IMG/VR virus record: IMGVR_UViG_2721755523_000003
Location: 9,614 to 73,613 of that record
DNA from: a virus
Lineage: Duplodnaviria; Caudoviricetes
Length of the DNA stretch: 64,000 nt
Direction: 5' to 3' (one strand)
The notes beneath the pieces were generated by a model, which made no database searches, was not told the DNA's origin, and was given only the letters and a program-made list of their open reading frames with translations. Positions within the stretch are counted from its first letter, which is position 1. The number at the start of each line of letters is the position of its first letter. Both the position numbers and the translations under genes were made by a program. This document shows, one piece after another, positions 1 to 64,000 of this stretch.

Positions 1-280
1 CGAATTCATCGGCCAGGATGCGCAGCCTCATGCGCAGCCCGGGAATGGCGGACCAGGCCTTGAGCGTGCGCAGCGTGGCGCGCGAGATCCAGGCGCTGTT
101 GCCATCGCCCTGCAGCGTGATCGGCTGCCCCCCGTTGCGGGCCATGGCATCGATGATCAGCGTGCCGAAGATGCCGCGCTCGGTCTTCTGGGCGACCTTC
201 GACCAGGTCAGCTCATCCACCCAGATCAGGTCACGCGGCAGCTCCAGCACCTGGGCGCCGTTGGACAAATAAATGCTCAT
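1..280 (-). CDS. Phage tail protein downstream of tape measure (partial, runs off window)
   Basis: Manual translation MSIYLSNGAQVLELPRDLIWVDELTWSKVAQKTERGIFGTLIIDA..., starts 4 nt after the TMP stop; not in the ORF track. Confidence 0.75.
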   Translation of the reverse strand, partial: MSIYLSNGAQVLELPRDLIWVDELTWSKVAQKTERGIFGTLIIDAMARNGGQPITLQGDGNSAWISRATLRTLKAWSAIPGLRMRLRILADEF

Positions 281-284
281 GAGG

Positions 285-3200
285 TCAGGCTCCCAACTGG
301 ATCTTTTGCTGCTCGATCACGCGCAGCACCTCGCGGGCCAGCGCCTCGATGGACTGTTGGCCAGTCAGGTTTGTGGGAACGGGGTAGGCCATGCTGTTGC
401 CGATGTAGATGTTCACGATGCGGTCGATGCGCCCACCACCACCTTCGCCACCTTCGCCACCACCGCCGCCTCCTTGCCCACCGCCGCCAGTACCGCCGCC
501 ACCAACCTCGCCTTCGGCCTTCTTCTTGGCGGTCTCCATGGCTTCGCGGATCTTCAGCGCGTCAAGTTCCCGGTCGAACTCGAACATGGTGAGATCGCGC
601 ATGTAGTTGCCCAACTGCCCGGCCGTTGTACGGAACGGGTTGTCACGCTCGTACTGCTCCAGCCATGCCTGTTTCCAGGCCTCGGCCTCCTCCCGGCTGT
701 TGAACGTGGGCACAAGATCCTGGGCAGCGGTCGTGCCCCTGTTCATGTACTTGGAGTCGTCGACCTCGCGGTTGCGGTTGTCCTGACGCTGCTGGAAGGC
801 TGCGCTCAGCATCTGCCCCTGCTTGACCAGTTGCTGGACCTTGTCGGAGACCTTGTCTGCCTCGATGCCCATGCTGCGCAGCACCTCGGCCGCCGTGCGG
901 CCCAGCTTCTTGAAGGAGTCGCCCGCGTCATCCGTGGAGCGGCGCAAGTCCCCCATGGCCTTGAGCGTGGCCCGTCCTGTCTCGTCCACCTCGATCTTGA
1001 AGCCGCGCACCGCAGCCATGGACTTGACCCATTCGGGCGCAATGCCCTTGTTGGCGGCGATCGCGTCTTCGGCCGCCTTCTTGAAGCCTTCGCTCAATTC
1101 CCGGGCACTGGCCTTGCCGGAGGCCACCATGAATTCATAGGCAGATCGCGAGCTGCTCGCCACTTGCTTGAGCGCCTCATCTGAGGTGATGCCCAGCGCC
1201 TTCATGGCCTCGCGCAGGCTGTTGATGCCTGGCTTGGCCTTGTCCAGGGCATCGGACAATTCCAGCGCCTTGGTCTTCGCCTGGTCGAGGAGTCCGTCCG
1301 CCACCTTGTCGCCCAAGACCTTGCGCAGCTGCTCGACGCGCACGCGCACCTCGTCGAGGGCCTTCTGGCTGTCGGCGGTGTTGATAGCCTTGACCAGGCT
1401 GGCCTCGAGCACGCGGCCGGTGTCAATGCCCTGCTGCTTGAGACGATCGAGGCCCCGAATCACGACATCAAGATCATTCAGCGCGCTGCGCGACGCCTTG
1501 CCAATGCCGCCCTCCAGGGCGGTGAACTCCAGCCCCGTGCGCTGCACGGCGGCGCGCAGGACGTTGTCCATCATCTCGGCCACGCGCTCACCCTCGCGCG
1601 TGGCCGCCGCCAGGGCGCCCTGCAGGCGTTGGCGCAGGGCATTGACCACTTCCTCGGAGGCACCGGCCTGAATGGCCTCCTCGATCTGCTTGCCCAGCTT
1701 CCTGGCATCGCTCCCCGCACTGGCGAAGGCCTGGCGCGCCAGGATCTCGAACTTCATGAGATCCTGGCCCTCGAGTGCCTTGGCCCAGGCGCCCTGGAAC
1801 TCGCTCGCACTGAGCTTGCCGTCCGCGACCAGCTTGTCGAGCACGGCCGAGGCATTGCGGATGCCCGGAGCCGACCCCAGATCGAAATCCTTGCCGATCT
1901 TGGAGATGGCCTCGGCCGCCGTATCGCCCTCCTTGCGCAGCTTGTCGAACTGGCCAATCAGGCCCGTCGACTCCTTGTTCAGATCGAAGCTGCGGTTGCG
2001 CACCTCCTCCAGGGCCACGGCTTGGCGGCGCAGGGCCTCGGCATGCTGCCTGGCAGCCTCCTCGGCCAGGCGGGTCTGCGCTTCGTTTTCCTTGAGCGCA
2101 TCGCTGTGCCCCATGACCTTGGCAGCCGTTTCGCCCATCCACGTGCCGAGCTTCTTCAGCTCAGGCAAGAAAGCGACGACGGAAACAGCCAATCCCACAG
2201 GGCCGCCCAGAAACCCCGTGACAGCCCCTATGCCCCGTCCAAGCAGCCCGACCTTGCCAGTGGCGGCCGTTGCGGCGGCCCCCAGGGCGCCCTTCGCGGC
2301 CGCCGCCGTGGTCAATGCGGCAGTGCTGCGGGCGGCCTGGCGCTGCAGCTCGGCCTGCGACACGCTGACACCCTTGAGGGCATCGCCGAACCCTGCCCAG
2401 GACTTGGCATTCGCAGCCTGTGCCGCCGTACTGGCAGCCGAGGCCGTGGCGTTTGCCGCCTGGGCCGCCGCACTGGCGTTCACCGCAATGGCATTGGCGC
2501 GGTGCGCAGCCGTGTTCGCGGTTGTAGCCACGCTGTTGGCCTCGACCGCCTGCGTGGCCGCCAGCGTCTTGGCCGCCCAGCCCGCGAACCATTCGGAGAT
2601 CTTGGCAATCTGCATGGCGCCCCAGACCTTGCCGGCCGCCGTCAGCGTGTTGACCAGGATGTCAAGATTGCCGGCCAGGGCGTCGATGACCTTGGCCGCG
2701 TTCGCGCTGCTGATCAGGCCCTTGTCGGCCGCGCCCACGTACAGTGTCCACTGCGTGGAGAGGTTCTGCAAAGCACGTCCCACGGTGGGAGGCAGCTTGC
2801 CATACTCGCGCGCCACTACATCTGCCTGGCCTTCCAAGGCCTTCATCACAGTTTCCGCCGTCAGGGCGCCCTGCCCTGCCATCTCCCGCAGCTCGGCCGT
2901 GGTGACGCCCAGCCCCTTGGACAATGCTTCGGCCAGGCGGGGAGCCTGCTCCATGACCGAGTTGAATTCTTCGCCCCGCAGCACACCTGACTGCAAGCCT
3001 TGAATCAGCTGTGTGAGTGCCGCCTTGGCGGACTCAGCGGCGCCGCCCGACAGCTGTGTGGTCTGGTTGATGGTGGTAGTCAAGCGCAGCGCGCGCTCTT
3101 GCGCCGCAGCTGCGGCCATGCCGCCTTCCTGTGACGCCTTGGTCAGACGCGCGAACAGGTTGCCGGTTTCTTCCAGCGAGCTATTGGTCGCAAGGGCCAC

Positions 3201-4217
3201 GCGCTGCACGCCCCCGAAGGACTTCTCGAACAAGGGGCCTTCGCCGGTGGCGAGCTTTACACGGGCCTCGAGGTTCTTGAATTCGTCGGCCGTCGCAGCA
3301 ACGTCTTTTATCAGCCCCCCGAAGTAGCCGCCCCCGATAGCAACCGTGGCGATCTGCTGGATGCGCTGCAGCTGCGTGCTGATCGAGGACATTCCCTCGC
3401 GCAGCGTGCGCTGGTTCGCGGCCTGCACCTGGGTAGACTGGGAGGATGCCGCGGCGGCCTGCTGGTAGGCTGGCGCCATGGCCGTGACCGCTTCGCGGAC
3501 CTGTTGCACGGCGCCCTGCAGATTACGCTCCTGCGCTGCCAGGTTCGTGGTGCTCAGGCCCACGGCCTGCATCTGGTCCCGCACCGATGCCAAGGCGCCG
3601 TTCTTGACGCGCAGTTCGCTCGACAACCTCGCAGCGCTGCCAATGGCCAGGTCGTATTCCTTGCGCAGGGCAGCTTCTGCGTTCTGCGCTGCTGTGGCGG
3701 CCTGGGCTGCCTCACGCTGGCCGGTCTGCTGGGCCTTCAGCTCGTTCGTCGCAGCCTTGATGCCCTCTTTCAGTCCGTTGACGGTAGCACGGTAATCGTC
3801 GGTGCGCCGGGCCGTACTGGTGGTTTCGTCACGCACAGCCTTCAGCGCATCGCGCTTGCGCTGCAGATCTGCCTGGGCCTGCTGGGTTGCCGCTGCCGCA
3901 GTCTTTTCGGCTGCAGCCAGAGTCTGGGCCTTGCCTGCGGCATCCTGCACTTCGTTGCCCAGGCGGTCCACCGTGGTCACAGTCTTCTCGAAGGCCAGCG
4001 ACAGGGCCTGCGTTTCGGTGCGCAGCCGGCCAAATTCGCTTAGCGCCCGTTGCTTGGCTCCCAACGCCTCCAGGGCCTGGGCCGCGTCCTGCGCGCTTTT
4101 TTGCAGGTCGCCCTCGAGCACATCCCCGACATCTCGCAGCGTCTTCGCCAGTTGCTCGGCATCGGCCTCTCCCTTGACGGCGGCTTCGATGTCATATTTG
4201 ATCTTTGGGTCTGCCAT
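285..4217 (-). CDS. Tail tape measure protein
   Basis: 1310 aa Ala-rich helical protein with tape-measure core (ALTQLIQGLQSGVLRGEEFNSVMEQAPRL); position after tail tube. Confidence 0.92.
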   Translation of the reverse strand: MADPKIKYDIEAAVKGEADAEQLAKTLRDVGDVLEGDLQKSAQDAAQALEALGAKQRALSEFGRLRTETQALSLAFEKTVTTVDRLGNEVQDAAGKAQTLAAAEKTAAAATQQAQADLQRKRDALKAVRDETTSTARRTDDYRATVNGLKEGIKAATNELKAQQTGQREAAQAATAAQNAEAALRKEYDLAIGSAARLSSELRVKNGALASVRDQMQAVGLSTTNLAAQERNLQGAVQQVREAVTAMAPAYQQAAAASSQSTQVQAANQRTLREGMSSISTQLQRIQQIATVAIGGGYFGGLIKDVAATADEFKNLEARVKLATGEGPLFEKSFGGVQRVALATNSSLEETGNLFARLTKASQEGGMAAAAAQERALRLTTTINQTTQLSGGAAESAKAALTQLIQGLQSGVLRGEEFNSVMEQAPRLAEALSKGLGVTTAELREMAGQGALTAETVMKALEGQADVVAREYGKLPPTVGRALQNLSTQWTLYVGAADKGLISSANAAKVIDALAGNLDILVNTLTAAGKVWGAMQIAKISEWFAGWAAKTLAATQAVEANSVATTANTAAHRANAIAVNASAAAQAANATASAASTAAQAANAKSWAGFGDALKGVSVSQAELQRQAARSTAALTTAAAAKGALGAAATAATGKVGLLGRGIGAVTGFLGGPVGLAVSVVAFLPELKKLGTWMGETAAKVMGHSDALKENEAQTRLAEEAARQHAEALRRQAVALEEVRNRSFDLNKESTGLIGQFDKLRKEGDTAAEAISKIGKDFDLGSAPGIRNASAVLDKLVADGKLSASEFQGAWAKALEGQDLMKFEILARQAFASAGSDARKLGKQIEEAIQAGASEEVVNALRQRLQGALAAATREGERVAEMMDNVLRAAVQRTGLEFTALEGGIGKASRSALNDLDVVIRGLDRLKQQGIDTGRVLEASLVKAINTADSQKALDEVRVRVEQLRKVLGDKVADGLLDQAKTKALELSDALDKAKPGINSLREAMKALGITSDEALKQVASSSRSAYEFMVASGKASARELSEGFKKAAEDAIAANKGIAPEWVKSMAAVRGFKIEVDETGRATLKAMGDLRRSTDDAGDSFKKLGRTAAEVLRSMGIEADKVSDKVQQLVKQGQMLSAAFQQRQDNRNREVDDSKYMNRGTTAAQDLVPTFNSREEAEAWKQAWLEQYERDNPFRTTAGQLGNYMRDLTMFEFDRELDALKIREAMETAKKKAEGEVGGGGTGGGGQGGGGGGEGGEGGGGRIDRIVNIYIGNSMAYPVPTNLTGQQSIEALAREVLRVIEQQKIQLGA

Positions 4218-4239
4218 GTTGGCGCTCAGAGGTCAGGTG

Positions 4240-4422
4240 ATGAGAGGATTGATCTGGTGCATCGCACTGGTGTGCGCGGGATTGCCGCTAGCCCTGCTGG
4301 GCCTGTGGCTGGATTCCGAGCGCCTGATGGCGATCGGCGCCGGGGCCATCGCCACCGTGGTGGTGGGATGGCCGGTGCTGCTGCTGATGGGCGCGGTACA
4401 GACGTCTGCACCGCGCCGCTGA
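4240..4422 (+). CDS. Small two-TM membrane protein, antisense to the tail operon (moron-like)
   Basis: MRGLIWCIALVCAGLPLALLGLWLDSERLMAIGAGAIATVVVGWPVLLLMGAVQTSAPRR (60 aa); fills the gap between tube and TMP. Confidence 0.55.
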   Translation: MRGLIWCIALVCAGLPLALLGLWLDSERLMAIGAGAIATVVVGWPVLLLMGAVQTSAPRR

Positions 4423-5199
4423 TCAGTCGCCTGCGGTCGGGAGACGGACCTCGTAGCCCTCGGTCTTTCCGGGCGGCGTGACGATCTTCCCGGTCAGCGT
4501 GATGGCTGAGTAGTCCGAGCCCAGGAAGTCGAAACCGCTGTTGGCGCCCAGCACGCATTCGTGGACGTCCGCTTCGACAGGCGACCCGTCGACCATGTTC
4601 TTTCCATCGAAGCGCGCCTGGCAACGCACCTGGGTGACACGCCCGCCCAGGATCTTCTTGCCGTCGACAGCCTGGTACGTCGCGGTCAGCTTCACCACAT
4701 CGTTCTTGCCCGGCGCGCCGTCGACCGCAAGAACACGGATCTCCCCGCGCAGCCAATTGACCTCGTAGTGGGTGCCAAGGACAAATGGATCGCCTGCGCC
4801 ATCGGGGGCGAGAGAGAACCCCTGCTCCACCAGGTTGCGCTTGCCCACCGACAACCAGACGCCCACGGCGCTGATCGTCATTTCTTGAGCGGTGATCGTG
4901 CCGGCGCCCTGGGTGAGCTTCGCGACCAGGCCCTGGAACTGCATCGCCATTGCGGTCGTGCTGGCGGCCGACAGCTCGATAGTGATCTCGGTGGGCTTGG
5001 GCAACACCACCGAGGCCCGGGCCTGGCCATAGTCGAGGTGCGACCGGGATTCAGAGACCTTCTCCTCGAAATTGGGCTTGATCTCGAACTTGTCGGCATC
5101 CAGCGACGGCCCGAACCCGTCATAGGCCAAAGTGGCCGTGTTCCACGGGTTCAGCGAGACAAGGCCGCCAGCCAGGATGGCGCGTGCTGTAGTAGACAT
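4423..5199 (-). CDS. Major tail (tube) protein
   Basis: 258 aa from MSTTARAILAGG, preceded by GGAAGG RBS; beta-rich tube-like sequence upstream of TMP. Confidence 0.75.
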   Translation of the reverse strand: MSTTARAILAGGLVSLNPWNTATLAYDGFGPSLDADKFEIKPNFEEKVSESRSHLDYGQARASVVLPKPTEITIELSAASTTAMAMQFQGLVAKLTQGAGTITAQEMTISAVGVWLSVGKRNLVEQGFSLAPDGAGDPFVLGTHYEVNWLRGEIRVLAVDGAPGKNDVVKLTATYQAVDGKKILGGRVTQVRCQARFDGKNMVDGSPVEADVHECVLGANSGFDFLGSDYSAITLTGKIVTPPGKTEGYEVRLPTAGD

Positions 5200-5213
5200 G
5201 GTGATTTCCTTCC

Positions 5214-5240
5214 AAAAAAACAAAACCCGCGCGAGGCGGG
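5214..5240 (-). terminator. Possible intrinsic terminator inside late operon
   Basis: CCCGC-CTCGC-GCGGG then TTTTGTTTTTTT on the minus strand; short stem. Confidence 0.4.
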
Positions 5241-5264
5241 CAATCTGCTGAGTCGATCCGGCGC

Positions 5265-5726
5265 CTATGTCGGATCGCGGTAGGCGAGCGTGAACAGGCC
5301 CAGCACCAGGGCGCCGCCCACGTCGATGTTTTCGAGCTGGTAGCGCACCTCGCCCTCGGCCATGCCGCCGCCCTCGATCTCGATGCCCATCCGCGTGAGC
5401 AGCGGCATGCACTCGAGCACGGCCCGCTTGGCGACGCGGTAGTCGCCATGGGCCTGCTCGCGTGCGGCTTCCACCCGGCTGATGACACCGAGGGAGAATC
5501 CGTAGGAGCGTCGGGAACGCTGGCCGGGCTGGTCGCCCCTGGGCTTGTCCGCCTGGTCCTCCACGAACAGCACCCGCCCGCCCGCCTTCAGGTCGGCAGC
5601 GGCCAAGGGGTTGTCGCGCAGCACAGCACCCTGCAGACCTGGTGCGGCCTGCAGCGCCTGGTAGACGGTGCGTCCGATCACGAAAGGCGCGCCATAGCGC
5701 AGCACGTCAGGATGGGGCTGGCTCAT
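5265..5726 (-). CDS. Tail terminator/completion protein
   Basis: 153 aa, between head-tail joining gene and tube gene; overlapping start/stop. Confidence 0.55.
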   Translation of the reverse strand: MSQPHPDVLRYGAPFVIGRTVYQALQAAPGLQGAVLRDNPLAAADLKAGGRVLFVEDQADKPRGDQPGQRSRRSYGFSLGVISRVEAAREQAHGDYRVAKRAVLECMPLLTRMGIEIEGGGMAEGEVRYQLENIDVGGALVLGLFTLAYRDPT

Positions 5727-6058
5727 GGCTGCACGCTGCCCAGCAGCGCCTCCATCTCAGATCCATCGTTGACGCGCTTCGGCTCGGCCAGTACGCGGAA
5801 ACGGTCACCGATCCGCACGCCGATAGTGGGCTCATCGGCCAGCATGATCAGCACATCGCGCTCATGCAGGCCGTGGATGGAAGGCAGCCGCAGCGTGCGC
5901 TCTGCAGCGAAGACCCGGCCATCCAAGGCCTCGTCGTCCATGACGCCGAGAATCCCTGCGGCCGAGCCCACGACTGCACCCTGGCGCTCGATGGAGAACG
6001 TCAGGGCGAAGTCGTCGCCGTAGAACACCTCGCGCAGGTCGCGGTCGAGGTCCAGCAT
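5723..6058 (-). CDS. Head-tail joining (head closure) protein
   Basis: 111 aa, MLDLDRDLREVFYGDDFA...; size and position. Confidence 0.6.
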   Translation of the reverse strand: MLDLDRDLREVFYGDDFALTFSIERQGAVVGSAAGILGVMDDEALDGRVFAAERTLRLPSIHGLHERDVLIMLADEPTIGVRIGDRFRVLAEPKRVNDGSEMEALLGSVQP

Positions 6059-6060
6059 GG

Positions 6061-6465
6061 TCAGGCCTTTCCGCCCTTGGCCTGCTCGGCTGCTGCCTTT
6101 TCAGCGGCCAGGCGCTCGGCTTCGGCCTTCTCGGCTGCCGCCTTCTCAGCAGCCAGGCGCTCGGCTTCGGCCCTCTCGGCTGCTGCCTTCTCAGCGGCCA
6201 GACGCTCGGCTTCGGCCTGCTCGGCCGCTACCTTCTCGGCAGCCAGGCGCTCGGCTTCGGCCCTCTCGGTTGCCGCCTTCTCAGCGGCCAGACGCTCGGC
6301 TTCAGCCTTCTCGGCTGCAGCACGGGCCGCGTCGATCGCCGGGTCTTCCAGCACGCCCAGCGCGACCAGGGCCGCGCCCTCGTCGGCCTTGAGCGTGATG
6401 GTGCTGTCCACGTTGTGGCGCTTCCCGTCATGCTTGACGGGTGACAGTACGGTGTATTTCGGCAT
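6061..6465 (-). CDS. Virion-associated protein with ([15 protein letters not shown])n charged helix
   Basis: 134 aa from [15 protein letters not shown]; directly after the capsid gene. Confidence 0.7.
6085..6320. repeat. 45-bp tandem repeat, 5 full units plus a partial
   Basis: Units start at 6085, 6130, 6175, 6220, 6265, 6310; mostly third-position variation. Confidence 0.9.
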
Positions 6466-6470
6466 GGCCG

Positions 6471-7412
6471 TTACGCTGCTGCCGCGCCCTGGAACAGGAA
6501 ACCCGCCGTGGCGCCGACCAGCTCGGGGCTGTAGGCGTCGCAGACAGGGTAGTACCAGGTCTGCTCGTTCTTGCCGAAGTACGGCTCTTCGACCTGGGGG
6601 CGGTCCTTGAGCTGGTAGGTGTAGCCGTAGTTGGGAGATCCGCGCTGTTGCATGGAGGCCGGCGTGGTGTAAGCCAGGATGGCGTCCAGGCCCCACATGT
6701 CCTTGAAGCCACCGTCCTCGTAGTAGGTGGCTTCGCCTTCGACGATGCGATCGATCTCCAGCAGGCGCTGCAGCTGCTCGATGGTCGCCGGCACACGGTC
6801 CACCGTCACGCTGATGCGGTCCAGGATCTTGGGGTGGTTGCGCAGCGCCGACAACACCCGGGGGCCGAGGGTCATGACATTGGGCTTCTTGCCGATCTTC
6901 TTGCGGATCACTTCTTTGGCCTCGTTGAGATCCTCGGCCGGGTTGCTGTTGGGGTCGGTCCACTTGCTGGAGCCGGACAAGGCCGTCTTGTTCTCCGTGG
7001 GGTAGTTGGCAGGGTTGCGCGCCAGATCGGCTGCGAGCTTCTCGCGCTCATTCGCCATCACGTCCTGCACCGTGTTGACCGCCATGGCGCCCATGTCGAT
7101 GCCGGGCACGGCCTGGGCTTCCTCTTCATTCTCGATGGGCACCTGGCCTTCCAGGCGGTGGTCCACCAGCGAGTACTTGCCCTTGGCATAGCCCAGCTGG
7201 ATGCGCTTGGTGTTCGCACCAGGCGCACGTGCCGTGTTCACCAGGCGAAAGCTTTCAGGGCCGAAAACCAGGATGGTGCCGGCTCGCTGGCCGACCTGCA
7301 CGACGGGAAACAGGATGCTGGCGATCTTGGCATTCGGCGAGCCGTAGCCCCGCGCCACCTCGGTGAGGATGGGATCGACGACGCGGAGATCGGAAAGGTT
7401 GGGTTGCGGCAT
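6471..7412 (-). CDS. Major capsid protein
   Basis: 313 aa, [14 protein letters not shown]-terminus; follows protease and decoration genes. Confidence 0.85.
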
Positions 7413-7448
7413 GAGTTTCTCCAGAGAATGATTCAGGGATGGGATGGA

Positions 7449-7820
7449 TCAGGCGGCAGCGCTGACCAGGCCGGCGGACGGAACCAGCAGCACCTCGATG
7501 CGCTCGCCTGCTGCGGCAGCTACGCCGAGCGCCCGGGCCACGGGGCTCTTGCTGCCCACGGTCAAGGGCACGACACGGCCCTGCGCGTCGACCATGAGGG
7601 CTGCGTCCAGAGAGATGGCAGCGCCCGCCTCGACGATGGAGGTGCCCTGCACATCGACGGGCAGCAGATCGCCCGCCTGGGCTGCGCTGGTGCGCGTAAC
7701 GCCGAAGGCAACGCCGCCGGCGACGGGATAGCCGCCGGACTGCGTGACGAAGCGTTCGGCCGAGACGGCGGCGCTCGCCACCACGGTGAGGGTGAGAGTG
7801 GAAATGTTCCCGGAGGGCAT
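7449..7820 (-). CDS. Capsid decoration/cement protein (DUF2190-like)
   Basis: 123 aa Gly/Ala/Val-rich from MPSGNISTLTL; between protease and capsid. Confidence 0.7.
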   Translation of the reverse strand: MPSGNISTLTLTVVASAAVSAERFVTQSGGYPVAGGVAFGVTRTSAAQAGDLLPVDVQGTSIVEAGAAISLDAALMVDAQGRVVPLTVGSKSPVARALGVAAAAGERIEVLLVPSAGLVSAAA

Positions 7821-7857
7821 GTTGTGCTCCTGGTGAGGGGGTTGACGATTCGGGCGC

Positions 7858-9213
7858 TCAGCTGGCGTAGCCCAGTTCCTTGAGCGCGGCGACGAAGCTG
7901 ATGCCCTTCTCCTTCGCCAGGGTCTTGGCCTCTTCGATCTGCTGCACCCTGGTCTTTTCGCCCTTGTCGGCCGGGGCGGCGCTACCCTTGGCGGCCGGCG
8001 GCGCATCCTGCTTGTGAGCCTCAATGGCAGCAGCACGCAGCGCCTTCTCTGCACCCAGCACCGCCAGGCTGGCGTCGGCGGCCGAGGTCTTGCCATCGAA
8101 GGCCAGGCCCTGCAGCAGCTCCTCGTGGCCGGGCAGGCCCTCGCCCACGGCGAGGACCGCCTTGATGCGGTCGCGCTCCTGGGTGGCGCCCAGAACGATG
8201 AACTCGGCCTTGATGGCCGCGAAAATGGGGGCGTGGTCCTGCTCGAAAGACGCACGCGTGATGGGATCGGACATTGATGTTTCCTTTGGATCACGGGTTG
8301 AGGTTTTGTCTTTGGGCGCAGCACCGGCGCTTGCTGACGGGGCCACCGGCTTCTTGATCACGGCCTTGCGGCGCGACGCGAACTCAGTGGGATCTGCGGC
8401 CATGCGGTCCAGCAATGCGTCGAGGGTGGAGACACCGTCCACCAACCCCGCATCGATGGCCTGCTGGCCACGGAACACGCGGCCATCGGCCATGTGCTCC
8501 AGAACTTGCTCGGCGCTGACGCCCCGGTAACGCGCAACGTCGTCCACGAAAAGCGTGTAGACGTAGTCCACGTCCGCCTGGACAACGGCCCGAGCCTCAT
8601 CGGACAGGGGCTCGTTCGGCTTGGACAAGCGCTTGTATTTGCCCGCCGTGATGCTTTCCTGCTGCACGCGAGACGAGGGATCGAACTCGCGGTCCACCAC
8701 CACGCCGATGCTGCCCACGCTGACGACAGAGCCGCTGACAAAGATGGCGTTGGCGCCGCTGCCGGCCCACATGCCCGCGCTCAGCAGCATCTCGCTGGCG
8801 TGCACGACCAGCGGCTTGATGGCACCGGCATCGTGTATGGCCTGGGCGAACTCCGGCACGCCGATCACGTTGCCGCCAGGCGTGTCCATCGCCACGACGA
8901 TGCTGCGCACCCGCGCGTCTGCCAGGGCGCTTTCAATCTGCAGCGTGGCCTGCCGGGTGCTGATGCCGCCCGACACCCGCATGAACAGGTTGGCCTTGGG
9001 GGCCATCACGCCGGACAGCTTCAACAGCGCCACGCCGCCGGGCAAGACCTCGTACTCCTGCTGTTCGTGCGCCAGCGGCCGGCCCAGCCGGGCCTCGATG
9101 GCGTCAAGGTCCAGCTTCTCGCCGCGCAGGTGCATGGCGTAGATACCCTGGATCTCCCGCAGCATGCCCGGCTCGATGGCCCAGGCGCCAAGAATCATGT
9201 CGTGCAGCGTCAT
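7858..9213 (-). CDS. S49 (SppA/lambda gpC-type) prohead protease with scaffold-like C-terminus
   Basis: DTPGG motif, LSAGMWAGSGA, VGSIGV, DGRVFRGQQAIDAGLVD motifs. Confidence 0.88.
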   Translation of the reverse strand: MTLHDMILGAWAIEPGMLREIQGIYAMHLRGEKLDLDAIEARLGRPLAHEQQEYEVLPGGVALLKLSGVMAPKANLFMRVSGGISTRQATLQIESALADARVRSIVVAMDTPGGNVIGVPEFAQAIHDAGAIKPLVVHASEMLLSAGMWAGSGANAIFVSGSVVSVGSIGVVVDREFDPSSRVQQESITAGKYKRLSKPNEPLSDEARAVVQADVDYVYTLFVDDVARYRGVSAEQVLEHMADGRVFRGQQAIDAGLVDGVSTLDALLDRMAADPTEFASRRKAVIKKPVAPSASAGAAPKDKTSTRDPKETSMSDPITRASFEQDHAPIFAAIKAEFIVLGATQERDRIKAVLAVGEGLPGHEELLQGLAFDGKTSAADASLAVLGAEKALRAAAIEAHKQDAPPAAKGSAAPADKGEKTRVQQIEEAKTLAKEKGISFVAALKELGYAS

Positions 9214-9217
9214 GGTG

Positions 9218-9529
9218 TCAGCCTCCCCTGCTCGGCCCGCTGCTCAGGTAGCGGTTCACATCGTTCATGGACTTCTGCAGATCCTTGACGTCGCGCCGGA
9301 TGTCCGTCAGCGTTTCTTTCATGCGCGAGTCCTGCTCGCGCATGCGCTCGATGGCGACGGTGGCCTGGATCTCGGTGACGCTGACGCGCTTGTCCAGCGT
9401 GCTGTACGCGGAAAAGCCGGCCACCAGAAAGCCGACGAAGGTCAGCATGTGACCGAGGTTGATCGTCGGGTCGAACACCATGCGGCGGCGGTGGTGGGTC
9501 TCGGTCAAGGGGGCGAGATCAGTGCTCAT
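9218..9529 (-). CDS. Single-TM plus coiled-coil protein (holin/XhlA-like shape) between portal and protease
   Basis: 103 aa MSTDLAPL...TINLGHMLTFVGFLVAGFSAYSTLDKRV...; ATGA overlap with portal stop. Confidence 0.65.
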   Translation of the reverse strand: MSTDLAPLTETHHRRRMVFDPTINLGHMLTFVGFLVAGFSAYSTLDKRVSVTEIQATVAIERMREQDSRMKETLTDIRRDVKDLQKSMNDVNRYLSSGPSRGG

Positions 9530-11127
9530 TCCTGCTCCTGGGGGGCTTGTTTCGGAGGGGTTGCTTTGGGTTGCTGGGGCGCCGCTGCGCCAGCCTTGGG
9601 GGTGGGCAGCATTCCGTCCTTGACCAGGCGCTCGTACTCGGCCAGCTTCTGGTCGTAGGTCTCGTCCCAGCCGCTGCCGAACAGCTCCCACTCCGCGCGC
9701 TCGCGCGTCATCAGCCGCGCGTCGATGGCCTCGACATAGGCCTCGACCTCGGCCTTGGGATCGATGCTGCCCATGCTGTCGCCCGGCCAGGCGGCACGCG
9801 TGTAGGCCCAGCGCAGCAGCGGGTCGGCAAAGAAACCCGGCGCGGGCACGCGGCCGCGCGCCACCGCCTCGGTCAGCCAGGTCTCGAACACCGGCTGGCA
9901 AAAGCTCAGCGACAGCCAGTAGCGCACGCTGCGGAAATACACCCAGGCATCCAGCAGCGCGGCCTTGCTGGCGGAATAGCTGGAGTTGAACTGCTTGACC
10001 AGCAGCTCGAAGGGGATGCCCAGGGCGACGCCCATCTGCTTGATGACCGCCTGGATGAAGGGCTCGAAATTCGGGTTGGGCCGCACCGGGTTGACGAAGC
10101 TGGCTTTTTCACCCGGCGCCAGGCCCACCACGGCGCCCATGCCCAGGGCGATATCCGCGGGCGCCTCGCTCTGAGTCGCGCTGGAGCCATCGAACACCGG
10201 CGCAACGCTGCCACCAGGCGCCTCGATGAACACGGTGAGGTAGGCCGTCAGCACTGCGGCCATGATCTCGGCCTCGGTGTAGCGCGAGATCTGCTTGATG
10301 CAGTCGATGATCGGCGCCAGGTAAGGCACGCCCCGGGGCATTCCCGGGCGAAGGCAGCGGAAGTGGTGCAGCATGCGGCGGCGACCGCTGCGGCCCAGGC
10401 GTTCGATCCATTCGCCCTTGTATGCACCACCCGCTGTTGGCAAGCCGCTGCCCGGGTGCTTGTCGTACAGGTGGTAGGCCTCTGGTGCACCGTGAGCGTT
10501 CAGGCGCACGCCGCCGGACTCGGTGTCACTGTCGGCCTTGCCGCCGGGGTTGCCGACGCGGTCGGCTTCCAGCACCTGGATGCGCAGCTCGTAGGGCTGG
10601 GTGGCCGTGCGTTCGCCATCAGGCAGAAGGGAGAAGCAATCGCCGCTTTCCAACGCCGACCGCAGGACCAGCGCCTGCAGCTGGTAGAAATTCTGCTTGC
10701 CCTCGATATCGCACTCGGTGCTGTCGGCCCACAGGCTGAATTCCTGCTGCACCTTGGCTTTCCACGCCAGAGCGCGGTCGCGCGACCAGCCCAACACCGC
10801 CAGATTCGGCTGCGCGCTGAGCGCCAGGCCCGTGCCCACGACCCGGTCGATGTTGGTGTTGATGGCACCCACCGCGATGGGGCTGGTGCGCGCAAGCTCG
10901 CGCGACGCGCCACGCTGGAAAGGCAGTTGGCGCATCGTGTCCGACCGGGCATCCCGGGGACGCGGATTCCAGAAGCGGCGCGGAGAGGCAGAGCCGGCGG
11001 ATGGCATCTCGCCGCCCATGGCCTGCATTGCTCCCAGCGTCTGGACCTTGGCGCGGGACAGCGCCCTATCAGCCGCCCAGCCGGGAGCCACCGCTGCAAT
11101 CGCGCGGTCAAGCAGATTGAGTTCCAT
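9526..11127 (-). CDS. Portal protein, lambda family
   Basis: 533 aa; LRIQVLEADR, RPGMPRGVP, YSASKAALL, IDPKAEVEA motifs. Confidence 0.92.
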   Translation of the reverse strand: MELNLLDRAIAAVAPGWAADRALSRAKVQTLGAMQAMGGEMPSAGSASPRRFWNPRPRDARSDTMRQLPFQRGASRELARTSPIAVGAINTNIDRVVGTGLALSAQPNLAVLGWSRDRALAWKAKVQQEFSLWADSTECDIEGKQNFYQLQALVLRSALESGDCFSLLPDGERTATQPYELRIQVLEADRVGNPGGKADSDTESGGVRLNAHGAPEAYHLYDKHPGSGLPTAGGAYKGEWIERLGRSGRRRMLHHFRCLRPGMPRGVPYLAPIIDCIKQISRYTEAEIMAAVLTAYLTVFIEAPGGSVAPVFDGSSATQSEAPADIALGMGAVVGLAPGEKASFVNPVRPNPNFEPFIQAVIKQMGVALGIPFELLVKQFNSSYSASKAALLDAWVYFRSVRYWLSLSFCQPVFETWLTEAVARGRVPAPGFFADPLLRWAYTRAAWPGDSMGSIDPKAEVEAYVEAIDARLMTRERAEWELFGSGWDETYDQKLAEYERLVKDGMLPTPKAGAAAPQQPKATPPKQAPQEQE

Positions 11128-11133
11128 GGCGGT

Positions 11134-11376
11134 TTACCGGGGGGACAGGTAAACGACGCGGCGCACGCGGCCGGCCAGGCCCTGCAGGCGCTCGATGTTG
11201 GCGCGGCACTGCTGGATGCCCGCGCGGACCTGCTCGAGATCAGCGCGGCGATTGCGCCTGGCGGTCTGTCCGTTGCCGATCATGTACTCCTGCGAATTCA
11301 GGATGCGTTGCTCGGCGTCGAGATAGGACTGCAGGCGCTCCCGCTCCTGCTGCAGTTCGGTGGCGGCATCAGTCAT
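11134..11376 (-). CDS. Head-tail connector, lambda gpW-like
   Basis: 80 aa helical protein with SQEYMIGNG...RADL immediately upstream of portal. Confidence 0.65.
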   Translation of the reverse strand: MTDAATELQQERERLQSYLDAEQRILNSQEYMIGNGQTARRNRRADLEQVRAGIQQCRANIERLQGLAGRVRRVVYLSPR

Positions 11377-12128
11377 TACCAAGATCCTTTGGATTGCAGG
11401 CCAGCAATCGCGCGCTCGAACTCGGGACGGAAACGCTCCAGCGCCACGCGCTGAACGGTGCCGCTGAAGTCGAGCCGGACCGAATAGTCCGGCGCATTGC
11501 TGGTGAAGACGAACAGGGCGCGCAGGCGCTTGCCCTCGCGCCGCCAGATGCCGTCAGGCCGACCACCGCCCTGCGGCTGGCCCACGAACATGTCATTGGC
11601 CAGGCGCCGGCCCTTGCGCAGCTTGGCACCCGTGGCACGGTCGCGCGTGGAGCTGGCGGCACGGATGCCCTTGAGGGCGTTGAGGATGGTGCGAACCTGG
11701 GCGCCGCTGACGTTGCCGTAGGCATCCAGCTTGGCCGCTGCGCCAGGCATGGCGTACTGCGTGGGCGACAGCACGCCCTGGTAGCGCAGGGCCATCTCCA
11801 GGCCCTTGTGCTTGCGCACGCCGCCCTCGACTTCGGGGAACAGGAAGTTTTCCGGGGCCACGCCCGGGGCATGGGCGCCCGTCTTGACCATCACGCGTGC
11901 CACCAGGTTGTCCTTGGTGGCGGGCTCGATGCGCAGCGCGTTGAGCGTGTAGGGCACCGGGTTGGAGAACACCTTGCGCATCTCGGCCGGCAGATCCTCG
12001 GTCTGCGCCTGTTTGGCGCAGCGGGTCAGCGCCGTGGCCGCAGCATAGGGAATCATGCGCGACGGCACGCCGCGCACGGACGCGATCACGTCGGCGATCG
12101 AGGCGCCCGTGCGGTGGATGGAAAGCAT
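11376..12128 (-). CDS. Basic virion morphogenesis/minor tail protein (gpZ-like)
   Basis: 250 aa basic protein, ALTRCAKQAQ...FSNPVPYTLNAL; first gene after the late regulatory region. Confidence 0.55.
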   Translation of the reverse strand: MLSIHRTGASIADVIASVRGVPSRMIPYAAATALTRCAKQAQTEDLPAEMRKVFSNPVPYTLNALRIEPATKDNLVARVMVKTGAHAPGVAPENFLFPEVEGGVRKHKGLEMALRYQGVLSPTQYAMPGAAAKLDAYGNVSGAQVRTILNALKGIRAASSTRDRATGAKLRKGRRLANDMFVGQPQGGGRPDGIWRREGKRLRALFVFTSNAPDYSVRLDFSGTVQRVALERFRPEFERAIAGLQSKGSW

Positions 12129-12141
12129 GGATGGAAGCTCC

Positions 12142-12179
12142 AAAACAAAGCCCCCGACTCCTTTCGGAGACCGGGGGCT
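12142..12179 (-). terminator. Intrinsic terminator
   Basis: AGCCCC...GGGGCT hairpin followed by TTTGTTTT on the minus strand. Confidence 0.65.
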
Positions 12180-12275
12180 GATACCGACTTTCGCTGCTGC
12201 GGTGGGGTGTCGGGAGGGTGTTTCTGCGTCAGGCGGATTTTTTAGACCTACCTGAATTACTGCGAATTTTGGGGT

Positions 12276-12328
12276 GTTTTGTCACCTGCCGTCCACGGAA
12301 AAAGTGTCACCTCTGGAGGTGACAAAAC
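12276..12328. promoter_or_regulatory. Putative late-gene activator binding site (TGTCACCT repeats)
   Basis: Perfect 12-bp inverted repeat GTTTTGTCACCT/AGGTGACAAAAC with a third TGTCACCT between them, upstream of structural genes. Confidence 0.55.
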
Positions 12329-12381
12329 AGGCTTTGACACTTCGGTCGACTGCAGCTAAAGGAACGAGGAATTGCAGGCGC

Positions 12382-12822
12382 TCACTGCGGCGACTGAATG
12401 GACGTGACCACGCCGTTCTCGAGATAGACATACTGGGATATACCGCCGCCACGGCGATAGACCCACTGCTCATTCACACCGTTGCTGCCGATGGTCTTGT
12501 TGATCTTGGTCGGACTGCCCCAAGAATTCTTGACTTGCGATTCAGACATGCCGCGCATGACCTTGCCGGAGATCATTGCGTCGAACTTCTCGTTGTCGTC
12601 CCGCATCTTTCCCAGGCGCGCTTGCGCACTGGCCTGATCAGCCCCCGTGTCCATTGCGGGGGCTGCATTGATCACCTCCGCTGACTTGGAGTCATTGGTG
12701 CAGGCGTGCTCCTGGTAGGTGACCTTGCCATTGGCATCCTTGCACTTGTTGATGGCCAAAGCTTGACCGCCAATGGCCAAAAGACAAGCCGCCAACACAG
12801 TGGCGCGACGAGTACTGCGCAT
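12382..12822 (-). CDS. Exported protein with DUF4124-like N-terminus and SmpA/OmlA-like C-terminus (moron)
   Basis: Signal peptide MRSTRRATVLAACLLAIGGQALA, INKCKDANGKVTYQEHAC, GMSESQVKNSWGSP; lower GC. Confidence 0.75.
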   Translation of the reverse strand: MRSTRRATVLAACLLAIGGQALAINKCKDANGKVTYQEHACTNDSKSAEVINAAPAMDTGADQASAQARLGKMRDDNEKFDAMISGKVMRGMSESQVKNSWGSPTKINKTIGSNGVNEQWVYRRGGGISQYVYLENGVVTSIQSPQ

Positions 12823-12844
12823 TACCTCTCTCCTGAATAGATTT

Positions 12845-13315
12845 CTATGGCCCCATTCGTTCCGCAAGAATGGACTGCGATGCGGAATATAGGCGCTTTC
12901 TGAAGTCACCCAACACAGAATAGAAATGTTTGCGACTGATTCGCAGTGCCGAGGCCGCCACCTTCACGGGCGCAACCCGGTGCACGTAGTACAGATCGAA
13001 GACCTGCTTGTCGAGTGCGTCCGGCTGGCAGGTGTAGGCCAGGTGAAAGGCCGCCAGCTCGGCGCTGCAGGCCGCGTTGGGTCCATCGGTGCGCAGTGGC
13101 CTGGTGCGCGTGCCGCTGAGCTGGCCCAATATCGAGCCCATGCTGGGCGATGGTCCGTAGAAGCGCCGCGTGGCCTTCCACGCAACCCAGCGCTCGCACA
13201 GCTGGTCCAGATCACGCTGCTCGTCGCTGGCTTCCGGGTCGACGTCATCGTCCGGGGCCGGTGCAGTGGCGGCCAGGCGCAGGGCCTCGGGGTCGTACAG
13301 GTCGGAGCGGATCAT
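12845..13315 (-). CDS. Late transcription regulator (Q/sigma region-4-like HTH)
   Basis: 156 aa, C-terminal HTH-like VFDLYYVHRVAPVKVAASALRISRKHFYSVL; ATGA overlap with terminase stop. Confidence 0.6.
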   Translation of the reverse strand: MIRSDLYDPEALRLAATAPAPDDDVDPEASDEQRDLDQLCERWVAWKATRRFYGPSPSMGSILGQLSGTRTRPLRTDGPNAACSAELAAFHLAYTCQPDALDKQVFDLYYVHRVAPVKVAASALRISRKHFYSVLGDFRKRLYSASQSILAERMGP

Positions 13316-15405
13316 CGGATTCCCTTTGAATAGATGCGGCGGCCGGCCGGCGCAGAGGGCGCAATTGGCGGCAGTGGGATGGACGGTGTGGCCGCAGCGG
13401 CCGGTGGCGGCGCCAGCGGCTGGGCTGCGGGTGCGGCGATTGCCCTCTCGGCAGGTACAGACGTCTGTACGGGCAGATCGGCTGGTGCAGCGGGCGGCTG
13501 GGTTGCGGTATCCGTGGCAGGCACAGGCGCGAACAGATCGCCGATGGGCGGAATCAGCTTGTCGCGCAGCCGCTGCCAGTCCAACGGGGTCCATTTGTGC
13601 AGGCCCAGCTGGTGGGCGATGGCCAGGTTGTAGACGCTGACGTCCCAGGCTTCGTTGCGCTTGCCGTTGGGCTTGATCCATTCGCGGATGGCACGGCCCT
13701 TGTGCCAGCGCACCCGGGGCTGCTCGACCACCATCTGGTCAAACCACTCGATCGGCAGCGTCTGGTTGAAGTGCATGGCCCCTGCGCCTTCGGCGAGATG
13801 CATGCGGTTGGACAGCCAATCCTTGGCAACGTCGGTACCCACGGTCCACAACTCCACGCCGCCCGGCGTCTTGCTGCCGCCCCAATCGATGTCCACACGG
13901 CTGGGGGAGCTGCCCATGATCGGCTTGTTGGGCCGCGACGAGCCGTGCAACACGGTGCAGTTCAAGGGCCTGCGGGCAGAGCCGTAGTTGTAGACGTCCT
14001 GCGTGTTGGCGCCACCGGCGTCGATGCCGTAGGCGCTGATCATGATGGGCCGGCCCGAGGCGTGCAGCAGCGGCGTGCGCCGGATCTCGTCCAGCCGCTG
14101 CCAGACACTGCCCGGCGCCTCGGGGGGCTCCGAGGGTGAGCCTTGCAGCACGATGTAGTCGATCACCCAATGCTCCAGGCCCGGACCCCAGGCCTCGATC
14201 TGCACTTCCAGACGGTCGGGCTGGGTGTCGGCCGTCATGGTCGCAACCAGCGCCGGATCGGGCAGCACGCGCAGCGGGTACTTCTCGGCGCGGTCGCGCA
14301 GCTGCGTGGCCGTGGTGATGGTCTCGGCGTTCTTGTATGACAGGCCCAGCCGCGTGTTGTAGAACACCTGCATGGCGTTGTGATCGCCCCGCTGCAGCTG
14401 CGCCTTGGCGTGCGAGTAGTCCCGCGCCAGCGTCAGCCAGGTGATGGCGCCGACCGGCATGTAGAACGCCGACAGCGTGAAGCTCACGGTCTCGCCATCG
14501 CCCTTGGATGTGGCGACCCAGCGCGCCTGCCCGCCGGCGGCCACGTCGCGCAGCATGGCGGTCTTGTGGCGCTCATCGATCTCGCAGCCGCAGGCTGGGC
14601 ACACGAACCAGGCGCGGTCCATGAAGCCGGTCTGCTCATCGCGGGCGAACCGGAAGTTCTCCAGCGCCAGCACATGCAGGTGCTCGCAGTGCGGGCAAGG
14701 CACGTGGTAGTACTCCTGCGTGCCCCGGGCAAACAGCTCGTCGATCTTCGAGAAGCCCTCGATGGCCGGGCTGGATGTGTAGAAGAACTTGCAGTCGTTC
14801 TCGTACTGCGAGGCCCGTGCCTCGGCCAGGCGCACCGGATCGCCCTCGCCATCGATATTCAGCAGCAGCCGGTCTATCTCGTCGACATAGATGTAGGGCG
14901 CCGAGACTTCGGCCAGGTTGGCGGCAGAGCCGGCCGTGTTCATGAACAGCGTGGCATCGCCCAGGAAATCCTTGGCCTGCACCGTATTGCGGGAATCGCG
15001 GCTCTTCGAGGCGGCCACGCGCTCGGCCAGCACCGGCACGTTGCGGATCATCGTCGTGACGCGCGCCGAGAAGCGCTTGACCAGGGTATCCGTGGGCTGC
15101 AGGGCCAGGATGTTGCGCGGGCGGCAGTGGATCAGCGAGGCGATCCAGTTGAGCGCTGTCTGCGTCTTGAACATCTGGGACGCCACCTTCGCCACCACGC
15201 GCTTGCAGGGGTGGCCGGGCGAAAGCACCTGGTGCACACGCCGGGCCGGATAGCTGCGGTCGAACCGGAAGGGGCCGGGCTTGGGGCCGCTCTGCGGCAG
15301 CTGCATGAACTTCTCTGCCCAGACATCGCACTGCAGTTCGGGATCAGGGCGCATGCCCTCGATCGCTGCGGCCACCATAAGGCCGTATCCATCCGCCAGG
15401 TTCAT
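13312..15405 (-). CDS. Terminase large subunit, lambda gpA family
   Basis: VVAKVASQMFKT Walker A variant, IYVDEID Walker B, TSSP motif, CPHC/CPAC zinc ligands, NEAWDVSVY nuclease motif. Confidence 0.93.
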   Translation of the reverse strand: MNLADGYGLMVAAAIEGMRPDPELQCDVWAEKFMQLPQSGPKPGPFRFDRSYPARRVHQVLSPGHPCKRVVAKVASQMFKTQTALNWIASLIHCRPRNILALQPTDTLVKRFSARVTTMIRNVPVLAERVAASKSRDSRNTVQAKDFLGDATLFMNTAGSAANLAEVSAPYIYVDEIDRLLLNIDGEGDPVRLAEARASQYENDCKFFYTSSPAIEGFSKIDELFARGTQEYYHVPCPHCEHLHVLALENFRFARDEQTGFMDRAWFVCPACGCEIDERHKTAMLRDVAAGGQARWVATSKGDGETVSFTLSAFYMPVGAITWLTLARDYSHAKAQLQRGDHNAMQVFYNTRLGLSYKNAETITTATQLRDRAEKYPLRVLPDPALVATMTADTQPDRLEVQIEAWGPGLEHWVIDYIVLQGSPSEPPEAPGSVWQRLDEIRRTPLLHASGRPIMISAYGIDAGGANTQDVYNYGSARRPLNCTVLHGSSRPNKPIMGSSPSRVDIDWGGSKTPGGVELWTVGTDVAKDWLSNRMHLAEGAGAMHFNQTLPIEWFDQMVVEQPRVRWHKGRAIREWIKPNGKRNEAWDVSVYNLAIAHQLGLHKWTPLDWQRLRDKLIPPIGDLFAPVPATDTATQPPAAPADLPVQTSVPAERAIAAPAAQPLAPPPAAAATPSIPLPPIAPSAPAGRRIYSKGIR

Positions 15406-15965
15406 GATGCCGCTCCCTCGGGCAAGGCACGCTGCAGGCGCTGCTCTGCAATGGCGAAGGCCTTGCGCAGTTCCTCGTTGATCAAGCGCTCGATCTCGCG
15501 CGAATCGGCCAGGCCCACCAGCAGGGGCGCCGCCCGCTGGCCCACGCCCATGGCTTCATCACGCAGCGCGCGGAAGGCATCGAACACGCCGCGCCAGGCG
15601 GCCTCGCGCTCCACCAGGCGGCCAGCCTCGCGGGCGTTCTCGCGCTCCTCACGCTCCACGGACGCGCGCTCCCGGCGCACGCGCAGGGCCTGGTAGTCGT
15701 CGCCGGCCGCAGGCTGGGCCGAATCCGGGGCCTGTGGCGCGTTTCTCGCATCGCCCTCGCCTGCCCCTTGCTCGATGGGCAGCAACGCGCCAGCGCGCCC
15801 GCTGTCGGCCCTGGCGCGCGTGTTCTGTGCCCACTGCAGGTCCGCCAGCGCAGCATGGATCTTTCCATCGATCAGCGCGATCCGGCCTTCCTTCACGGCC
15901 TTGGCCACGGCCGACTTCGCCACGCCCCGGCGCCGCGCGTACTCGGCCTGCGTGATCAGGTCCAT
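15402..15965 (-). CDS. Terminase small subunit
   Basis: N-terminal HTH (TQAEYARRRGVAKSAVAKAVKEGRI), coiled coil; overlaps terL start. Confidence 0.85.
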   Translation of the reverse strand: MDLITQAEYARRRGVAKSAVAKAVKEGRIALIDGKIHAALADLQWAQNTRARADSGRAGALLPIEQGAGEGDARNAPQAPDSAQPAAGDDYQALRVRRERASVEREERENAREAGRLVEREAAWRGVFDAFRALRDEAMGVGQRAAPLLVGLADSREIERLINEELRKAFAIAEQRLQRALPEGAAS

Positions 15966-15971
15966 GCGCCC

Positions 15972-16082
15972 GTTCACTTCGACCCCCGGCGTTCACCGCT
16001 TTGTTCACTTTTCCCAAACCCAGCCACTGGCGCCTGCGCGGGGGCCGAATTACCCCCGTGATTCCATGCGCCGGGAGTACCT
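15972..16082 (-). promoter_or_regulatory. cos-like packaging site (cosQ/cosN-like element plus GTGAAC repeats)
   Basis: Minus strand AGGTACTCCC...CACGGGGGTAATTCGGCCCCCGCG, then three GTGAAC copies before terS; layout resembles lambda cosQ-cosN-cosB. Confidence 0.5.
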
Positions 16083-16166
16083 ATGCCGGGGGTGGTGGTG
16101 CCGCCGGCCGTCAACAGATCCAGCCCTTCCATTTCTTCCTTCCTCTCTCTATACAAACAAAGAAGT

Positions 16167-16393
16167 GATTACGTAGTTACGAGCGCGCGTAACAGCGAAA
16201 CCCGCGCCAGGCTTGGCGCGTTACACGATTACGCCGTTACACGCCTCACGCATGTGCATGCACGCGCCCACACACACCCGCCCACCCGCCTGCATGCACA
16301 CACACATACGCGAGGCTGCTGTAACGCTGTAATCGTGTAACGACCCGCGCCAGTGCTGGATTCCAGCGTTACGCGTCGGTGTAATGGCGTAAC
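16167..16393. repeat. Putative replication origin: 12 (G/A)TTAC / GTAA(C/T) iterons around an alternating purine-pyrimidine tract
   Basis: Copies at 16167, 16176, 16189, 16220, 16227, 16236, 16321, 16329, 16337, 16368, 16381, 16389; non-coding gap after helicase. Confidence 0.55.
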
Positions 16394-16402
16394 GGCGCTG
16401 CA

Positions 16403-18052
16403 CTACTGACCTCCCTGTGGTTCTTGCTCGTTGGGGGCCGGGGCACCGCTGCCATAGCCCGAGTACTTGCGCAGCGCATCCGCGAAGTCGCGCACGGCCG
16501 AGGTGGCCCAATCGCCCTCGGTCATGCGCTGCGCGCCCTCGCCCAGGATCGGCTCGGTCACCAGGAACATGCGCTCGGTCTTCTTGGCCTGCCCGGGCCG
16601 GGTCACGTTCATGGGCTTGGTGCGCACCGGGCAGCCCTGCCCCTCGGCAAAGCGCACCACCGTGGGCGTGAAGCGCGTCTGGGGGAAGGGGTAGCGGTCG
16701 CCCGTGCGCTGACACCATTTCAGGTATGCGGCATAGGCCTGGGTGATGGCGCAGGAGTGGTAGGGCAGATCCAGCTCGCCCGCCTGCCACTCGGACCAGA
16801 ACAGCTCGGGGCTCTTGCGGTTGATCGCAATCAGTGCCGACTTGGCTTCCGTCATCGGGGCCGGGGCAAAGGGGTGGAAATCGCCGAGCGGGTAGTTGAG
16901 CAGGTAGTGGTAGAACGCCTCCACCCCGCCACTGTCGCGCCAGTCGCCCAGCGCCTTGTAGTACTCGAAGCCCTTGGCCCGGGGCGTGTAGACCACCAGG
17001 TAGCGCCGGTCGGAGTTGTCCAGCGCCAGCGGCTGCAGCTCGTTGGAGAGGAACACGATGTTCATGTGGTTCTTCTCCTCGCGCCGCGTCAGGTGCTTGG
17101 GGTTGATCTGCACAGTGGGCGAGGTGATCAGCGCCTTCAGCCGGTTCTTGTTGTGGACCAGCTCGGCCCGGCTGGACACTTCGTCGCCCACCACGAACAG
17201 CTTGCAGCTGCGCCAATCGTTGTGCTTGTCCTCCAGCTCGTCCTGCCCCACCAGGGCGCCGTACTTGCCGTAGATGGCAACCATGATGTCGAACAGGAAG
17301 TTCTTGCCCGCGCCCTCATCGCCATGCATCACCACCGCCGTGCGCAGCTTGGTGCCGGGATGCTGCAGTGGGTAGGCCAGCCAGCACAGCAGCCAATGCA
17401 TGATGTCGCCGGTATCGCCCTCATCGGGCGTGGCCCGGCTGGTCAAGAAGGAAACGAGTTCCAGCATGGGCTGCACGTCGCCCTCTTTCGGCACCATGGC
17501 CATGCCGTCGAACAGGTTCACGGTGGAAGCCGGGTCGGCCTGCAGGGTGGGGTCGAACACCACGTCTTCCAGCCGCACCGTGCGCCGCTTCTCGCTGGCC
17601 TTCCACATCCGCACCATGTCGGCGCCATGGGCGTGGCCCATGTTGGCGATCTTCATGATCAGCCGCTCCGATCCGTCCCACACCGTGTCCGTGCCGTAGA
17701 TCAGCGCGAAGTTCTCGATCAGGTGGTTGAACCGGCCCCAATCGATGGTCTTCTCCTTCTTTCGCCCCTGCACAGGCTGGTCGGCGGCAGGGCTCTTGCC
17801 ACCCCCATCCCCAGAGTCGCGCGCAGCTGCGCCTTTTTTGGGGGACGGGGGGCGCTGGGCGAGATCCGGCGCCGGCCGCGCCTCGCCCGCGATGCGCACA
17901 CCCGACTGAAAGTCGACGTGCACAACAGCCCCATCCAGCGGCGCTGGCGCGCCGTGAGTGGACGAAGCATGCGACTCTCCGGTCGCATGCGGTGGCGCCG
18001 TTGACGGCAATGGCGCCGCGCTGGGGTTGAGGTTGTCGGTGTTCTCAGCCAT
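16403..18052 (-). CDS. SF3/D5-type primase-associated helicase (DUF5906-like)
   Basis: Walker A GDEGAGKN, Walker B VVGDE, motif C IVFLSN. Confidence 0.88.
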   Translation of the reverse strand: MAENTDNLNPSAAPLPSTAPPHATGESHASSTHGAPAPLDGAVVHVDFQSGVRIAGEARPAPDLAQRPPSPKKGAAARDSGDGGGKSPAADQPVQGRKKEKTIDWGRFNHLIENFALIYGTDTVWDGSERLIMKIANMGHAHGADMVRMWKASEKRRTVRLEDVVFDPTLQADPASTVNLFDGMAMVPKEGDVQPMLELVSFLTSRATPDEGDTGDIMHWLLCWLAYPLQHPGTKLRTAVVMHGDEGAGKNFLFDIMVAIYGKYGALVGQDELEDKHNDWRSCKLFVVGDEVSSRAELVHNKNRLKALITSPTVQINPKHLTRREEKNHMNIVFLSNELQPLALDNSDRRYLVVYTPRAKGFEYYKALGDWRDSGGVEAFYHYLLNYPLGDFHPFAPAPMTEAKSALIAINRKSPELFWSEWQAGELDLPYHSCAITQAYAAYLKWCQRTGDRYPFPQTRFTPTVVRFAEGQGCPVRTKPMNVTRPGQAKKTERMFLVTEPILGEGAQRMTEGDWATSAVRDFADALRKYSGYGSGAPAPNEQEPQGGQ

Positions 18053-19118
18053 ACCGCCTCGCCATCGCATCGACCACCGCCACCAGCTGCCGGCGGACCA
18101 CGTCCAGGCCCTCAAGGACGTGCAAATCGTTGAAGTCCGTATCCTTCGGCCCCCGTGTCGAGGCCTTGAAGATGGGCCAGACCAGATCGCAGCCGTCCGT
18201 GGCCTTGGCGGCCCGGCTGGCGGCCGTGCGGCCCGGGTTGAGCAGCGCGCCCGTGCGCTTGTCCCGGGTCATGTAGTCGTCGTCGGCCAGGATCAGAATG
18301 CGCGTAGCCGGGTACAGCGCCCGCAGCACTCGCACCACCTCGGCCAGGTTGCCGGCGTCCAGGGCCACGAACACCGGGTGCTGGTGGTCGACCGCCATGC
18401 GGGCTGTCAGGCCCGTGGCATAGCCCTCGACCACCATCAGCAGCGCGGTGCTGGCAGCGTCGATCTCGCCCAGGCGGATGCAGCAGCCCGGCTTGTCGAA
18501 GGCCCGCAGGTAGATCTTCATGCCGTCCGGCTTGATGAACTGCAGCCCGCGCAGTGCCTGGTCGCGGGGCAGATCGGGGCGCACCAGGGGCAGCAGCGTG
18601 GTGCCGGCCGGCAGGCGCACCACCACGTCTTCATCACCACGCTTACGGGCAGGCCAGCGCAGCGACAGCTGGCGGTCCAGCGCGCGGAAGGCCTCGCCCT
18701 GCACCTGCTTGCGGTCCAGATAGGGCGTAGTGGCCACGCGCACACCCTTGCGCCAGATGTCGATGGCTTCAGCCATCGCATTGGCGATCTCGGCAGCACG
18801 CTCGATCGCCACAGCCTCCGCCAGCGCCTTGCGGTGGGCCGCCTGGCGGGCGCGCTCGGCCTCGGACAGGGGCGCCAGGTCAATCTCCACCTTCTGCCAA
18901 TCGCCGCCATGCCGATAGGTGCCGAACGAGCCGACCACATACGTGCCGCCGGCATCTGGCTGCCACAGGTGCAGCTTGTACCAATCCTTGCCGCCGGCGC
19001 CGCAGGTGGTCTTGCGCCCTGCCCTGATCCTGTCAGGCAGATCACGCCGATCCCGGTCGCGCAGCGCGATGCCGAAATGCTCCATCTGGTGCAGCACGCT
19101 CTGGTAGTTGTCCATCAC
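18045..19118 (-). CDS. Toprim-domain primase
   Basis: VVEGYATG, VALDAGNL, LADDD, DFNDLH toprim motifs. Confidence 0.85.
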   Translation of the reverse strand: MMDNYQSVLHQMEHFGIALRDRDRRDLPDRIRAGRKTTCGAGGKDWYKLHLWQPDAGGTYVVGSFGTYRHGGDWQKVEIDLAPLSEAERARQAAHRKALAEAVAIERAAEIANAMAEAIDIWRKGVRVATTPYLDRKQVQGEAFRALDRQLSLRWPARKRGDEDVVVRLPAGTTLLPLVRPDLPRDQALRGLQFIKPDGMKIYLRAFDKPGCCIRLGEIDAASTALLMVVEGYATGLTARMAVDHQHPVFVALDAGNLAEVVRVLRALYPATRILILADDDYMTRDKRTGALLNPGRTAASRAAKATDGCDLVWPIFKASTRGPKDTDFNDLHVLEGLDVVRRQLVAVVDAMARRYG

Positions 19119-19498
19119 GCCCTGCCCTCTTTCAGCCGCTCCAGCCGCGCCACCAGCAGCGATGCGTGGCCCACCGTGCGCTCCAGCTCGCGCGTCAGCT
19201 TCGTGGCCTCGGTCACAGGGTCCAGCGGCATGGGCGGCGCGTAGCCTGCCTCATGCAGCAGATAGGCGGTCAGGCCGTGAAAGCCGATCTCGCAGCACTT
19301 GCGCATCAGCAGCAGCAACTGGCCCGGGCTCAGCCGCTCGGCCCGGGCCGGGTTCAGCGCATCCAGCAGATAGCGCGCCGCCGCATCGGGCTGCTTTTCG
19401 GGGAACAGCAGTTCGCCCACCTTCTTCGGGCCACCGAGGTACTTCACAGCATCCTTGGCAGCCTCCAGCTCATCGTCGTAATTGAGTGCTGGGTCCAT
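19115..19498 (-). CDS. CII-like phage regulatory protein
   Basis: 127 aa, LGGPKKVGELLFPEK...LLDALNPARAERLSP pattern; downstream of cro. Confidence 0.65.
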   Translation of the reverse strand: MDPALNYDDELEAAKDAVKYLGGPKKVGELLFPEKQPDAAARYLLDALNPARAERLSPGQLLLLMRKCCEIGFHGLTAYLLHEAGYAPPMPLDPVTEATKLTRELERTVGHASLLVARLERLKEGRA

Positions 19499-19529
19499 GT
19501 TTCAGACCTCCAAAATCAGGGAAAACCCT

Positions 19530-19566
19530 TTCCGACGCGTTCCGAATTTGTCGGAACGCGTCGGAA
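19530..19566. repeat. Perfect 16-bp-arm palindrome, copy 1
   Basis: TTCCGACGCGTTCCGA-ATTTG-TCGGAACGCGTCGGAA. Confidence 0.95.
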
Positions 19567-19677
19567 TGCCTGTATGGACAGGCTCTACAGAGGAGAAAGT
19601 GGCTTGCGTCGGCCCAACGCCACGCAGCGGCCTGACGGACATCAAGGCCCTGTCCCCTCTTCTCCATAGGCAAACCG

Positions 19678-19714
19678 TTCCGACGCGTTCCGAAAAATTC
19701 GGAACGCGTCGGAA
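19678..19714. repeat. Perfect 16-bp-arm palindrome, copy 2 (identical arms)
   Basis: TTCCGACGCGTTCCGA-AAAAT-TCGGAACGCGTCGGAA. Confidence 0.95.
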
Positions 19715-19867
19715 TGACTCAGCCAAGCAATACAGGGAGACTTCGATGCATGAACCAACGCACCGAACCCTCGCAAGAAAAAGCCGCCACGGCCCATGCC
19801 GGGCACGCGGCGGAAAATGCGCCAGGGGCAGCCCATAACCCAAGCACCCAGCCAATCGGAGATACCA

Positions 19868-20095
19868 ATGAGCGAACAGAACAGCATCCCGTTGAATGCA
19901 GATTCCCTGAATGCCATCGTCAATGCACTGGGCGCGCTGGTCTTCGCCACCGTGCGGCAACTGCCTGCGGACAGGCAAGAGGCCTTTGCCATCGACCTGG
20001 CACGCTTGGCACGCAACGAAGAAAGGCAGGGCAATCTCATGACGGAGACGCTGCTGCTCGACATGCACCGCGCCGCCCGGGCTGCGGCGAACTGA
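19868..20095 (+). CDS. Small hypothetical protein antisense to the early operon
   Basis: 75 aa MSEQNSIPLNADSLNAIVNALGALVFATVRQL..., GGAG RBS. Confidence 0.6.
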   Translation: MSEQNSIPLNADSLNAIVNALGALVFATVRQLPADRQEAFAIDLARLARNEERQGNLMTETLLLDMHRAARAAAN

Positions 20096-20145
20096 GCGCA
20101 GGCAACGTCAAGCGAAGGCACAAGCCTGTCGGTGAGCGCAGCCAC

Positions 20146-20385
20146 CTACTCGCCCTCGGGCAGCGCCGCGCTGGCCCGCTGGCAGCCCGCAGAGGCACTG
20201 ATGTAATCGTCCAGGCTGTCGCGCAGAAACTGCGCGTGCTCCAGCGTGATCGCCACGCGCACCGTCGGCTGGCCCGGAATATCCAGTCCCAGGCCCAGGC
20301 GCTTGCGGCCTGGACAGACGGGGGTAACGTTGCGCACGTCCGCGTCAAGGTAGATGGCGGGCAGCAGGTTTATGGGCGAAGTCAT
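20146..20385 (-). CDS. Hypothetical protein
   Basis: 79 aa MTSPINLLPAIYLDADVRNV..., coupled to upstream ORF. Confidence 0.5.
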   Translation of the reverse strand: MTSPINLLPAIYLDADVRNVTPVCPGRKRLGLGLDIPGQPTVRVAITLEHAQFLRDSLDDYISASAGCQRASAALPEGE

Positions 20386-20633
20386 CGCTTTGCACCTCCT
20401 GCAGGGTGGAACTGCCGCGTAGCGCACCACTCACGCCAGCGCTGCTCCAGTCCATCAGCCGGAACCGTGTGTACCTCGCGGATGGATACCGCGTCGAACG
20501 CTGCGGCCACCTCTCTGATGTCTGGAAAAGGGCATTCTTTGCTGAGCGCCTTCGGCGCGGCCCTGCTGACCCCAAACCATGGCAGGGCCAACGCGCCAAG
20601 CAGCAGGCGGCGGCGGGTGACGCTGTTACGCAT
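20382..20633 (-). CDS. Small protein with twin-arginine-like N-terminus
   Basis: MRNSVTRRRLLLGALALPWFG; start overlaps the cro stop. Confidence 0.5.
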   Translation of the reverse strand: MRNSVTRRRLLLGALALPWFGVSRAAPKALSKECPFPDIREVAAAFDAVSIREVHTVPADGLEQRWREWCATRQFHPAGGAKR

Positions 20634-20850
20634 GTGCAGCCCCAATCTCGGCGGTTCTGGGATTCACCAGCTCGCGCAAGCCCACCTCGCCCTGCGTCAG
20701 CACCTCTATCTGCAGCGCCTCTTCCAGGCTCACACGCCGCGTGCCACGCAGCCAGTGATTGACCTTTCCGGCGCTGACGGGGGGGTCCAGGCGCTGCCCG
20801 AAGGAAGCCATGGTGATGCCATGCACTTGAAGGTAAGTCTTGAGCTTCAT
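20626..20850 (-). CDS. cro: Cro-like HTH regulator
   Basis: 74 aa XRE/YdaS-like HTH divergent from the repressor. Confidence 0.8.
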   Translation of the reverse strand: MKLKTYLQVHGITMASFGQRLDPPVSAGKVNHWLRGTRRVSLEEALQIEVLTQGEVGLRELVNPRTAEIGAAHA

Positions 20851-20851
20851 A

Positions 20852-20881
20852 GATCCATTATGGATCAATCCACAATGGATC
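20852..20881. promoter_or_regulatory. OR-type operators (ATCCA-N3-TGGAT x2)
   Basis: GATCCATTATGGATC and ATCCACAATGGAT between cro and cI; same motif recurs at 21909 and 21933. Confidence 0.8.
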
Positions 20882-20943
20882 ACAACGAAATGGACTCCGT
20901 TTTGTGCATTCCCTCCCCGGAGACTGATTGGGACACTATCCCC

Positions 20944-21342
20944 ATGGAAACATGGACAGACAGGGCCAAGGCCCGCATGCGCGAACTTGGCGTGTCTCAG
21001 GAGCGCCTTGCAGAGCAGTTCGGCATGACCCCGGCAGGCATGCAGAAGTGGCTGGCAGGGACTCGGCAGCCCGCGTTTGAAGAAATCAACCAGATTGCGG
21101 ATCGCCTAGGTGTGCCGCGCACTTGGCTGACTTATGGCACAGACCCAAACGACTCAACAGATGGGCTCACAGATCCCGCTAAAACGGTTCTGCGCAAGCT
21201 GATCTCAATGGAAAGGGCCGGCCGGATGCCAGAAACCCTCTGGGATGCGATCGGCTTACTGGCGACCGCAGTGGCTCCGCTGCCTGACGAAACCGCCCAG
21301 GTCAAAAGTCCTGCCGAAACGAAGAACGGCACAACAAACTAG
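20944..21342 (+). CDS. cI: Prophage repressor (XRE HTH, no S24 autopeptidase domain)
   Basis: 132 aa, SQERLAEQFGMTPAGMQKWLAG HTH; too short for a RecA-cleavable C-terminal domain. Confidence 0.8.
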   Translation: METWTDRAKARMRELGVSQERLAEQFGMTPAGMQKWLAGTRQPAFEEINQIADRLGVPRTWLTYGTDPNDSTDGLTDPAKTVLRKLISMERAGRMPETLWDAIGLLATAVAPLPDETAQVKSPAETKNGTTN

Positions 21343-21410
21343 AGCGCCGCCTGGCCAAGGCAGCGCCAAGATCTATCAGTTCTCAAGACAGCCATCAGGA
21401 GGGAGTTCCG

Positions 21411-21890
21411 ATGACACAAAGTAAGCACTGCCTCAAATGCGGGGCGTCCACAGCATTCAGTGACGAGCCACCGCTTGCCTGCCCCACTTGCGGCGCGGTC
21501 TACAGCAAGGTCGAGCAGGCATGGCGAGAAGGACAACCCACCCGCCCTCAGCCGACGTCACGCTCCACCTCGACAACACGGCAACATCGGGACGCAGATC
21601 ACCACGCCTTTGCAGCCAGGCTTAGAGAAGAAAGCATCTACCCAACATTTCGTGCTGTTGTGAAGATCGCCTACTGGCTGGGAGTGGCACTGGCCGTCCT
21701 CATCGTGGTGGGCGGGATCTTCACATCGTTCAGTACAGGAGCTGGTGCTTTTATTGGAGGCATCGTTGTTGGCGCACTCGTGTTCGTCCTCGCCAAGGTA
21801 GCCAAGGAGATGAGCCTGATGCTGGCCGATCTGAGCGATGCCACCGTCAGATCCGCAGCTCAGGCAGAGGCATCACGTCAGTCAAGCTGA
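21411..21890 (+). CDS. Zinc-ribbon plus two-TM membrane protein downstream of cI
   Basis: CLKC...CPTC N-terminus and two hydrophobic helices. Confidence 0.75.
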   Translation: MTQSKHCLKCGASTAFSDEPPLACPTCGAVYSKVEQAWREGQPTRPQPTSRSTSTTRQHRDADHHAFAARLREESIYPTFRAVVKIAYWLGVALAVLIVVGGIFTSFSTGAGAFIGGIVVGALVFVLAKVAKEMSLMLADLSDATVRSAAQAEASRQSS

Positions 21891-21908
21891 GCTGACGCGC
21901 GGAATAAA

Positions 21909-21948
21909 ATCCAAAATGGATTGACACAAATAATCCAATTTGGATAAT
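21909..21948 (+). promoter_or_regulatory. PL-type sigma70 promoter overlapped by two operators
   Basis: TTGACA (21921) -16 nt- GATAAT (21943); ATCCAAAATGGAT 21909-21921 and ATCCAATTTGGAT 21933-21945. Confidence 0.8.
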
Positions 21949-21983
21949 CACCTCCAACACCCATCCCGGGTGCTGGAGGTTCC

Positions 21984-22214
21984 ATGTCCCTTGCCCCTCT
22001 TCTGGCGCTCCATGAAGCGCTGCAGGAAGCCGAGCAGTTCATCGCCGGCTTCGAAAACGATCCCCATCAAGAAACCGACATCGGCCGCCTGCTGAAGAAG
22101 CTGCGCGGCCAGCTCGACGTCACCCGCCTGGTCGTCGACGTCACGCGCGCCCAGGCTGCAGCCGATGCTGCCGGTGCCGTGCTGACGGGCGCTGAAATGC
22201 GGGGTGCGGCATGA
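21984..22214 (+). CDS. Early hypothetical protein
   Basis: 76 aa, GGAGG RBS, first gene after PL. Confidence 0.65.
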   Translation: MSLAPLLALHEALQEAEQFIAGFENDPHQETDIGRLLKKLRGQLDVTRLVVDVTRAQAAADAAGAVLTGAEMRGAA

Positions 22215-23356
22215 GCGTGCAGCCCATCCTCGATCTGGTGGCCCACCTCACGGGCGGCGCTCGCAGCCCCGACCACGACCTGCTGCTGTCATGGCTGGCC
22301 TACCCGCTGCAGCATCCCACTGGCAGATTGACCAAGGCTCTGGTGCTGCATGGGCCGCAAGGCAACGGCCAAGGCACCCTGCTGGAAACCATGGCCCGCA
22401 TCCATGGCAGCGCCTACCTCTCGCTGGGCAGTGCGCAAAGGCTGCTGGACAGCGGCAACGCAGTGCTGGCCGGCAAGCGCCTGGTGGTGTTCGACAAGGC
22501 TCCGCAGGGTGAGGCCACCCATGACGCCCTGGCGCAGCTGCTTGATTCACTCACCCTGCATATCACACGCAAGGGCCACGCCCCTCGCACCGAGCCCAAT
22601 CGCCTGAACCTGCTGTTCGCGTGCCGCGACAAGTCCACTCAGGGCTGGTCACCGGCCCGATTTCTCACCATAGAAACCGCGCCGCCGCGCGAGCCTGAGT
22701 TCTACCGCGCCCTGATCAACTGGCGGGCGACGGAGGGCCATGTGGAGTTCGCTCAGTACTTGCTCCAGTACCCCATCAGTGCCGCCTTCCTGGCCAGCTG
22801 TACGCTGGCAGAAGGCGCCGCCGCAGCGATGCCCGAGGCAGCACCCATCCGCACAGCCACGCTGGCCGAAGTGCTGGACCGCGCCAGCGCCACGATCTGG
22901 GACGCCGAGCGCACTCTGGACAGGCTCTCCGAAGGTTCTCCGCTGTGGAACCACTGGTATGGCCGCATGTGCGGTCTGTACACGCTGCTGCAGTGCTGTG
23001 GCGCCCTGCCCGTCGGGCCGTTCGGCCGCTCAGCCCATGAGCTGCAGGGCCTGCTCAAGGCTGCCCGCCCCCAGCTTCCCGGTGGCTTTGAAACCTACCC
23101 GGTCTTTGAGGCGCACCAGTGGCTCATGGAGCATGGAATTCAGGCGTCCGCTGATGAAGTCCCCCACCTGCAGCGCCACCTGGTCGCAGGGCTGATCAAG
23201 CAGAAACAGGTTGTAGAACCCGCCACTGGTGGCGTGCACCACGAACTGCTCGCCGTCAACGCTGATTTGCAAAATTCGGCCAATCCACATTCGACCAGTG
23301 TAGGGCGTTCACCGCAGGGGGAAACCACAGCCCATGGAGACCAGCCATGGAACTGA
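22211..23356 (+). CDS. Degenerate paralog of the phage D5/SF3 helicase domain fused to an unknown C-terminus
   Basis: LLLSWLAYPLQHP vs WLLCWLAYPLQHP in the helicase; Walker A GPQGNGQG (K to Q), Walker B VVFDK (E to K). Confidence 0.75.
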   Translation: MSVQPILDLVAHLTGGARSPDHDLLLSWLAYPLQHPTGRLTKALVLHGPQGNGQGTLLETMARIHGSAYLSLGSAQRLLDSGNAVLAGKRLVVFDKAPQGEATHDALAQLLDSLTLHITRKGHAPRTEPNRLNLLFACRDKSTQGWSPARFLTIETAPPREPEFYRALINWRATEGHVEFAQYLLQYPISAAFLASCTLAEGAAAAMPEAAPIRTATLAEVLDRASATIWDAERTLDRLSEGSPLWNHWYGRMCGLYTLLQCCGALPVGPFGRSAHELQGLLKAARPQLPGGFETYPVFEAHQWLMEHGIQASADEVPHLQRHLVAGLIKQKQVVEPATGGVHHELLAVNADLQNSANPHSTSVGRSPQGETTAHGDQPWN

Positions 23357-23484
23357 AAACCTTCCGCGTGCGCGTGGCCGGCCGCAGCTTCACCGGCGCC
23401 TACCTGAGCGGCGCCCTGGCCGTGGCCCTGGCGCAGTGCTTCTACCGCGTGCACAACGCATCGGCCATCAGGGTGCAGCCATGA
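23347..23484 (+). CDS. Small hypothetical protein (45 aa)
   Basis: Manual translation MELKTFRVRVAGRSFTGAYLSGALAVALAQCFYRVHNASAIRVQP; overlaps both neighbours. Confidence 0.5.
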   Translation: MELKTFRVRVAGRSFTGAYLSGALAVALAQCFYRVHNASAIRVQP

Positions 23485-23642
23485 ACACGCGCCGCATTGA
23501 ACTGGACGGCCCGCACCGCAGCCGCCTGCACCAGCGCCGCGTGCGCCGGCAACTGTGGGCCCTGGGCATCCTGGCCGCAGCGCTGATCTGCAGCCCCTGC
23601 ATCGCCCTGCTGATCCACAGCTTGGCCGGAGGCACGCCATGA
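23481..23642 (+). CDS. Small single-TM hypothetical protein
   Basis: MNTRRIELDGPHRSRLHQRRVRRQLWALGILAAALICSPCIALLIHSLAGGTP; ATGA coupling. Confidence 0.55.
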   Translation: MNTRRIELDGPHRSRLHQRRVRRQLWALGILAAALICSPCIALLIHSLAGGTP

Positions 23643-23944
23643 CCATGGAGCTGCGCATCCACGGCCAGGTCACCGCCTGCATCTGCCGCACCACGACCGA
23701 TGGCCGGCCGCTACTGGAGGTGGAGTTGAAGACGCCAGACGGCCAAGCCGTGCATGCGCGGCACATCTACCCCGACGACACCGCCGCCAGCAGCCACGCG
23801 GCCATGACGCTGGCGCGCCAGCTCAAGGGCCAGCAAGCCGAGCTGTACACCACCAATCCACGATTCACCTGGCAGCGCATGGACTGCCTGGCGCAGCACA
23901 TCCGCGCCACGTCCACGCCCTGCCCTCGCAAGGATCTCGCATGA
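23639..23944 (+). CDS. Hypothetical protein
   Basis: 101 aa from MTMELRIHGQVT; ATGA coupling. Confidence 0.55.
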   Translation: MTMELRIHGQVTACICRTTTDGRPLLEVELKTPDGQAVHARHIYPDDTAASSHAAMTLARQLKGQQAELYTTNPRFTWQRMDCLAQHIRATSTPCPRKDLA

Positions 23945-24231
23945 AACCCGCCCTGACCTCCATCGCTCACGGCAACGGCTTCGGCACACGCAGCAGCCGT
24001 GGCTCGGACCTGCAGCAGCCCACCCCCACGCCCAAGGCGCTGCGCCAACGCAGCATGCGCGAGCGCGTGGCCACGCCCGCCAACGACCTGCCCATCCGCA
24101 ACAGCACCGTCACCACTGCGGCCTACAAATTCCCCGAGCTGAATGCATCGGTCCGCCCCGGCGCCATGGACGCCTTCGCCCTGCCCAGCGTTGTCATGGG
24201 CGAGCGCATCTACCGCAAGGCACGGCCATGA
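23941..24231 (+). CDS. Hypothetical protein
   Basis: 96 aa, ends RPGAMDAFALPSVVMGERIY; coupled. Confidence 0.55.
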   Translation: MKPALTSIAHGNGFGTRSSRGSDLQQPTPTPKALRQRSMRERVATPANDLPIRNSTVTTAAYKFPELNASVRPGAMDAFALPSVVMGERIYRKARP

Positions 24232-24461
24232 CCAGCACCGCCGCATGCAAGGCCTGCACGCACTGGCTGCCTGACACCAGCGATCCGCGCATGGTGCGCC
24301 TGGGCTTCGCCCAATGCGCCAGACACCTGATGCCGGGCCGCACCTTCAACGCCGATTCGCGCTGCGACCAGTTCAGCGCCATGCCCGCCGACCAGCTCGC
24401 CGCGCGCCGTGAGGTCGCCGTGCAGCGCGTTCGCCAGCTCAAGCACAAGGAGGTGCGCTGA
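24228..24461 (+). CDS. Cys-containing hypothetical protein
   Basis: CKACTHW...GFAQCA...RCDQF; coupled. Confidence 0.55.
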   Translation: MTSTAACKACTHWLPDTSDPRMVRLGFAQCARHLMPGRTFNADSRCDQFSAMPADQLAARREVAVQRVRQLKHKEVR

Positions 24462-26398
24462 TGGCACCCAAGACCAAAGACCCACTGATCCAGCGCGAAG
24501 TGGTGATCAGCGCCGAGGCCACAGGCAAGGGTGGCAAGCCGCATCCCCAGGCCGGCCAGCGCGGCAAGGTGATCGGCAAGACGCCCGGCGGGCGGCAGTA
24601 CCAGATCGCCGTGGGCGACAGCTTGGTCAACCTGCCCATGGATGCCTTCGAGGTCGTGCAGGCCGAGCGCGAGGACAGCGCTGACGCCGGAGCGATCGTG
24701 CACCCCACGCTGCCCCTCGCCCAAATCGCGCCCAGCCGCACGAATCGCAGGGTGATCGAGGACGACGCACTCCACGACATGGCCGCCACCATGAAGCTGT
24801 ACGGCGTGCTGCAGCCCCTGCTGCTGCGCCGCCTGCCGGCCGAGCGCCTGCAGGACACCTTCGAGGACGAAGCCACGCGCCGCGCCACGCACGAAATCAT
24901 TGCGGGTGAGCGCCGGTACCGCGCCGCCCAGATCGCGGGCCTGCGCGTGGTGCCGTACATCGAGCGCGACGCGGATAACATGCACGCGCTGCTGATGCAG
25001 CTGATCGAGAACCTGCACCGCAGCGACCTCACGCCCCTGCAGGAGGCCCTGGGCGTACAGCGCCTGACCCTGGACCACGGCCTCTCGATCGACGGCGCCG
25101 CCGAGGCCCTGCACAAGAGCCGCACCCACGTCTTTGAATCGCTTCGCCTGCTCACGCTGTGCCCCGAGGCTACAGCCGCCCTGGCCGCGCGCACACTGAC
25201 GCGCAGCGTGGCCCTGCTGGTAGCCCAGCGCCCTACCGAGGCCATCCAGACCGAATACACCAAGCGCGTGCTCACGGGCGGCCCTGATGGTGGCCCCATG
25301 AGCTATCGCAACGCCCTGGACCTGGCGCGACGCAGCTACATGCTCAAGCTGGACCAAGCCCCCTTTGCACTGGACGATGCCACGCTGTGCCCGAACGCCG
25401 GCGCCTGCGCGGTCTGCCCCAAGCACACCGGCGCGTCGCCCGAACTGTGGGACAAGAACGATGCAGACGTCTGTACCGACACCGCCTGCTTCGCAGAAAA
25501 GAAGGACGCCCACTTCGACCGCATGAAGGCCCAGGCCCAGCAGCGCGGCCAGCAGATCATCACCGGCCGCCAGGCGCGCGACATCATGCCCAGCGAGAAC
25601 GGCGCACCACGCGGCTACCTGCTGCTGGACAAGCCCAGCCAGGGCAGCAGCGCGCCCGTGCGCCAGGTGCTGGGCCAGGACGTGCCGGCGGCCAGCGTCG
25701 TGCTGATCGAGGCGCCCAGCGGCAACCTGGTGGAAGCCGTGCCCACGCACACCGCCAGCGCGGCGGTGAAGGTCAAGGGCGAGCGCCAGGCGGCTGCCAA
25801 GGCCCAGGCCGAGCCCACGCGGGAAGCGCTGCAGCGCGAGTACGAAATGCGCTGGCGCGAGCGCGCGGCCGAGGCAACGATCGACGGGCTCCTGCGACTT
25901 CCCCCTGCGGATCTGGACCACATGCCCAGCCGCGCGGCCCTGCTGATCCTCAAGCTGCTGGCCGAAGGCGTGCCCACCCAGCACCTCCACCGCATGTTCC
26001 AGATCGACGGCAACGACAGCCGCGCAGACCTGGACCTACAGAGCGCACTGGAGGATCTGGCCGAGCAGGATCTGCAAGCGCAAATCCAGTACATGCTGAT
26101 GATGGCCTGCACGCACGACCTACACACGGCCACTCCTATCTTCGACGAGATGGTGGACCTATCCGGCGTGGATCTCGACTCGATCCAGGGCGAGGTGCAA
26201 GACGCGATGAAAGCCGAGGCCGCAGCGCGCGCCGGCAAGGCAGCACCCTCAGACAAGGCCACGCCCAAGCTCAAGAAGGGCAAGGCCACGGCCGCAGAGG
26301 CCAGCCGCGCAATCGCCGACGCAATGGCCGCCGCAGAGGTATCCATCCCCAACGCCATCGGGCCGCTGCAGCAGGTAAGCACCCGCGCGGAAATCTAA
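24461..26398 (+). CDS. ParB/Spo0J-family protein with HTH and Cys cluster
   Basis: YGVLQPLLLR, EIIAGERRYRAA, ENLHRSDL, CPNAGACAVCPK...CTDTACF. Confidence 0.85.
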   Translation: MAPKTKDPLIQREVVISAEATGKGGKPHPQAGQRGKVIGKTPGGRQYQIAVGDSLVNLPMDAFEVVQAEREDSADAGAIVHPTLPLAQIAPSRTNRRVIEDDALHDMAATMKLYGVLQPLLLRRLPAERLQDTFEDEATRRATHEIIAGERRYRAAQIAGLRVVPYIERDADNMHALLMQLIENLHRSDLTPLQEALGVQRLTLDHGLSIDGAAEALHKSRTHVFESLRLLTLCPEATAALAARTLTRSVALLVAQRPTEAIQTEYTKRVLTGGPDGGPMSYRNALDLARRSYMLKLDQAPFALDDATLCPNAGACAVCPKHTGASPELWDKNDADVCTDTACFAEKKDAHFDRMKAQAQQRGQQIITGRQARDIMPSENGAPRGYLLLDKPSQGSSAPVRQVLGQDVPAASVVLIEAPSGNLVEAVPTHTASAAVKVKGERQAAAKAQAEPTREALQREYEMRWRERAAEATIDGLLRLPPADLDHMPSRAALLILKLLAEGVPTQHLHRMFQIDGNDSRADLDLQSALEDLAEQDLQAQIQYMLMMACTHDLHTATPIFDEMVDLSGVDLDSIQGEVQDAMKAEAAARAGKAAPSDKATPKLKKGKATAAEASRAIADAMAAAEVSIPNAIGPLQQVSTRAEI

Positions 26399-26560
26399 AA
26401 AAGTCTGCCCTTCAATAAAAATTCTATCGCCAAATTCAATTTAACAAAACTACAGCAGCCTCCATAACTTTCTTACCACATAAACAATTTCTTCAAAAAT
26501 CCTCTTTTAAACACCAGAAAAACAAATAGGACCTAAAGATCCATATATTTGGAGAACACT

Positions 26561-26947
26561 ATGAATAAAGCGCAAACAGAAATATTAACCGTCTCCGATC
26601 TGGCAGAAATATTAAACTGCGACGCAGAAACTGTTGCAACACGTCTTATTAGCGGTGATCTACCAGGTACAAAGATTGGCCGCGGCTGGATAATACCCAC
26701 TCAAGCACTTCTCGAACGTTTGAATGAAAAGGCACTTGATGAATCGGCCGAACGTCGGCAAGAAAGAGATATAACCCAATATACGTTGAGCACCGAAATA
26801 ATAAAAAAACCCAAAAATAGATACTCGAAAAATCCAGGGATAACAAAAAACAGTTCAATACTAACAAGTAATGAGACCAACCGAGGGAAAAAACGTCGCG
26901 AACCACCGCCTCTCCCAAGGTTGGAATCAATAGTAATTACCAATTAA
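26561..26947 (+). CDS. Excisionase-like HTH (HTH_17) protein
   Basis: LTVSDLAEILNCDAETV...LPGTKIGRGWII; GGAG RBS; AT-rich. Confidence 0.75.
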   Translation: MNKAQTEILTVSDLAEILNCDAETVATRLISGDLPGTKIGRGWIIPTQALLERLNEKALDESAERRQERDITQYTLSTEIIKKPKNRYSKNPGITKNSSILTSNETNRGKKRREPPPLPRLESIVITN

Positions 26948-27079
26948 AAAATGCAAGAGGAAATTTCCCGATCTGTGGCTGCTTATCAAGATTACAGAAT
27001 CCACAAATAATGCAGCAATTCCACCTTAAAATATTCCCCAAAATATCAGAAATTAATGCAATTGCAATTTACTTGAAAT

Positions 27080-28993
27080 TCACATTTCAAGCACATCAAG
27101 CGACCTATTTTCTGGGGTGAAATAACGCCCAACGACCAAATCAGTGGCCTCAAGATCGGAATTTATCTCCGAAGTGGCAAATATCAGCTGATAGTCAACC
27201 TGATATGTTGAACATTCGTCCACAATGATTTTTTGCAACCGATGACTTCTCTCCACCTCCATGCCACCATCATCAATACCGTCTAACATCATAAATCGTG
27301 GAAGGCGCATAAATTCTTTTTCAGTACTCACTGTGAGGAATGCCAAGTGGAATATATGACGAAGTACCACGGCGGAGCTTTCCGAAAAATTCCTTACTCC
27401 GTTCACGTAAACTGAATTCTCTACAAAATCAAAGGTGGCGAATTCAGCATTAATAAATTCAGGAGTCAATGGCAAATCCATGCCTAACAATCTGACCATC
27501 ACCTTGCTAACAGCTTCAGCCACCTCCTTCTTCCGGGATTCTTGCTGCCTCTCAAGAAGAAGAATTGAATCTTCTAGCTTACTCTCTTCATTTCTAAATT
27601 CATCTCTTTGTTTTTGCAGATCGGTTATTACTGCAGCCAGCTTTTGCTGCTCATAAGCCTGAATTATCTCCCGATCTAATGAACCAAGCTCTCTCGAGGA
27701 TGCCTCTATAGCCGTCTCCACATCAGTGGACCAGACATTTGCCACACTACTGTAATCCTGTTCCAAAGATCTTATTCGTTGCGACAAATGCGGAAGATCA
27801 GTACGCAATTTACTTATCTCCTCCTCTCTAATATTTTTCAGAATACGAGATTCATTAAGCTGAACCGCAATCTCATTCTTCATTCTTAGCAGTTGATTTT
27901 TCTCTGCTTCATCTCCAATATCACCGGTGCACAGATGACAAATATTATTATTTTCTTCCGGGCTTGGAAGCTTATTCAAACAACATGGGCAAAAAACAAA
28001 GCTCAACTTTCCAAAATAGTTGCGCGTCTCCTTAGACTCATCAAGACTCTGCAACCTAGACTCCAGCTCTTTGATGAATTGGTTCGAATCTTTTAATTCA
28101 AGCTCAAGAGCAGAAATCTGATCCTTTGTTTTTGACTCTTCATGTTTGGCATCATTGAGCTGGCTCCTCAAATTATTGATATTCGCCACACTACTCAGAT
28201 CTGTAGGGACGGATCGCTCCAGCTTTATTTTTGCTATTTTATCGATAAGAGCGTTTCTAGCCGACTCCAATTCGACAGTCCTTTCATTAAGGAACTCTAA
28301 ATCTGGAGTTTGGCCAGACCGCCCCAGTACTCCAAAAATACTTTTCAACTCACTCTCTCGTTTTGAAATATGAGCCTGAACTTCTCTCAAACGAATCTGA
28401 GCATCATGCAAAGTGTCATCATATACCCCAGACAAATAACCACCAATCATCTCCCTATTTAAGGGACTGTCAAAGCTATCAAGCCTAAATATAGGACTAT
28501 GAACACTCGGCTGATCAGCATAAAGCACCCGTAAAATCTGGTGCATTGTCAGATTTGAAGATCCCGCACCTTGCGCCTGCGGCAAATCAAGAGCCGCAAA
28601 CAATGCTTGTGAAAAACTGATGCAATTAGCACTTCGCTTAAATGGATAATGCTCCCATTTCAAAAAGCCCGCCTTCAGAGACTCCTCATAGCTCCCCCAA
28701 AATATAGCCATCGGCCTTTGGGTTGTCACACCTATATCACGCTTTAAGCACGCAGTCTTGCCGTTCAAAAGAACTTCCACGCAAGTGCTTGTGCATTGAA
28801 GCGCTCCCTTCTTCCAACGAATATTTTCAGCACCCAACCCAAAGGCGAGCATATCCATTATTGTTGTTTTCCCCGAACTATTCCTACCTCTTATAATATT
28901 TACGCCAGATTTAAACTTGCAGTCAAATGCCACATGAGCGCCCTGAAATACAACCAACCTACTAACCATTAGGGTGGGTTCAAGCAGGGTCAT
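27080..28993 (-). CDS. lmuB: SMC/Rad50-like ABC ATPase of a Lamassu (ABC-3C) system, short coiled-coil type
   Basis: Walker A GRNSSGKT, coiled coils, CPCC...CHLC zinc-hook-like motif, FSESS signature, MMLDGIDDGGME Walker B. Confidence 0.85.
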   Translation of the reverse strand: MTLLEPTLMVSRLVVFQGAHVAFDCKFKSGVNIIRGRNSSGKTTIMDMLAFGLGAENIRWKKGALQCTSTCVEVLLNGKTACLKRDIGVTTQRPMAIFWGSYEESLKAGFLKWEHYPFKRSANCISFSQALFAALDLPQAQGAGSSNLTMHQILRVLYADQPSVHSPIFRLDSFDSPLNREMIGGYLSGVYDDTLHDAQIRLREVQAHISKRESELKSIFGVLGRSGQTPDLEFLNERTVELESARNALIDKIAKIKLERSVPTDLSSVANINNLRSQLNDAKHEESKTKDQISALELELKDSNQFIKELESRLQSLDESKETRNYFGKLSFVFCPCCLNKLPSPEENNNICHLCTGDIGDEAEKNQLLRMKNEIAVQLNESRILKNIREEEISKLRTDLPHLSQRIRSLEQDYSSVANVWSTDVETAIEASSRELGSLDREIIQAYEQQKLAAVITDLQKQRDEFRNEESKLEDSILLLERQQESRKKEVAEAVSKVMVRLLGMDLPLTPEFINAEFATFDFVENSVYVNGVRNFSESSAVVLRHIFHLAFLTVSTEKEFMRLPRFMMLDGIDDGGMEVERSHRLQKIIVDECSTYQVDYQLIFATSEINSDLEATDLVVGRYFTPENRSLDVLEM

Positions 28994-29480
28994 AACGATA
29001 CTCCATAAGGTGCGTCCTATCCTTTAATCCATTCTTACCTAGCAAAGGCACTTGCGACAAACCAATGATCGCGCTCAAACCAACTGATCCGGTTGACTCC
29101 AGAATATTTTCAATTCTCTGCTCAATACCAACCGGCAATGGCTTTAATGAACGAGATACATATCCCTTTGAATAGCTATCAAGATCAAAAAAACCAGATG
29201 CGACTACTGATCGCAGCGCTGCATCTTGAATCCCCTTCATTTCATGAAAGGTAGCTACCTCACTTAAAGGGTCCCTATAAATATTTGCAAGCTTCTTTGA
29301 TTCTCTTCTCAAGCCAATTAACTCCGAAGGAAGTTTTATATTGGCCACGGATCCGGGAAAAACCAGATAGAAATCCAACAATCTAATTTTATCCGTCTCC
29401 ACTTTATTTATATGCTCTGATATCAACAACAACCGAAATATGCAATGATAAGCATCATACGCAGGATGGTATATCAGCAT
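28980..29480 (-). CDS. lmuC: ABC-3C middle component / LmuC
   Basis: 166 aa MLIYHPAYDAYHCIFRLL...IRLLDFYLVFP; overlaps both neighbours; lmuA-lmuC-lmuB order. Confidence 0.78.
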   Translation of the reverse strand: MLIYHPAYDAYHCIFRLLLISEHINKVETDKIRLLDFYLVFPGSVANIKLPSELIGLRRESKKLANIYRDPLSEVATFHEMKGIQDAALRSVVASGFFDLDSYSKGYVSRSLKPLPVGIEQRIENILESTGSVGLSAIIGLSQVPLLGKNGLKDRTHLMEYRYDPA

Positions 29481-30061
29481 TTATCCCACCTAATATGGCA
29501 GTTTCCACCCAAAAAATACAACATCCCTATCAAATCCATTGAATCGAATTCAAGTATATTCTCACCTAATATTGAACCAGTGGATTGGACAACAACATTA
29601 ATACTCCCGTCTACCGCTACTCTACCCCCATCCTCCTGAATAACGGGAGTCACGATAAGAGTAAATTTTGCATGCAAATCAGTCAATACGATTGTAAATA
29701 TTCTTTGGGCAGTCTTTGAGGTTTGAAATCTCAGAATTTTCTTAAAAATCTTCTCTTTAGATTTCATTGCCTCCAATAGCAAATCTTTTCGACCGCTATC
29801 AGTAAGTTTAGCCTCAAGCCCTCTAACATCACCATCTACAACCGCACCCATATAATGCAGTAGCTTTTCCGAAAACTCACCCCCGGATGAATCTCCCTGA
29901 CCATCCACCCTGAGCTTGTCGTAAAGAAAATTCAGCTCTGTATTTACTGAGCCAATTGATGAGAAATTAACAACAGTCGACCTACTATTGTCATACTTAT
30001 CCCCACCAACTATATCACCCTCTGCCCGGTTATGGCTTTGACTGGTAAACAAGAAAATCAC
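29474..30061 (-). CDS. lmuA: LmuA-like protein: ABC-3C C-terminal domain with a short N-terminal repeat motif and no catalytic effector
   Basis: 195 aa, GTG start; N-term SQSHNRAEGDIVGGDK; C-term IGMLYFLGGNCHIRWD. Confidence 0.7.
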   Translation of the reverse strand: MIFLFTSQSHNRAEGDIVGGDKYDNSRSTVVNFSSIGSVNTELNFLYDKLRVDGQGDSSGGEFSEKLLHYMGAVVDGDVRGLEAKLTDSGRKDLLLEAMKSKEKIFKKILRFQTSKTAQRIFTIVLTDLHAKFTLIVTPVIQEDGGRVAVDGSINVVVQSTGSILGENILEFDSMDLIGMLYFLGGNCHIRWDKC

Positions 30062-30237
30062 CTACGATTATTTTTATTCATATCACCAGCAGCCATATCG
30101 CCGCCTACTATGTTATTTTTCTGAGAAACGATCCGTGTATTTTTATTTCGAGAAGATCGGTAAGAAAACATTATTTTAAGCGTCCAACCCGAACCAAGAC
30201 CTACCAAAAATGAAATCAAGTGAGTTACCCATTCCAT
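30058..30237 (-). CDS. Unannotated 59-aa transmembrane peptide with C-terminal SQxxNxxxGDxxxGD motif (candidate Lamassu effector)
   Basis: Manual translation MEWVTHLISFLVGLGSGWTLKIMFSYRSSRNKNTRIVSQKNNIVGGDMAAGDMNKNNRR; AAGGAG RBS 5 nt upstream; GTGA overlap with lmuA start; just below the ORF-track cutoff. Confidence 0.85.
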   Translation of the reverse strand: MEWVTHLISFLVGLGSGWTLKIMFSYRSSRNKNTRIVSQKNNIVGGDMAAGDMNKNNRR

Positions 30238-30364
30238 ACCTTCTCCTTACGTAGTTGCTAGCCAATGTATCAGAGTGTACAAAAAAGGTCCAGTAGTGGA
30301 CTGCTGCACTTGCGAACCTATGGTCCACTTCCTCTGTCAAAGTAAATTGGCAGACAATTCCGTC

Positions 30365-31582
30365 TTATGAATACCACATCCGATCCGCCAAATCCTCAAC
30401 GCGGAAGCTAGCATATCTCATCGCCATTCCACTCCCCGAGGCCCAGCCCATGATGCGGTGAATCTCGACGTCACGGAACATCCAACCTCCGCTCTTTGTT
30501 CGCATCTCGAACCACTGGCAAGTCGCCTCATGCCGAAGGTCATGCTCGGTCAATCCTGGACATTGAGCGTAGCTAAATAAGTTTGCAAATCTGTTCGATA
30601 GACGAGAAGACGTTCTCGTTAACTCTCTCTGACCTCCTTCCCCTGTCCACCAAGGAAAAATTGGCTGATCCTCTACGTGCCCGGGAAACATCTCCAAGTA
30701 GTGCTTGAGAATAGCGAATAGTTCTGGCCGAATCGGTACGTCACGATACTTCAGTCTGCCATGCCATTGTTTACTAACCTTAGCGCGTATAGTTCGAGTC
30801 GCCAAGTTCACTTGGCCAAAGGTCAGCGTGTATGCCTCACGTAAACGCAAACCGGTATAGAGGATCAACAGGAACAAGGTACGCAATGCCGGGGCATCTT
30901 CCTGCTTGATGCTGCGCTCCCGATCCGGACGGCGCTCTCCAGCCAGAACCCGCTCGATTCGTTCCAGCTCGCCAGGCAGCAGGCGCCGCTCACGCTGGAC
31001 GTCTTCCTTGGCCACCTTTGGCTTGGACTGGTCGCCGGCCGCAGCGTTGAGTGCCTCAATGTCCGCGCGATCTTTCTGGGTGTAGGTGGCAGCCCCTTTG
31101 GGCAACAGCCGCAGCGGGTTGCCCACCATCGCATCGGGATGTTGTCGAAGCCACCAGTCCAAGCAGCGGGACAGTGAGCCTATGCGTTTGCGGATAGTGC
31201 CGGGGGCGAAATTGCGCTCCAGCTTGAGGCTGCGCACCCAGGCCTCGGCCCATTTGTAGGTGAGGTCGGCAATCAGAACCTTACCCAGCTCGGCTACCAG
31301 CAGATCAAGAACGGGGATATCGGTGGCAGCTGGCTGGCCGGTATTGATCCAGGCGATCAGCACGAAACGCAGCCGCTCCCTGGGCTTTGGCGCGGAGACG
31401 TTCTGCTGCACCAAGCCTGCAGGCACCACGCCAGCAGCGAGCAGCTGGTCGACCTGGTGGCCATACTGCTGGGCCTCGGCCTCGTCGTCGAAAGTCATGT
31501 AGACAGGCTTGGGCAGCAGCTTACTGCGGATGGTCAGCTCATAGCGCCCACGGGGCGTCTTGCGCACACTCGACACACTCAC
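30365..31582 (-). CDS. int: Tyrosine recombinase (phage integrase)
   Basis: YTGLRLRE, HDLRHEA, IMGW...MRYA catalytic motifs. Confidence 0.92.
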   Translation of the reverse strand: MSVSSVRKTPRGRYELTIRSKLLPKPVYMTFDDEAEAQQYGHQVDQLLAAGVVPAGLVQQNVSAPKPRERLRFVLIAWINTGQPAATDIPVLDLLVAELGKVLIADLTYKWAEAWVRSLKLERNFAPGTIRKRIGSLSRCLDWWLRQHPDAMVGNPLRLLPKGAATYTQKDRADIEALNAAAGDQSKPKVAKEDVQRERRLLPGELERIERVLAGERRPDRERSIKQEDAPALRTLFLLILYTGLRLREAYTLTFGQVNLATRTIRAKVSKQWHGRLKYRDVPIRPELFAILKHYLEMFPGHVEDQPIFPWWTGEGGQRELTRTSSRLSNRFANLFSYAQCPGLTEHDLRHEATCQWFEMRTKSGGWMFRDVEIHRIMGWASGSGMAMRYASFRVEDLADRMWYS

Positions 31583-31708
31583 CTCCCATTGATGCTCGGG
31601 CGGAGTGTACTCACCTCATCGACAAACTCAGAAGATTAGGTGTGGTTCGACCGCAGTTTCGGCGCGGTTTGAGGTCGATTGAGCCCATATTGAGGTGGGC
31701 CGGAAATG

Positions 31709-31730
31709 AAAAAAGGCCCCGAGGGGCCTT
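31709..31730 (-). terminator. Terminator downstream of tRNA operon
   Basis: AAGGCCCC-TC-GGGGCCTTTTTT on the minus strand. Confidence 0.75.
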
Positions 31731-31758
31731 ATAAGTATTTGATTTTCTTTAAATTTTT

Positions 31759-31832
31759 TGGAGGCGCGAACCAGAGTCGAACTGGTCTAACCGGATTTGC
31801 AATCCGGGGCATAACCGCTTTGCTATCGCGCC
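31759..31832 (-). tRNA. tRNA-Cys(GCA)
   Basis: GGCGCGATAGCAAAGCGGTTATGCCCCGGATTGCAAATCCGG...GTTCGACTCTGGTTCGCGCCTCCA, cloverleaf. Confidence 0.95.
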
Positions 31833-31876
31833 AAGATCACTATCAAAACATGCAGCATTGCTGCAGTTTCTAAAAC

Positions 31877-31952
31877 TGGAGCGGGAAAACGGGTTCGAAC
31901 CGTCGACCTCAACCTTGGCAAGGTTGCGCTCTACCAACTGAGCTATTCCCGC
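31877..31952 (-). tRNA. tRNA-Gly(GCC)
   Basis: GCGGGAATAGCTCAGTTGGTAGAGCGCAACCTTGCCAAGGTTG...CCCGCTCCA. Confidence 0.97.
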
Positions 31953-32011
31953 AAAAAATTCAAGCAACCAACCGTCACCTGAATCGGCTGTGCACTAGGC
32001 ACATCCAAAAC

Positions 32012-32087
32012 TGGAGCGGGAAAACGGGTTCGAACCGTCGACCTCAACCTTGGCAAGGTTGCGCTCTACCAACTGAGCTATTCCCGC
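32012..32087 (-). tRNA. tRNA-Gly(GCC)
   Basis: Identical second copy. Confidence 0.97.
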
Positions 32088-32154
32088 TTGAATCATCCAT
32101 TCTGGCAGCCAACCGCCACCAGAACCGAACAAACCCGAAAGCATGTTCAAAATC

Positions 32155-32230
32155 TGGAGCGGGAAAACGGGTTCGAACCGTCGACCTCAACCTTGGCAAG
32201 GTTGCGCTCTACCAACTGAGCTATTCCCGC
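32155..32230 (-). tRNA. tRNA-Gly(GCC)
   Basis: Identical third copy. Confidence 0.97.
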
Positions 32231-32333
32231 ATTTCTACCGAAGCCTGACATTCTACAACGTCGTTTGCTGCGATGGGATGAATTGTAGCGTAGTTCTTGG
32301 AGGGTTCAGGAAAAACGCTACATTTTTTCATCT

Positions 32334-34748
<2,415 letters not shown>

Positions 34749-34800
34749 GGGAATCCTCGGTTTGTCAGCGGAAGATGGTCCGCACACCGGTGTATTTCAA

Positions 34801-34833
34801 CCCTGCGGCCCGAAAGGATTTCGGGCCGCAGGG
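34801..34833. terminator. Perfect 15-bp-stem hairpin between clpX and lon
   Basis: CCCTGCGGCCCGAAA-GGA-TTTCGGGCCGCAGGG. Confidence 0.6.
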
Positions 34834-34868
34834 ACTTGCGCTGCCGGACCTTTGCAGGCGGCGGCGCA

Positions 34869-36131
34869 TCAGGCCTTCTTGGCCGCTTCGCGGTAAACCA
34901 GCAGCGGCGCCTTTCCGTCTTCGATGGTGGACTCGTCCACCACTACCTTTTCGACATTGTCGGCATTGGGCAGCTCGTACATGGTGCCGATCAGCGATTG
35001 CTCCAGGATGGAGCGCAGGCCACGGGCACCCGTCTTGCGCGCCAGCGCCTTGCGGGCGATGGCCTTGAGCGCGGCAGGCCGGATCTCCAGCTCCACGCCT
35101 TCCATGGCCAGCAGCTTGCTGTACTGCTTGACCAGGGCGTTCTTGGGCTCGGTCAGGATCTGCACCAGGGCGTCTTCGCCCAGTTCGGCCAGGGCCGTGA
35201 CCACGGGCATGCGGCCGACCAGCTCGGGGATGATGCCGAACTTGATCAGGTCTTCAGGCTCGATCTCCTGGAACACTTCCGAGATGGAGCGCTGCTTCTT
35301 GCTCTTGACCGTGGCGCCAAAGCCGATGCCGGACGCCTCGGTGCGGTTCTCGATGACCTTCTCCAGGCCCGCGAACGCGCCGCCGCAGATGAACAGGATG
35401 TTGGTCGTGTCGATCTGCAGAAAGTCCTGGTTCGGATGCTTGCGGCCGCCTTGCGGGGGAACGCTGGCCATGGTGCCTTCGATGAGCTTGAGCAGGGCCT
35501 GCTGCACGCCCTCGCCAGACACGTCGCGCGTGATGCTGGGGTTGTCGGACTTGCGCGAGATCTTGTCGATCTCGTCGATGTAGACGATGCCGCGCTGTGC
35601 ACGCTCGACGTCGTACTCGCAGCTTTGCAGCAGCTTCTGGATGATGTTCTCGACGTCCTCGCCCACGTAGCCGGCCTCGGTCAGCGTGGTGGCATCAGCC
35701 ATGACGAAGGGAACGTTGAGCATGCGCGCCAGCGTCTGCGCCAGCAGCGTCTTGCCGGAGCCCGTGGGACCGATGAGCAGGATGTTGCTCTTGGCCAGCT
35801 CAATCTCGTCCTTGCCGGCCTTGTCCTTGTGACGCAGGCGCTTGTAGTGGTTGTAGACGGCAACGGCCAGCGTGCGCTTGGGCAGGTCCTGGCCAATCAC
35901 GTAGTTGTCGAGGTTGGCCTTGATTTCGGCGGGCGTGGGCAGGTCGCCTCGGCCGTCCTTGGCCTCGGTGCTGGGCTGCTCGTCGCGGATGATCTCGTTG
36001 CAGAGATCGATGCACTCGTCGCAGATAAAGACTGACGGACCCGCGATCAGCTTCTTGACCTCATGCTGGCTCTTGCCGCAGAAGGTGCAATAAAGGTTTT
36101 TTTCGCTGGAGGAGCCTTTTTTCTCGGCCAT
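34869..36131 (-). CDS. clpX: ClpX ATPase
   Basis: [17 protein letters not shown] zinc finger, [21 protein letters not shown]. Confidence 0.98.
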
Positions 36132-36184
36132 GGGGTCGGTGCCTTGTTACAGAAATATGGAAAAGGATGATAACCAAATGGAAA

Positions 36185-36214
36185 GCGGCGTTTTCCGTAG
36201 GGGGAAAACGCCGC
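36185..36214. terminator. Hairpin between clpP and clpX
   Basis: GCGGCGTTTTCC-N6-GGAAAACGCCGC. Confidence 0.55.
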
Positions 36215-36238
36215 CCATTCTCATGCAGCCTCCGGACT

Positions 36239-36847
36239 TCAGGAGCGCTTGTTGATCACCTGATCGACCAGGCCGTAGTCCTTGGCTTCCTCGGCGGACA
36301 GGAAGTAGTCGCGTTCGGTGTCGTGCTGGATCTTTTCCAGCGGCCGGCCCGTACGCTCGGCCAGGATCTTGTTCAGGCGCTCGCGGGTCTTGAGGATTTC
36401 GCGTGCGTGGATTTCGATCTCGGTGGCCTGGCCCTGCATGCCGCCCAGCGGCTGGTGGATCATGACCTGGGAGTTGGGCAGCGCAAAGCGCTTGCCCTTG
36501 GTGCCAGCGGCCAGCAGGAAGGCGCCCATGCTGGCAGCGATGCCGGTGCACAGCGTGGACACATCGGGCTTGATGAAGTTCATCGTGTCGAAGATGGCCA
36601 GGCCGGCGCTCACGGAGCCGCCGGGGCTGTTGATGTAGAACGAAATGTCCTTGTCGGGGTTTTCGCTTTCAAGGAACAGCAGCTGGGCCACGACGAGGTT
36701 GGCCGTCTGGTCATTGACAGGGCCCACCAGGAAGATCACCCGGTCCTTGAGCAGGCGCGAGTAGATGTCGTACGACCGCTCTCCGCGGCCGGACTGTTCG
36801 ATGACCATTGGGATCATGCCCAAACCCTGAGTTTCCAATGCGCTCAT
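36239..36847 (-). CDS. clpP: ClpP protease
   Basis: [33 protein letters not shown]. Confidence 0.98.
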
Positions 36848-36896
36848 GTTTTCTCCAGTACTAGGGGGCTACTTTAGCCGTATCCGGAAAGAAAAT

Positions 36897-36924
36897 GGGG
36901 CTTGTGCGCCAAAGCACAAGCCCC
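36897..36924. terminator. Hairpin after tig
   Basis: GGGGCTTGTGC-N6-GCACAAGCCCC. Confidence 0.55.
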
Positions 36925-36982
36925 GCAGATGCCAACCCGCCCGCCGATCTCACGAAGCGGCAGGCAGGCGGTGCTCAAACCC

Positions 36983-38293
36983 TCAGGCCTGGCCCATCAG
37001 TTCGTCGAAGGACACGGCCTTGTCGGAGACCTTGGCCTTGCCCAGCACGAACTCGGTCACGTTGTTTTCGATGACAACGGCTTCGACTTCAGCCAGGCGT
37101 TGGCGGTCGCCGAAGTACCAGCGTGCCACGTCTTCGGGCTTTTCGTAGCTGGCGGCCAGCTCTTCCACGTGGGCCTTGATCTGGTCGGGCGTGGCGTGCA
37201 GCTCGTTGGCGCGCACCAGCTCGGCCACCACCAGGCCCAGGCGCACGCGGCGCTCGGCTTGGGGCAGGAACACGTCTTCAGGGATCTCGGCCTTCTCGGC
37301 GTCCTTGATGCCGCGCTGCTGCAGCTCGGCGCGGGCGCCTTCCAGCAGACGTGCGACTTCAGCCTGCACCGAAGCCTTGGGCAGTTCCAGCTCGGCCTTG
37401 GACACCAGGGCGTCCATCACGGCCTGCTTGTTGCGGCCTTGGACACGGAACTTGACTTCACGCTCCAGGTTCTTCTTGATGTCGGCGCGCAGGCCTTCGA
37501 CCGTGCCTTCAGCCACGCCCAGTGCCTTGGCAAAGGCCTCGTCCACTTCGGGCAGATTGGCGGCTTCGATCTTCTTGACCGTCACCAGGAAGTCAGCGGT
37601 CTTGCCGGCCACGTCCTTGCCGTGGTAATCGGCGGGGAATGCCAGCGGGAAGGTCTTGGACTCGCCAGCCTTCATGCCGCGCACTGCGTCTTCGAATTCC
37701 TTGAGCATCTGGCCTTCGCCAACCAGGAACTGGAAGTCTTCAGCCTTGCCGCCGGAGAAGGTCTCGCCGTCGATCTTGCCTTCGAAGTCCACGGTCACGC
37801 GGTCGCCGTCCACGGCCACATCGGCCTGGGCGCGCTGTGCGAAGGTGCGGCGCTGCTTGCGCAGGATGTCCACGGTCTTGTCGATGGCGGCGTCGTCCAC
37901 TTCGGCGGTCAGCTTCTCGACTTCGGCCGAGGTCAGGTCACCGATCTTGACTTCAGGCATCACTTCGAAGATGGCTTCGAACTGGGCCTCGCCCTCGGGA
38001 GCGCCTTCCTTTTCGGAGATGCGGGGCTGGCCAGCCACGCGCAGCTTGGCTTCGTTGACGGCCTGTGCAAAAGCCTCGCCAACCTTGTCGTTGAGCACTT
38101 CGTACTGCACCGAGTAGCCATAACGCTGGGCCACCACGCTCATCGGCACCTTGCCGGGACGGAAGCCGTCCATCTTCACGGTGCGCGCCACCTGCTTCAG
38201 GCGGTTCTCGACTTCGCTCTGGATGGAGTTCAGGGGCAGGCTCAGCGTGATCTTGCGCTCGAGCTTTTCAAGGGTTTCAACAGTAACGGCCAT
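36983..38293 (-). CDS. tig: Trigger factor
   Basis: GFRPGKVP signature, FKBP domain; start MAVTVETL. Confidence 0.97.
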
Positions 38294-38621
38294 GTTTGTT
38301 CCTATGAGGGATTGGACCGTGCCGGCTGCTGTACAGCCCGCACCGTATTGCGCAAAAGTCACGGTGCGACGCGAGCCAAGCCAGTCGGCCGCGCGGCACC
38401 TCAGATTTCAAGGGCTTACATCACATGCACCTGGCCGCTGGGGACCGCACATGGTTCGCTCAACCCGTGATGTAAGCGAAGCCGGACATTATAAACGAGG
38501 CGGTTTTGCCTTCCAGACGCGCGCTCTTGCAGGGGAATCCCGCAATCCGCCTGGCCAATGCGCCTCCTCTACAGGAAGCGGGCTTGAGCAGTGTTCGCCG
38601 CAGTTGAGCGGCGTTGGTGCG

Positions 38622-38635
38622 TGGTGCGCGGGGGG
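38622..38635 (-). other. Probable att core: duplicated 3' end of a tRNA (likely tRNA-Leu)
   Basis: CCCCCCGCGCACCA (acceptor-stem half plus CCA) upstream of tig, where a tRNA-Leu usually sits in Betaproteobacteria (recalled); intact copy predicted beyond 64000. Confidence 0.55.
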
Positions 38636-38806
38636 CGGGTCGTCAACCATTCAAAAACAATCACTTGCCTTCACTGCGCGGGATCCGTGCGGGCCAGCAA
38701 AAGGCTTTCGAGGCCGCCCGGCACACGCCAACCCAACATGCGCGCAGCCCGACCAAAGGCCCTGCCAGTCATCGCCAATCAGCATATGAAAAAGGGTCAC
38801 ATCAAA

Positions 38807-38851
38807 TTGAAACATCTGGTCATTCGACCTATACTGTATGTGCATACAGTA
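38807..38851 (+). promoter_or_regulatory. SOS-regulated sigma70 promoter with LexA box
   Basis: TTGAAA-17-TATACT, overlapped by TACTGTATGTGCATACAGTA (CTGT-N8-ACAG). Confidence 0.88.
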
Positions 38852-38864
38852 GAAAGAAGACGCG

Positions 38865-39083
38865 ATGCAGCACCAGATTGAGACGGTCAGGGACGATGTG
38901 GAAAGCGCCAGCGAGCAAGTGGCCGCCATCTGCGAGCTGCTGGCTGCAGCCCGGGGCACGGTCGTGCACGCCTCGGCCATTACCGCATTGCTGCTGCCCG
39001 TGTCACGCAAGCTCAGCGCGGCGGCGGGTGACCTGTCCGACCATCTGCATCGCAGCCAGGTAGTTGGCAGCAAGCGCTGCTAG
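38865..39083 (+). CDS. LexA-regulated 72-aa helical protein (candidate antirepressor or toxin)
   Basis: Directly downstream of the SOS promoter, followed by a strong hairpin. Confidence 0.7.
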   Translation: MQHQIETVRDDVESASEQVAAICELLAAARGTVVHASAITALLLPVSRKLSAAAGDLSDHLHRSQVVGSKRC

Positions 39084-39100
39084 ACCCTCTCACCCCCACC

Positions 39101-39133
39101 ATGACAAGACCCCGCCCTGCGGGGTCTTGTCAT
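39101..39133. terminator. Perfect 15-bp-stem hairpin
   Basis: ATGACAAGACCCCGC-CCT-GCGGGGTCTTGTCAT. Confidence 0.75.
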
Positions 39134-39468
39134 TTCTGCATTCGGCATGGCCGCTGGCGTGCCCGCAGCGCGCACAGGCTGCAGCGATTGCCGGGCCTGC
39201 TCCCGTCGGCAAACATGGCATTCATACCCGGCCCGCGCGCCGGACCCGGCATACCGCCTGCCCGGTGCCACCGCGATCCGGTGGCCTGAGGCGTTCCCGG
39301 CATCCGCAGCCACACGCATGGCGGGTGCACCAGGAACAGGTCCGCGCGGGCCGGCCCACGAGGAGCTTCAGTGAGTCTTGCCATTCCCTTTCCCGCGCCG
39401 GATCAGGCGATACCACCACCGGCCCGTGCCGCCGCGCCCGCCAACCCTGCACACAGGGAGCGCGCCTG

Positions 39469-39672
39469 ATGCTGGCCATTGCCCGTGAATACGAAACGCT
39501 GGACGAGCTGTGCATGCGCCAGCTGGGCGCCACGCGCGGCGTGGTGGAAGCCACGCTGGAGCGCAACCCGGGCCTGCCGGCCCACGGTCCCCATCTGCCC
39601 GCCGGCCTGGCCGTCGAGCTGACCGAACCCGCCCAGGCGCCCAGCCTGCCCCTGATCAGTTTCTGGGATTGA
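39469..39672 (+). CDS. P2 gpX-like tail protein (LysM-like)
   Basis: ETLDELCMRQLG...VVEATLERNPGL...LPAGLAVEL...ISFWD. Confidence 0.85.
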   Translation: MLAIAREYETLDELCMRQLGATRGVVEATLERNPGLPAHGPHLPAGLAVELTEPAQAPSLPLISFWD

Positions 39673-39673
39673 C

Positions 39674-39940
39674 ATGGACCGAGAAACCATCGTCAAGACC
39701 GCCGCCCTGGAAGGCGCCAAGGCCGCGCCTCCCGTCACCGTCGTGGCCGCGAACGTGGCCAATGGCTGGACCATGACCCATACCGCCACCGCGCTGACCA
39801 TCGTCTACGTGCTGCTGCAGGCCGTGTATCTGCTGTGGCGCTGGCGCAATGAACGCGAGGACCGGCGCGCGCGCCAGGCCGAGGACGCCGCGCGCAGGAA
39901 GGCGTCTTCGACCTCCACAGACACCGGAGCGGCCCCATGA
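39674..39940 (+). CDS. Holin
   Basis: 88 aa, hydrophobic segment with basic C-tail, precedes endolysin. Confidence 0.7.
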   Translation: MDRETIVKTAALEGAKAAPPVTVVAANVANGWTMTHTATALTIVYVLLQAVYLLWRWRNEREDRRARQAEDAARRKASSTSTDTGAAP

Positions 39941-40518
39941 GCACAGCGCGCATGCCAGCGGCAGGACTGGGCATTGGCGCGGCCATCGTTGCTGCCTGGA
40001 TTGCCGCAGAAGGCTTCAGCGCGGCGCCCATCATTCCCGTGCAGGGCGATGTGCCCACCATCGGCCACGGCGCCACGCGCTACGAGGACGGCACACGCGT
40101 GACCCTGGCCGACCCGCCCATCACCCGCGAACGGGCGCGCGAACTGGCCATCAACCTGCTGGAGCAGCAGTACGGCGCCTGCGTGCGCGATTCGCTGGGT
40201 GACACGCGAGTGCATCCGGCCGAGTTCGCCCAGGCGGTGGACTTCGCAGGCCAGTACGGCTGCGGGGCCTGGCGCGGCTCCTCGATGCTGTCCAGGACAC
40301 GGGCTGGCGACTACGCCGGCGCCTGCCAGTCCTACCTGTCCTGGCGATTCATGACCAGCACTCAGCCTTTGCAGGGCTTCAGCGCCTATCGATGGGATGG
40401 CGCAGGCCAGCCCACGCGCTGGCGCTTTGACTGCTCGGCTCCCGGCAACAAGGTGTGCCGCGGCGTGTGGACACGCCAGCAGGCGCGCCACGCAGCCTGC
40501 ATGGAGGCCCAGCCTTGA
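39937..40518 (+). CDS. Endolysin, GH24 lysozyme with SAR-like N-terminus
   Basis: Gly/Ala-rich hydrophobic N-term, AEGF...GDVPTIGHG. Confidence 0.85.
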   Translation: MSTARMPAAGLGIGAAIVAAWIAAEGFSAAPIIPVQGDVPTIGHGATRYEDGTRVTLADPPITRERARELAINLLEQQYGACVRDSLGDTRVHPAEFAQAVDFAGQYGCGAWRGSSMLSRTRAGDYAGACQSYLSWRFMTSTQPLQGFSAYRWDGAGQPTRWRFDCSAPGNKVCRGVWTRQQARHAACMEAQP

Positions 40519-41126
40519 TGGACCGCCTGCAAACCCATGCCTGGCAGCTGCTGGCCCTGCTGCTGGCGGCACTGCTGGTCTGGCAGTCGCTGGCGCGGCT
40601 GGGTGCCGAGCGCGATGCGGCGCAGGCGCGCACGGATCTGGCGACCGACCGCCAGGCCGCTGCCACCGCCGCCCTGCACGCATCCGAACGCTATCGACAA
40701 CGGGAAAGAGCCTACCGTGAACGCCTCGACTTTCTTGCACGCGACACGGACCTGGCCCTGGCGCGCGCTGCGGCGGATGCCGATGCTGCCCGCGCTGCTG
40801 CTGGCCGGCTGCGCGGCGACCTCGCCGACTACATCACCGCCCACCGTGTCGCCGCCCAGGCTCGCGCCGCTGCCGGACAGTGCGCGCCAGACACCGGCGC
40901 CCTCGATCTGCTCGCCGAGCTGCAGCGCCGCGCTGACGAGCGAGCGGGAGCGCTGGCGCGCATTGCTGACGACGCCCGCCACCGAGGCAGCGCCTGCGAG
41001 CGCGCCTACGACGCCGGGCTCGCGCTGACGAGTGAAGCGCGCATTCCCCATGTTCCCCGGAATCCATCGGGCCCTGCAGGCGACAGGCATTTGCCGGGCC
41101 TTTCAACCAAACCATCTACCCCCTGA
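40518..41126 (+). CDS. Rz-like i-spanin (DUF2514-like)
   Basis: N-terminal TM, coiled coil, LARIADDARHRGSACERAYD. Confidence 0.75.
   Translation: MDRLQTHAWQLLALLLAALLVWQSLARLGAERDAAQARTDLATDRQAAATAALHASERYRQRERAYRERLDFLARDTDLALARAAADADAARAAAGRLRGDLADYITAHRVAAQARAAAGQCAPDTGALDLLAELQRRADERAGALARIADDARHRGSACERAYDAGLALTSEARIPHVPRNPSGPAGDRHLPGLSTKPSTP
40777..41028 (+). CDS. Embedded Rz1-like o-spanin lipoprotein
   Basis: Alternate frame inside Rz: MPMLPALLLAGC lipobox, Pro-rich; start could be upstream GTG. Confidence 0.7.
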   Translation: MPMLPALLLAGCAATSPTTSPPTVSPPRLAPLPDSARQTPAPSICSPSCSAALTSERERWRALLTTPATEAAPASAPTTPGSR

Positions 41127-41138
41127 AGGAAAACTCTC

Positions 41139-42502
<1,364 letters not shown>

Positions 42503-42506
<4 letters not shown>

Positions 42507-43036
42507 GCCTCTATCAACTGCTACCCAATGGGGCATATCGGCGGATATCAGACCAGGCCGCCATTCCTTTGGATCCGGCAAACCGGGACTACCAGGAAGT
42601 GCAGGCCTGGCTTGCAGCAGGCGGCCTTCCACTACCGCTGGAAAAGCCTACAGCCCAGGCCATGGCTGCTGCTTTGCGACAAGCCCTGGCCACCGAGTAC
42701 GCACAGCGCGTGCAGCTCATCGCTGCACCGTACGACGCGTTTGAGCGTGAGAGCTGGTATGTGCAGATCCTGGAGGCCATGGAGCTCCAGGCAACGCCAG
42801 ATGCTTCCGCGCCCTGGATCACTGCTGCAGCCGCCGCACGCGGAGTGGAACGCCTGGAACTGGCACAACGCATTCGCGCCAAGGACCAGGCCTACCGCCA
42901 GGCACACGGCCTGCTGACAGGGAACCGCCAACGCATCGAAACCGCCATCGATACGGCGGGGACGGATCTGACCAGGCTATCCGGGATCGATGTGACCGCG
43001 GGCTGGCCAGCCGCTTCAGGCCCCGCCCCCCACTGA
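42503..43036 (+). CDS. Tail fibre assembly chaperone-like protein
   Basis: IPLDPANRDYQEVQAWLAAG motif; coupled to the upstream fibre gene. Confidence 0.6.
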
Positions 43037-43177
43037 CGGTACCAGCCACGGCGGCAAAGCGAATGGCCTCCCCGGCCAGCAGCCGCGCCGCCGTGGTCGA
43101 GCGCCCGGCTCGCCCACGGGCATCGCGACAAAACGCTCCGATGCCGCCTACCCCAACCTTGATGGAGAGCTCTTGCC

Positions 43178-43687
43178 ATGCTCAAGCCCGCTAGCCTGCG
43201 CGACGCGCTCGTCGCTGCCCTGCCCCAGCTGCAACAGTCGCCAGGGAACATCCGTTTCACCATCCAGAGGGGCCGCGTGATCAACACGGGCACGCCGTCC
43301 CTTTCCTGGGAATACCGCTACACGCTGAACCTGGTGATTGCGGACTTCACCGGCAGCATCGATGCCGTGACCGTGCCGCTGCTGGTCTGGGCGCGGCGCC
43401 ACCAGCCCGACCTGTTCGACCATGCCGAAAGGCGCGAGCAGGCGATCCGCTTCGACATTGCGCCTCCTTCCACGGACCCTGCAGCCGCCTCGCAGCCGCA
43501 GCAGCTCGCGATCGAGATCGACCTGGTGGAGGCCGTGCTGGCGCGCCCGCGCGAGGGCAGCCCCGGCGCCTTCGACCTGATCTACAAGCCCGAGCCGCCG
43601 GGCCAGCTCGACATTGCACAGCGCCAGTTGTGGGAGCTGTTCCTGTTCGACGAGAAGGTGGCCGAGTGGAACTACGACCCGCGCTGA
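43178..43687 (+). CDS. P2 gpR-like tail completion protein
   Basis: MLKPASLRDAL, FTIQRG, SWEYRYTLNLVIADF, VPLLVWARRHQPDL. Confidence 0.88.
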   Translation: MLKPASLRDALVAALPQLQQSPGNIRFTIQRGRVINTGTPSLSWEYRYTLNLVIADFTGSIDAVTVPLLVWARRHQPDLFDHAERREQAIRFDIAPPSTDPAAASQPQQLAIEIDLVEAVLARPREGSPGAFDLIYKPEPPGQLDIAQRQLWELFLFDEKVAEWNYDPR

Positions 43688-43738
43688 GGCGTGGCCCTGC
43701 TCCATGCCGGGCTGCATGTCGGGCTGCATGTGGCGGCG

Positions 43739-43756
43739 TGTGCCACGCCCGGCACA
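43739..43756. promoter_or_regulatory. Ogr/Delta-type activator site upstream of gene V
   Basis: TGTGCCACGCCCGGCACA = TGT-N12-ACA, the P2 late-promoter consensus. Confidence 0.65.
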
Positions 43757-43786
43757 CGGCGACACGCAAGGGCCCGGCCGGCACCA

Positions 43787-44391
43787 TGAACGCCATGGAT
43801 TCGCCCGTCGCACAAACCGAGAGCCCGTACGAGATCATCCGCCGCCTGGAGGGGCTGATCCGCACGGGCACCATCGCCGCAGTCCGCCATGCGCGCCCTG
43901 CGCGCTGCCGCGTCAAGACCGGCAACCTGACCACCAACTGGATTCCCTGGCTGGCCCTGCGCGCCGCAGGCGAGAACGCCAGCGTCTGGTGGCCACCGGC
44001 CGTGGGCGAGCAGTGCGTGCTGCTGTCGCCCGGCGGCGACCTGCTGGGCGCCGTGGCGCTGACCGGCATCTACAGCAGCGCCGCAGCCCAGCCCAGCGAC
44101 CGCGAAGGGGTATGCCACACGCAGTGGAGCCCCACTGATTTCATGGAGCACGACAGCACCACGGGCCGTCTCAACATCAACGTGGCCCATGGCATCACGC
44201 TGCGGGTGGGCAACTCGGTGATCAGCATCGACGAGCAAGGCATCAGCCTGCAGGCCGGCGGCGGTTCGGCCACCGTCAATGCGCAAGGCCTGGCCGGCGC
44301 GCCCGATGTGACCACCGGCCCCATCAGCCTGCTGCGCCACCGCCACGGTGGCGTCAGGGCGGGCGACGCCATCACGCAGGGACCGCTATGA
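43787..44391 (+). CDS. Baseplate spike, P2 gpV
   Basis: RLEGLIRTGTI, TNWIPWLALRAA, WWPPAVGEQCVLLSPGG, C-terminal HRH. Confidence 0.88.
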
Positions 44392-44738
44392 ACCGCCATA
44401 CAGGCCTCCGCATCGAGGGCATGGAGCATCTGCGCCAGAGCGTGGCCGACATCCTGTCCACGCCCATCGGCTCGCGCGTGATGCGCCGCGACTATGGGTC
44501 GCTGGTCCCGGCGCTGCTGGACCAGCCCGACAACAACGCCACCCAGGCACGCCTGCGCGCCGCCGTGGCCAGCGCGCTGATGCGCTGGGAGCCCCGCATC
44601 CGCCTGACACGCATCGTGATCGAGCGCGATCCGGCCATACCCGGGCGCGCCGACCTGACGCTGATCGGCACCTTCAACAACACGCGCCGCCCGGCACCGC
44701 TGAGCCTGCAGATGCCCATTGCCCGCACCCTTTCATGA
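44388..44738 (+). CDS. Baseplate gpW/gp25
   Basis: HLRQSVADILSTPIGSRVMRRDYGS, ALMRWEPRI. Confidence 0.92.
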   Translation: MNRHTGLRIEGMEHLRQSVADILSTPIGSRVMRRDYGSLVPALLDQPDNNATQARLRAAVASALMRWEPRIRLTRIVIERDPAIPGRADLTLIGTFNNTRRPAPLSLQMPIARTLS

Positions 44739-45592
44739 AGCAAGACATGACCCCTGCACTGGACGCCCTGCCGCCGCCCGGCGTCGTCGAGACGCTGGAT
44801 TTCGAGCGCATCCTCGACGCCCACCGCGCCGATCTGCTGGCGCGCCACCCGGAGGCCGCCGAGGTCCTGGCGCTGGAGAGCGAGCCGCTCAACAAGCTGC
44901 TGGAGGCGCACGCCTATCGCGAGCTGCTGTACCGGGCGCGCGTCAACGATGCCGCGCGTGCGCACCTGATTGCGTTCGCCCAGGGCTCGGACCTGGATCA
45001 CAAGGGCGCCTTCTATGACGTGGCCCGACTGCCCGGCGAAAGCGACGAACGCTACCGCCAGCGCATCCTGCTGCGCGTGCGCGCGCTGGCCGGCAGCGGC
45101 ACGGCCGAGCACTACGAGCACCTGGCCATGACGGCCAGCCCCAATGTGCACAGCGCCATCGCCACCCAGCCCCAGCCCGGCCGCGTGAGCGTGCAGCTGT
45201 GGCTGGTCGAGCCCGCCCTGGCCGAAGAGACGCTGGCCATCGTGCTGTCGGCCCTCAATGCGCCAGGCGCGCGGCCGCTGGGCGTACCCGTGTCGGTATC
45301 GCTGGCGCGCCCGCACCCCATCGACATCACGGCGCACCTGCTGCGCGAGCCCGGTGCGCCCGTGGACATCGTGGCGCGCCTGCAGGCCGGCCTGGCCGCC
45401 CAGATCGCGGCCTACGCGCTGCTGGGCCGCGATGTGCCGCGCTCGTGGATCACCACGCGCCTGCATGTGGACGGCATTGCCCGCGTCACCTACCCCGACG
45501 CCCAGGCCCCGGCCGAGCTCACGCCGCTGGCCGCCGACGAATACCCGGTGCTGGGCCGCGTCCAGCTGGTGGACGAGGGCCTGCAGGCATGA
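44735..45592 (+). CDS. Baseplate J protein
   Basis: VETLDFE, ESEPLNKLLE, RVNDAARA, FAQGSDLD. Confidence 0.88.
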   Translation: MKQDMTPALDALPPPGVVETLDFERILDAHRADLLARHPEAAEVLALESEPLNKLLEAHAYRELLYRARVNDAARAHLIAFAQGSDLDHKGAFYDVARLPGESDERYRQRILLRVRALAGSGTAEHYEHLAMTASPNVHSAIATQPQPGRVSVQLWLVEPALAEETLAIVLSALNAPGARPLGVPVSVSLARPHPIDITAHLLREPGAPVDIVARLQAGLAAQIAAYALLGRDVPRSWITTRLHVDGIARVTYPDAQAPAELTPLAADEYPVLGRVQLVDEGLQA

Positions 45593-46569
45593 GCACCGCC
45601 GCCATCGCCCCGACGGCGCCCCGCCGCCATGTGCTGCCGCCCAACGCCACGGCGCTGGAGAAGGCCGTGGACCAGGTCGTCCCGAATTGGGATGGCCTGG
45701 CCGGCGCCTTTCCCGCGCCAGCCCATGGCGAGCCTGCGGCCTTTCTGCCCTGGCTGGCGGCCGAATGGGGCATTGCCCAGTTCGACCGCTACTTCGACGA
45801 TGTGCCCGCCCTCATCGCCAACGGCCTGCCCTGGCTGCGCGAGCGCGGCACGGCCGCGTCCATGCAGCGTGCGCTGGGCTGGCTGGGCTATGACGGCGCG
45901 CAGCTCGACGAGGATGGTGCCTGGCTGCACCTGGACCTGGGACGCATCATCGGCGACGCAGAGCTGGCCAGCGTGGCCCATGTGGTGCGCGCCAGCCTGC
46001 CGGCGCACGTGCGCTTTTACCGCGTCTTCCACGGCCACGACCTGCGCCCGCTGCGGCTGGACCACGGCCCGGGCCTGGACGCCGGCATGCTGGACAACGA
46101 CAGCGGCACCTGGATCGATGTGTCGCCGTATGGCGAACCCGTCAAGCTCAGCCAGGGCCTGCCCCGCCGCACCGGCACCGAGGCACCGCCTTCGGACGGC
46201 GTGCTCACGGCCCAGCTGTTCCGCGTCACCACCATCGCCACCTATGCCGACCGCATGCTGCTCGATGCCTGGACGCTGGACAGCGAGATCCTGATCGACG
46301 CCAGCCTGGGCATCACCGAAGTCAACGCCACCACCACGGGCGAGCCCGCCTACTACGCGCCGCTGCGGCCCATTCCCGCGCAGGCCATGGCCACCCACAG
46401 CGCCTGGACGGCGCCCGCTCCGCTGGCCCTGGCCAGCCTGCACCCCTGGGCCAGCACCGAGCGCCCGCACGACAACACCCGTACCTGGACCGGACGCTGG
46501 GACAGCACGCCCTGGCGCCGATCCTTCGAAACCCGCACCACCACCACCGAAGAACCCGAGGAACCCTGA
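45589..46569 (+). CDS. Tail protein I-like baseplate wedge
   Basis: LPPNATALEKA, FLPWLAAEWG, RGTAASMQRALGWLG. Confidence 0.8.
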   Translation: MSTAAIAPTAPRRHVLPPNATALEKAVDQVVPNWDGLAGAFPAPAHGEPAAFLPWLAAEWGIAQFDRYFDDVPALIANGLPWLRERGTAASMQRALGWLGYDGAQLDEDGAWLHLDLGRIIGDAELASVAHVVRASLPAHVRFYRVFHGHDLRPLRLDHGPGLDAGMLDNDSGTWIDVSPYGEPVKLSQGLPRRTGTEAPPSDGVLTAQLFRVTTIATYADRMLLDAWTLDSEILIDASLGITEVNATTTGEPAYYAPLRPIPAQAMATHSAWTAPAPLALASLHPWASTERPHDNTRTWTGRWDSTPWRRSFETRTTTTEEPEEP

Positions 46570-46571
46570 AC

Positions 46572-47057
46572 ATGGCAGTTCTGCAGCAAGCGGGCCGCAT
46601 CGCCCTCGCCAAGGCCGTCGCCGCCCAGACCATCCACATCGCCTGGGGCCGCGGCCTGCCCGCCTGGGACGCCGCGCCCGAGCCCGAACCCATCACCGCC
46701 AACGCCCTGGTCGACGAAATCGGCCGCCGCCTGGTCACCGAGGTGCGCTTTGCGCGGCCCGACGACAACGGCGAGATCGAGCTGCCCAGCGGCGCGCGCT
46801 ACAGCGTCAGCGACACACCCACCACCTTCGTCTACCTGCGCGCGGCCTTCGGCTTCGACGATGCCAAGGGCGAGGACGTGCGCGAGATGGGCGTGTTCTT
46901 CGGCACCCAGGTCGCCACCGACGTGCCGCCCGGCCAGCGCTGGGTGCTGGCCAGCCAGCTGACCGGCAAGGGCGAGCTGTACACGCTGGAGCGCCGCCCC
47001 CGGATCCTGCGCAGCGGCAGCGTGCGCCAGGTCGAAGAAATCATCCTCCCCTTCTGA
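46572..47057 (+). CDS. Baseplate/fibre attachment protein
   Basis: 161 aa, IAWGRG...LVDEIGRR...VREMGVF; coupled in operon. Confidence 0.65.
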   Translation: MAVLQQAGRIALAKAVAAQTIHIAWGRGLPAWDAAPEPEPITANALVDEIGRRLVTEVRFARPDDNGEIELPSGARYSVSDTPTTFVYLRAAFGFDDAKGEDVREMGVFFGTQVATDVPPGQRWVLASQLTGKGELYTLERRPRILRSGSVRQVEEIILPF

Positions 47058-47067
47058 ACGGCACCCC

Positions 47068-50000
47068 ATGAGCCAGACCAAGATCTACGACCGCTTCGAC
47101 GCCGGCAAGCGCTACGACAGGCTGCAGTTCGCGGCCGACCGCGTGCTGCAATCGGCCGAACTCAACGAGCTGCAGAGCATGCAGCAGCACCGCCTGCGCG
47201 GCATCACCGATGTGCTGTTCAAGGAGGGCGACATCGTCCGCGGCTGCCAGTGCATCACCTCCGCCGACACGGGTGCCACCACCATCGAGGCCGGCGCGCT
47301 CTACGTGGCCGGCGCCGTGCGCGGCATCACGCCGGGCACGCTCACCGTGGCCACCGTGGGCACGGTCTACGTGGGCGCCTACCTGCAGACCGATACCGTC
47401 ACCGAGCTGCAGGACCCCGAACTGCTGAACCCCGCCGCCGGCACGCGCGGCTATGGCGAGCCCGGTGCGCTGCGCGAGCGCGTCACCCTGGTCTGGGGTG
47501 CGCAGGGCGACGGCACGGCCGGCACGTTCTATCCCGTGTGGACCATCATCGACGGCTCCGTCATGCCCAAGGAGCCGCCGCCCAACATCGACGCCGTCAC
47601 CCAGGCCCTGGCCCGCTATGACCGCGACAGCGCGGGCGGCACCTACGTGGTGCGCGGCCTGGACGTGATCATGGGCGAGGACCTGGCCACCGGCCAGCAG
47701 GTCTACACCGTGCGCGAGGGCGCCGCCCGCGTCAACGGCCATCCGCTGGAACTGGGTGCCAGCCGCCGCCTGGTCTACGAGGCCAAGCCCGACCTGTTCT
47801 TCGTGGACAGCGAGCCCCACACCTCGGCCGGCACGGCCGCCCAGCGCATCCGCTTCGACCGCCAGCCCGCTGTCGGCACGCCCCAGGTGCGCGTGCAGGC
47901 GCGCAAGACCGTCACGCTCACGCATGGCGGCTTCACGGGCGCGGCCGACCCGCTGCCCGACAACGCCGTGCTGGCCGTGGACAGCGTGGTCCAGGCCGGC
48001 ACCACCTACGTGCAGGGCACGGACTGGAAGCTGGTCGGCGGCCAGATCGACTGGAGCCCCTCGGGCGCCGAGCCCGTGCCCGGCAGCACCTACCAGGTCA
48101 CCTACCAATACATGCTCAACGCCACGCCCACAGCTGTGGACTCCACGGGCTTCACCGTGGAAGGCGCGCTCAAGGACACCCTGGTGCTGGTCAGCTACCA
48201 CTACGCGCTGCGCCGCTACGACCGCCTGGTGCTCAACAGCGAAGGCCAACTGCAATGGGTGCCCGGCGTGCCCGCCGCCTGGTCGCCCAAGGTGCCGGCA
48301 GCACCCAGCGGCACCCTGGCCCTGGCCTCGGTCTACCAAAGCTGGGACAGCAACCGCCGCGTGGACCAGGACGCCGTGCGCGTCGTGCCCATGCAGACCC
48401 TCAAGGCCTACCAGGACCACATCCAGACCATCTACGCCGACCTGGCCGAGCTGCGGCTGTCGGTGGACGTGTCGGGGCGGCACAGCGGGGTCAAGAAGGG
48501 GTTGTTTGCGGATCCGATGCTGGACAACGGCCTGCGCGATGCGGGGCGCAGCCAGAGCGCCCATATCCTGGGCGGACAGCTGCAGCTGCCCATGAACGCC
48601 AAGCTGCACCAGATCGGCACCGACATCACCGCTCCCCAGACCACGCCCTACCAGCCTGTGGTCGTGCTCGACCAGTTGGGCCGGACCGGCTCCATGCTGG
48701 TCAATCCCTATGGCGCCTTCGATGTGCTGCCCAGCGCAGCCACCCTGACGCCGGCCGTGGACTACTGGACCGATGTGCAGACCCAATGGGCCAACCCCAT
48801 CATCCTGCGCCTGACGCCCAGCCAGGCGCGTCCTTCGGAAACCGAAAAGCTGCTGTCCGAATCCACCAGGGCACTGGAGAAGCTGCGCCAGATCGATGTG
48901 CAGTTCTGGCTGGATTTCCCGGTGGGCGAAACCCTCACCGAGCTGATCTTCGACGGCATTCCCGTCACGCCCCAGCCCCTGACGGGCGGCACGCTCGTGG
49001 CCACGGCGCAGGGACTCAAAGGCACGTTCAAGATCCCGGCGGGCGTGCCCTCGGGCACCAAGAGCGTGCACTTCACGGGACGCGCCGGCAGCCATGCCGA
49101 AGCCGTCTTCACAGGCCAGGGCCAGTTGCTCGAGCGCAGCGTGGCCAAGATCACAGTCCAGCTCTACGACCCGCTGGCGCAGACCTTCACCCTGGGCACC
49201 ACGCGCGAGATCTGCGGCACGCGCCTGTGGTTCGCTGCGGCGGGCGACAAGGATGTGCAGGTGCAACTGCGTGAAGTCACCAGCGGCGTGCCTTCGCGCA
49301 GCATCCTGGCCGAATGCGTGCTCAAGCCGGCCCAGATCAGCGCCGACATCGCCGCGGCCAAACCCACGCAGGCGCAATGGGCGCCGGTGCTGCTGGAGTC
49401 GGGCGTGGAATACGCCATCGTCGTGCTGACCAACGACAACACCACGGCCCTGGCTGTGGCCGAGCTGGGCGGCTGGGACGCCGCACGTGCCCAGTGGGTC
49501 ACCAGCCAGCCCTACAGCGTGGGCGTGCTGCTGTCCAGCAGCAACGCCAGCACCTGGACACCGCACCAGACACGCGACATGGCATTCGAGCTGCTGGCGA
49601 CCGAACACACGGCCAACACGCGCACCATCGAGCTGGGCAGCATCGCCGTGCAGGACGCCACCGACCTCATGGTCCAGGCCGGCGCCATGCTGCCCGCGGC
49701 CGACGCGCAACTGGTCTTCGCCATGCAGTTGGAGGACGGCACCACGCTCGAGGCCGCCGCAGGCCAGCCCGTGCAATTGGCCAGCCGCTACAGCGGCAAC
49801 GTGGCCGTGCGCGCCAAGCTCTCTGGCAACACCAACCACGCAGCCCACCTGCTGCCGGGCATGCAGCTGGTGGCCGGCAGCCTGCAGGCCACGGGCGACT
49901 ACATCAGCCCCGCCATCAACGCCGGCAGCTACGTCACGCTCAACGTGGTGGCCGAGGCCGTGCTGCCGGCCGGCAGCGCCCTGGCCGTGCAGATGCAGGC

Positions 50001-50184
50001 CGAAGGCAGCAGCGCCTGGACCAACGTGCCCTACCTGAGCACCAGCCCCCAGACCGCAGGCGTGCTGGAGTTGAGCTACCGCCTCACCGGCATCAGTGCC
50101 GAGCGCCTGCGTGTCCGCCTGGTCCTCACGGGCAGCCACGGCGCCCGTCCCCAGGTCACCAACTTGCGAGCCATCGTGATATGA
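47068..50184 (+). CDS. Large baseplate/fibre scaffold protein (DUF4815-like)
   Basis: 1038 aa, YDRFDAGKRY...DRVLQSAELNELQ, GLDV, REGAARVNG. Confidence 0.72.
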   Translation: MSQTKIYDRFDAGKRYDRLQFAADRVLQSAELNELQSMQQHRLRGITDVLFKEGDIVRGCQCITSADTGATTIEAGALYVAGAVRGITPGTLTVATVGTVYVGAYLQTDTVTELQDPELLNPAAGTRGYGEPGALRERVTLVWGAQGDGTAGTFYPVWTIIDGSVMPKEPPPNIDAVTQALARYDRDSAGGTYVVRGLDVIMGEDLATGQQVYTVREGAARVNGHPLELGASRRLVYEAKPDLFFVDSEPHTSAGTAAQRIRFDRQPAVGTPQVRVQARKTVTLTHGGFTGAADPLPDNAVLAVDSVVQAGTTYVQGTDWKLVGGQIDWSPSGAEPVPGSTYQVTYQYMLNATPTAVDSTGFTVEGALKDTLVLVSYHYALRRYDRLVLNSEGQLQWVPGVPAAWSPKVPAAPSGTLALASVYQSWDSNRRVDQDAVRVVPMQTLKAYQDHIQTIYADLAELRLSVDVSGRHSGVKKGLFADPMLDNGLRDAGRSQSAHILGGQLQLPMNAKLHQIGTDITAPQTTPYQPVVVLDQLGRTGSMLVNPYGAFDVLPSAATLTPAVDYWTDVQTQWANPIILRLTPSQARPSETEKLLSESTRALEKLRQIDVQFWLDFPVGETLTELIFDGIPVTPQPLTGGTLVATAQGLKGTFKIPAGVPSGTKSVHFTGRAGSHAEAVFTGQGQLLERSVAKITVQLYDPLAQTFTLGTTREICGTRLWFAAAGDKDVQVQLREVTSGVPSRSILAECVLKPAQISADIAAAKPTQAQWAPVLLESGVEYAIVVLTNDNTTALAVAELGGWDAARAQWVTSQPYSVGVLLSSSNASTWTPHQTRDMAFELLATEHTANTRTIELGSIAVQDATDLMVQAGAMLPAADAQLVFAMQLEDGTTLEAAAGQPVQLASRYSGNVAVRAKLSGNTNHAAHLLPGMQLVAGSLQATGDYISPAINAGSYVTLNVVAEAVLPAGSALAVQMQAEGSSAWTNVPYLSTSPQTAGVLELSYRLTGISAERLRVRLVLTGSHGARPQVTNLRAIVI

Positions 50185-50720
50185 CATTGCACGACGACAA
50201 GACAGCGCAGGGCTGGCCCCTGCCCCACCCTGACAACCGCCTGGAAGACGACGTGCTGCGCCTGCGCCAGGCCGTGCAGGACGTGGACCAGGCGCTGACC
50301 GCAGCGCGCCAGCTCATCGACACCAAGGCCAGTTCCCAGGGCGTGCAGGACGCCATGGACGTCGTGGCCCAGCGCATTGAGCAACTGGAGACCGCCGTCC
50401 AGTCGCTGAGCACCGGCAAGGTGGCCAGCGTCAACGGCGTGGCCGGCGTCAACGTCAAGCTCAACCCAGAGCACCTTGCGCTGGGCCCGGCCAACGGCGC
50501 CACCAGCGAAAGCTTCGGCTACGACGCCCAGGGCCGCATCAGCAGCATCACGCGCAGCGTCAACGGCTTCAGCGCCACCACCGCCGTCAGCTACGACGGC
50601 GCCGGCCGCGTCTCCCAGCAGCAGACCAGCTACCGCGGGCGCGTGCGCACGGAAACCTATGCCTACGACACCGCCACGGGGCGAGTGTCGGGGGTCAATG
50701 CTACGGAGGTACAGGGATGA
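50181..50720 (+). CDS. Fibre-associated protein with YD-like repeats
   Basis: MTLHDDKTAQGWPLPHPDN...; FGYDAQGRI, SYDGAGRV, AYDTATGRV. Confidence 0.65.
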   Translation: MTLHDDKTAQGWPLPHPDNRLEDDVLRLRQAVQDVDQALTAARQLIDTKASSQGVQDAMDVVAQRIEQLETAVQSLSTGKVASVNGVAGVNVKLNPEHLALGPANGATSESFGYDAQGRISSITRSVNGFSATTAVSYDGAGRVSQQQTSYRGRVRTETYAYDTATGRVSGVNATEVQG

Positions 50721-51397
50721 GTTTCGATCCCATCACGAATGCAGGCGTCAAGGCGCTGCAGGGTCAGGTCAACACGGTGCAGTCGCAGACGACTGCGCTG
50801 ACGACGAAGCTGGCGCAGATCGAGAGTACGTTGGCCGGTTTGGGGACGGCCGCTGCGCGCAAGCCGCTCAGGGTAACCATCTACACCTGGGGCGCCGGCA
50901 CGCATACGTTTCTGCCCGAGAGCAGCTACCAATATGTCTGGTTGATAGGTGCCGGGGGTGCCGGAGCTGTTGGCTACTCGTACTCCAACACAAGAATGCG
51001 CATCGGAACGGGTGGAGGTGCTGGCGACGAACTCTATCGGCGAATCACTCTCACAGGAAGTGCGACCTACGAAGTTGGCGCAGGCAGCTCGGGCCGCGGA
51101 GGCAATACAAGACTCGGGCTGCTCTCAGTGGACGGGGGGCCTCCAGGCCAGACCGGTGATTTCGACGTTCCGGCCTATCCGACAACGCAATCGACGCGGC
51201 GAGGCCATGGCATAACACCCGGCAATGTGGGAGCACAGGCTGGGGGCTCTTCCAGCATGGGAGTTGGGGGCGTCTGCGGCAACAACACCGTCGATGCTAC
51301 GTATCCCACGGGATACGGCGCAGGAGGAGGCGGAAGCTACCCTACCCGCGCGGCGACCCCTGGTGCTGGTGGCTACATTCGCATCGAGGAGTATTGA
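50717..51397 (+). CDS. Fibre tip protein with glycine-rich domain
   Basis: Coiled N-term, VWLIGAGGAG...GGGAG...GYGAGGGG...GAGGYIRIEEY; lower GC. Confidence 0.7.
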   Translation: MSFDPITNAGVKALQGQVNTVQSQTTALTTKLAQIESTLAGLGTAAARKPLRVTIYTWGAGTHTFLPESSYQYVWLIGAGGAGAVGYSYSNTRMRIGTGGGAGDELYRRITLTGSATYEVGAGSSGRGGNTRLGLLSVDGGPPGQTGDFDVPAYPTTQSTRRGHGITPGNVGAQAGGSSSMGVGGVCGNNTVDATYPTGYGAGGGGSYPTRAATPGAGGYIRIEEY

Positions 51398-51399
51398 CC

Positions 51400-51849
51400 A
51401 TGGAACGCTATGCAAAAGTCATCGAAGCGGTGGTAGACAACATCGTGCTTTCCGAGACTGATCTACCGGATTGGATCCCGTGTGGCGACGCCTCTCCAGG
51501 CTGGCTGCATGACGCCAACACGGGCCTGTTCACCCCCCCGCCCACGACGGTGTCCACTTCTGCCACACGCCACATCACCCCCCTGGCACTGCGCCGCCGA
51601 TTCACCCTGACCGAACGCTCGGCCATCGAATGGGCTGCCGTGGACCGTGCCGACACCAGCGAGAAACAGCGCAAGGATGCCGCCATGCTGCGCGCCTGCC
51701 TGAAGGACCAGGAGCAGGCCGGCTTCATCGACCTGGACGATGCGGACGTAGCCGCCGGCGTGCGGCTTATCGAGGACCTGCAACTGATCGCACCAGGCCG
51801 CGCAAGCGAGATCCTCGGGGCACCCGTCCAGCCCGGCGAACGCCCCTGA
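51400..51849 (+). CDS. Fibre assembly chaperone-like protein (paralog 1)
   Basis: RHITPLALRRRFTLTER...IDLDD...GRASEIL. Confidence 0.7.
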   Translation: MERYAKVIEAVVDNIVLSETDLPDWIPCGDASPGWLHDANTGLFTPPPTTVSTSATRHITPLALRRRFTLTERSAIEWAAVDRADTSEKQRKDAAMLRACLKDQEQAGFIDLDDADVAAGVRLIEDLQLIAPGRASEILGAPVQPGERP

Positions 51850-51862
51850 CATCTCCACCTGC

Positions 51863-51898
51863 AAAAGCCCCGGCACCTATTGGGCGGCCGGGGCTTTT
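51863..51898 (+). terminator. Terminator-like hairpin
   Basis: AAAAGCCCCGG...CCGGGGCTTTT. Confidence 0.7.
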
Positions 51899-52153
51899 CC
51901 GTTTCTGATCTGCACCCCGAACCGGTGCAAAAGCAAGCCTCTGTGCAGCCCTCCCGCACAGCCAAGGTCGCTGGCGCCCATGCCCCTGCCGCGAGAACAT
52001 CAATGCAACCCGGGCGCAACGCCAGCGGCCTTGCAGGCTGCAGGCGCCAACCCGGCCAGGACAACCAGGCCGCCTTGGCTGCATGAACTTCAGCATGAAA
52101 CAAACCATCACTGTCGATCCCGCCAACGCCGCAGCTTGCGCAAAGGTGCCTGC

Positions 52154-52558
52154 ATGAGCCTGGATGCCGTCATCAGTGCCGATCTGGTGAAAACGCGGGC
52201 GGAGATTGCTGCGCTGGGCAGTGCTGTGGCGGCTGCGCGCAATGAGATTGCAGGGCTGAACACACAGGTAAGCGGCAACAGTGCGATCAAAAGCGTACAG
52301 CGATTGAGAGTTCAGCCAATTGCGGACAACACAAGCCGCATCTACCACAGCGATGTAACGATTAGTGCGATCAATCCCCTGAAGTCAATCGTGCTGATCC
52401 GCCGCATCTACTCCGGTTCTCGGTTCGACACCATTTTCCTGGATTGCGAAATACTCACCCCGACGCAGCTGCGCTGTAGCTCCTATGCTTACTACGAAGG
52501 AAGCTACAACGCAATTTCCGGGCCTCTCATGGACATCCAGGTGGTGGAGTTCAAGTAA
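52154..52558 (+). CDS. Short fibre tip-like protein
   Basis: 134 aa, coiled N-term then AIKSVQR...VTISAINPLKSIV...IQVVEF; lower GC. Confidence 0.65.
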   Translation: MSLDAVISADLVKTRAEIAALGSAVAAARNEIAGLNTQVSGNSAIKSVQRLRVQPIADNTSRIYHSDVTISAINPLKSIVLIRRIYSGSRFDTIFLDCEILTPTQLRCSSYAYYEGSYNAISGPLMDIQVVEFK

Positions 52559-53052
52559 TGCCCCACCACTACGCCCAGCTCACCCCCGCCGGCGTGGCCT
52601 TCGCCATCACCGAAACGCACGCCGAGCTCAACGCTCCCGACCTGCTCCCCCTGCCCCGCTACGACACCTCGGTGCTCGGCCGCCGCTGGACCGGCACGCA
52701 CTGGGAGGACGTTGCGCAGGCCCTGCCTGAAAGCCTGGCTGCACCCGCTGCAGCCAGCGAACCCGCCTTACGCCACATCACCCCCCACGCCCTTCGCCGC
52801 CGCTTCACCGTGGTCGAGCGCACGGCGCTGGAGTGGGCCGTGGTGGACCGCGCCGAGGCGGGCGAGGCCGACCGGCTCAACGCGGCCACGCTGCGCTCGC
52901 TGCTCAAGGACATCGAGCAGGCGCGGCAACTCGATCTTGACGACCCCGAACTGGCCGACAGCCTGCGCCAGTTCGAGGCCTTCGGACTCATCGCCGCGGG
53001 GCGTGCCCAGGAAATCCTGGACGGCCCCGTACAAGCCCACGAACAGCCGTGA
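52558..53052 (+). CDS. Fibre assembly chaperone-like protein (paralog 2)
   Basis: RHITPHALRRRFTVVER...LDLDD...GRAQEIL, homologous to 51400-51849. Confidence 0.7.
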   Translation: MPHHYAQLTPAGVAFAITETHAELNAPDLLPLPRYDTSVLGRRWTGTHWEDVAQALPESLAAPAAASEPALRHITPHALRRRFTVVERTALEWAVVDRAEAGEADRLNAATLRSLLKDIEQARQLDLDDPELADSLRQFEAFGLIAAGRAQEILDGPVQAHEQP

Positions 53053-53109
53053 CCACCCCTTTTTGACGACAGCCCCACGGCCCAACCACCCCCCAACCCG
53101 GAGAACACC

Positions 53110-54303
53110 ATGGCGACAGCCCCGTTCCATCATGGCATTCGCGTCACGGAAGTGAGCGAAGGCATCAATTCCATCCGCATCGTGTCCACGGCCGTGATCG
53201 GCCTTGTGGCCACGGCCAGCGACGCCGATGCGGCCACTTTCCCGCTGAACCGCCCGGTGCTGGTCACCAAGGTCGATGCGGCCATCGGCAAGGCCGGCAC
53301 CAAGGGCACGCTGGCCCAGGCGCTGAACGCCATCAAGGAGCAGTGCCGCCCGGTGCTGGTCGTCGTGCGCGTGGCCGATGGCGAAGGCGCCACCGAGGCC
53401 GAGCGCCGCACCGACCAGGATGCCAAGGTCATCGGCACCACCGCCGGCAACCAGTACACGGGCCTGCAGGCGCTGCTGGCGGCCCAGGCACAGCTCGGCG
53501 TCAAGCCGCGCATTCTGGGCGCGCCGGGCCTGGACAGCCAGGCCGTGACCGACGCGCTGGCGTCCGTGGCCATCAAGCTGCGCGGCTTTGCGTATGCAGC
53601 GGCCATCGGCAACGATGTGGCCGAGGCCCAGGCCTACCGCGAGCACTTCGGCCAGCGCGAGCTGATGCTGCTGTGGCCCGGCTTCAAGGCGCTGGACCTG
53701 TCCACCGCCGCCGTGCAGGACGCCTCGCCCGTGGCCTACGCCCTGGGCCTGCGCGCGCGCATCGACCAGGAGCAGGGCTGGCACAAGACGCTGTCCAACG
53801 TGCCGTTGTCCGGCGTGCTGGGCATCTCGCGCGATGTGCACTGGGACCTGCAAAGCCCCGATACCGAGGCCGGCATCCTCAACCAGGCCGGCATCACCAC
53901 GCTGATCCAGAGCCAGGGCCACCGCTTCTGGGGCTCGCGCACCTGCACGGACAGCGAGCTGTTCCGCTTCGAGTCCAGCGTGCGCACCGCGCAGGTGCTG
54001 GCCGACACCATGGCCGAGGCGCATTTCTGGGCCGTGGACAAGCCCATGCACCCCAGCCTGGTCAAGGACATCCTGGAAGGCATCAACACCAAGTTCCGCG
54101 AGTTGAAGGCCCTGGGCTACATCCTGGACGGCAAGGCCTGGTACGACGAAACGGTCAACGAGACCGCCACGCTCAAGGCCGGCAAGCTGGTGCTGGACTA
54201 CGACTACACGCCTGTGCCTCCGCTGGAGGACCTGGGCTTTCGCCAGCGCATCACCGACCGCTACTTCGCCGACTTCGCCCTGCGCGTGGGCACCGGCCAG
54301 TAA
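53110..54303 (+). CDS. Contractile tail sheath, P2 FI
   Basis: FHHGIRVTE, TAVIGLVATA, VKPRILGAPG, GWHKTLSN, RFWGSRT. Confidence 0.95.
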   Translation: MATAPFHHGIRVTEVSEGINSIRIVSTAVIGLVATASDADAATFPLNRPVLVTKVDAAIGKAGTKGTLAQALNAIKEQCRPVLVVVRVADGEGATEAERRTDQDAKVIGTTAGNQYTGLQALLAAQAQLGVKPRILGAPGLDSQAVTDALASVAIKLRGFAYAAAIGNDVAEAQAYREHFGQRELMLLWPGFKALDLSTAAVQDASPVAYALGLRARIDQEQGWHKTLSNVPLSGVLGISRDVHWDLQSPDTEAGILNQAGITTLIQSQGHRFWGSRTCTDSELFRFESSVRTAQVLADTMAEAHFWAVDKPMHPSLVKDILEGINTKFRELKALGYILDGKAWYDETVNETATLKAGKLVLDYDYTPVPPLEDLGFRQRITDRYFADFALRVGTGQ

Positions 54304-54366
54304 GCGGCGGCCGCATCCGACACACCCAATACACCGAACACACCGGATACACAGGAGAAAAGCACC

Positions 54367-54876
54367 ATGGGACTGCCCCGCTCTCTCAAGAATTTCGCCA
54401 CCTTCGTGGATGGCAACTCGTACATCGGCGACATGCCCGAAGTGGGCTTGCCCAAGCTCACCCGCAAGATGGAGAAGTACCGCGCCGGCGGCATGAACGG
54501 CGAGGTCAGCCTGGACTTCGGCATGGAGGCCATCGAGGCCGACCTGACCGCTGCCGGCTACATGAAGGAGTTGATCTCCACCTGGGGCACGCTGCGCCAC
54601 GACGGCGTGCTGCTGCGCTTCGCCGGCGCCCTGCAGGGCGATGACAGCGAAGGCGTGGACTCGCTGGAAGTGGTCATGCGTGGCCGCTTCTCGGAGTTCG
54701 ACCCCGGCAAGGCCAAGGCCGGCGACAAGACCGAGATCAAGTACAAGCTGGCCGTCAGCTACTACCGCCTGTCCATCAACGGCCAGGTGCTGATCGAGAT
54801 CGACCCGGTCAACTTCGTCGAAGTCGTCAACGGCATCGACCGCCTGGCCCAGGTCCGCGCCGCGCTGGGCATCTGA
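54367..54876 (+). CDS. Tail tube, P2 FII
   Basis: MGLPRSLKNFATF, LPKLTRK, YRAGGMNG, EIDPVNFVE. Confidence 0.95.
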   Translation: MGLPRSLKNFATFVDGNSYIGDMPEVGLPKLTRKMEKYRAGGMNGEVSLDFGMEAIEADLTAAGYMKELISTWGTLRHDGVLLRFAGALQGDDSEGVDSLEVVMRGRFSEFDPGKAKAGDKTEIKYKLAVSYYRLSINGQVLIEIDPVNFVEVVNGIDRLAQVRAALGI

Positions 54877-54944
54877 GCCTGGCTCAACTGACCGGGCCGG
54901 CCGGCCCGGTCCTCCTCTTTTCTTCACCCGAACGCTGACACACC

Positions 54945-55304
54945 ATGGACACCACCAAGCCCCAGGAAGACCTCCAGAACCAGGCTGCCGCCAACGCGGC
55001 CGCCCTCGCATCGGGCGATGCGCGCGAGATCACGCTCGACGTGCCGCTCAAGCGCCCCGGCGGCGACCTGGCCCGGGTGCTGGTGCGCCGCCCCAATGCC
55101 GGCGCGCTGCGCGGCCTGTCGCTGGTCGAGCTGCTGCACATGAACGTGACCGCGCTGCAGACCCTGCTGCCGCGCGTGACCGAGCCCATGCTGCACAAGG
55201 CCGAGGTGCTGCAGCTGGACCCCGCCGACCTGGTGACCCTGGGTACGGAGGTGGCCTCTTTTTTGGTGCCGAAGGCGCAGAGGGAGCAATTCCCGAGCGC
55301 GTAG
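54945..55304 (+). CDS. Tail assembly chaperone E
   Basis: ITLDVPLKR...RRPNAGALRGLSL. Confidence 0.88.
   Translation: MDTTKPQEDLQNQAAANAAALASGDAREITLDVPLKRPGGDLARVLVRRPNAGALRGLSLVELLHMNVTALQTLLPRVTEPMLHKAEVLQLDPADLVTLGTEVASFLVPKAQREQFPSA
55259..55265 (+). other. -1 programmed frameshift site for E+E'
   Basis: TTTTTTG as in P2; the -1 frame reads through into the E' ORF. Confidence 0.8.
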
Positions 55305-55312
55305 AGGACGCC

Positions 55313-55429
55313 ATGGCCGACCTGGCCATGGTCTTCCACTGGCGGCCGGCGGACATGGAGGACATGTCGCTGGCCGAACTCGGCCAATGGCATGAACGGG
55401 CGCGCGAGCGCTACGAAAGCCAGGACTGA
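55313..55429 (+). CDS. GpE'-like C-terminal chaperone extension
   Basis: MADLAMVFHWRPADMEDMSLAELGQWHERARER. Confidence 0.85.
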   Translation: MADLAMVFHWRPADMEDMSLAELGQWHERARERYESQD

Positions 55430-55543
55430 GCCAGGACTGAGCACCACCCCCCACTCCATCGCCCGCCTCTCGCCCCTCTCTTGCACGCCCCTTGCCCATG
55501 ACCTCCACCCAACGCCAACACCGCACCGGCCAGGGAGCCCTCC

Positions 55544-58393
55544 ATGGCCGTTGACACCCTGCGCCTGGACGAGGTGCTCAAGCAGGCCGAGCGCGTGCAC
55601 CAGCCCCTGGCGCTGCTGGGAAGAACCAGCAGCAACACGGCCCGGGAACTCAAGGAAACGGTCGACCAGTTGAAGAAGCTGCAGCAGCAGCAAACCCAGC
55701 TGGGCGACTACCGCGCGCTGCGCAGCGGCCTGGCCGACACCACGGCGCGGCTGCGCGGAGCGCGCCAGCAGATGGCCCAGCTGCGGCTGGAATCGGGCGC
55801 GGGCGAGCAGCCCTCGCGCGCCATGCTGCGCGCGCTGCGTTCGGCCCAGGTCGAGGAAGAGCGCCTGGCGCTGCTGCGCGCCACGCAGCGATCGCGCCTG
55901 ATGGACATGCGCGAAGGCCTGCGCGGCGCGGGCGTGGACACGGGCAACCTGTCGGCGCACGAGCGCAAGCTGCACAACGACATCCGCGCCACCACGGCCC
56001 AGATGGAAAAGCAGCGCAAGGTGGTGGCACCGGCCGCCCAGCGGCTGGAGAGGATCGACGCCCTGCGCGAGCAGAGCAAGACCCTGGCCGATCGCGGCCA
56101 GGCGCTGCGCGAGACGGGCGGCAAGATGCTGGCGCCCGTGCGCGCCGTGAGCCAGGCCTTCATGACCGACGACCAGGCCGCCGCGCAGCTGCGCGCCACC
56201 ATGGCGGGCAGCAACGGCAAGCCGGGCGCCGAATACCAGCAGGTGCTGGACTTGGCCAAGAGCCTGGGCACCGACATGCCCGGCAGCACGGCCGACTACA
56301 TCGCGATGATGAACCAGCTGCAGCGCCAGGGCGTGTCCTCGCAGGATGTGCTGGGCGGCGTGGCCCGGCAGGCGGCCAACCTGGGCGCCGTGCTGCAGAT
56401 GCCGACCAAGGAGGCTGCCACGCTCGCGGCGCAGCTGCAGCAGGCCACTCGGGCCGGCGCAGGCGACATGGCCGCATTGGCCGATACGGTGCAGCGCGCC
56501 GCCCACCTGAACCTGGACCCCGACGAAATGGTCAAGGGTCTGGATGCCATCGGCAAGGCCCTGCCGCAGCTGGGACAGCAGGGCGCAAGGTCGGGACAGA
56601 TGTTTGCGCCGCTGCTGCTCATGCTCAACGATGCCAGCATCAGCGGCAAGGCTGCCGGCACCGCCGTGGGCAACCTGGTCAAGAACTCCATGGACCCGGC
56701 CAGACTGGGCCAGGTCAACAAGATGCTCGCGGGCCAGGGCGTGTCGCTGGACTTCAAGGACGCCAGCGGCCAGTTCGGCGGCACCGAGCAGATGATGGCC
56801 CAGCTGCAAAAGCTGCAGAGCCTGGGCAGCGACAAGCTGCGCGCCGCTGCGCTGGACAAGCTGGCGGGCGGCGATGCGCAGACGCGCAAGGCCCTGGAGG
56901 CGTTGCTCCAGCAGGGCCCGGGCGGCTACCAGCAGATCGCCTCCCAGCTCAAGTCACAGGCGGATATGGATGGGCGCGTGGCCATCCTGAAGGACTCGGT
57001 CTCGGCCCAATACGAGTCCGTCAAGGACAGCTACAACGGCCTGTTGAGCGACATGGGCTCGACCATCGAGTCCGACCTCAAGGCCGTGCTGGGCACGCTG
57101 CGCGAGATGACCGAAGGCATGCGCGCCTGGGTCAAGGAGCATCCCCAGATCGTGCAGTGGACGCTGCGCATCGTGGCCGTGCTGGGCCTGCTGGTCGCAG
57201 GCGTCGGCGTGGTGAGCAGCGTGCTGTTCGGCCTGCTGGCGCCGCTGCTGCTCACGCGCACCGTGTTCGGCCTGCTGGGCGCGGCCATGGGCGCAGGCAG
57301 CGGCGCCTTGGGCGTGCTCAGGCGCGGCCTGGCGGCCGTGGTCCTGTCGCTGGGCATGATGGGCGGCGGCGGCAGTGCCATGGTCCTGCTGTCGGGCGGC
57401 ATGCGCATGGCCAGCAGCGCCGTGGGCGTGCTCCGGCGCGGCGTGGGCGCCGTGGTCCTGTCCCTGGGCATGATGGGCGGCGGTGGCGGAGCCATGGGCC
57501 TGCTGTCGGGCGGCATGCGCATGGCCAGCAACGCTGCGGGCGTGCTCAGGCGCGGGCTGGGCGCCGTGGTCCTGTCGCTGGCCATGATGGGCCGCGGCGC
57601 TGCCATGGGCAGCATAGGCACCGCCCTGGCCGGCGCGGGCCGCGCTGCAGGCCGCATCTTCGGCGGCGGGGCAGGCGCAGCCAAAGGCGTGGCCGGCAAG
57701 GGCCGTGCGGGCGCCGTCATGGGCCTGCTGGGCGCCGGCCTGGGTGCCGCAGGTGCCGTCGGCGGTGGTCTGGGCGGTAGTCTGGGTGGTGCAGCCGCAT
57801 CGCTGATGGGCCTGGTGCGCATGACACCCATGGGCCGGCTCGCAGGCGGCCTGATGGGCGCGGGCGGCTCGATCATGCAGAACTGGGATGGCCTGTCCAC
57901 CGCCGTCAAGGCCGGCGACTGGAAGGGCGTCGGCGGCACGCTGCTGGACGCCGGCAAGGCCGGCCTCGATGGCGCCACGGGCGGCCTGTTCGGCGTGGTC
58001 TCTGACCTGGCCGGCAAGGGCATCAGCGGCCTGGCCTCGTCGGTGGGCTCATGGTTCAAATCCGGCGATGCGTCAGCACCCGACCAGGGCCGCGCCGGCG
58101 CACTGCGCCAGGGTGTTGCGGCCGCAGCCACGGCGGCCACGCTGGCCACGGGCGCCATGCCGGCCATGGCCGACACGGGCGCCGTGCGCATCGACAGCCG
58201 CCCGCCGCTGGCCAGCGCCGCTGCACCCGCGTCGGCACCGGCCCCGGTGGCCGGCGCCACCATCCACATCACCGTCAACGCTGCGCCCGGCCAGGACGCG
58301 CAGGCCATTGCCCGCGCCGTGGCCGCCGAGCTGGACCGCCGCGACATGGCCAAGCGCTCCAGCGTGCTGTCGCAGCTGTCGGACATCGACTGA
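55544..58393 (+). CDS. Tail tape measure protein (P2 T-like)
   Basis: 949 aa helical, TP901-type core, TM-rich C-half. Confidence 0.9.
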   Translation: MAVDTLRLDEVLKQAERVHQPLALLGRTSSNTARELKETVDQLKKLQQQQTQLGDYRALRSGLADTTARLRGARQQMAQLRLESGAGEQPSRAMLRALRSAQVEEERLALLRATQRSRLMDMREGLRGAGVDTGNLSAHERKLHNDIRATTAQMEKQRKVVAPAAQRLERIDALREQSKTLADRGQALRETGGKMLAPVRAVSQAFMTDDQAAAQLRATMAGSNGKPGAEYQQVLDLAKSLGTDMPGSTADYIAMMNQLQRQGVSSQDVLGGVARQAANLGAVLQMPTKEAATLAAQLQQATRAGAGDMAALADTVQRAAHLNLDPDEMVKGLDAIGKALPQLGQQGARSGQMFAPLLLMLNDASISGKAAGTAVGNLVKNSMDPARLGQVNKMLAGQGVSLDFKDASGQFGGTEQMMAQLQKLQSLGSDKLRAAALDKLAGGDAQTRKALEALLQQGPGGYQQIASQLKSQADMDGRVAILKDSVSAQYESVKDSYNGLLSDMGSTIESDLKAVLGTLREMTEGMRAWVKEHPQIVQWTLRIVAVLGLLVAGVGVVSSVLFGLLAPLLLTRTVFGLLGAAMGAGSGALGVLRRGLAAVVLSLGMMGGGGSAMVLLSGGMRMASSAVGVLRRGVGAVVLSLGMMGGGGGAMGLLSGGMRMASNAAGVLRRGLGAVVLSLAMMGRGAAMGSIGTALAGAGRAAGRIFGGGAGAAKGVAGKGRAGAVMGLLGAGLGAAGAVGGGLGGSLGGAAASLMGLVRMTPMGRLAGGLMGAGGSIMQNWDGLSTAVKAGDWKGVGGTLLDAGKAGLDGATGGLFGVVSDLAGKGISGLASSVGSWFKSGDASAPDQGRAGALRQGVAAAATAATLATGAMPAMADTGAVRIDSRPPLASAAAPASAPAPVAGATIHITVNAAPGQDAQAIARAVAAELDRRDMAKRSSVLSQLSDID
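57311..57595. repeat. 114-bp (38-aa) tandem repeat, ~2.5 units, within tape measure
   Basis: GVLRRG...VVLSLGMMGGGG...LLSGGMRMAS units starting at 57311, 57425, 57539. Confidence 0.88.
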
Positions 58394-58398
58394 GGAGC

Positions 58399-58845
58399 AT
58401 GAGCATGCTGATCACACTGGGCCAGTTTTCCTTCGGCATCGACACACTGGCATTCGACAAGCTGGTGCGCAGCAGCACCTGGCGCCACCCGAGCAACAGC
58501 CGCGTGGGCGCGCGCCCCGCCCGCCAGTCGCTGGGCCCCGGCGATGAAACGCTGGGCCTGACCGGCGTGCTCGCACCCGAGTTCCGGGGCACGGCCAAGT
58601 CGCTGGACGACCTGCGCGAAATGGCCGACCAGGGCAAGGCATGGGCCCTGGTGGGCGGCGAAAGCATCCTGGGCGCCTGGGTCATCGAGAGCCTGCAGCA
58701 GACCGGCACGCACTACACACCGGGCGGCAAGCCGCGCCGCATCGAGTTCGATCTCAAGCTGGCCCGCGTGGACGACCACCTGGCCGAAGGCAGCGGCGGC
58801 GTCGATCCCTGGCCCGATGAAGACTTCTGGGAATGGTGGATCTGA
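58399..58845 (+). CDS. Tail protein U
   Basis: LGQFSF, WRHPSNSRVGARP, QSLGPGDE, GVLAPE. Confidence 0.9.
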   Translation: MSMLITLGQFSFGIDTLAFDKLVRSSTWRHPSNSRVGARPARQSLGPGDETLGLTGVLAPEFRGTAKSLDDLREMADQGKAWALVGGESILGAWVIESLQQTGTHYTPGGKPRRIEFDLKLARVDDHLAEGSGGVDPWPDEDFWEWWI

Positions 58846-59846
58846 TGGCCACGCAGGAATACTTGCACGCCAAGCCCCAGTACGAAATCGTCCTGGACGG
58901 GCGCGACATCACCAGCAGCGTGAACACGCGGCTGATGAACCTGACGCTGTCCGAATCGCGCGGCGAAGAGGCCGACAAGCTGGACATCACGCTGGACGAC
59001 AGCGATGGGCGCCTGCCCATGCCGGGCAAGGGATCCAAGATCGCGCTGAAGCTGGGCTGGGCCGGACATGGCCTGGTCGACAAGGGCACCTACGAGGTGG
59101 ACGAGGTGGAGCACCAGGGCGCGCCCGACAGGATCGTGGTGCATGCGCGCTCGGCCGAACTCAAGCGCCAGCTGCGCACGCGCTCCGAGCACAGCTACCA
59201 CAACAGCACGCTGGGCCAGATCGTGCGCAGCATCGCCCAGCGCAACGGCCTGCAGGTGCGCGTGGACGCGCAGTTCGAGAACCTGCGCGTGGACCACATC
59301 GACCAGACCCACGAAAGCGATCTGAACTTCTGCAGCCGCCTGGCGCGGCAGTATGACGCCGTGTGCACGGTCAAGAAGGGCAAGCTGGCCTTCATCGCCA
59401 TCGACAGCAAGATCACCGCTGCCGGCCAGGCCGTGGAGGCCGCCACGCTCACGCGCGCCGTGGGCGACAGCCACAACTACCACACGGCCGCACGCAACGA
59501 CTACAGCGGCGTGCGCGCGTACTGGAACGACGCGGATCGTGCCGAGAAACGCAGCGCCACGCAGGGCGCCGAGGACAACGAAAAGCGCCTGAAGGACACC
59601 TACGGCAGCGAGGCCGAGGCGCAGGCCGCCGCCAAGGCCGAGATGGGCCGCATCAACCGCGCCAAGGCCACCATGGGCCTGAAGCTGGCGCTGGCGCGGC
59701 CCGACCTGATGCCGCAGACGCCGCTGAAGCTGCAGGGGTTCAAGGCGGAGATCGATGACACGCCATGGCTGGTCGTCAAGATCCAGCACGAGCTGGGCGA
59801 CGGCGGCTTCACCTCCAAGCTGACGCTGGAGACGCGCGCCAAGTGA
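58845..59846 (+). CDS. Late control/baseplate hub protein D
   Basis: EADKLDITLDD, LGWAGHGLVDKG, DQTHESDL, HELGDGGFTS. Confidence 0.92.
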   Translation: MATQEYLHAKPQYEIVLDGRDITSSVNTRLMNLTLSESRGEEADKLDITLDDSDGRLPMPGKGSKIALKLGWAGHGLVDKGTYEVDEVEHQGAPDRIVVHARSAELKRQLRTRSEHSYHNSTLGQIVRSIAQRNGLQVRVDAQFENLRVDHIDQTHESDLNFCSRLARQYDAVCTVKKGKLAFIAIDSKITAAGQAVEAATLTRAVGDSHNYHTAARNDYSGVRAYWNDADRAEKRSATQGAEDNEKRLKDTYGSEAEAQAAAKAEMGRINRAKATMGLKLALARPDLMPQTPLKLQGFKAEIDDTPWLVVKIQHELGDGGFTSKLTLETRAK

Positions 59847-59895
59847 GCGAGAGGTAGGCCGTAGAACGCGTCCTGGAGCGGCCGGCGCAGGCCGT

Positions 59896-60231
59896 TCAGC
59901 GCGCGGCCAGGGTCGCCACGGCCATGATGGCGGCGCGGCCCGAATCGTCGGCCCGGCCATAGCAATCGAGCAGCTCGCGCTCGTCGGGCGCCAGGGTCTG
60001 GACCGATGCGTTCGCATGCTGGCCCGTGACCACATACAGGACATCCACGCCCAGGCCCGCCATCACGGCCAGGGCGGCCGCATTGGGCGATTGCTCGCCC
60101 TTCTCCCAGGTGGCCAGGGTGCCGCGCGAGACGTCGCAGGCGTCAGCCATGGCGAGCTGCGCCACGTCCAGACGCAGACGCTCTTGCCTCAGCCTTTCAC
60201 CGATGTGATCGAAATTTCTTCTATTCATCAA
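59896..60231 (-). CDS. Immunity repressor (P2 C-like XRE HTH, no peptidase domain)
   Basis: IGERLRQERLRL...WEKGEQSPN...GVDVLYVVTG. Confidence 0.85.
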   Translation of the reverse strand: MMNRRNFDHIGERLRQERLRLDVAQLAMADACDVSRGTLATWEKGEQSPNAAALAVMAGLGVDVLYVVTGQHANASVQTLAPDERELLDCYGRADDSGRAAIMAVATLAAR

Positions 60232-60260
60232 TTGACATGCTCGAAATTTCGAGCAATGAT
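60232..60260 (+). promoter_or_regulatory. Early promoter with 18-bp palindromic operator in the spacer
   Basis: TTGACA-17-AATGAT; TGCTCGAAATTTCGAGCA at 60238-60255; partial copy TCGAAATTTC at 60209. Confidence 0.78.
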
Positions 60261-60305
60261 GCAGTCAGCGTGTAACCAAACCATCCAAACCATCCCAAAT
60301 ACTAC

Positions 60306-60536
60306 ATGACAGCCATGCACTCCCCCAGAGCCGTGCCCGGTATCCCTGCGGATCCGGTGCTTCATGACAGGCCCGTGCCGCTGCGCATGACGGCATCCGA
60401 ACGCGAACGCCACGCCCGCTATGCCAGCCGTGAAAGCCGCAGCGCCTCCAACTTCGCGCTGAAGCTGTACCGCATGGGCATGCAGCAGTACGAGCAGCAG
60501 ATGCCGCCGCTGCCCCAGGCCGATCAGGCGCGATAG
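60306..60536 (+). CDS. Cox-position small DNA-binding protein (ribbon-helix-helix-like)
   Basis: VPLRMTASERERHARYASRESRSASNFALKLY; divergent from repressor. Confidence 0.65.
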   Translation: MTAMHSPRAVPGIPADPVLHDRPVPLRMTASERERHARYASRESRSASNFALKLYRMGMQQYEQQMPPLPQADQAR

Positions 60537-60597
60537 CCACCCGCGCCGACCTGTTCACCGCCTTGTCTTCGATCCCAACTGCCCCCAGGAGCCTGCC

Positions 60598-60921
60598 ATG
60601 CGCATGATGTGCCCCCACTGCAACGAACACGCCTACACCCGCACCAGCCTGCAGCTGACCAGCACCAGCCGCGAGACCATCTTCCAGTGCCGCAACTTCG
60701 AGTGCGGCCATGTGTTCTCGGCGGTCACCGAGATCAACCGCACCATCAGCCCCAGCGCCATCCCCAACCCCATGGTGATCCTGCCGATGAGCACGCACAT
60801 CAAGCGCAAGCTGCTGCAGACCCAGCTGGACGCCATGCCGTCCTCGCAATACGAAGGCGCAGCGCACCGCGCAGCCCAGGCGGCCGAATCCGCCCAATCC
60901 AGCGAAGGCGTGCGCAGCTAG
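60598..60921 (+). CDS. ogr: Ogr/Delta-like zinc-finger late activator
   Basis: CPHC...YTRTS...FQCRNFECGHVF...ISPSAIPNP. Confidence 0.9.
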   Translation: MRMMCPHCNEHAYTRTSLQLTSTSRETIFQCRNFECGHVFSAVTEINRTISPSAIPNPMVILPMSTHIKRKLLQTQLDAMPSSQYEGAAHRAAQAAESAQSSEGVRS

Positions 60922-61029
60922 CGCGGCCGGGGCGCCTTCGCCGCTCCTGACGGCGCCCCACCCGGCGCGCGGGCAGCCCGCCTGCACCGCCGCCACCCCA
61001 CCCCCTTTCCCGCAATCTGCGGAGCCTGC

Positions 61030-61482
61030 ATGAAGGCCCTGCGGGATGCGCTCACCCTGAAACGACCTGGACAGACCATGAAGCTCGGCGACCTGCGCCT
61101 TTCCGATCTGATGCGACTGCTGCGGGCAGACGATGCGCCCGCGCCCGAATACCGGCCCGAGGACCCGCCCGCGCTGCCCGAGGCCTACCAGCGCCTGAGC
61201 GTCCAGGACTGCCGCATCCGCCTGCGCGAGCTGCAGCGCGAGGCCGCGCAGCGCTGCGCCAACGGCCGCTGCGGCAGCGCCGAAAGCCGCGAATGGGCGG
61301 GCCTGGCCAGCCACTACCGCATGGCCCTGGTGCTGCTGGCGGGCATAGACGGCGAGATCGAGGAGCTGGCCCTGCGCGACTGGCGCGAAATGCCGCCGCC
61401 CGAGCGCGACGCCATCCGCCGCCAGATCCGAGCGCTGCGCACCTGCCTGCTGCCGCTGCGCGCGCTGGCCCTGAGGACCTGA
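61030..61482 (+). CDS. Hypothetical early protein (P2 B-position)
   Basis: 150 aa upstream of A; start may be 61072. Confidence 0.6.
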   Translation: MKALRDALTLKRPGQTMKLGDLRLSDLMRLLRADDAPAPEYRPEDPPALPEAYQRLSVQDCRIRLRELQREAAQRCANGRCGSAESREWAGLASHYRMALVLLAGIDGEIEELALRDWREMPPPERDAIRRQIRALRTCLLPLRALALRT

Positions 61483-61486
61483 GCCC

Positions 61487-63481
61487 ATGTCCGTCCTGCT
61501 CGCCGCCAAATCCACCGGCCGCAGGCTGCGCACCGCCAGCCTGCAGCAATGGGACCAGCACAAGCCCCGCCCCCACATGGTCCAGCGCGCCATGCAGGCG
61601 CTGGAAAAAGCCTTGCCGCCGCAGTGGCTGCAGCCCATGAAGCTGCTGGGCCTGGGCGACTGGCAAAAGGGCGCGCAACACGCCAACGGCCAGCCCGAAT
61701 GGGCGGCCTGCCACGACGCGCTGGCCGCCATTGACGACTTTGCCAGCCGCCACGGCCGTGCGGCCGAGTGGAATCTGGACGACTACGAGATCTGCCAGAT
61801 GGCCAGGCGCCTGAGCGACGAAGTCGGTGAGCTCGACGCCGGCGCCCAGGCCCAGAACATGGACCTGGCCGCACGCGTGGACCTGGTGCGGCTGATGCTG
61901 CGCATGCTGGGCCTGCAGGAAAGCACGCCGCTGGCCGGCGAGCCCGCCATTCGCCGCGCGCTGGACGCGGCCTGGTGGCGCCGCATGCTGCGCCGCCACG
62001 TCACGCGCACCGTGGAGGCCGGCGCCGTCAAGCTGGGCATCGTCAACCGCCGCACCGGCGGCTATGCCAGCAATGCCACCGTGCGCCGGCGCACCGCGCA
62101 GATCGAACGCAACGCCCGCGCGCTGGAGCGCAGCCTCTACCGAAACGAGGCCGGCCAGGTCTTCACCCTGGCCGAGCTGGCCGCGCTGTCGCCGGCCAAC
62201 CCCGTGATCCGTGGCGGCGAGCTGATGACGCGCATCCGCGGCGCAGAGGAATATGCCGACGCGCGCAGCCACGTCGGCCTCTTTCTCACGCTGACGGCGC
62301 CCAGCCGCTTTCACGCCGTCACGCTGGGCAGCGGCGGCCGGCCGCGCCCCAATCCACATTACGACGGCCACAGCACGCCGCGCGATGCCCAGCTGTGGCT
62401 GCGCACCATGTGGGCGCGCGTGCGATCGCACCTGGGCCGCCAGCGCATCGCCATGTACGGCATCCGCGTGGCCGAGCCGCACCATGACGCCACGCCGCAC
62501 TGGCACGCCCTGGTCTGGGCCGAGTGCGAGGAGCACGCCCAGCACATCGAGGCCGCCATCCGCAAATGGTGGCTCAGCGAAGATGGCGACGAGCGCGGCG
62601 CCCAGCGCAACCGCATCAACGTCAAGCGCATGACCGGCGGCGGCGCTGCCGGCTACGTGGCCAAGTACATCGCCAAGAGCGTGGGCCATGCGGCCCTGGC
62701 CGACCACCTCGACGTGGTGCAGGGCCGCCTGTGGGATGTGGAGCAGGGCGGCATGCCCGGCCACCGCCGCGTGGACGCCTGGGCCGCCTGCTGGGGCATT
62801 CGCCAGTTCCAGGCCGTGGGCATGCCCAGCGTCTGCGTCTGGCGCGAACTGCGCCGTGTCAGCAAGGACCAGGTCGAACAGATCCGCATCGAAGGCGACA
62901 AGGCCAGCTGGAAGGCCTGGGGCGCCAGCCACCGCCACGGGCCCGACATCCCCGCCGACTGGCGCCGCTACATGGAAGCCATGGGCGGCCACTGCCTGGC
63001 CCGCGACCGCTGGCACCTGCGCATGGCACGCCGCCCCGTGCCCGCCGGCGCCGTCAACCAATACGGCGAGGCCATCGCGCCCGGCTGCGGCCGCGTGGTG
63101 GGCCTGGAAACCCGGCGCGGCCAGTGGCTGGTCTCGCGCCGCATCGCCTGGCGCAGCGTGGCCCGCGCCACGCTGGAGTTCCAGGAAACCCAAGGTGCGG
63201 AAAGCGCCAAGGGTGCCGAGGTCGCCGAGGTCGCCGACGTGGCCCCGCCGACCCTGCTCGCCCGCGCGCCGCTGGCGCGCGCTTGGACTGGTTTCAATAA
63301 CTGTACGGCCCGGCTCACGGGCCACACGCTGCGCGCCCTCATCGGCCGCAGCGGGCACCTGCGCGAGGACCGGGGCAACCCGGCCGGGCCCGATTCGGGT
63401 GCCGATTCCGCGCCCGATTCCGTGCTGCACCGCCCCGCATCCGGCGCCACGCCATCCAACCACCCTTTCTTTACCAGCTGA
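61487..63481 (+). CDS. Replication initiator, P2 gpA-type HUH endonuclease
   Basis: FLTLTAPSRFH, EPHHDATPHWH, AAGYVAKYIAK, WGIRQFQ, WRELRR. Confidence 0.92.
   Translation: MSVLLAAKSTGRRLRTASLQQWDQHKPRPHMVQRAMQALEKALPPQWLQPMKLLGLGDWQKGAQHANGQPEWAACHDALAAIDDFASRHGRAAEWNLDDYEICQMARRLSDEVGELDAGAQAQNMDLAARVDLVRLMLRMLGLQESTPLAGEPAIRRALDAAWWRRMLRRHVTRTVEAGAVKLGIVNRRTGGYASNATVRRRTAQIERNARALERSLYRNEAGQVFTLAELAALSPANPVIRGGELMTRIRGAEEYADARSHVGLFLTLTAPSRFHAVTLGSGGRPRPNPHYDGHSTPRDAQLWLRTMWARVRSHLGRQRIAMYGIRVAEPHHDATPHWHALVWAECEEHAQHIEAAIRKWWLSEDGDERGAQRNRINVKRMTGGGAAGYVAKYIAKSVGHAALADHLDVVQGRLWDVEQGGMPGHRRVDAWAACWGIRQFQAVGMPSVCVWRELRRVSKDQVEQIRIEGDKASWKAWGASHRHGPDIPADWRRYMEAMGGHCLARDRWHLRMARRPVPAGAVNQYGEAIAPGCGRVVGLETRRGQWLVSRRIAWRSVARATLEFQETQGAESAKGAEVAEVADVAPPTLLARAPLARAWTGFNNCTARLTGHTLRALIGRSGHLREDRGNPAGPDSGADSAPDSVLHRPASGATPSNHPFFTS
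63277..63304 (+). other. P2-type rolling-circle ori inside gene A
   Basis: GCGCGCTTGGACTGGTTTCAATAACTGT resembles the P2 ori (...TCAATAACTGT, recalled). Confidence 0.6.
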
Positions 63482-63502
63482 TCCACCCCAGGAGGACCCA
63501 CC

Positions 63503-63751
63503 ATGCACCACAACATCACCGCCCTGCGCAGCTACCGCGCCACCCTCATCCCCCACGGCGTGGACGCCGCGCAGCTGGATCAACTGGCCGACGCCCGCCT
63601 GCTGCCCGTGCTGCGCCTGAAGGCGGCCAGCGCCAGCCACGCCCAGGCCTGCGCCCTGCTGGCCAGCGGCCGGCCCGTTCTGCGAGTCGAGCGAGTTGAA
63701 CGTGCGGAGCGCAAGAAGGCAGGCAAGTCCATCACGCCGCGCCAGGCCTGA
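63503..63751 (+). CDS. Hypothetical protein
   Basis: 82 aa, GGAGG RBS. Confidence 0.6.
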   Translation: MHHNITALRSYRATLIPHGVDAAQLDQLADARLLPVLRLKAASASHAQACALLASGRPVLRVERVERAERKKAGKSITPRQA

Positions 63752-63793
63752 TCAAGCACCCCAGCACCGGACACGACATCGGAGAACACCGCA

Positions 63794-64000
63794 ATGACGC
63801 AACAGAACATGGAACTCTTTCACAGCGCCCCGCGCCTGGACACCCAGGGCATCGCCAACTACCTGGGCCTGAGCCGCGAGCACGTCACCGCGCGCCTGAC
63901 CAAGCGCCCGGACTTTCCCAAGCCCTTCATCAACGCCAGCCGCCGCATCCGCTACTGGCGCATGGCTGACGTCAAGGCCTGGGCCGAGGGGCGCCGGTGA
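63794..64000 (+). CDS. AlpA/excisionase-like HTH protein
   Basis: LDTQGIANYLGLSREHV...RPDFPKP...RYWRMADVKAW. Confidence 0.8.
   Translation: MTQQNMELFHSAPRLDTQGIANYLGLSREHVTARLTKRPDFPKPFINASRRIRYWRMADVKAWAEGRR

Follow-up and report, generated by a model that had tools for sequence, protein, structure and literature searches.

What kind of element is a P2-family prophage that keeps its tail, lysis, control and replication genes and has no head? This question is raised by the right-hand part of the window, by which we mean the whole 64,000-nt stretch analysed here. A preliminary description had offered two answers, namely a tailocin that amplifies its own genes or a satellite that donates tails and borrows heads. 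The features of the locus are collected in Table 1. The block from X to Rz (39469 to 41126) was assigned with PF05489, PF00959 and PF10721 together with phrog_920, phrog_312 and phrog_11621, the fibre module (46572 to 53052) was assigned with phrog_863 and phrog_25252, and the plus-strand genes from 60306 to 64000 were treated as one block, the early operon.

Table 1. Features of the head-less element, in window coordinates
Feature	Position	Strand	Family or basis
attL, 75-bp direct repeat	38561–38635	.	second copy (attR) in relatives
Promoter TTGAAA-17-TATACT	38807–38851	+	read from sequence
72-aa protein gene	38865–39083	+	no known family
Hairpin terminator	39103–39131		
Spacer where relatives carry Q-P-O-N-M-L	39134–39468	.	
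Dyad TTGCC-N15-GGCAA	39188–39212		
33-codon ORF	39371–39469		
Tail protein X	39469–39672	+	PF05489
Holin	39674–39940	+	
Endolysin	39937–40518	+	
Rz i-spanin	40518–41126	+	
Rz1 lipoprotein, embedded, lipobox LLAGC	40777–41028	+	
Extra tail-fibre gene, lower GC, 455 aa	41139–42506	+	phrog_4757 / phrog_4492 tail fibre
177-aa partner of extra fibre gene	42503–43036	+	phrog_4757 / phrog_4492 tail fibre
Tail completion R	43178–43687	+	PF06891
Spike V	43666 or 43786 to 44391	+	PF04717
W	44388–44738	+	PF04965
J	44735–45592	+	PF04865
I	45589–46569	+	PF09684
BW3TFN	46572–47057	+	PF25691
DUF4815 protein, 1038 aa	47068–50184	+	PF16075
p179	50181–50720	+	
Variable tip and chaperone region	50717–53052	+	
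Sheath FI	53110–54303	+	PF04984
Tube FII	54367–54876	+	PF04985
E	54945–55304	+	PF10109
E' by -1 frameshift	slippery TTTTTTG at 55259, extension to 55423	+	PF06528
Tape measure T	55544–58393	+	PF10145
U	58405–58845	+	PF06995
D	58833–59846	+	PF05954
Immunity repressor, 111 aa, HTH only	59896–60231	-	PF13560, PF01381, PF07022
Putative operator, perfect 16-bp palindrome	60241–60256	.	read from sequence
Arc-like p76	60306–60536	+	phrog_3431
Ogr	60598–60921	+	PF04606
p150	61030–61482	+	
gpA replicase	61487–63481	+	PF05840
p82	63503–63751	+	
AlpA-like HTH, 68 aa	63794–64000	+	HTH_17 and excisionase PHROGs

Borders and completeness of the element

The last 14 nt of attL (38622-38635) are a copy of the 3' end of tRNA-Leu(TAG), and the remainder corresponds to the terminator region downstream of the tRNA; an Rfam search of the att region gave no credible match. 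The attR copy lies 25.8 kb from attL in D. acidovorans MMO-42 and 26.6 kb in the genome G040, and adjoins an intact tRNA-Leu(TAG) in both. The integration site is the 3' end of this tRNA beside tig, and at empty sites the tRNA is found about 200 bp from tig. In the relatives, the AlpA-like gene is followed by hipA, hipB, int, attR and the intact tRNA-Leu(TAG), and no displaced head genes are present in this region, which corresponds to the sequence beyond position 64000. Since the right end is known from relatives and holds no head genes, we read the end of the window as a provirus cut. Judged from its genes and borders, this Delftia P2-family prophage lineage is a complete element of 26-28 kb that lost its head genes and the head-joining gene long ago.

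The IMG/VR provirus record does end directly after the AlpA-like gene, and such a cut, or a misassembly, might by itself make heads appear to be missing. Against this, a circular contig and several metagenome contigs show the same junction and borders, as do two genomes, one a complete sequence and the other the draft of an isolate, and these independent assemblies refute an artefact, to which we attach practically no likelihood. Complete as it is, an element of this kind is taken for an incomplete phage by provirus-calling pipelines, with CheckV values of 48-64% for the head-less IMG/VR records. At the right end, the ORFs p249 and p317 showed dN/dS >1 and were rejected as genes; hipA and hipB on the opposite strand are the real genes, and this toxin-antitoxin pair probably stabilises the element.

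Loss of the head genes and of S

When we searched the whole 73.6-kb contig by tblastn with the proteins of Acidovorax phage Alfacinha3 as queries, no homologue of Q, P, O, N, M, L or S was found. This result and the complete elements of relatives bear out the earlier statement that Q-P-O-N-M-L are missing. As had also been described, the DNA between the att-like site and X contains only the 72-aa ORF, which turns out to be preceded by an SOS box, and non-coding DNA, here 385 bp. These 385 bp hold no convincing ORF, the 33-codon ORF being coupled to X, and a distant blastn search with 38636-39468 against 50,697 phage records gave no match. The dyad in the spacer occurs as a single exact copy and was ruled out as a repeated late-promoter motif. 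The claimed absence of S between R and V holds as well: PF05069 has no hit in the record but does score in the control G065, and the gap from the R stop (43687) to V is only about 98 bp if the V start that gene callers chose in other copies is taken. Furthermore, the P2-type capsid family PF05125, which is present in 5/5 of the closest full-length relatives, was found neither in MMO-42 (6.6 Mb) nor in the complete genome of G040 (6.1 Mb).

Tail, fibre and lysis modules

The contractile tail and baseplate set is complete (X, R, V, W, J, I, fibres, FI, FII, E/E', T, U and D), with Pfam matches and open frames, and the -1 frame of E' matched PF06528 at 1.5e-20, in agreement with the first account of an intact tail, baseplate and E/E' frameshift. 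The lysis genes had likewise been called intact. Holin, endolysin, Rz and Rz1 are all present, but in the window copy roughly 16 codons at the end of Rz, and with them its C-terminus, have given way to a 2.1-kb insertion (41033-43174). The extra fibre gene and its partner (41139 to 43036) occur only in the window copy and are absent from the MAG circle, MMO-42 and G040. The cassette after p179 also varies between copies.

Control genes and early operon

The LexA (SOS) box TACTGTATGTGCATACAGTA, the sole such box in the window, is located at 38832-38851 and overlaps the -10 element of the promoter of the 72-aa gene. It is kept in G040 despite diverged flanks, and a full-length relative also has a LexA box, next to its portal gene. 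The 72-aa protein showed no Pfam or PHROG match and only 6 homologue clusters, and its gene, which has the hairpin terminator on its 3' side, shows a dN/dS of 0.25 against G040. The immunity repressor has no peptidase domain; 218 short homologues were found, and those with a named source are from Comamonas. Because of the LexA box and the HTH-only repressor, we suggest that the 72-aa protein may serve as an SOS-controlled antirepressor. The palindrome GCTCGAAATTTCGAGC stands directly after a TTGACA -35 element within the early promoter, with a half-site CGAAATTTC near 60211, and would be the site at which the repressor binds. With its HTH Pfam matches and this perfect palindrome, the repressor is intact and has a putative operator, as first described.

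Two further proposals on the control and replication genes were retained in part. Ogr is intact, whereas the TGT-N12-ACA sequence proposed as its site was rejected: seven occurrences were found against 7.2 expected by chance, and none is in a late-promoter position. The replicase gpA, described as having HUH and tyrosine motifs plus its ori, retains its HUH motif, which reads PHWHALVW, and has the counterparts of P2 Y450/Y454 in GYVAKYIAKS, but the P2 ori nick sequence was not found. Ogr, gpA, a tyrosine integrase and att at a tRNA are all present, as in a functional P2-like temperate phage (Peduoviridae), of which the element lacks the Q-P-O-N-M-L set.

Age, selection and the excised form

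The genome G040 carries the same architecture at the same site, with junction DNA 81% identical. The flanking host genes differ from those of G040 by a dS of about 0.25, and the dS of the element is of the same order. The dN/dS values were 0.03-0.4 over the tail, lysis, regulatory, replication and integration genes (FI 0.03, int 0.07, ogr 0.17 and gpA 0.31). The FI, FII, E and rep segments, with dS values of 0.07-0.13, are younger than the host flanks, and FI is 99% identical to the G040 copy. The gpA tree places the head-less copies in a single clade (support 100/100) nested within the full-length phages. Among 19 copies of the element, no structural ORF was broken or truncated. The head-less form is an old, maintained lineage, with int and gpA under purifying selection over host-scale divergence.

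These data bear on whether the locus is a cryptic, functionless prophage remnant that has not yet decayed and whose excision is leftover integrase activity. Defective prophages are common, the loss of heads makes the element non-infectious and the insertion in the window copy clips Rz, yet the head-less state is as old as the host dS of about 0.25 with genes still open in 19 copies, and dN/dS stays at 0.03-0.4 across the functional modules. In addition, the loss is surgical, confined to heads and S, and the fibre cassettes diversify. We regard a mere remnant as unlikely.

The attP form was detected in five public assemblies, in three of them as contigs of about 27 kb, and one was checked as circular. 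The 27,167-bp contig has a 157-bp exact terminal overlap, runs through attP and holds no host DNA. The other attP contigs are 27,030 bp, 27,151 bp (judged from the gene table), 1,950 bp and 152,912 bp long; in the last, the junction is internal to the 153-kb contig, an arrangement that is not accounted for by a simple circle. Since the attP DNA is identical in the 4 contigs compared (all except the 27,151-bp one), these contigs may all come from one widespread strain, perhaps a contaminant of reagents.

The attP-form contigs of about 27 kb in metagenomes would also suit a helper-dependent satellite or tail donor, which would excise, replicate and be packaged in the capsids of a co-infecting P2-like phage while providing its own tails and fibres, as the mirror image of capsid-forming PICIs. 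The int, AlpA-like, gpA and repressor genes are retained under purifying selection, and 27 kb amounts to about 70-80% of the 34-38 kb genomes of full-length relatives, whereas S, needed in P2 to join the completed tail to the filled head (PMC5411513), is lost and the carriers MMO-42 and G040 have no P2-type capsid gene. Similarly, int (89%), holin (86%) and endolysin (80%) are shared with full-length phages and the low dS of FI, FII, E and rep against the flanks hints at exchange between copies, but overall divergence tracks the host and induction looks SOS-wired rather than helper-wired. No P2 or RSA1 cos-like sequence in the element scored above shuffled controls, but the conserved cos core is missing from the full-length relatives too, which leaves this search without power to discriminate. 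Heads borrowed from the adjacent lambda-like prophage were rejected as a candidate, in that a single terminase query, run without a positive control, was unmatched in MMO-42 and G040. We consider a helper-dependent satellite quite unlikely, and the tail-donor half of the preliminary description finds no support, with S lost and the P2-type capsid gene absent from two host genomes. A new kind of satellite, with its own tails and fibres and packaged in capsids from an incoming P2-like phage, would explain the kept int, gpA and hipBA and the circles of about 27 kb in metagenomes, and seems very improbable.

Known satellites are without tails or use borrowed ones; they also have packaging signals and a control system that senses the helper. 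The Delftia element resembles phage satellites (P4-like; capsid-forming PICIs) in being integrative, excising and apparently self-replicating and in missing part of the virion genes, but unlike them it keeps tails, has lost heads, has no recognisable cos and seems to be under SOS-driven control. No tail-only satellite was found in a literature search.

Proposed mechanism

The amplifying-tailocin half of the preliminary description fits the complete and bounded element, the absence of hidden heads, the purifying selection on int and gpA and the attP form in five assemblies. Based on these observations, we suggest that the element is probably an SOS-inducible R-type tailocin that still excises, is likely to replicate and would release bacteria-killing, head-less tails. 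Upon DNA damage, LexA would come off its box and free the promoter of the 72-aa gene, whose product would inactivate the HTH-only repressor. The early operon would then yield the Arc-like protein, Ogr, gpA and the AlpA-like excision helper. Int would excise the element as a circle of about 27 kb, gpA may replicate the excised element by the rolling-circle mode, and Ogr would switch on the tail and lysis genes. Finally, holin, endolysin and spanins would lyse the cell and let out head-less contractile tails, which are predicted to kill related bacteria in a target range set by the swappable fibre cassettes.

Comparison with known systems

BceTMilo of Burkholderia cenocepacia, a P2/KL3-like defective prophage, depends on RecA and has been proven to be a tailocin by microscopy and killing assays. 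It retains int, xis, a 930-aa CHC2 primase-type gene, ogr and a repressor; the text of the paper makes no mention of replication (PMC5411513). The Delftia element is similar to BceTMilo in several respects. First, the head module is gone exactly between X and L, and S is lost. Second, both have a full P2-type tail, a fibre plus chaperone and a lysis cassette. Third, both carry a tyrosine integrase, an excision helper, Ogr, a repressor and a replication-type gene. Fourth, the BceTMilo locus, too, is conserved, the differences between strains being limited to silent or missense changes. Finally, both are linked to DNA damage, BceTMilo by its RecA dependence and the Delftia element by its LexA box, as read from the sequence. 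On the other hand, the replication gene is of the CHC2 primase type in BceTMilo and an HUH gpA in the Delftia element, and the 163-aa c1-Cro-type repressor of the former contrasts with the 111-aa HTH-only repressor and the SOS-boxed 72-aa gene of the latter. The host family and lysis genes also differ, hipBA is present in the Delftia element, and BceTMilo is a proven tailocin, the Delftia element a predicted one.

A review defines tailocins as lacking replication genes (PMC12090994), and gpA is intact in the Delftia element. Because BceTMilo departs from this definition likewise, the absence of replication genes is not a universal tailocin feature. The earlier premise that R-type tailocins usually lack replication and integration genes was too broad, as BceTMilo keeps int, xis and the primase-type gene, and the Delftia element would add to the kind of tailocin that BceTMilo already exemplifies.

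R-type pyocins are encoded in chromosomal clusters that stay in place, have neither integrase nor att repeats nor a phage replicase, and are under PrtN/PrtR control. The R-type pyocins of Pseudomonas aeruginosa and the Delftia element share a P2-related contractile tail and lysis cassette, the lack of heads and SOS-linked induction (PMC12090994), but the Delftia element differs in keeping replication genes. In the full-length Comamonadaceae P2-like prophages (Acidovorax phage Alfacinha3 and IMG/VR G065), the gene order from X to int is as in the Delftia element, with identities to full-length relatives of 58-77% for gpA, up to 89% for int and 63-68% for the sheath. An SOS-boxed small gene is also found in full-length relatives, where it adjoins the portal gene, but these relatives of 34-40 kb carry Q, P, O, N, M, L and S, which the Delftia element lacks.

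The usual description of a tailocin is a chromosomal locus that is fixed in place and has no genes for replication or mobility. This head-less P2 derivative, by contrast, has kept its integrase and its replicase under selection throughout the divergence of its hosts, and its excised form was caught. Whether some tailocins require excision and genome amplification for their production becomes a directly testable question. A literature search found no reported Delftia tailocin; the present element is a probable tailocin in this genus, and its swappable fibre cassettes could serve strain-specific killing.

Against the tailocin reading, the retained int, gpA and hipBA would also suit an element that is still spreading horizontally.

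Gene content of the head-less element

At its left end, the element carries an att repeat, a promoter with a perfect LexA box and a 72-aa ORF, followed by a hairpin, 385 bp in which no ORF is convincing, and the tail gene X. The preliminary description had reported one 72-aa ORF and about 380 bp of non-coding DNA before X and had found the head genes and S to be missing. When we used as queries the proteins of Alfacinha3, an Acidovorax phage and the relative with the best annotation, Q, P, O, N, M, L and S had no match anywhere in the 73.6-kb contig, confirming their absence, and nearly all of the tail, lysis and early proteins matched it. The tail, baseplate, lysis, repressor, ogr and gpA assignments were likewise borne out by Pfam and PHROG searches, which identified the tail genes X, R, V, W, J, I, FI, FII, E, T, U and D, a fibre system of BW3TFN and DUF4815, the lysis genes (holin, endolysin and Rz/Rz1), and an HTH-only repressor, an Arc-like protein, Ogr and gpA for control and replication. 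In addition, the proposed E/E' frameshift has a TTTTTTG sequence and a PF06528 match in the -1 frame, alignment with P2 gpA revealed that the HUH motif and both catalytic tyrosines are kept, and a perfect palindrome lies within the early promoter. Two other proposals failed: the TGT-N12-ACA motif, read as an Ogr site, occurs at chance level, and a P2-like ori nick site was not found for gpA.

Features of the element and its chromosomal neighbourhood (window coordinates)
Feature	Position	Strand
Lambda-like siphovirus prophage, separate (plus 9.6 kb preceding the window)	285-26398	minus
Its tape measure	285-4217	minus
Its capsid E	6471-7412	minus
Its S49 protease	7858-9213	minus
Its portal	9526-11127	minus
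Its lambda-type terminase	13312-15405	minus
Its VapE/primase pair	16403-19118	
Its ParB-like gene	24461-26398	
Four host ORFs (817, 420, 202 and 459 aa)	32334-38362	minus
att repeat, 75 bp	38561-38635	
LexA box	38832-38851	
72-aa ORF	38865-39083	
Dyad TTGCC-N15-GGCAA	39188-39212	
Gene X (start)	39469	
Insertion with extra fibre gene and partner	41033-43174	
TTTTTTG of E/E'	55259	
Repeats within T	57269-57609	

The dyad upstream of X, a possible site of protein binding, is unique in the window, and its arms, not its spacer, are kept in the complete 6.1-Mb carrier genome G040. This copy alone has, between Rz and R, an additional tail-fibre gene of lower GC (455 aa) together with a 177-aa partner. 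The insertion replaces approximately the last 16 Rz codons; it might give the tails a second range of targets or harm spanin function. The tape-measure gene T contains internal repeats of about 115 bp, and since its length varies (910-949 aa called in close copies), tail length may differ between copies.

Integration site and right end

The four host ORFs, which adjoin a tRNA cluster, we take to be lon, clpX, clpP and tig from their size and order; among them the identity of tig alone is confirmed, by trigger-factor Pfam matches of the flanking gene in relatives. The window spans bases 9614-73613 of the 73.6-kb IMG/VR provirus record, which ends at window position 64000. Among genomes, Delftia acidovorans MMO-42 and a contig from a soil MAG match most closely (gpA identity 95%). 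MMO-42 has the same tig-side junction as the window (97% identity) and a second copy of the 75-bp repeat 25.8 kb away, abutting an intact tRNA-Leu(TAG). In genomes that lack the element, about 200 bp separate this tRNA from tig, which shows the insertion to be precise. The int gene and intact tRNA sought past position 64000 are both present in relatives, where the stretch absent from the window comprises hipA and hipB (called from Pfam HipA_C, Couple_hipA and HTH_3), a tyrosine integrase and attR. Since the complete copies of relatives contain no head genes in this stretch, the head-less reading stands, and the element is whole at 26-28 kb.

In every complete copy, the hipA/hipB toxin-antitoxin pair separates an AlpA-like gene from int (L002 12261-13975). 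In another genome, locus L066 (G010:C51:55000-70000) carries at about 8500-13000 a 99% identical integrase, hipBA, an ogr-like gene (81%) and a 100% identical att sequence. Its repressor differs, and no tail genes occur for about 6 kb around; the two are distinct elements with an integration module in common. Beside tig in a Comamonas MAG (L063+L064, G007:C57), att-like repeats at 3392-3454 and 19998-20062 lie 16.6 kb apart and enclose DNA with no match to the element. The tRNA-Leu site appears to be a hot spot for integration.

Age and selection

At this site G040 holds an element of identical architecture, with junction DNA just 81% identical and element proteins 49-99% identical to those of the window. 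Between the two, dS of the host flanks (ORFs read as tig, clpP and clpX) is 0.24-0.27, and most element genes have dS of the same order. The dN/dS values are low throughout the element (FI 0.03, FII 0.07, int 0.07, DUF4815 0.14, ogr 0.17, gpA 0.31 and repressor 0.37), and none of the 19 copies compared, drawn from genomes, IMG/VR and further assemblies, has a truncated structural gene. In the gpA tree, ten head-less copies form a single clade (support 100/100), whose sister consists of full-length proviruses of 34-38 kb, all with a P2 capsid gene. Because the closest full-length relative has Q-P-O-N-M-L preceding X, and S between R and V, the loss is surgical, confined to the heads and the docking gene. 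The head-less form is an old lineage.

Divergence from G040 is mosaic. BW3TFN, FI, FII, E and the repressor show dS of 0.07-0.13, below the host flanks at 0.25 (low stretches at 46572-47057, 53110-55304 and 59896-60231), and the lysis genes and T show 0.4-0.64 (39469-41126 and 55544-58393), T being only 49% identical. Such a pattern is suggestive of recombination, both with other copies of the element and with other phages.

Induction and the excised form

The repressor consists of an HTH only and is therefore incapable of self-cleavage. The LexA box over the -10 of the 72-aa gene is the sole one in the window; it is kept in G040 and recurs in a full-length relative, whose homologue of the small gene adjoins the portal gene. 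The 72-aa protein has very few homologues and no known family in Pfam or PHROG. Based on the HTH-only repressor and this single conserved LexA box, the most economical reading is that the 72-aa protein is an SOS-controlled antirepressor. Late transcription of P2 has been reported to depend on replication. We read the P2 developmental programme as kept whole, with excision and rolling-circle copying probably raising the template number for the late genes.

The contig of the soil MAG measures 27,167 bp, its ends overlap exactly over 157 bp, and it lacks host DNA. Its order is gpA, int, att sequence, 72-aa gene and X, and it represents an attP-form circle of 27,010 bp. An attP-only pattern search found two further metagenome contigs and one IMG/VR record, and protein-identity look-ups gave more attP contigs (27,030 and 27,151 bp) beside integrated copies adjoining tig. 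Since the attP DNA is identical among all contigs whose sequence was compared, they may trace to one widespread strain. In L105 (Ga0209238_1000017:73961-88211), int, att, the 72-aa gene and X form an attP-type junction mid-way in a 152,912-bp metagenome contig; a tandem array, permutation of the copy or a chimera in the assembly could account for it.

Tailocin or satellite

The preliminary description left two readings, an amplifying tailocin and a tail-donor satellite. The whole head-less element, the selection on int and gpA and the attP circle fit the amplifying tailocin, so that the preliminary interpretation is partly supported. The satellite reading, in which the element is packaged in borrowed heads, is unsupported and improbable: S, which in P2 is the adaptor docking the finished tail with the filled capsid (PMC5411513, citing Linderoth 1994) and which a tailocin does not need (PMC5411513), is lost; neither MMO-42 nor G040 has a P2-type capsid gene, and their P2-type sheath is single; and the adjacent lambda-like prophage has its own tape measure, its terminase, as the only query, finding no match in these two genomes. 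No cos site was recognisable in the element, a test without power for this phage group.

The Burkholderia cenocepacia tailocin BceTMilo, encoded by a defective prophage of P2/KL3-like type (23 kb), is proven and depends on RecA (PMC5411513). It shares the X|L breakpoint and the S loss with the Delftia element and retains integrase, xis, a 930-aa CHC2 primase-type protein, Ogr and repressor (PMC5411513); a recent review defines tailocins as without replication genes (PMC12090994). We suggest that the Delftia element is best filed with the BceTMilo kind, to which the present analysis adds evidence for an excised circular form, host co-divergence, and selection on int and gpA.

The GC content of the window is about 67% and falls sharply to 42-45% at 26000-31000, between the lambda-like prophage and the tRNA cluster.
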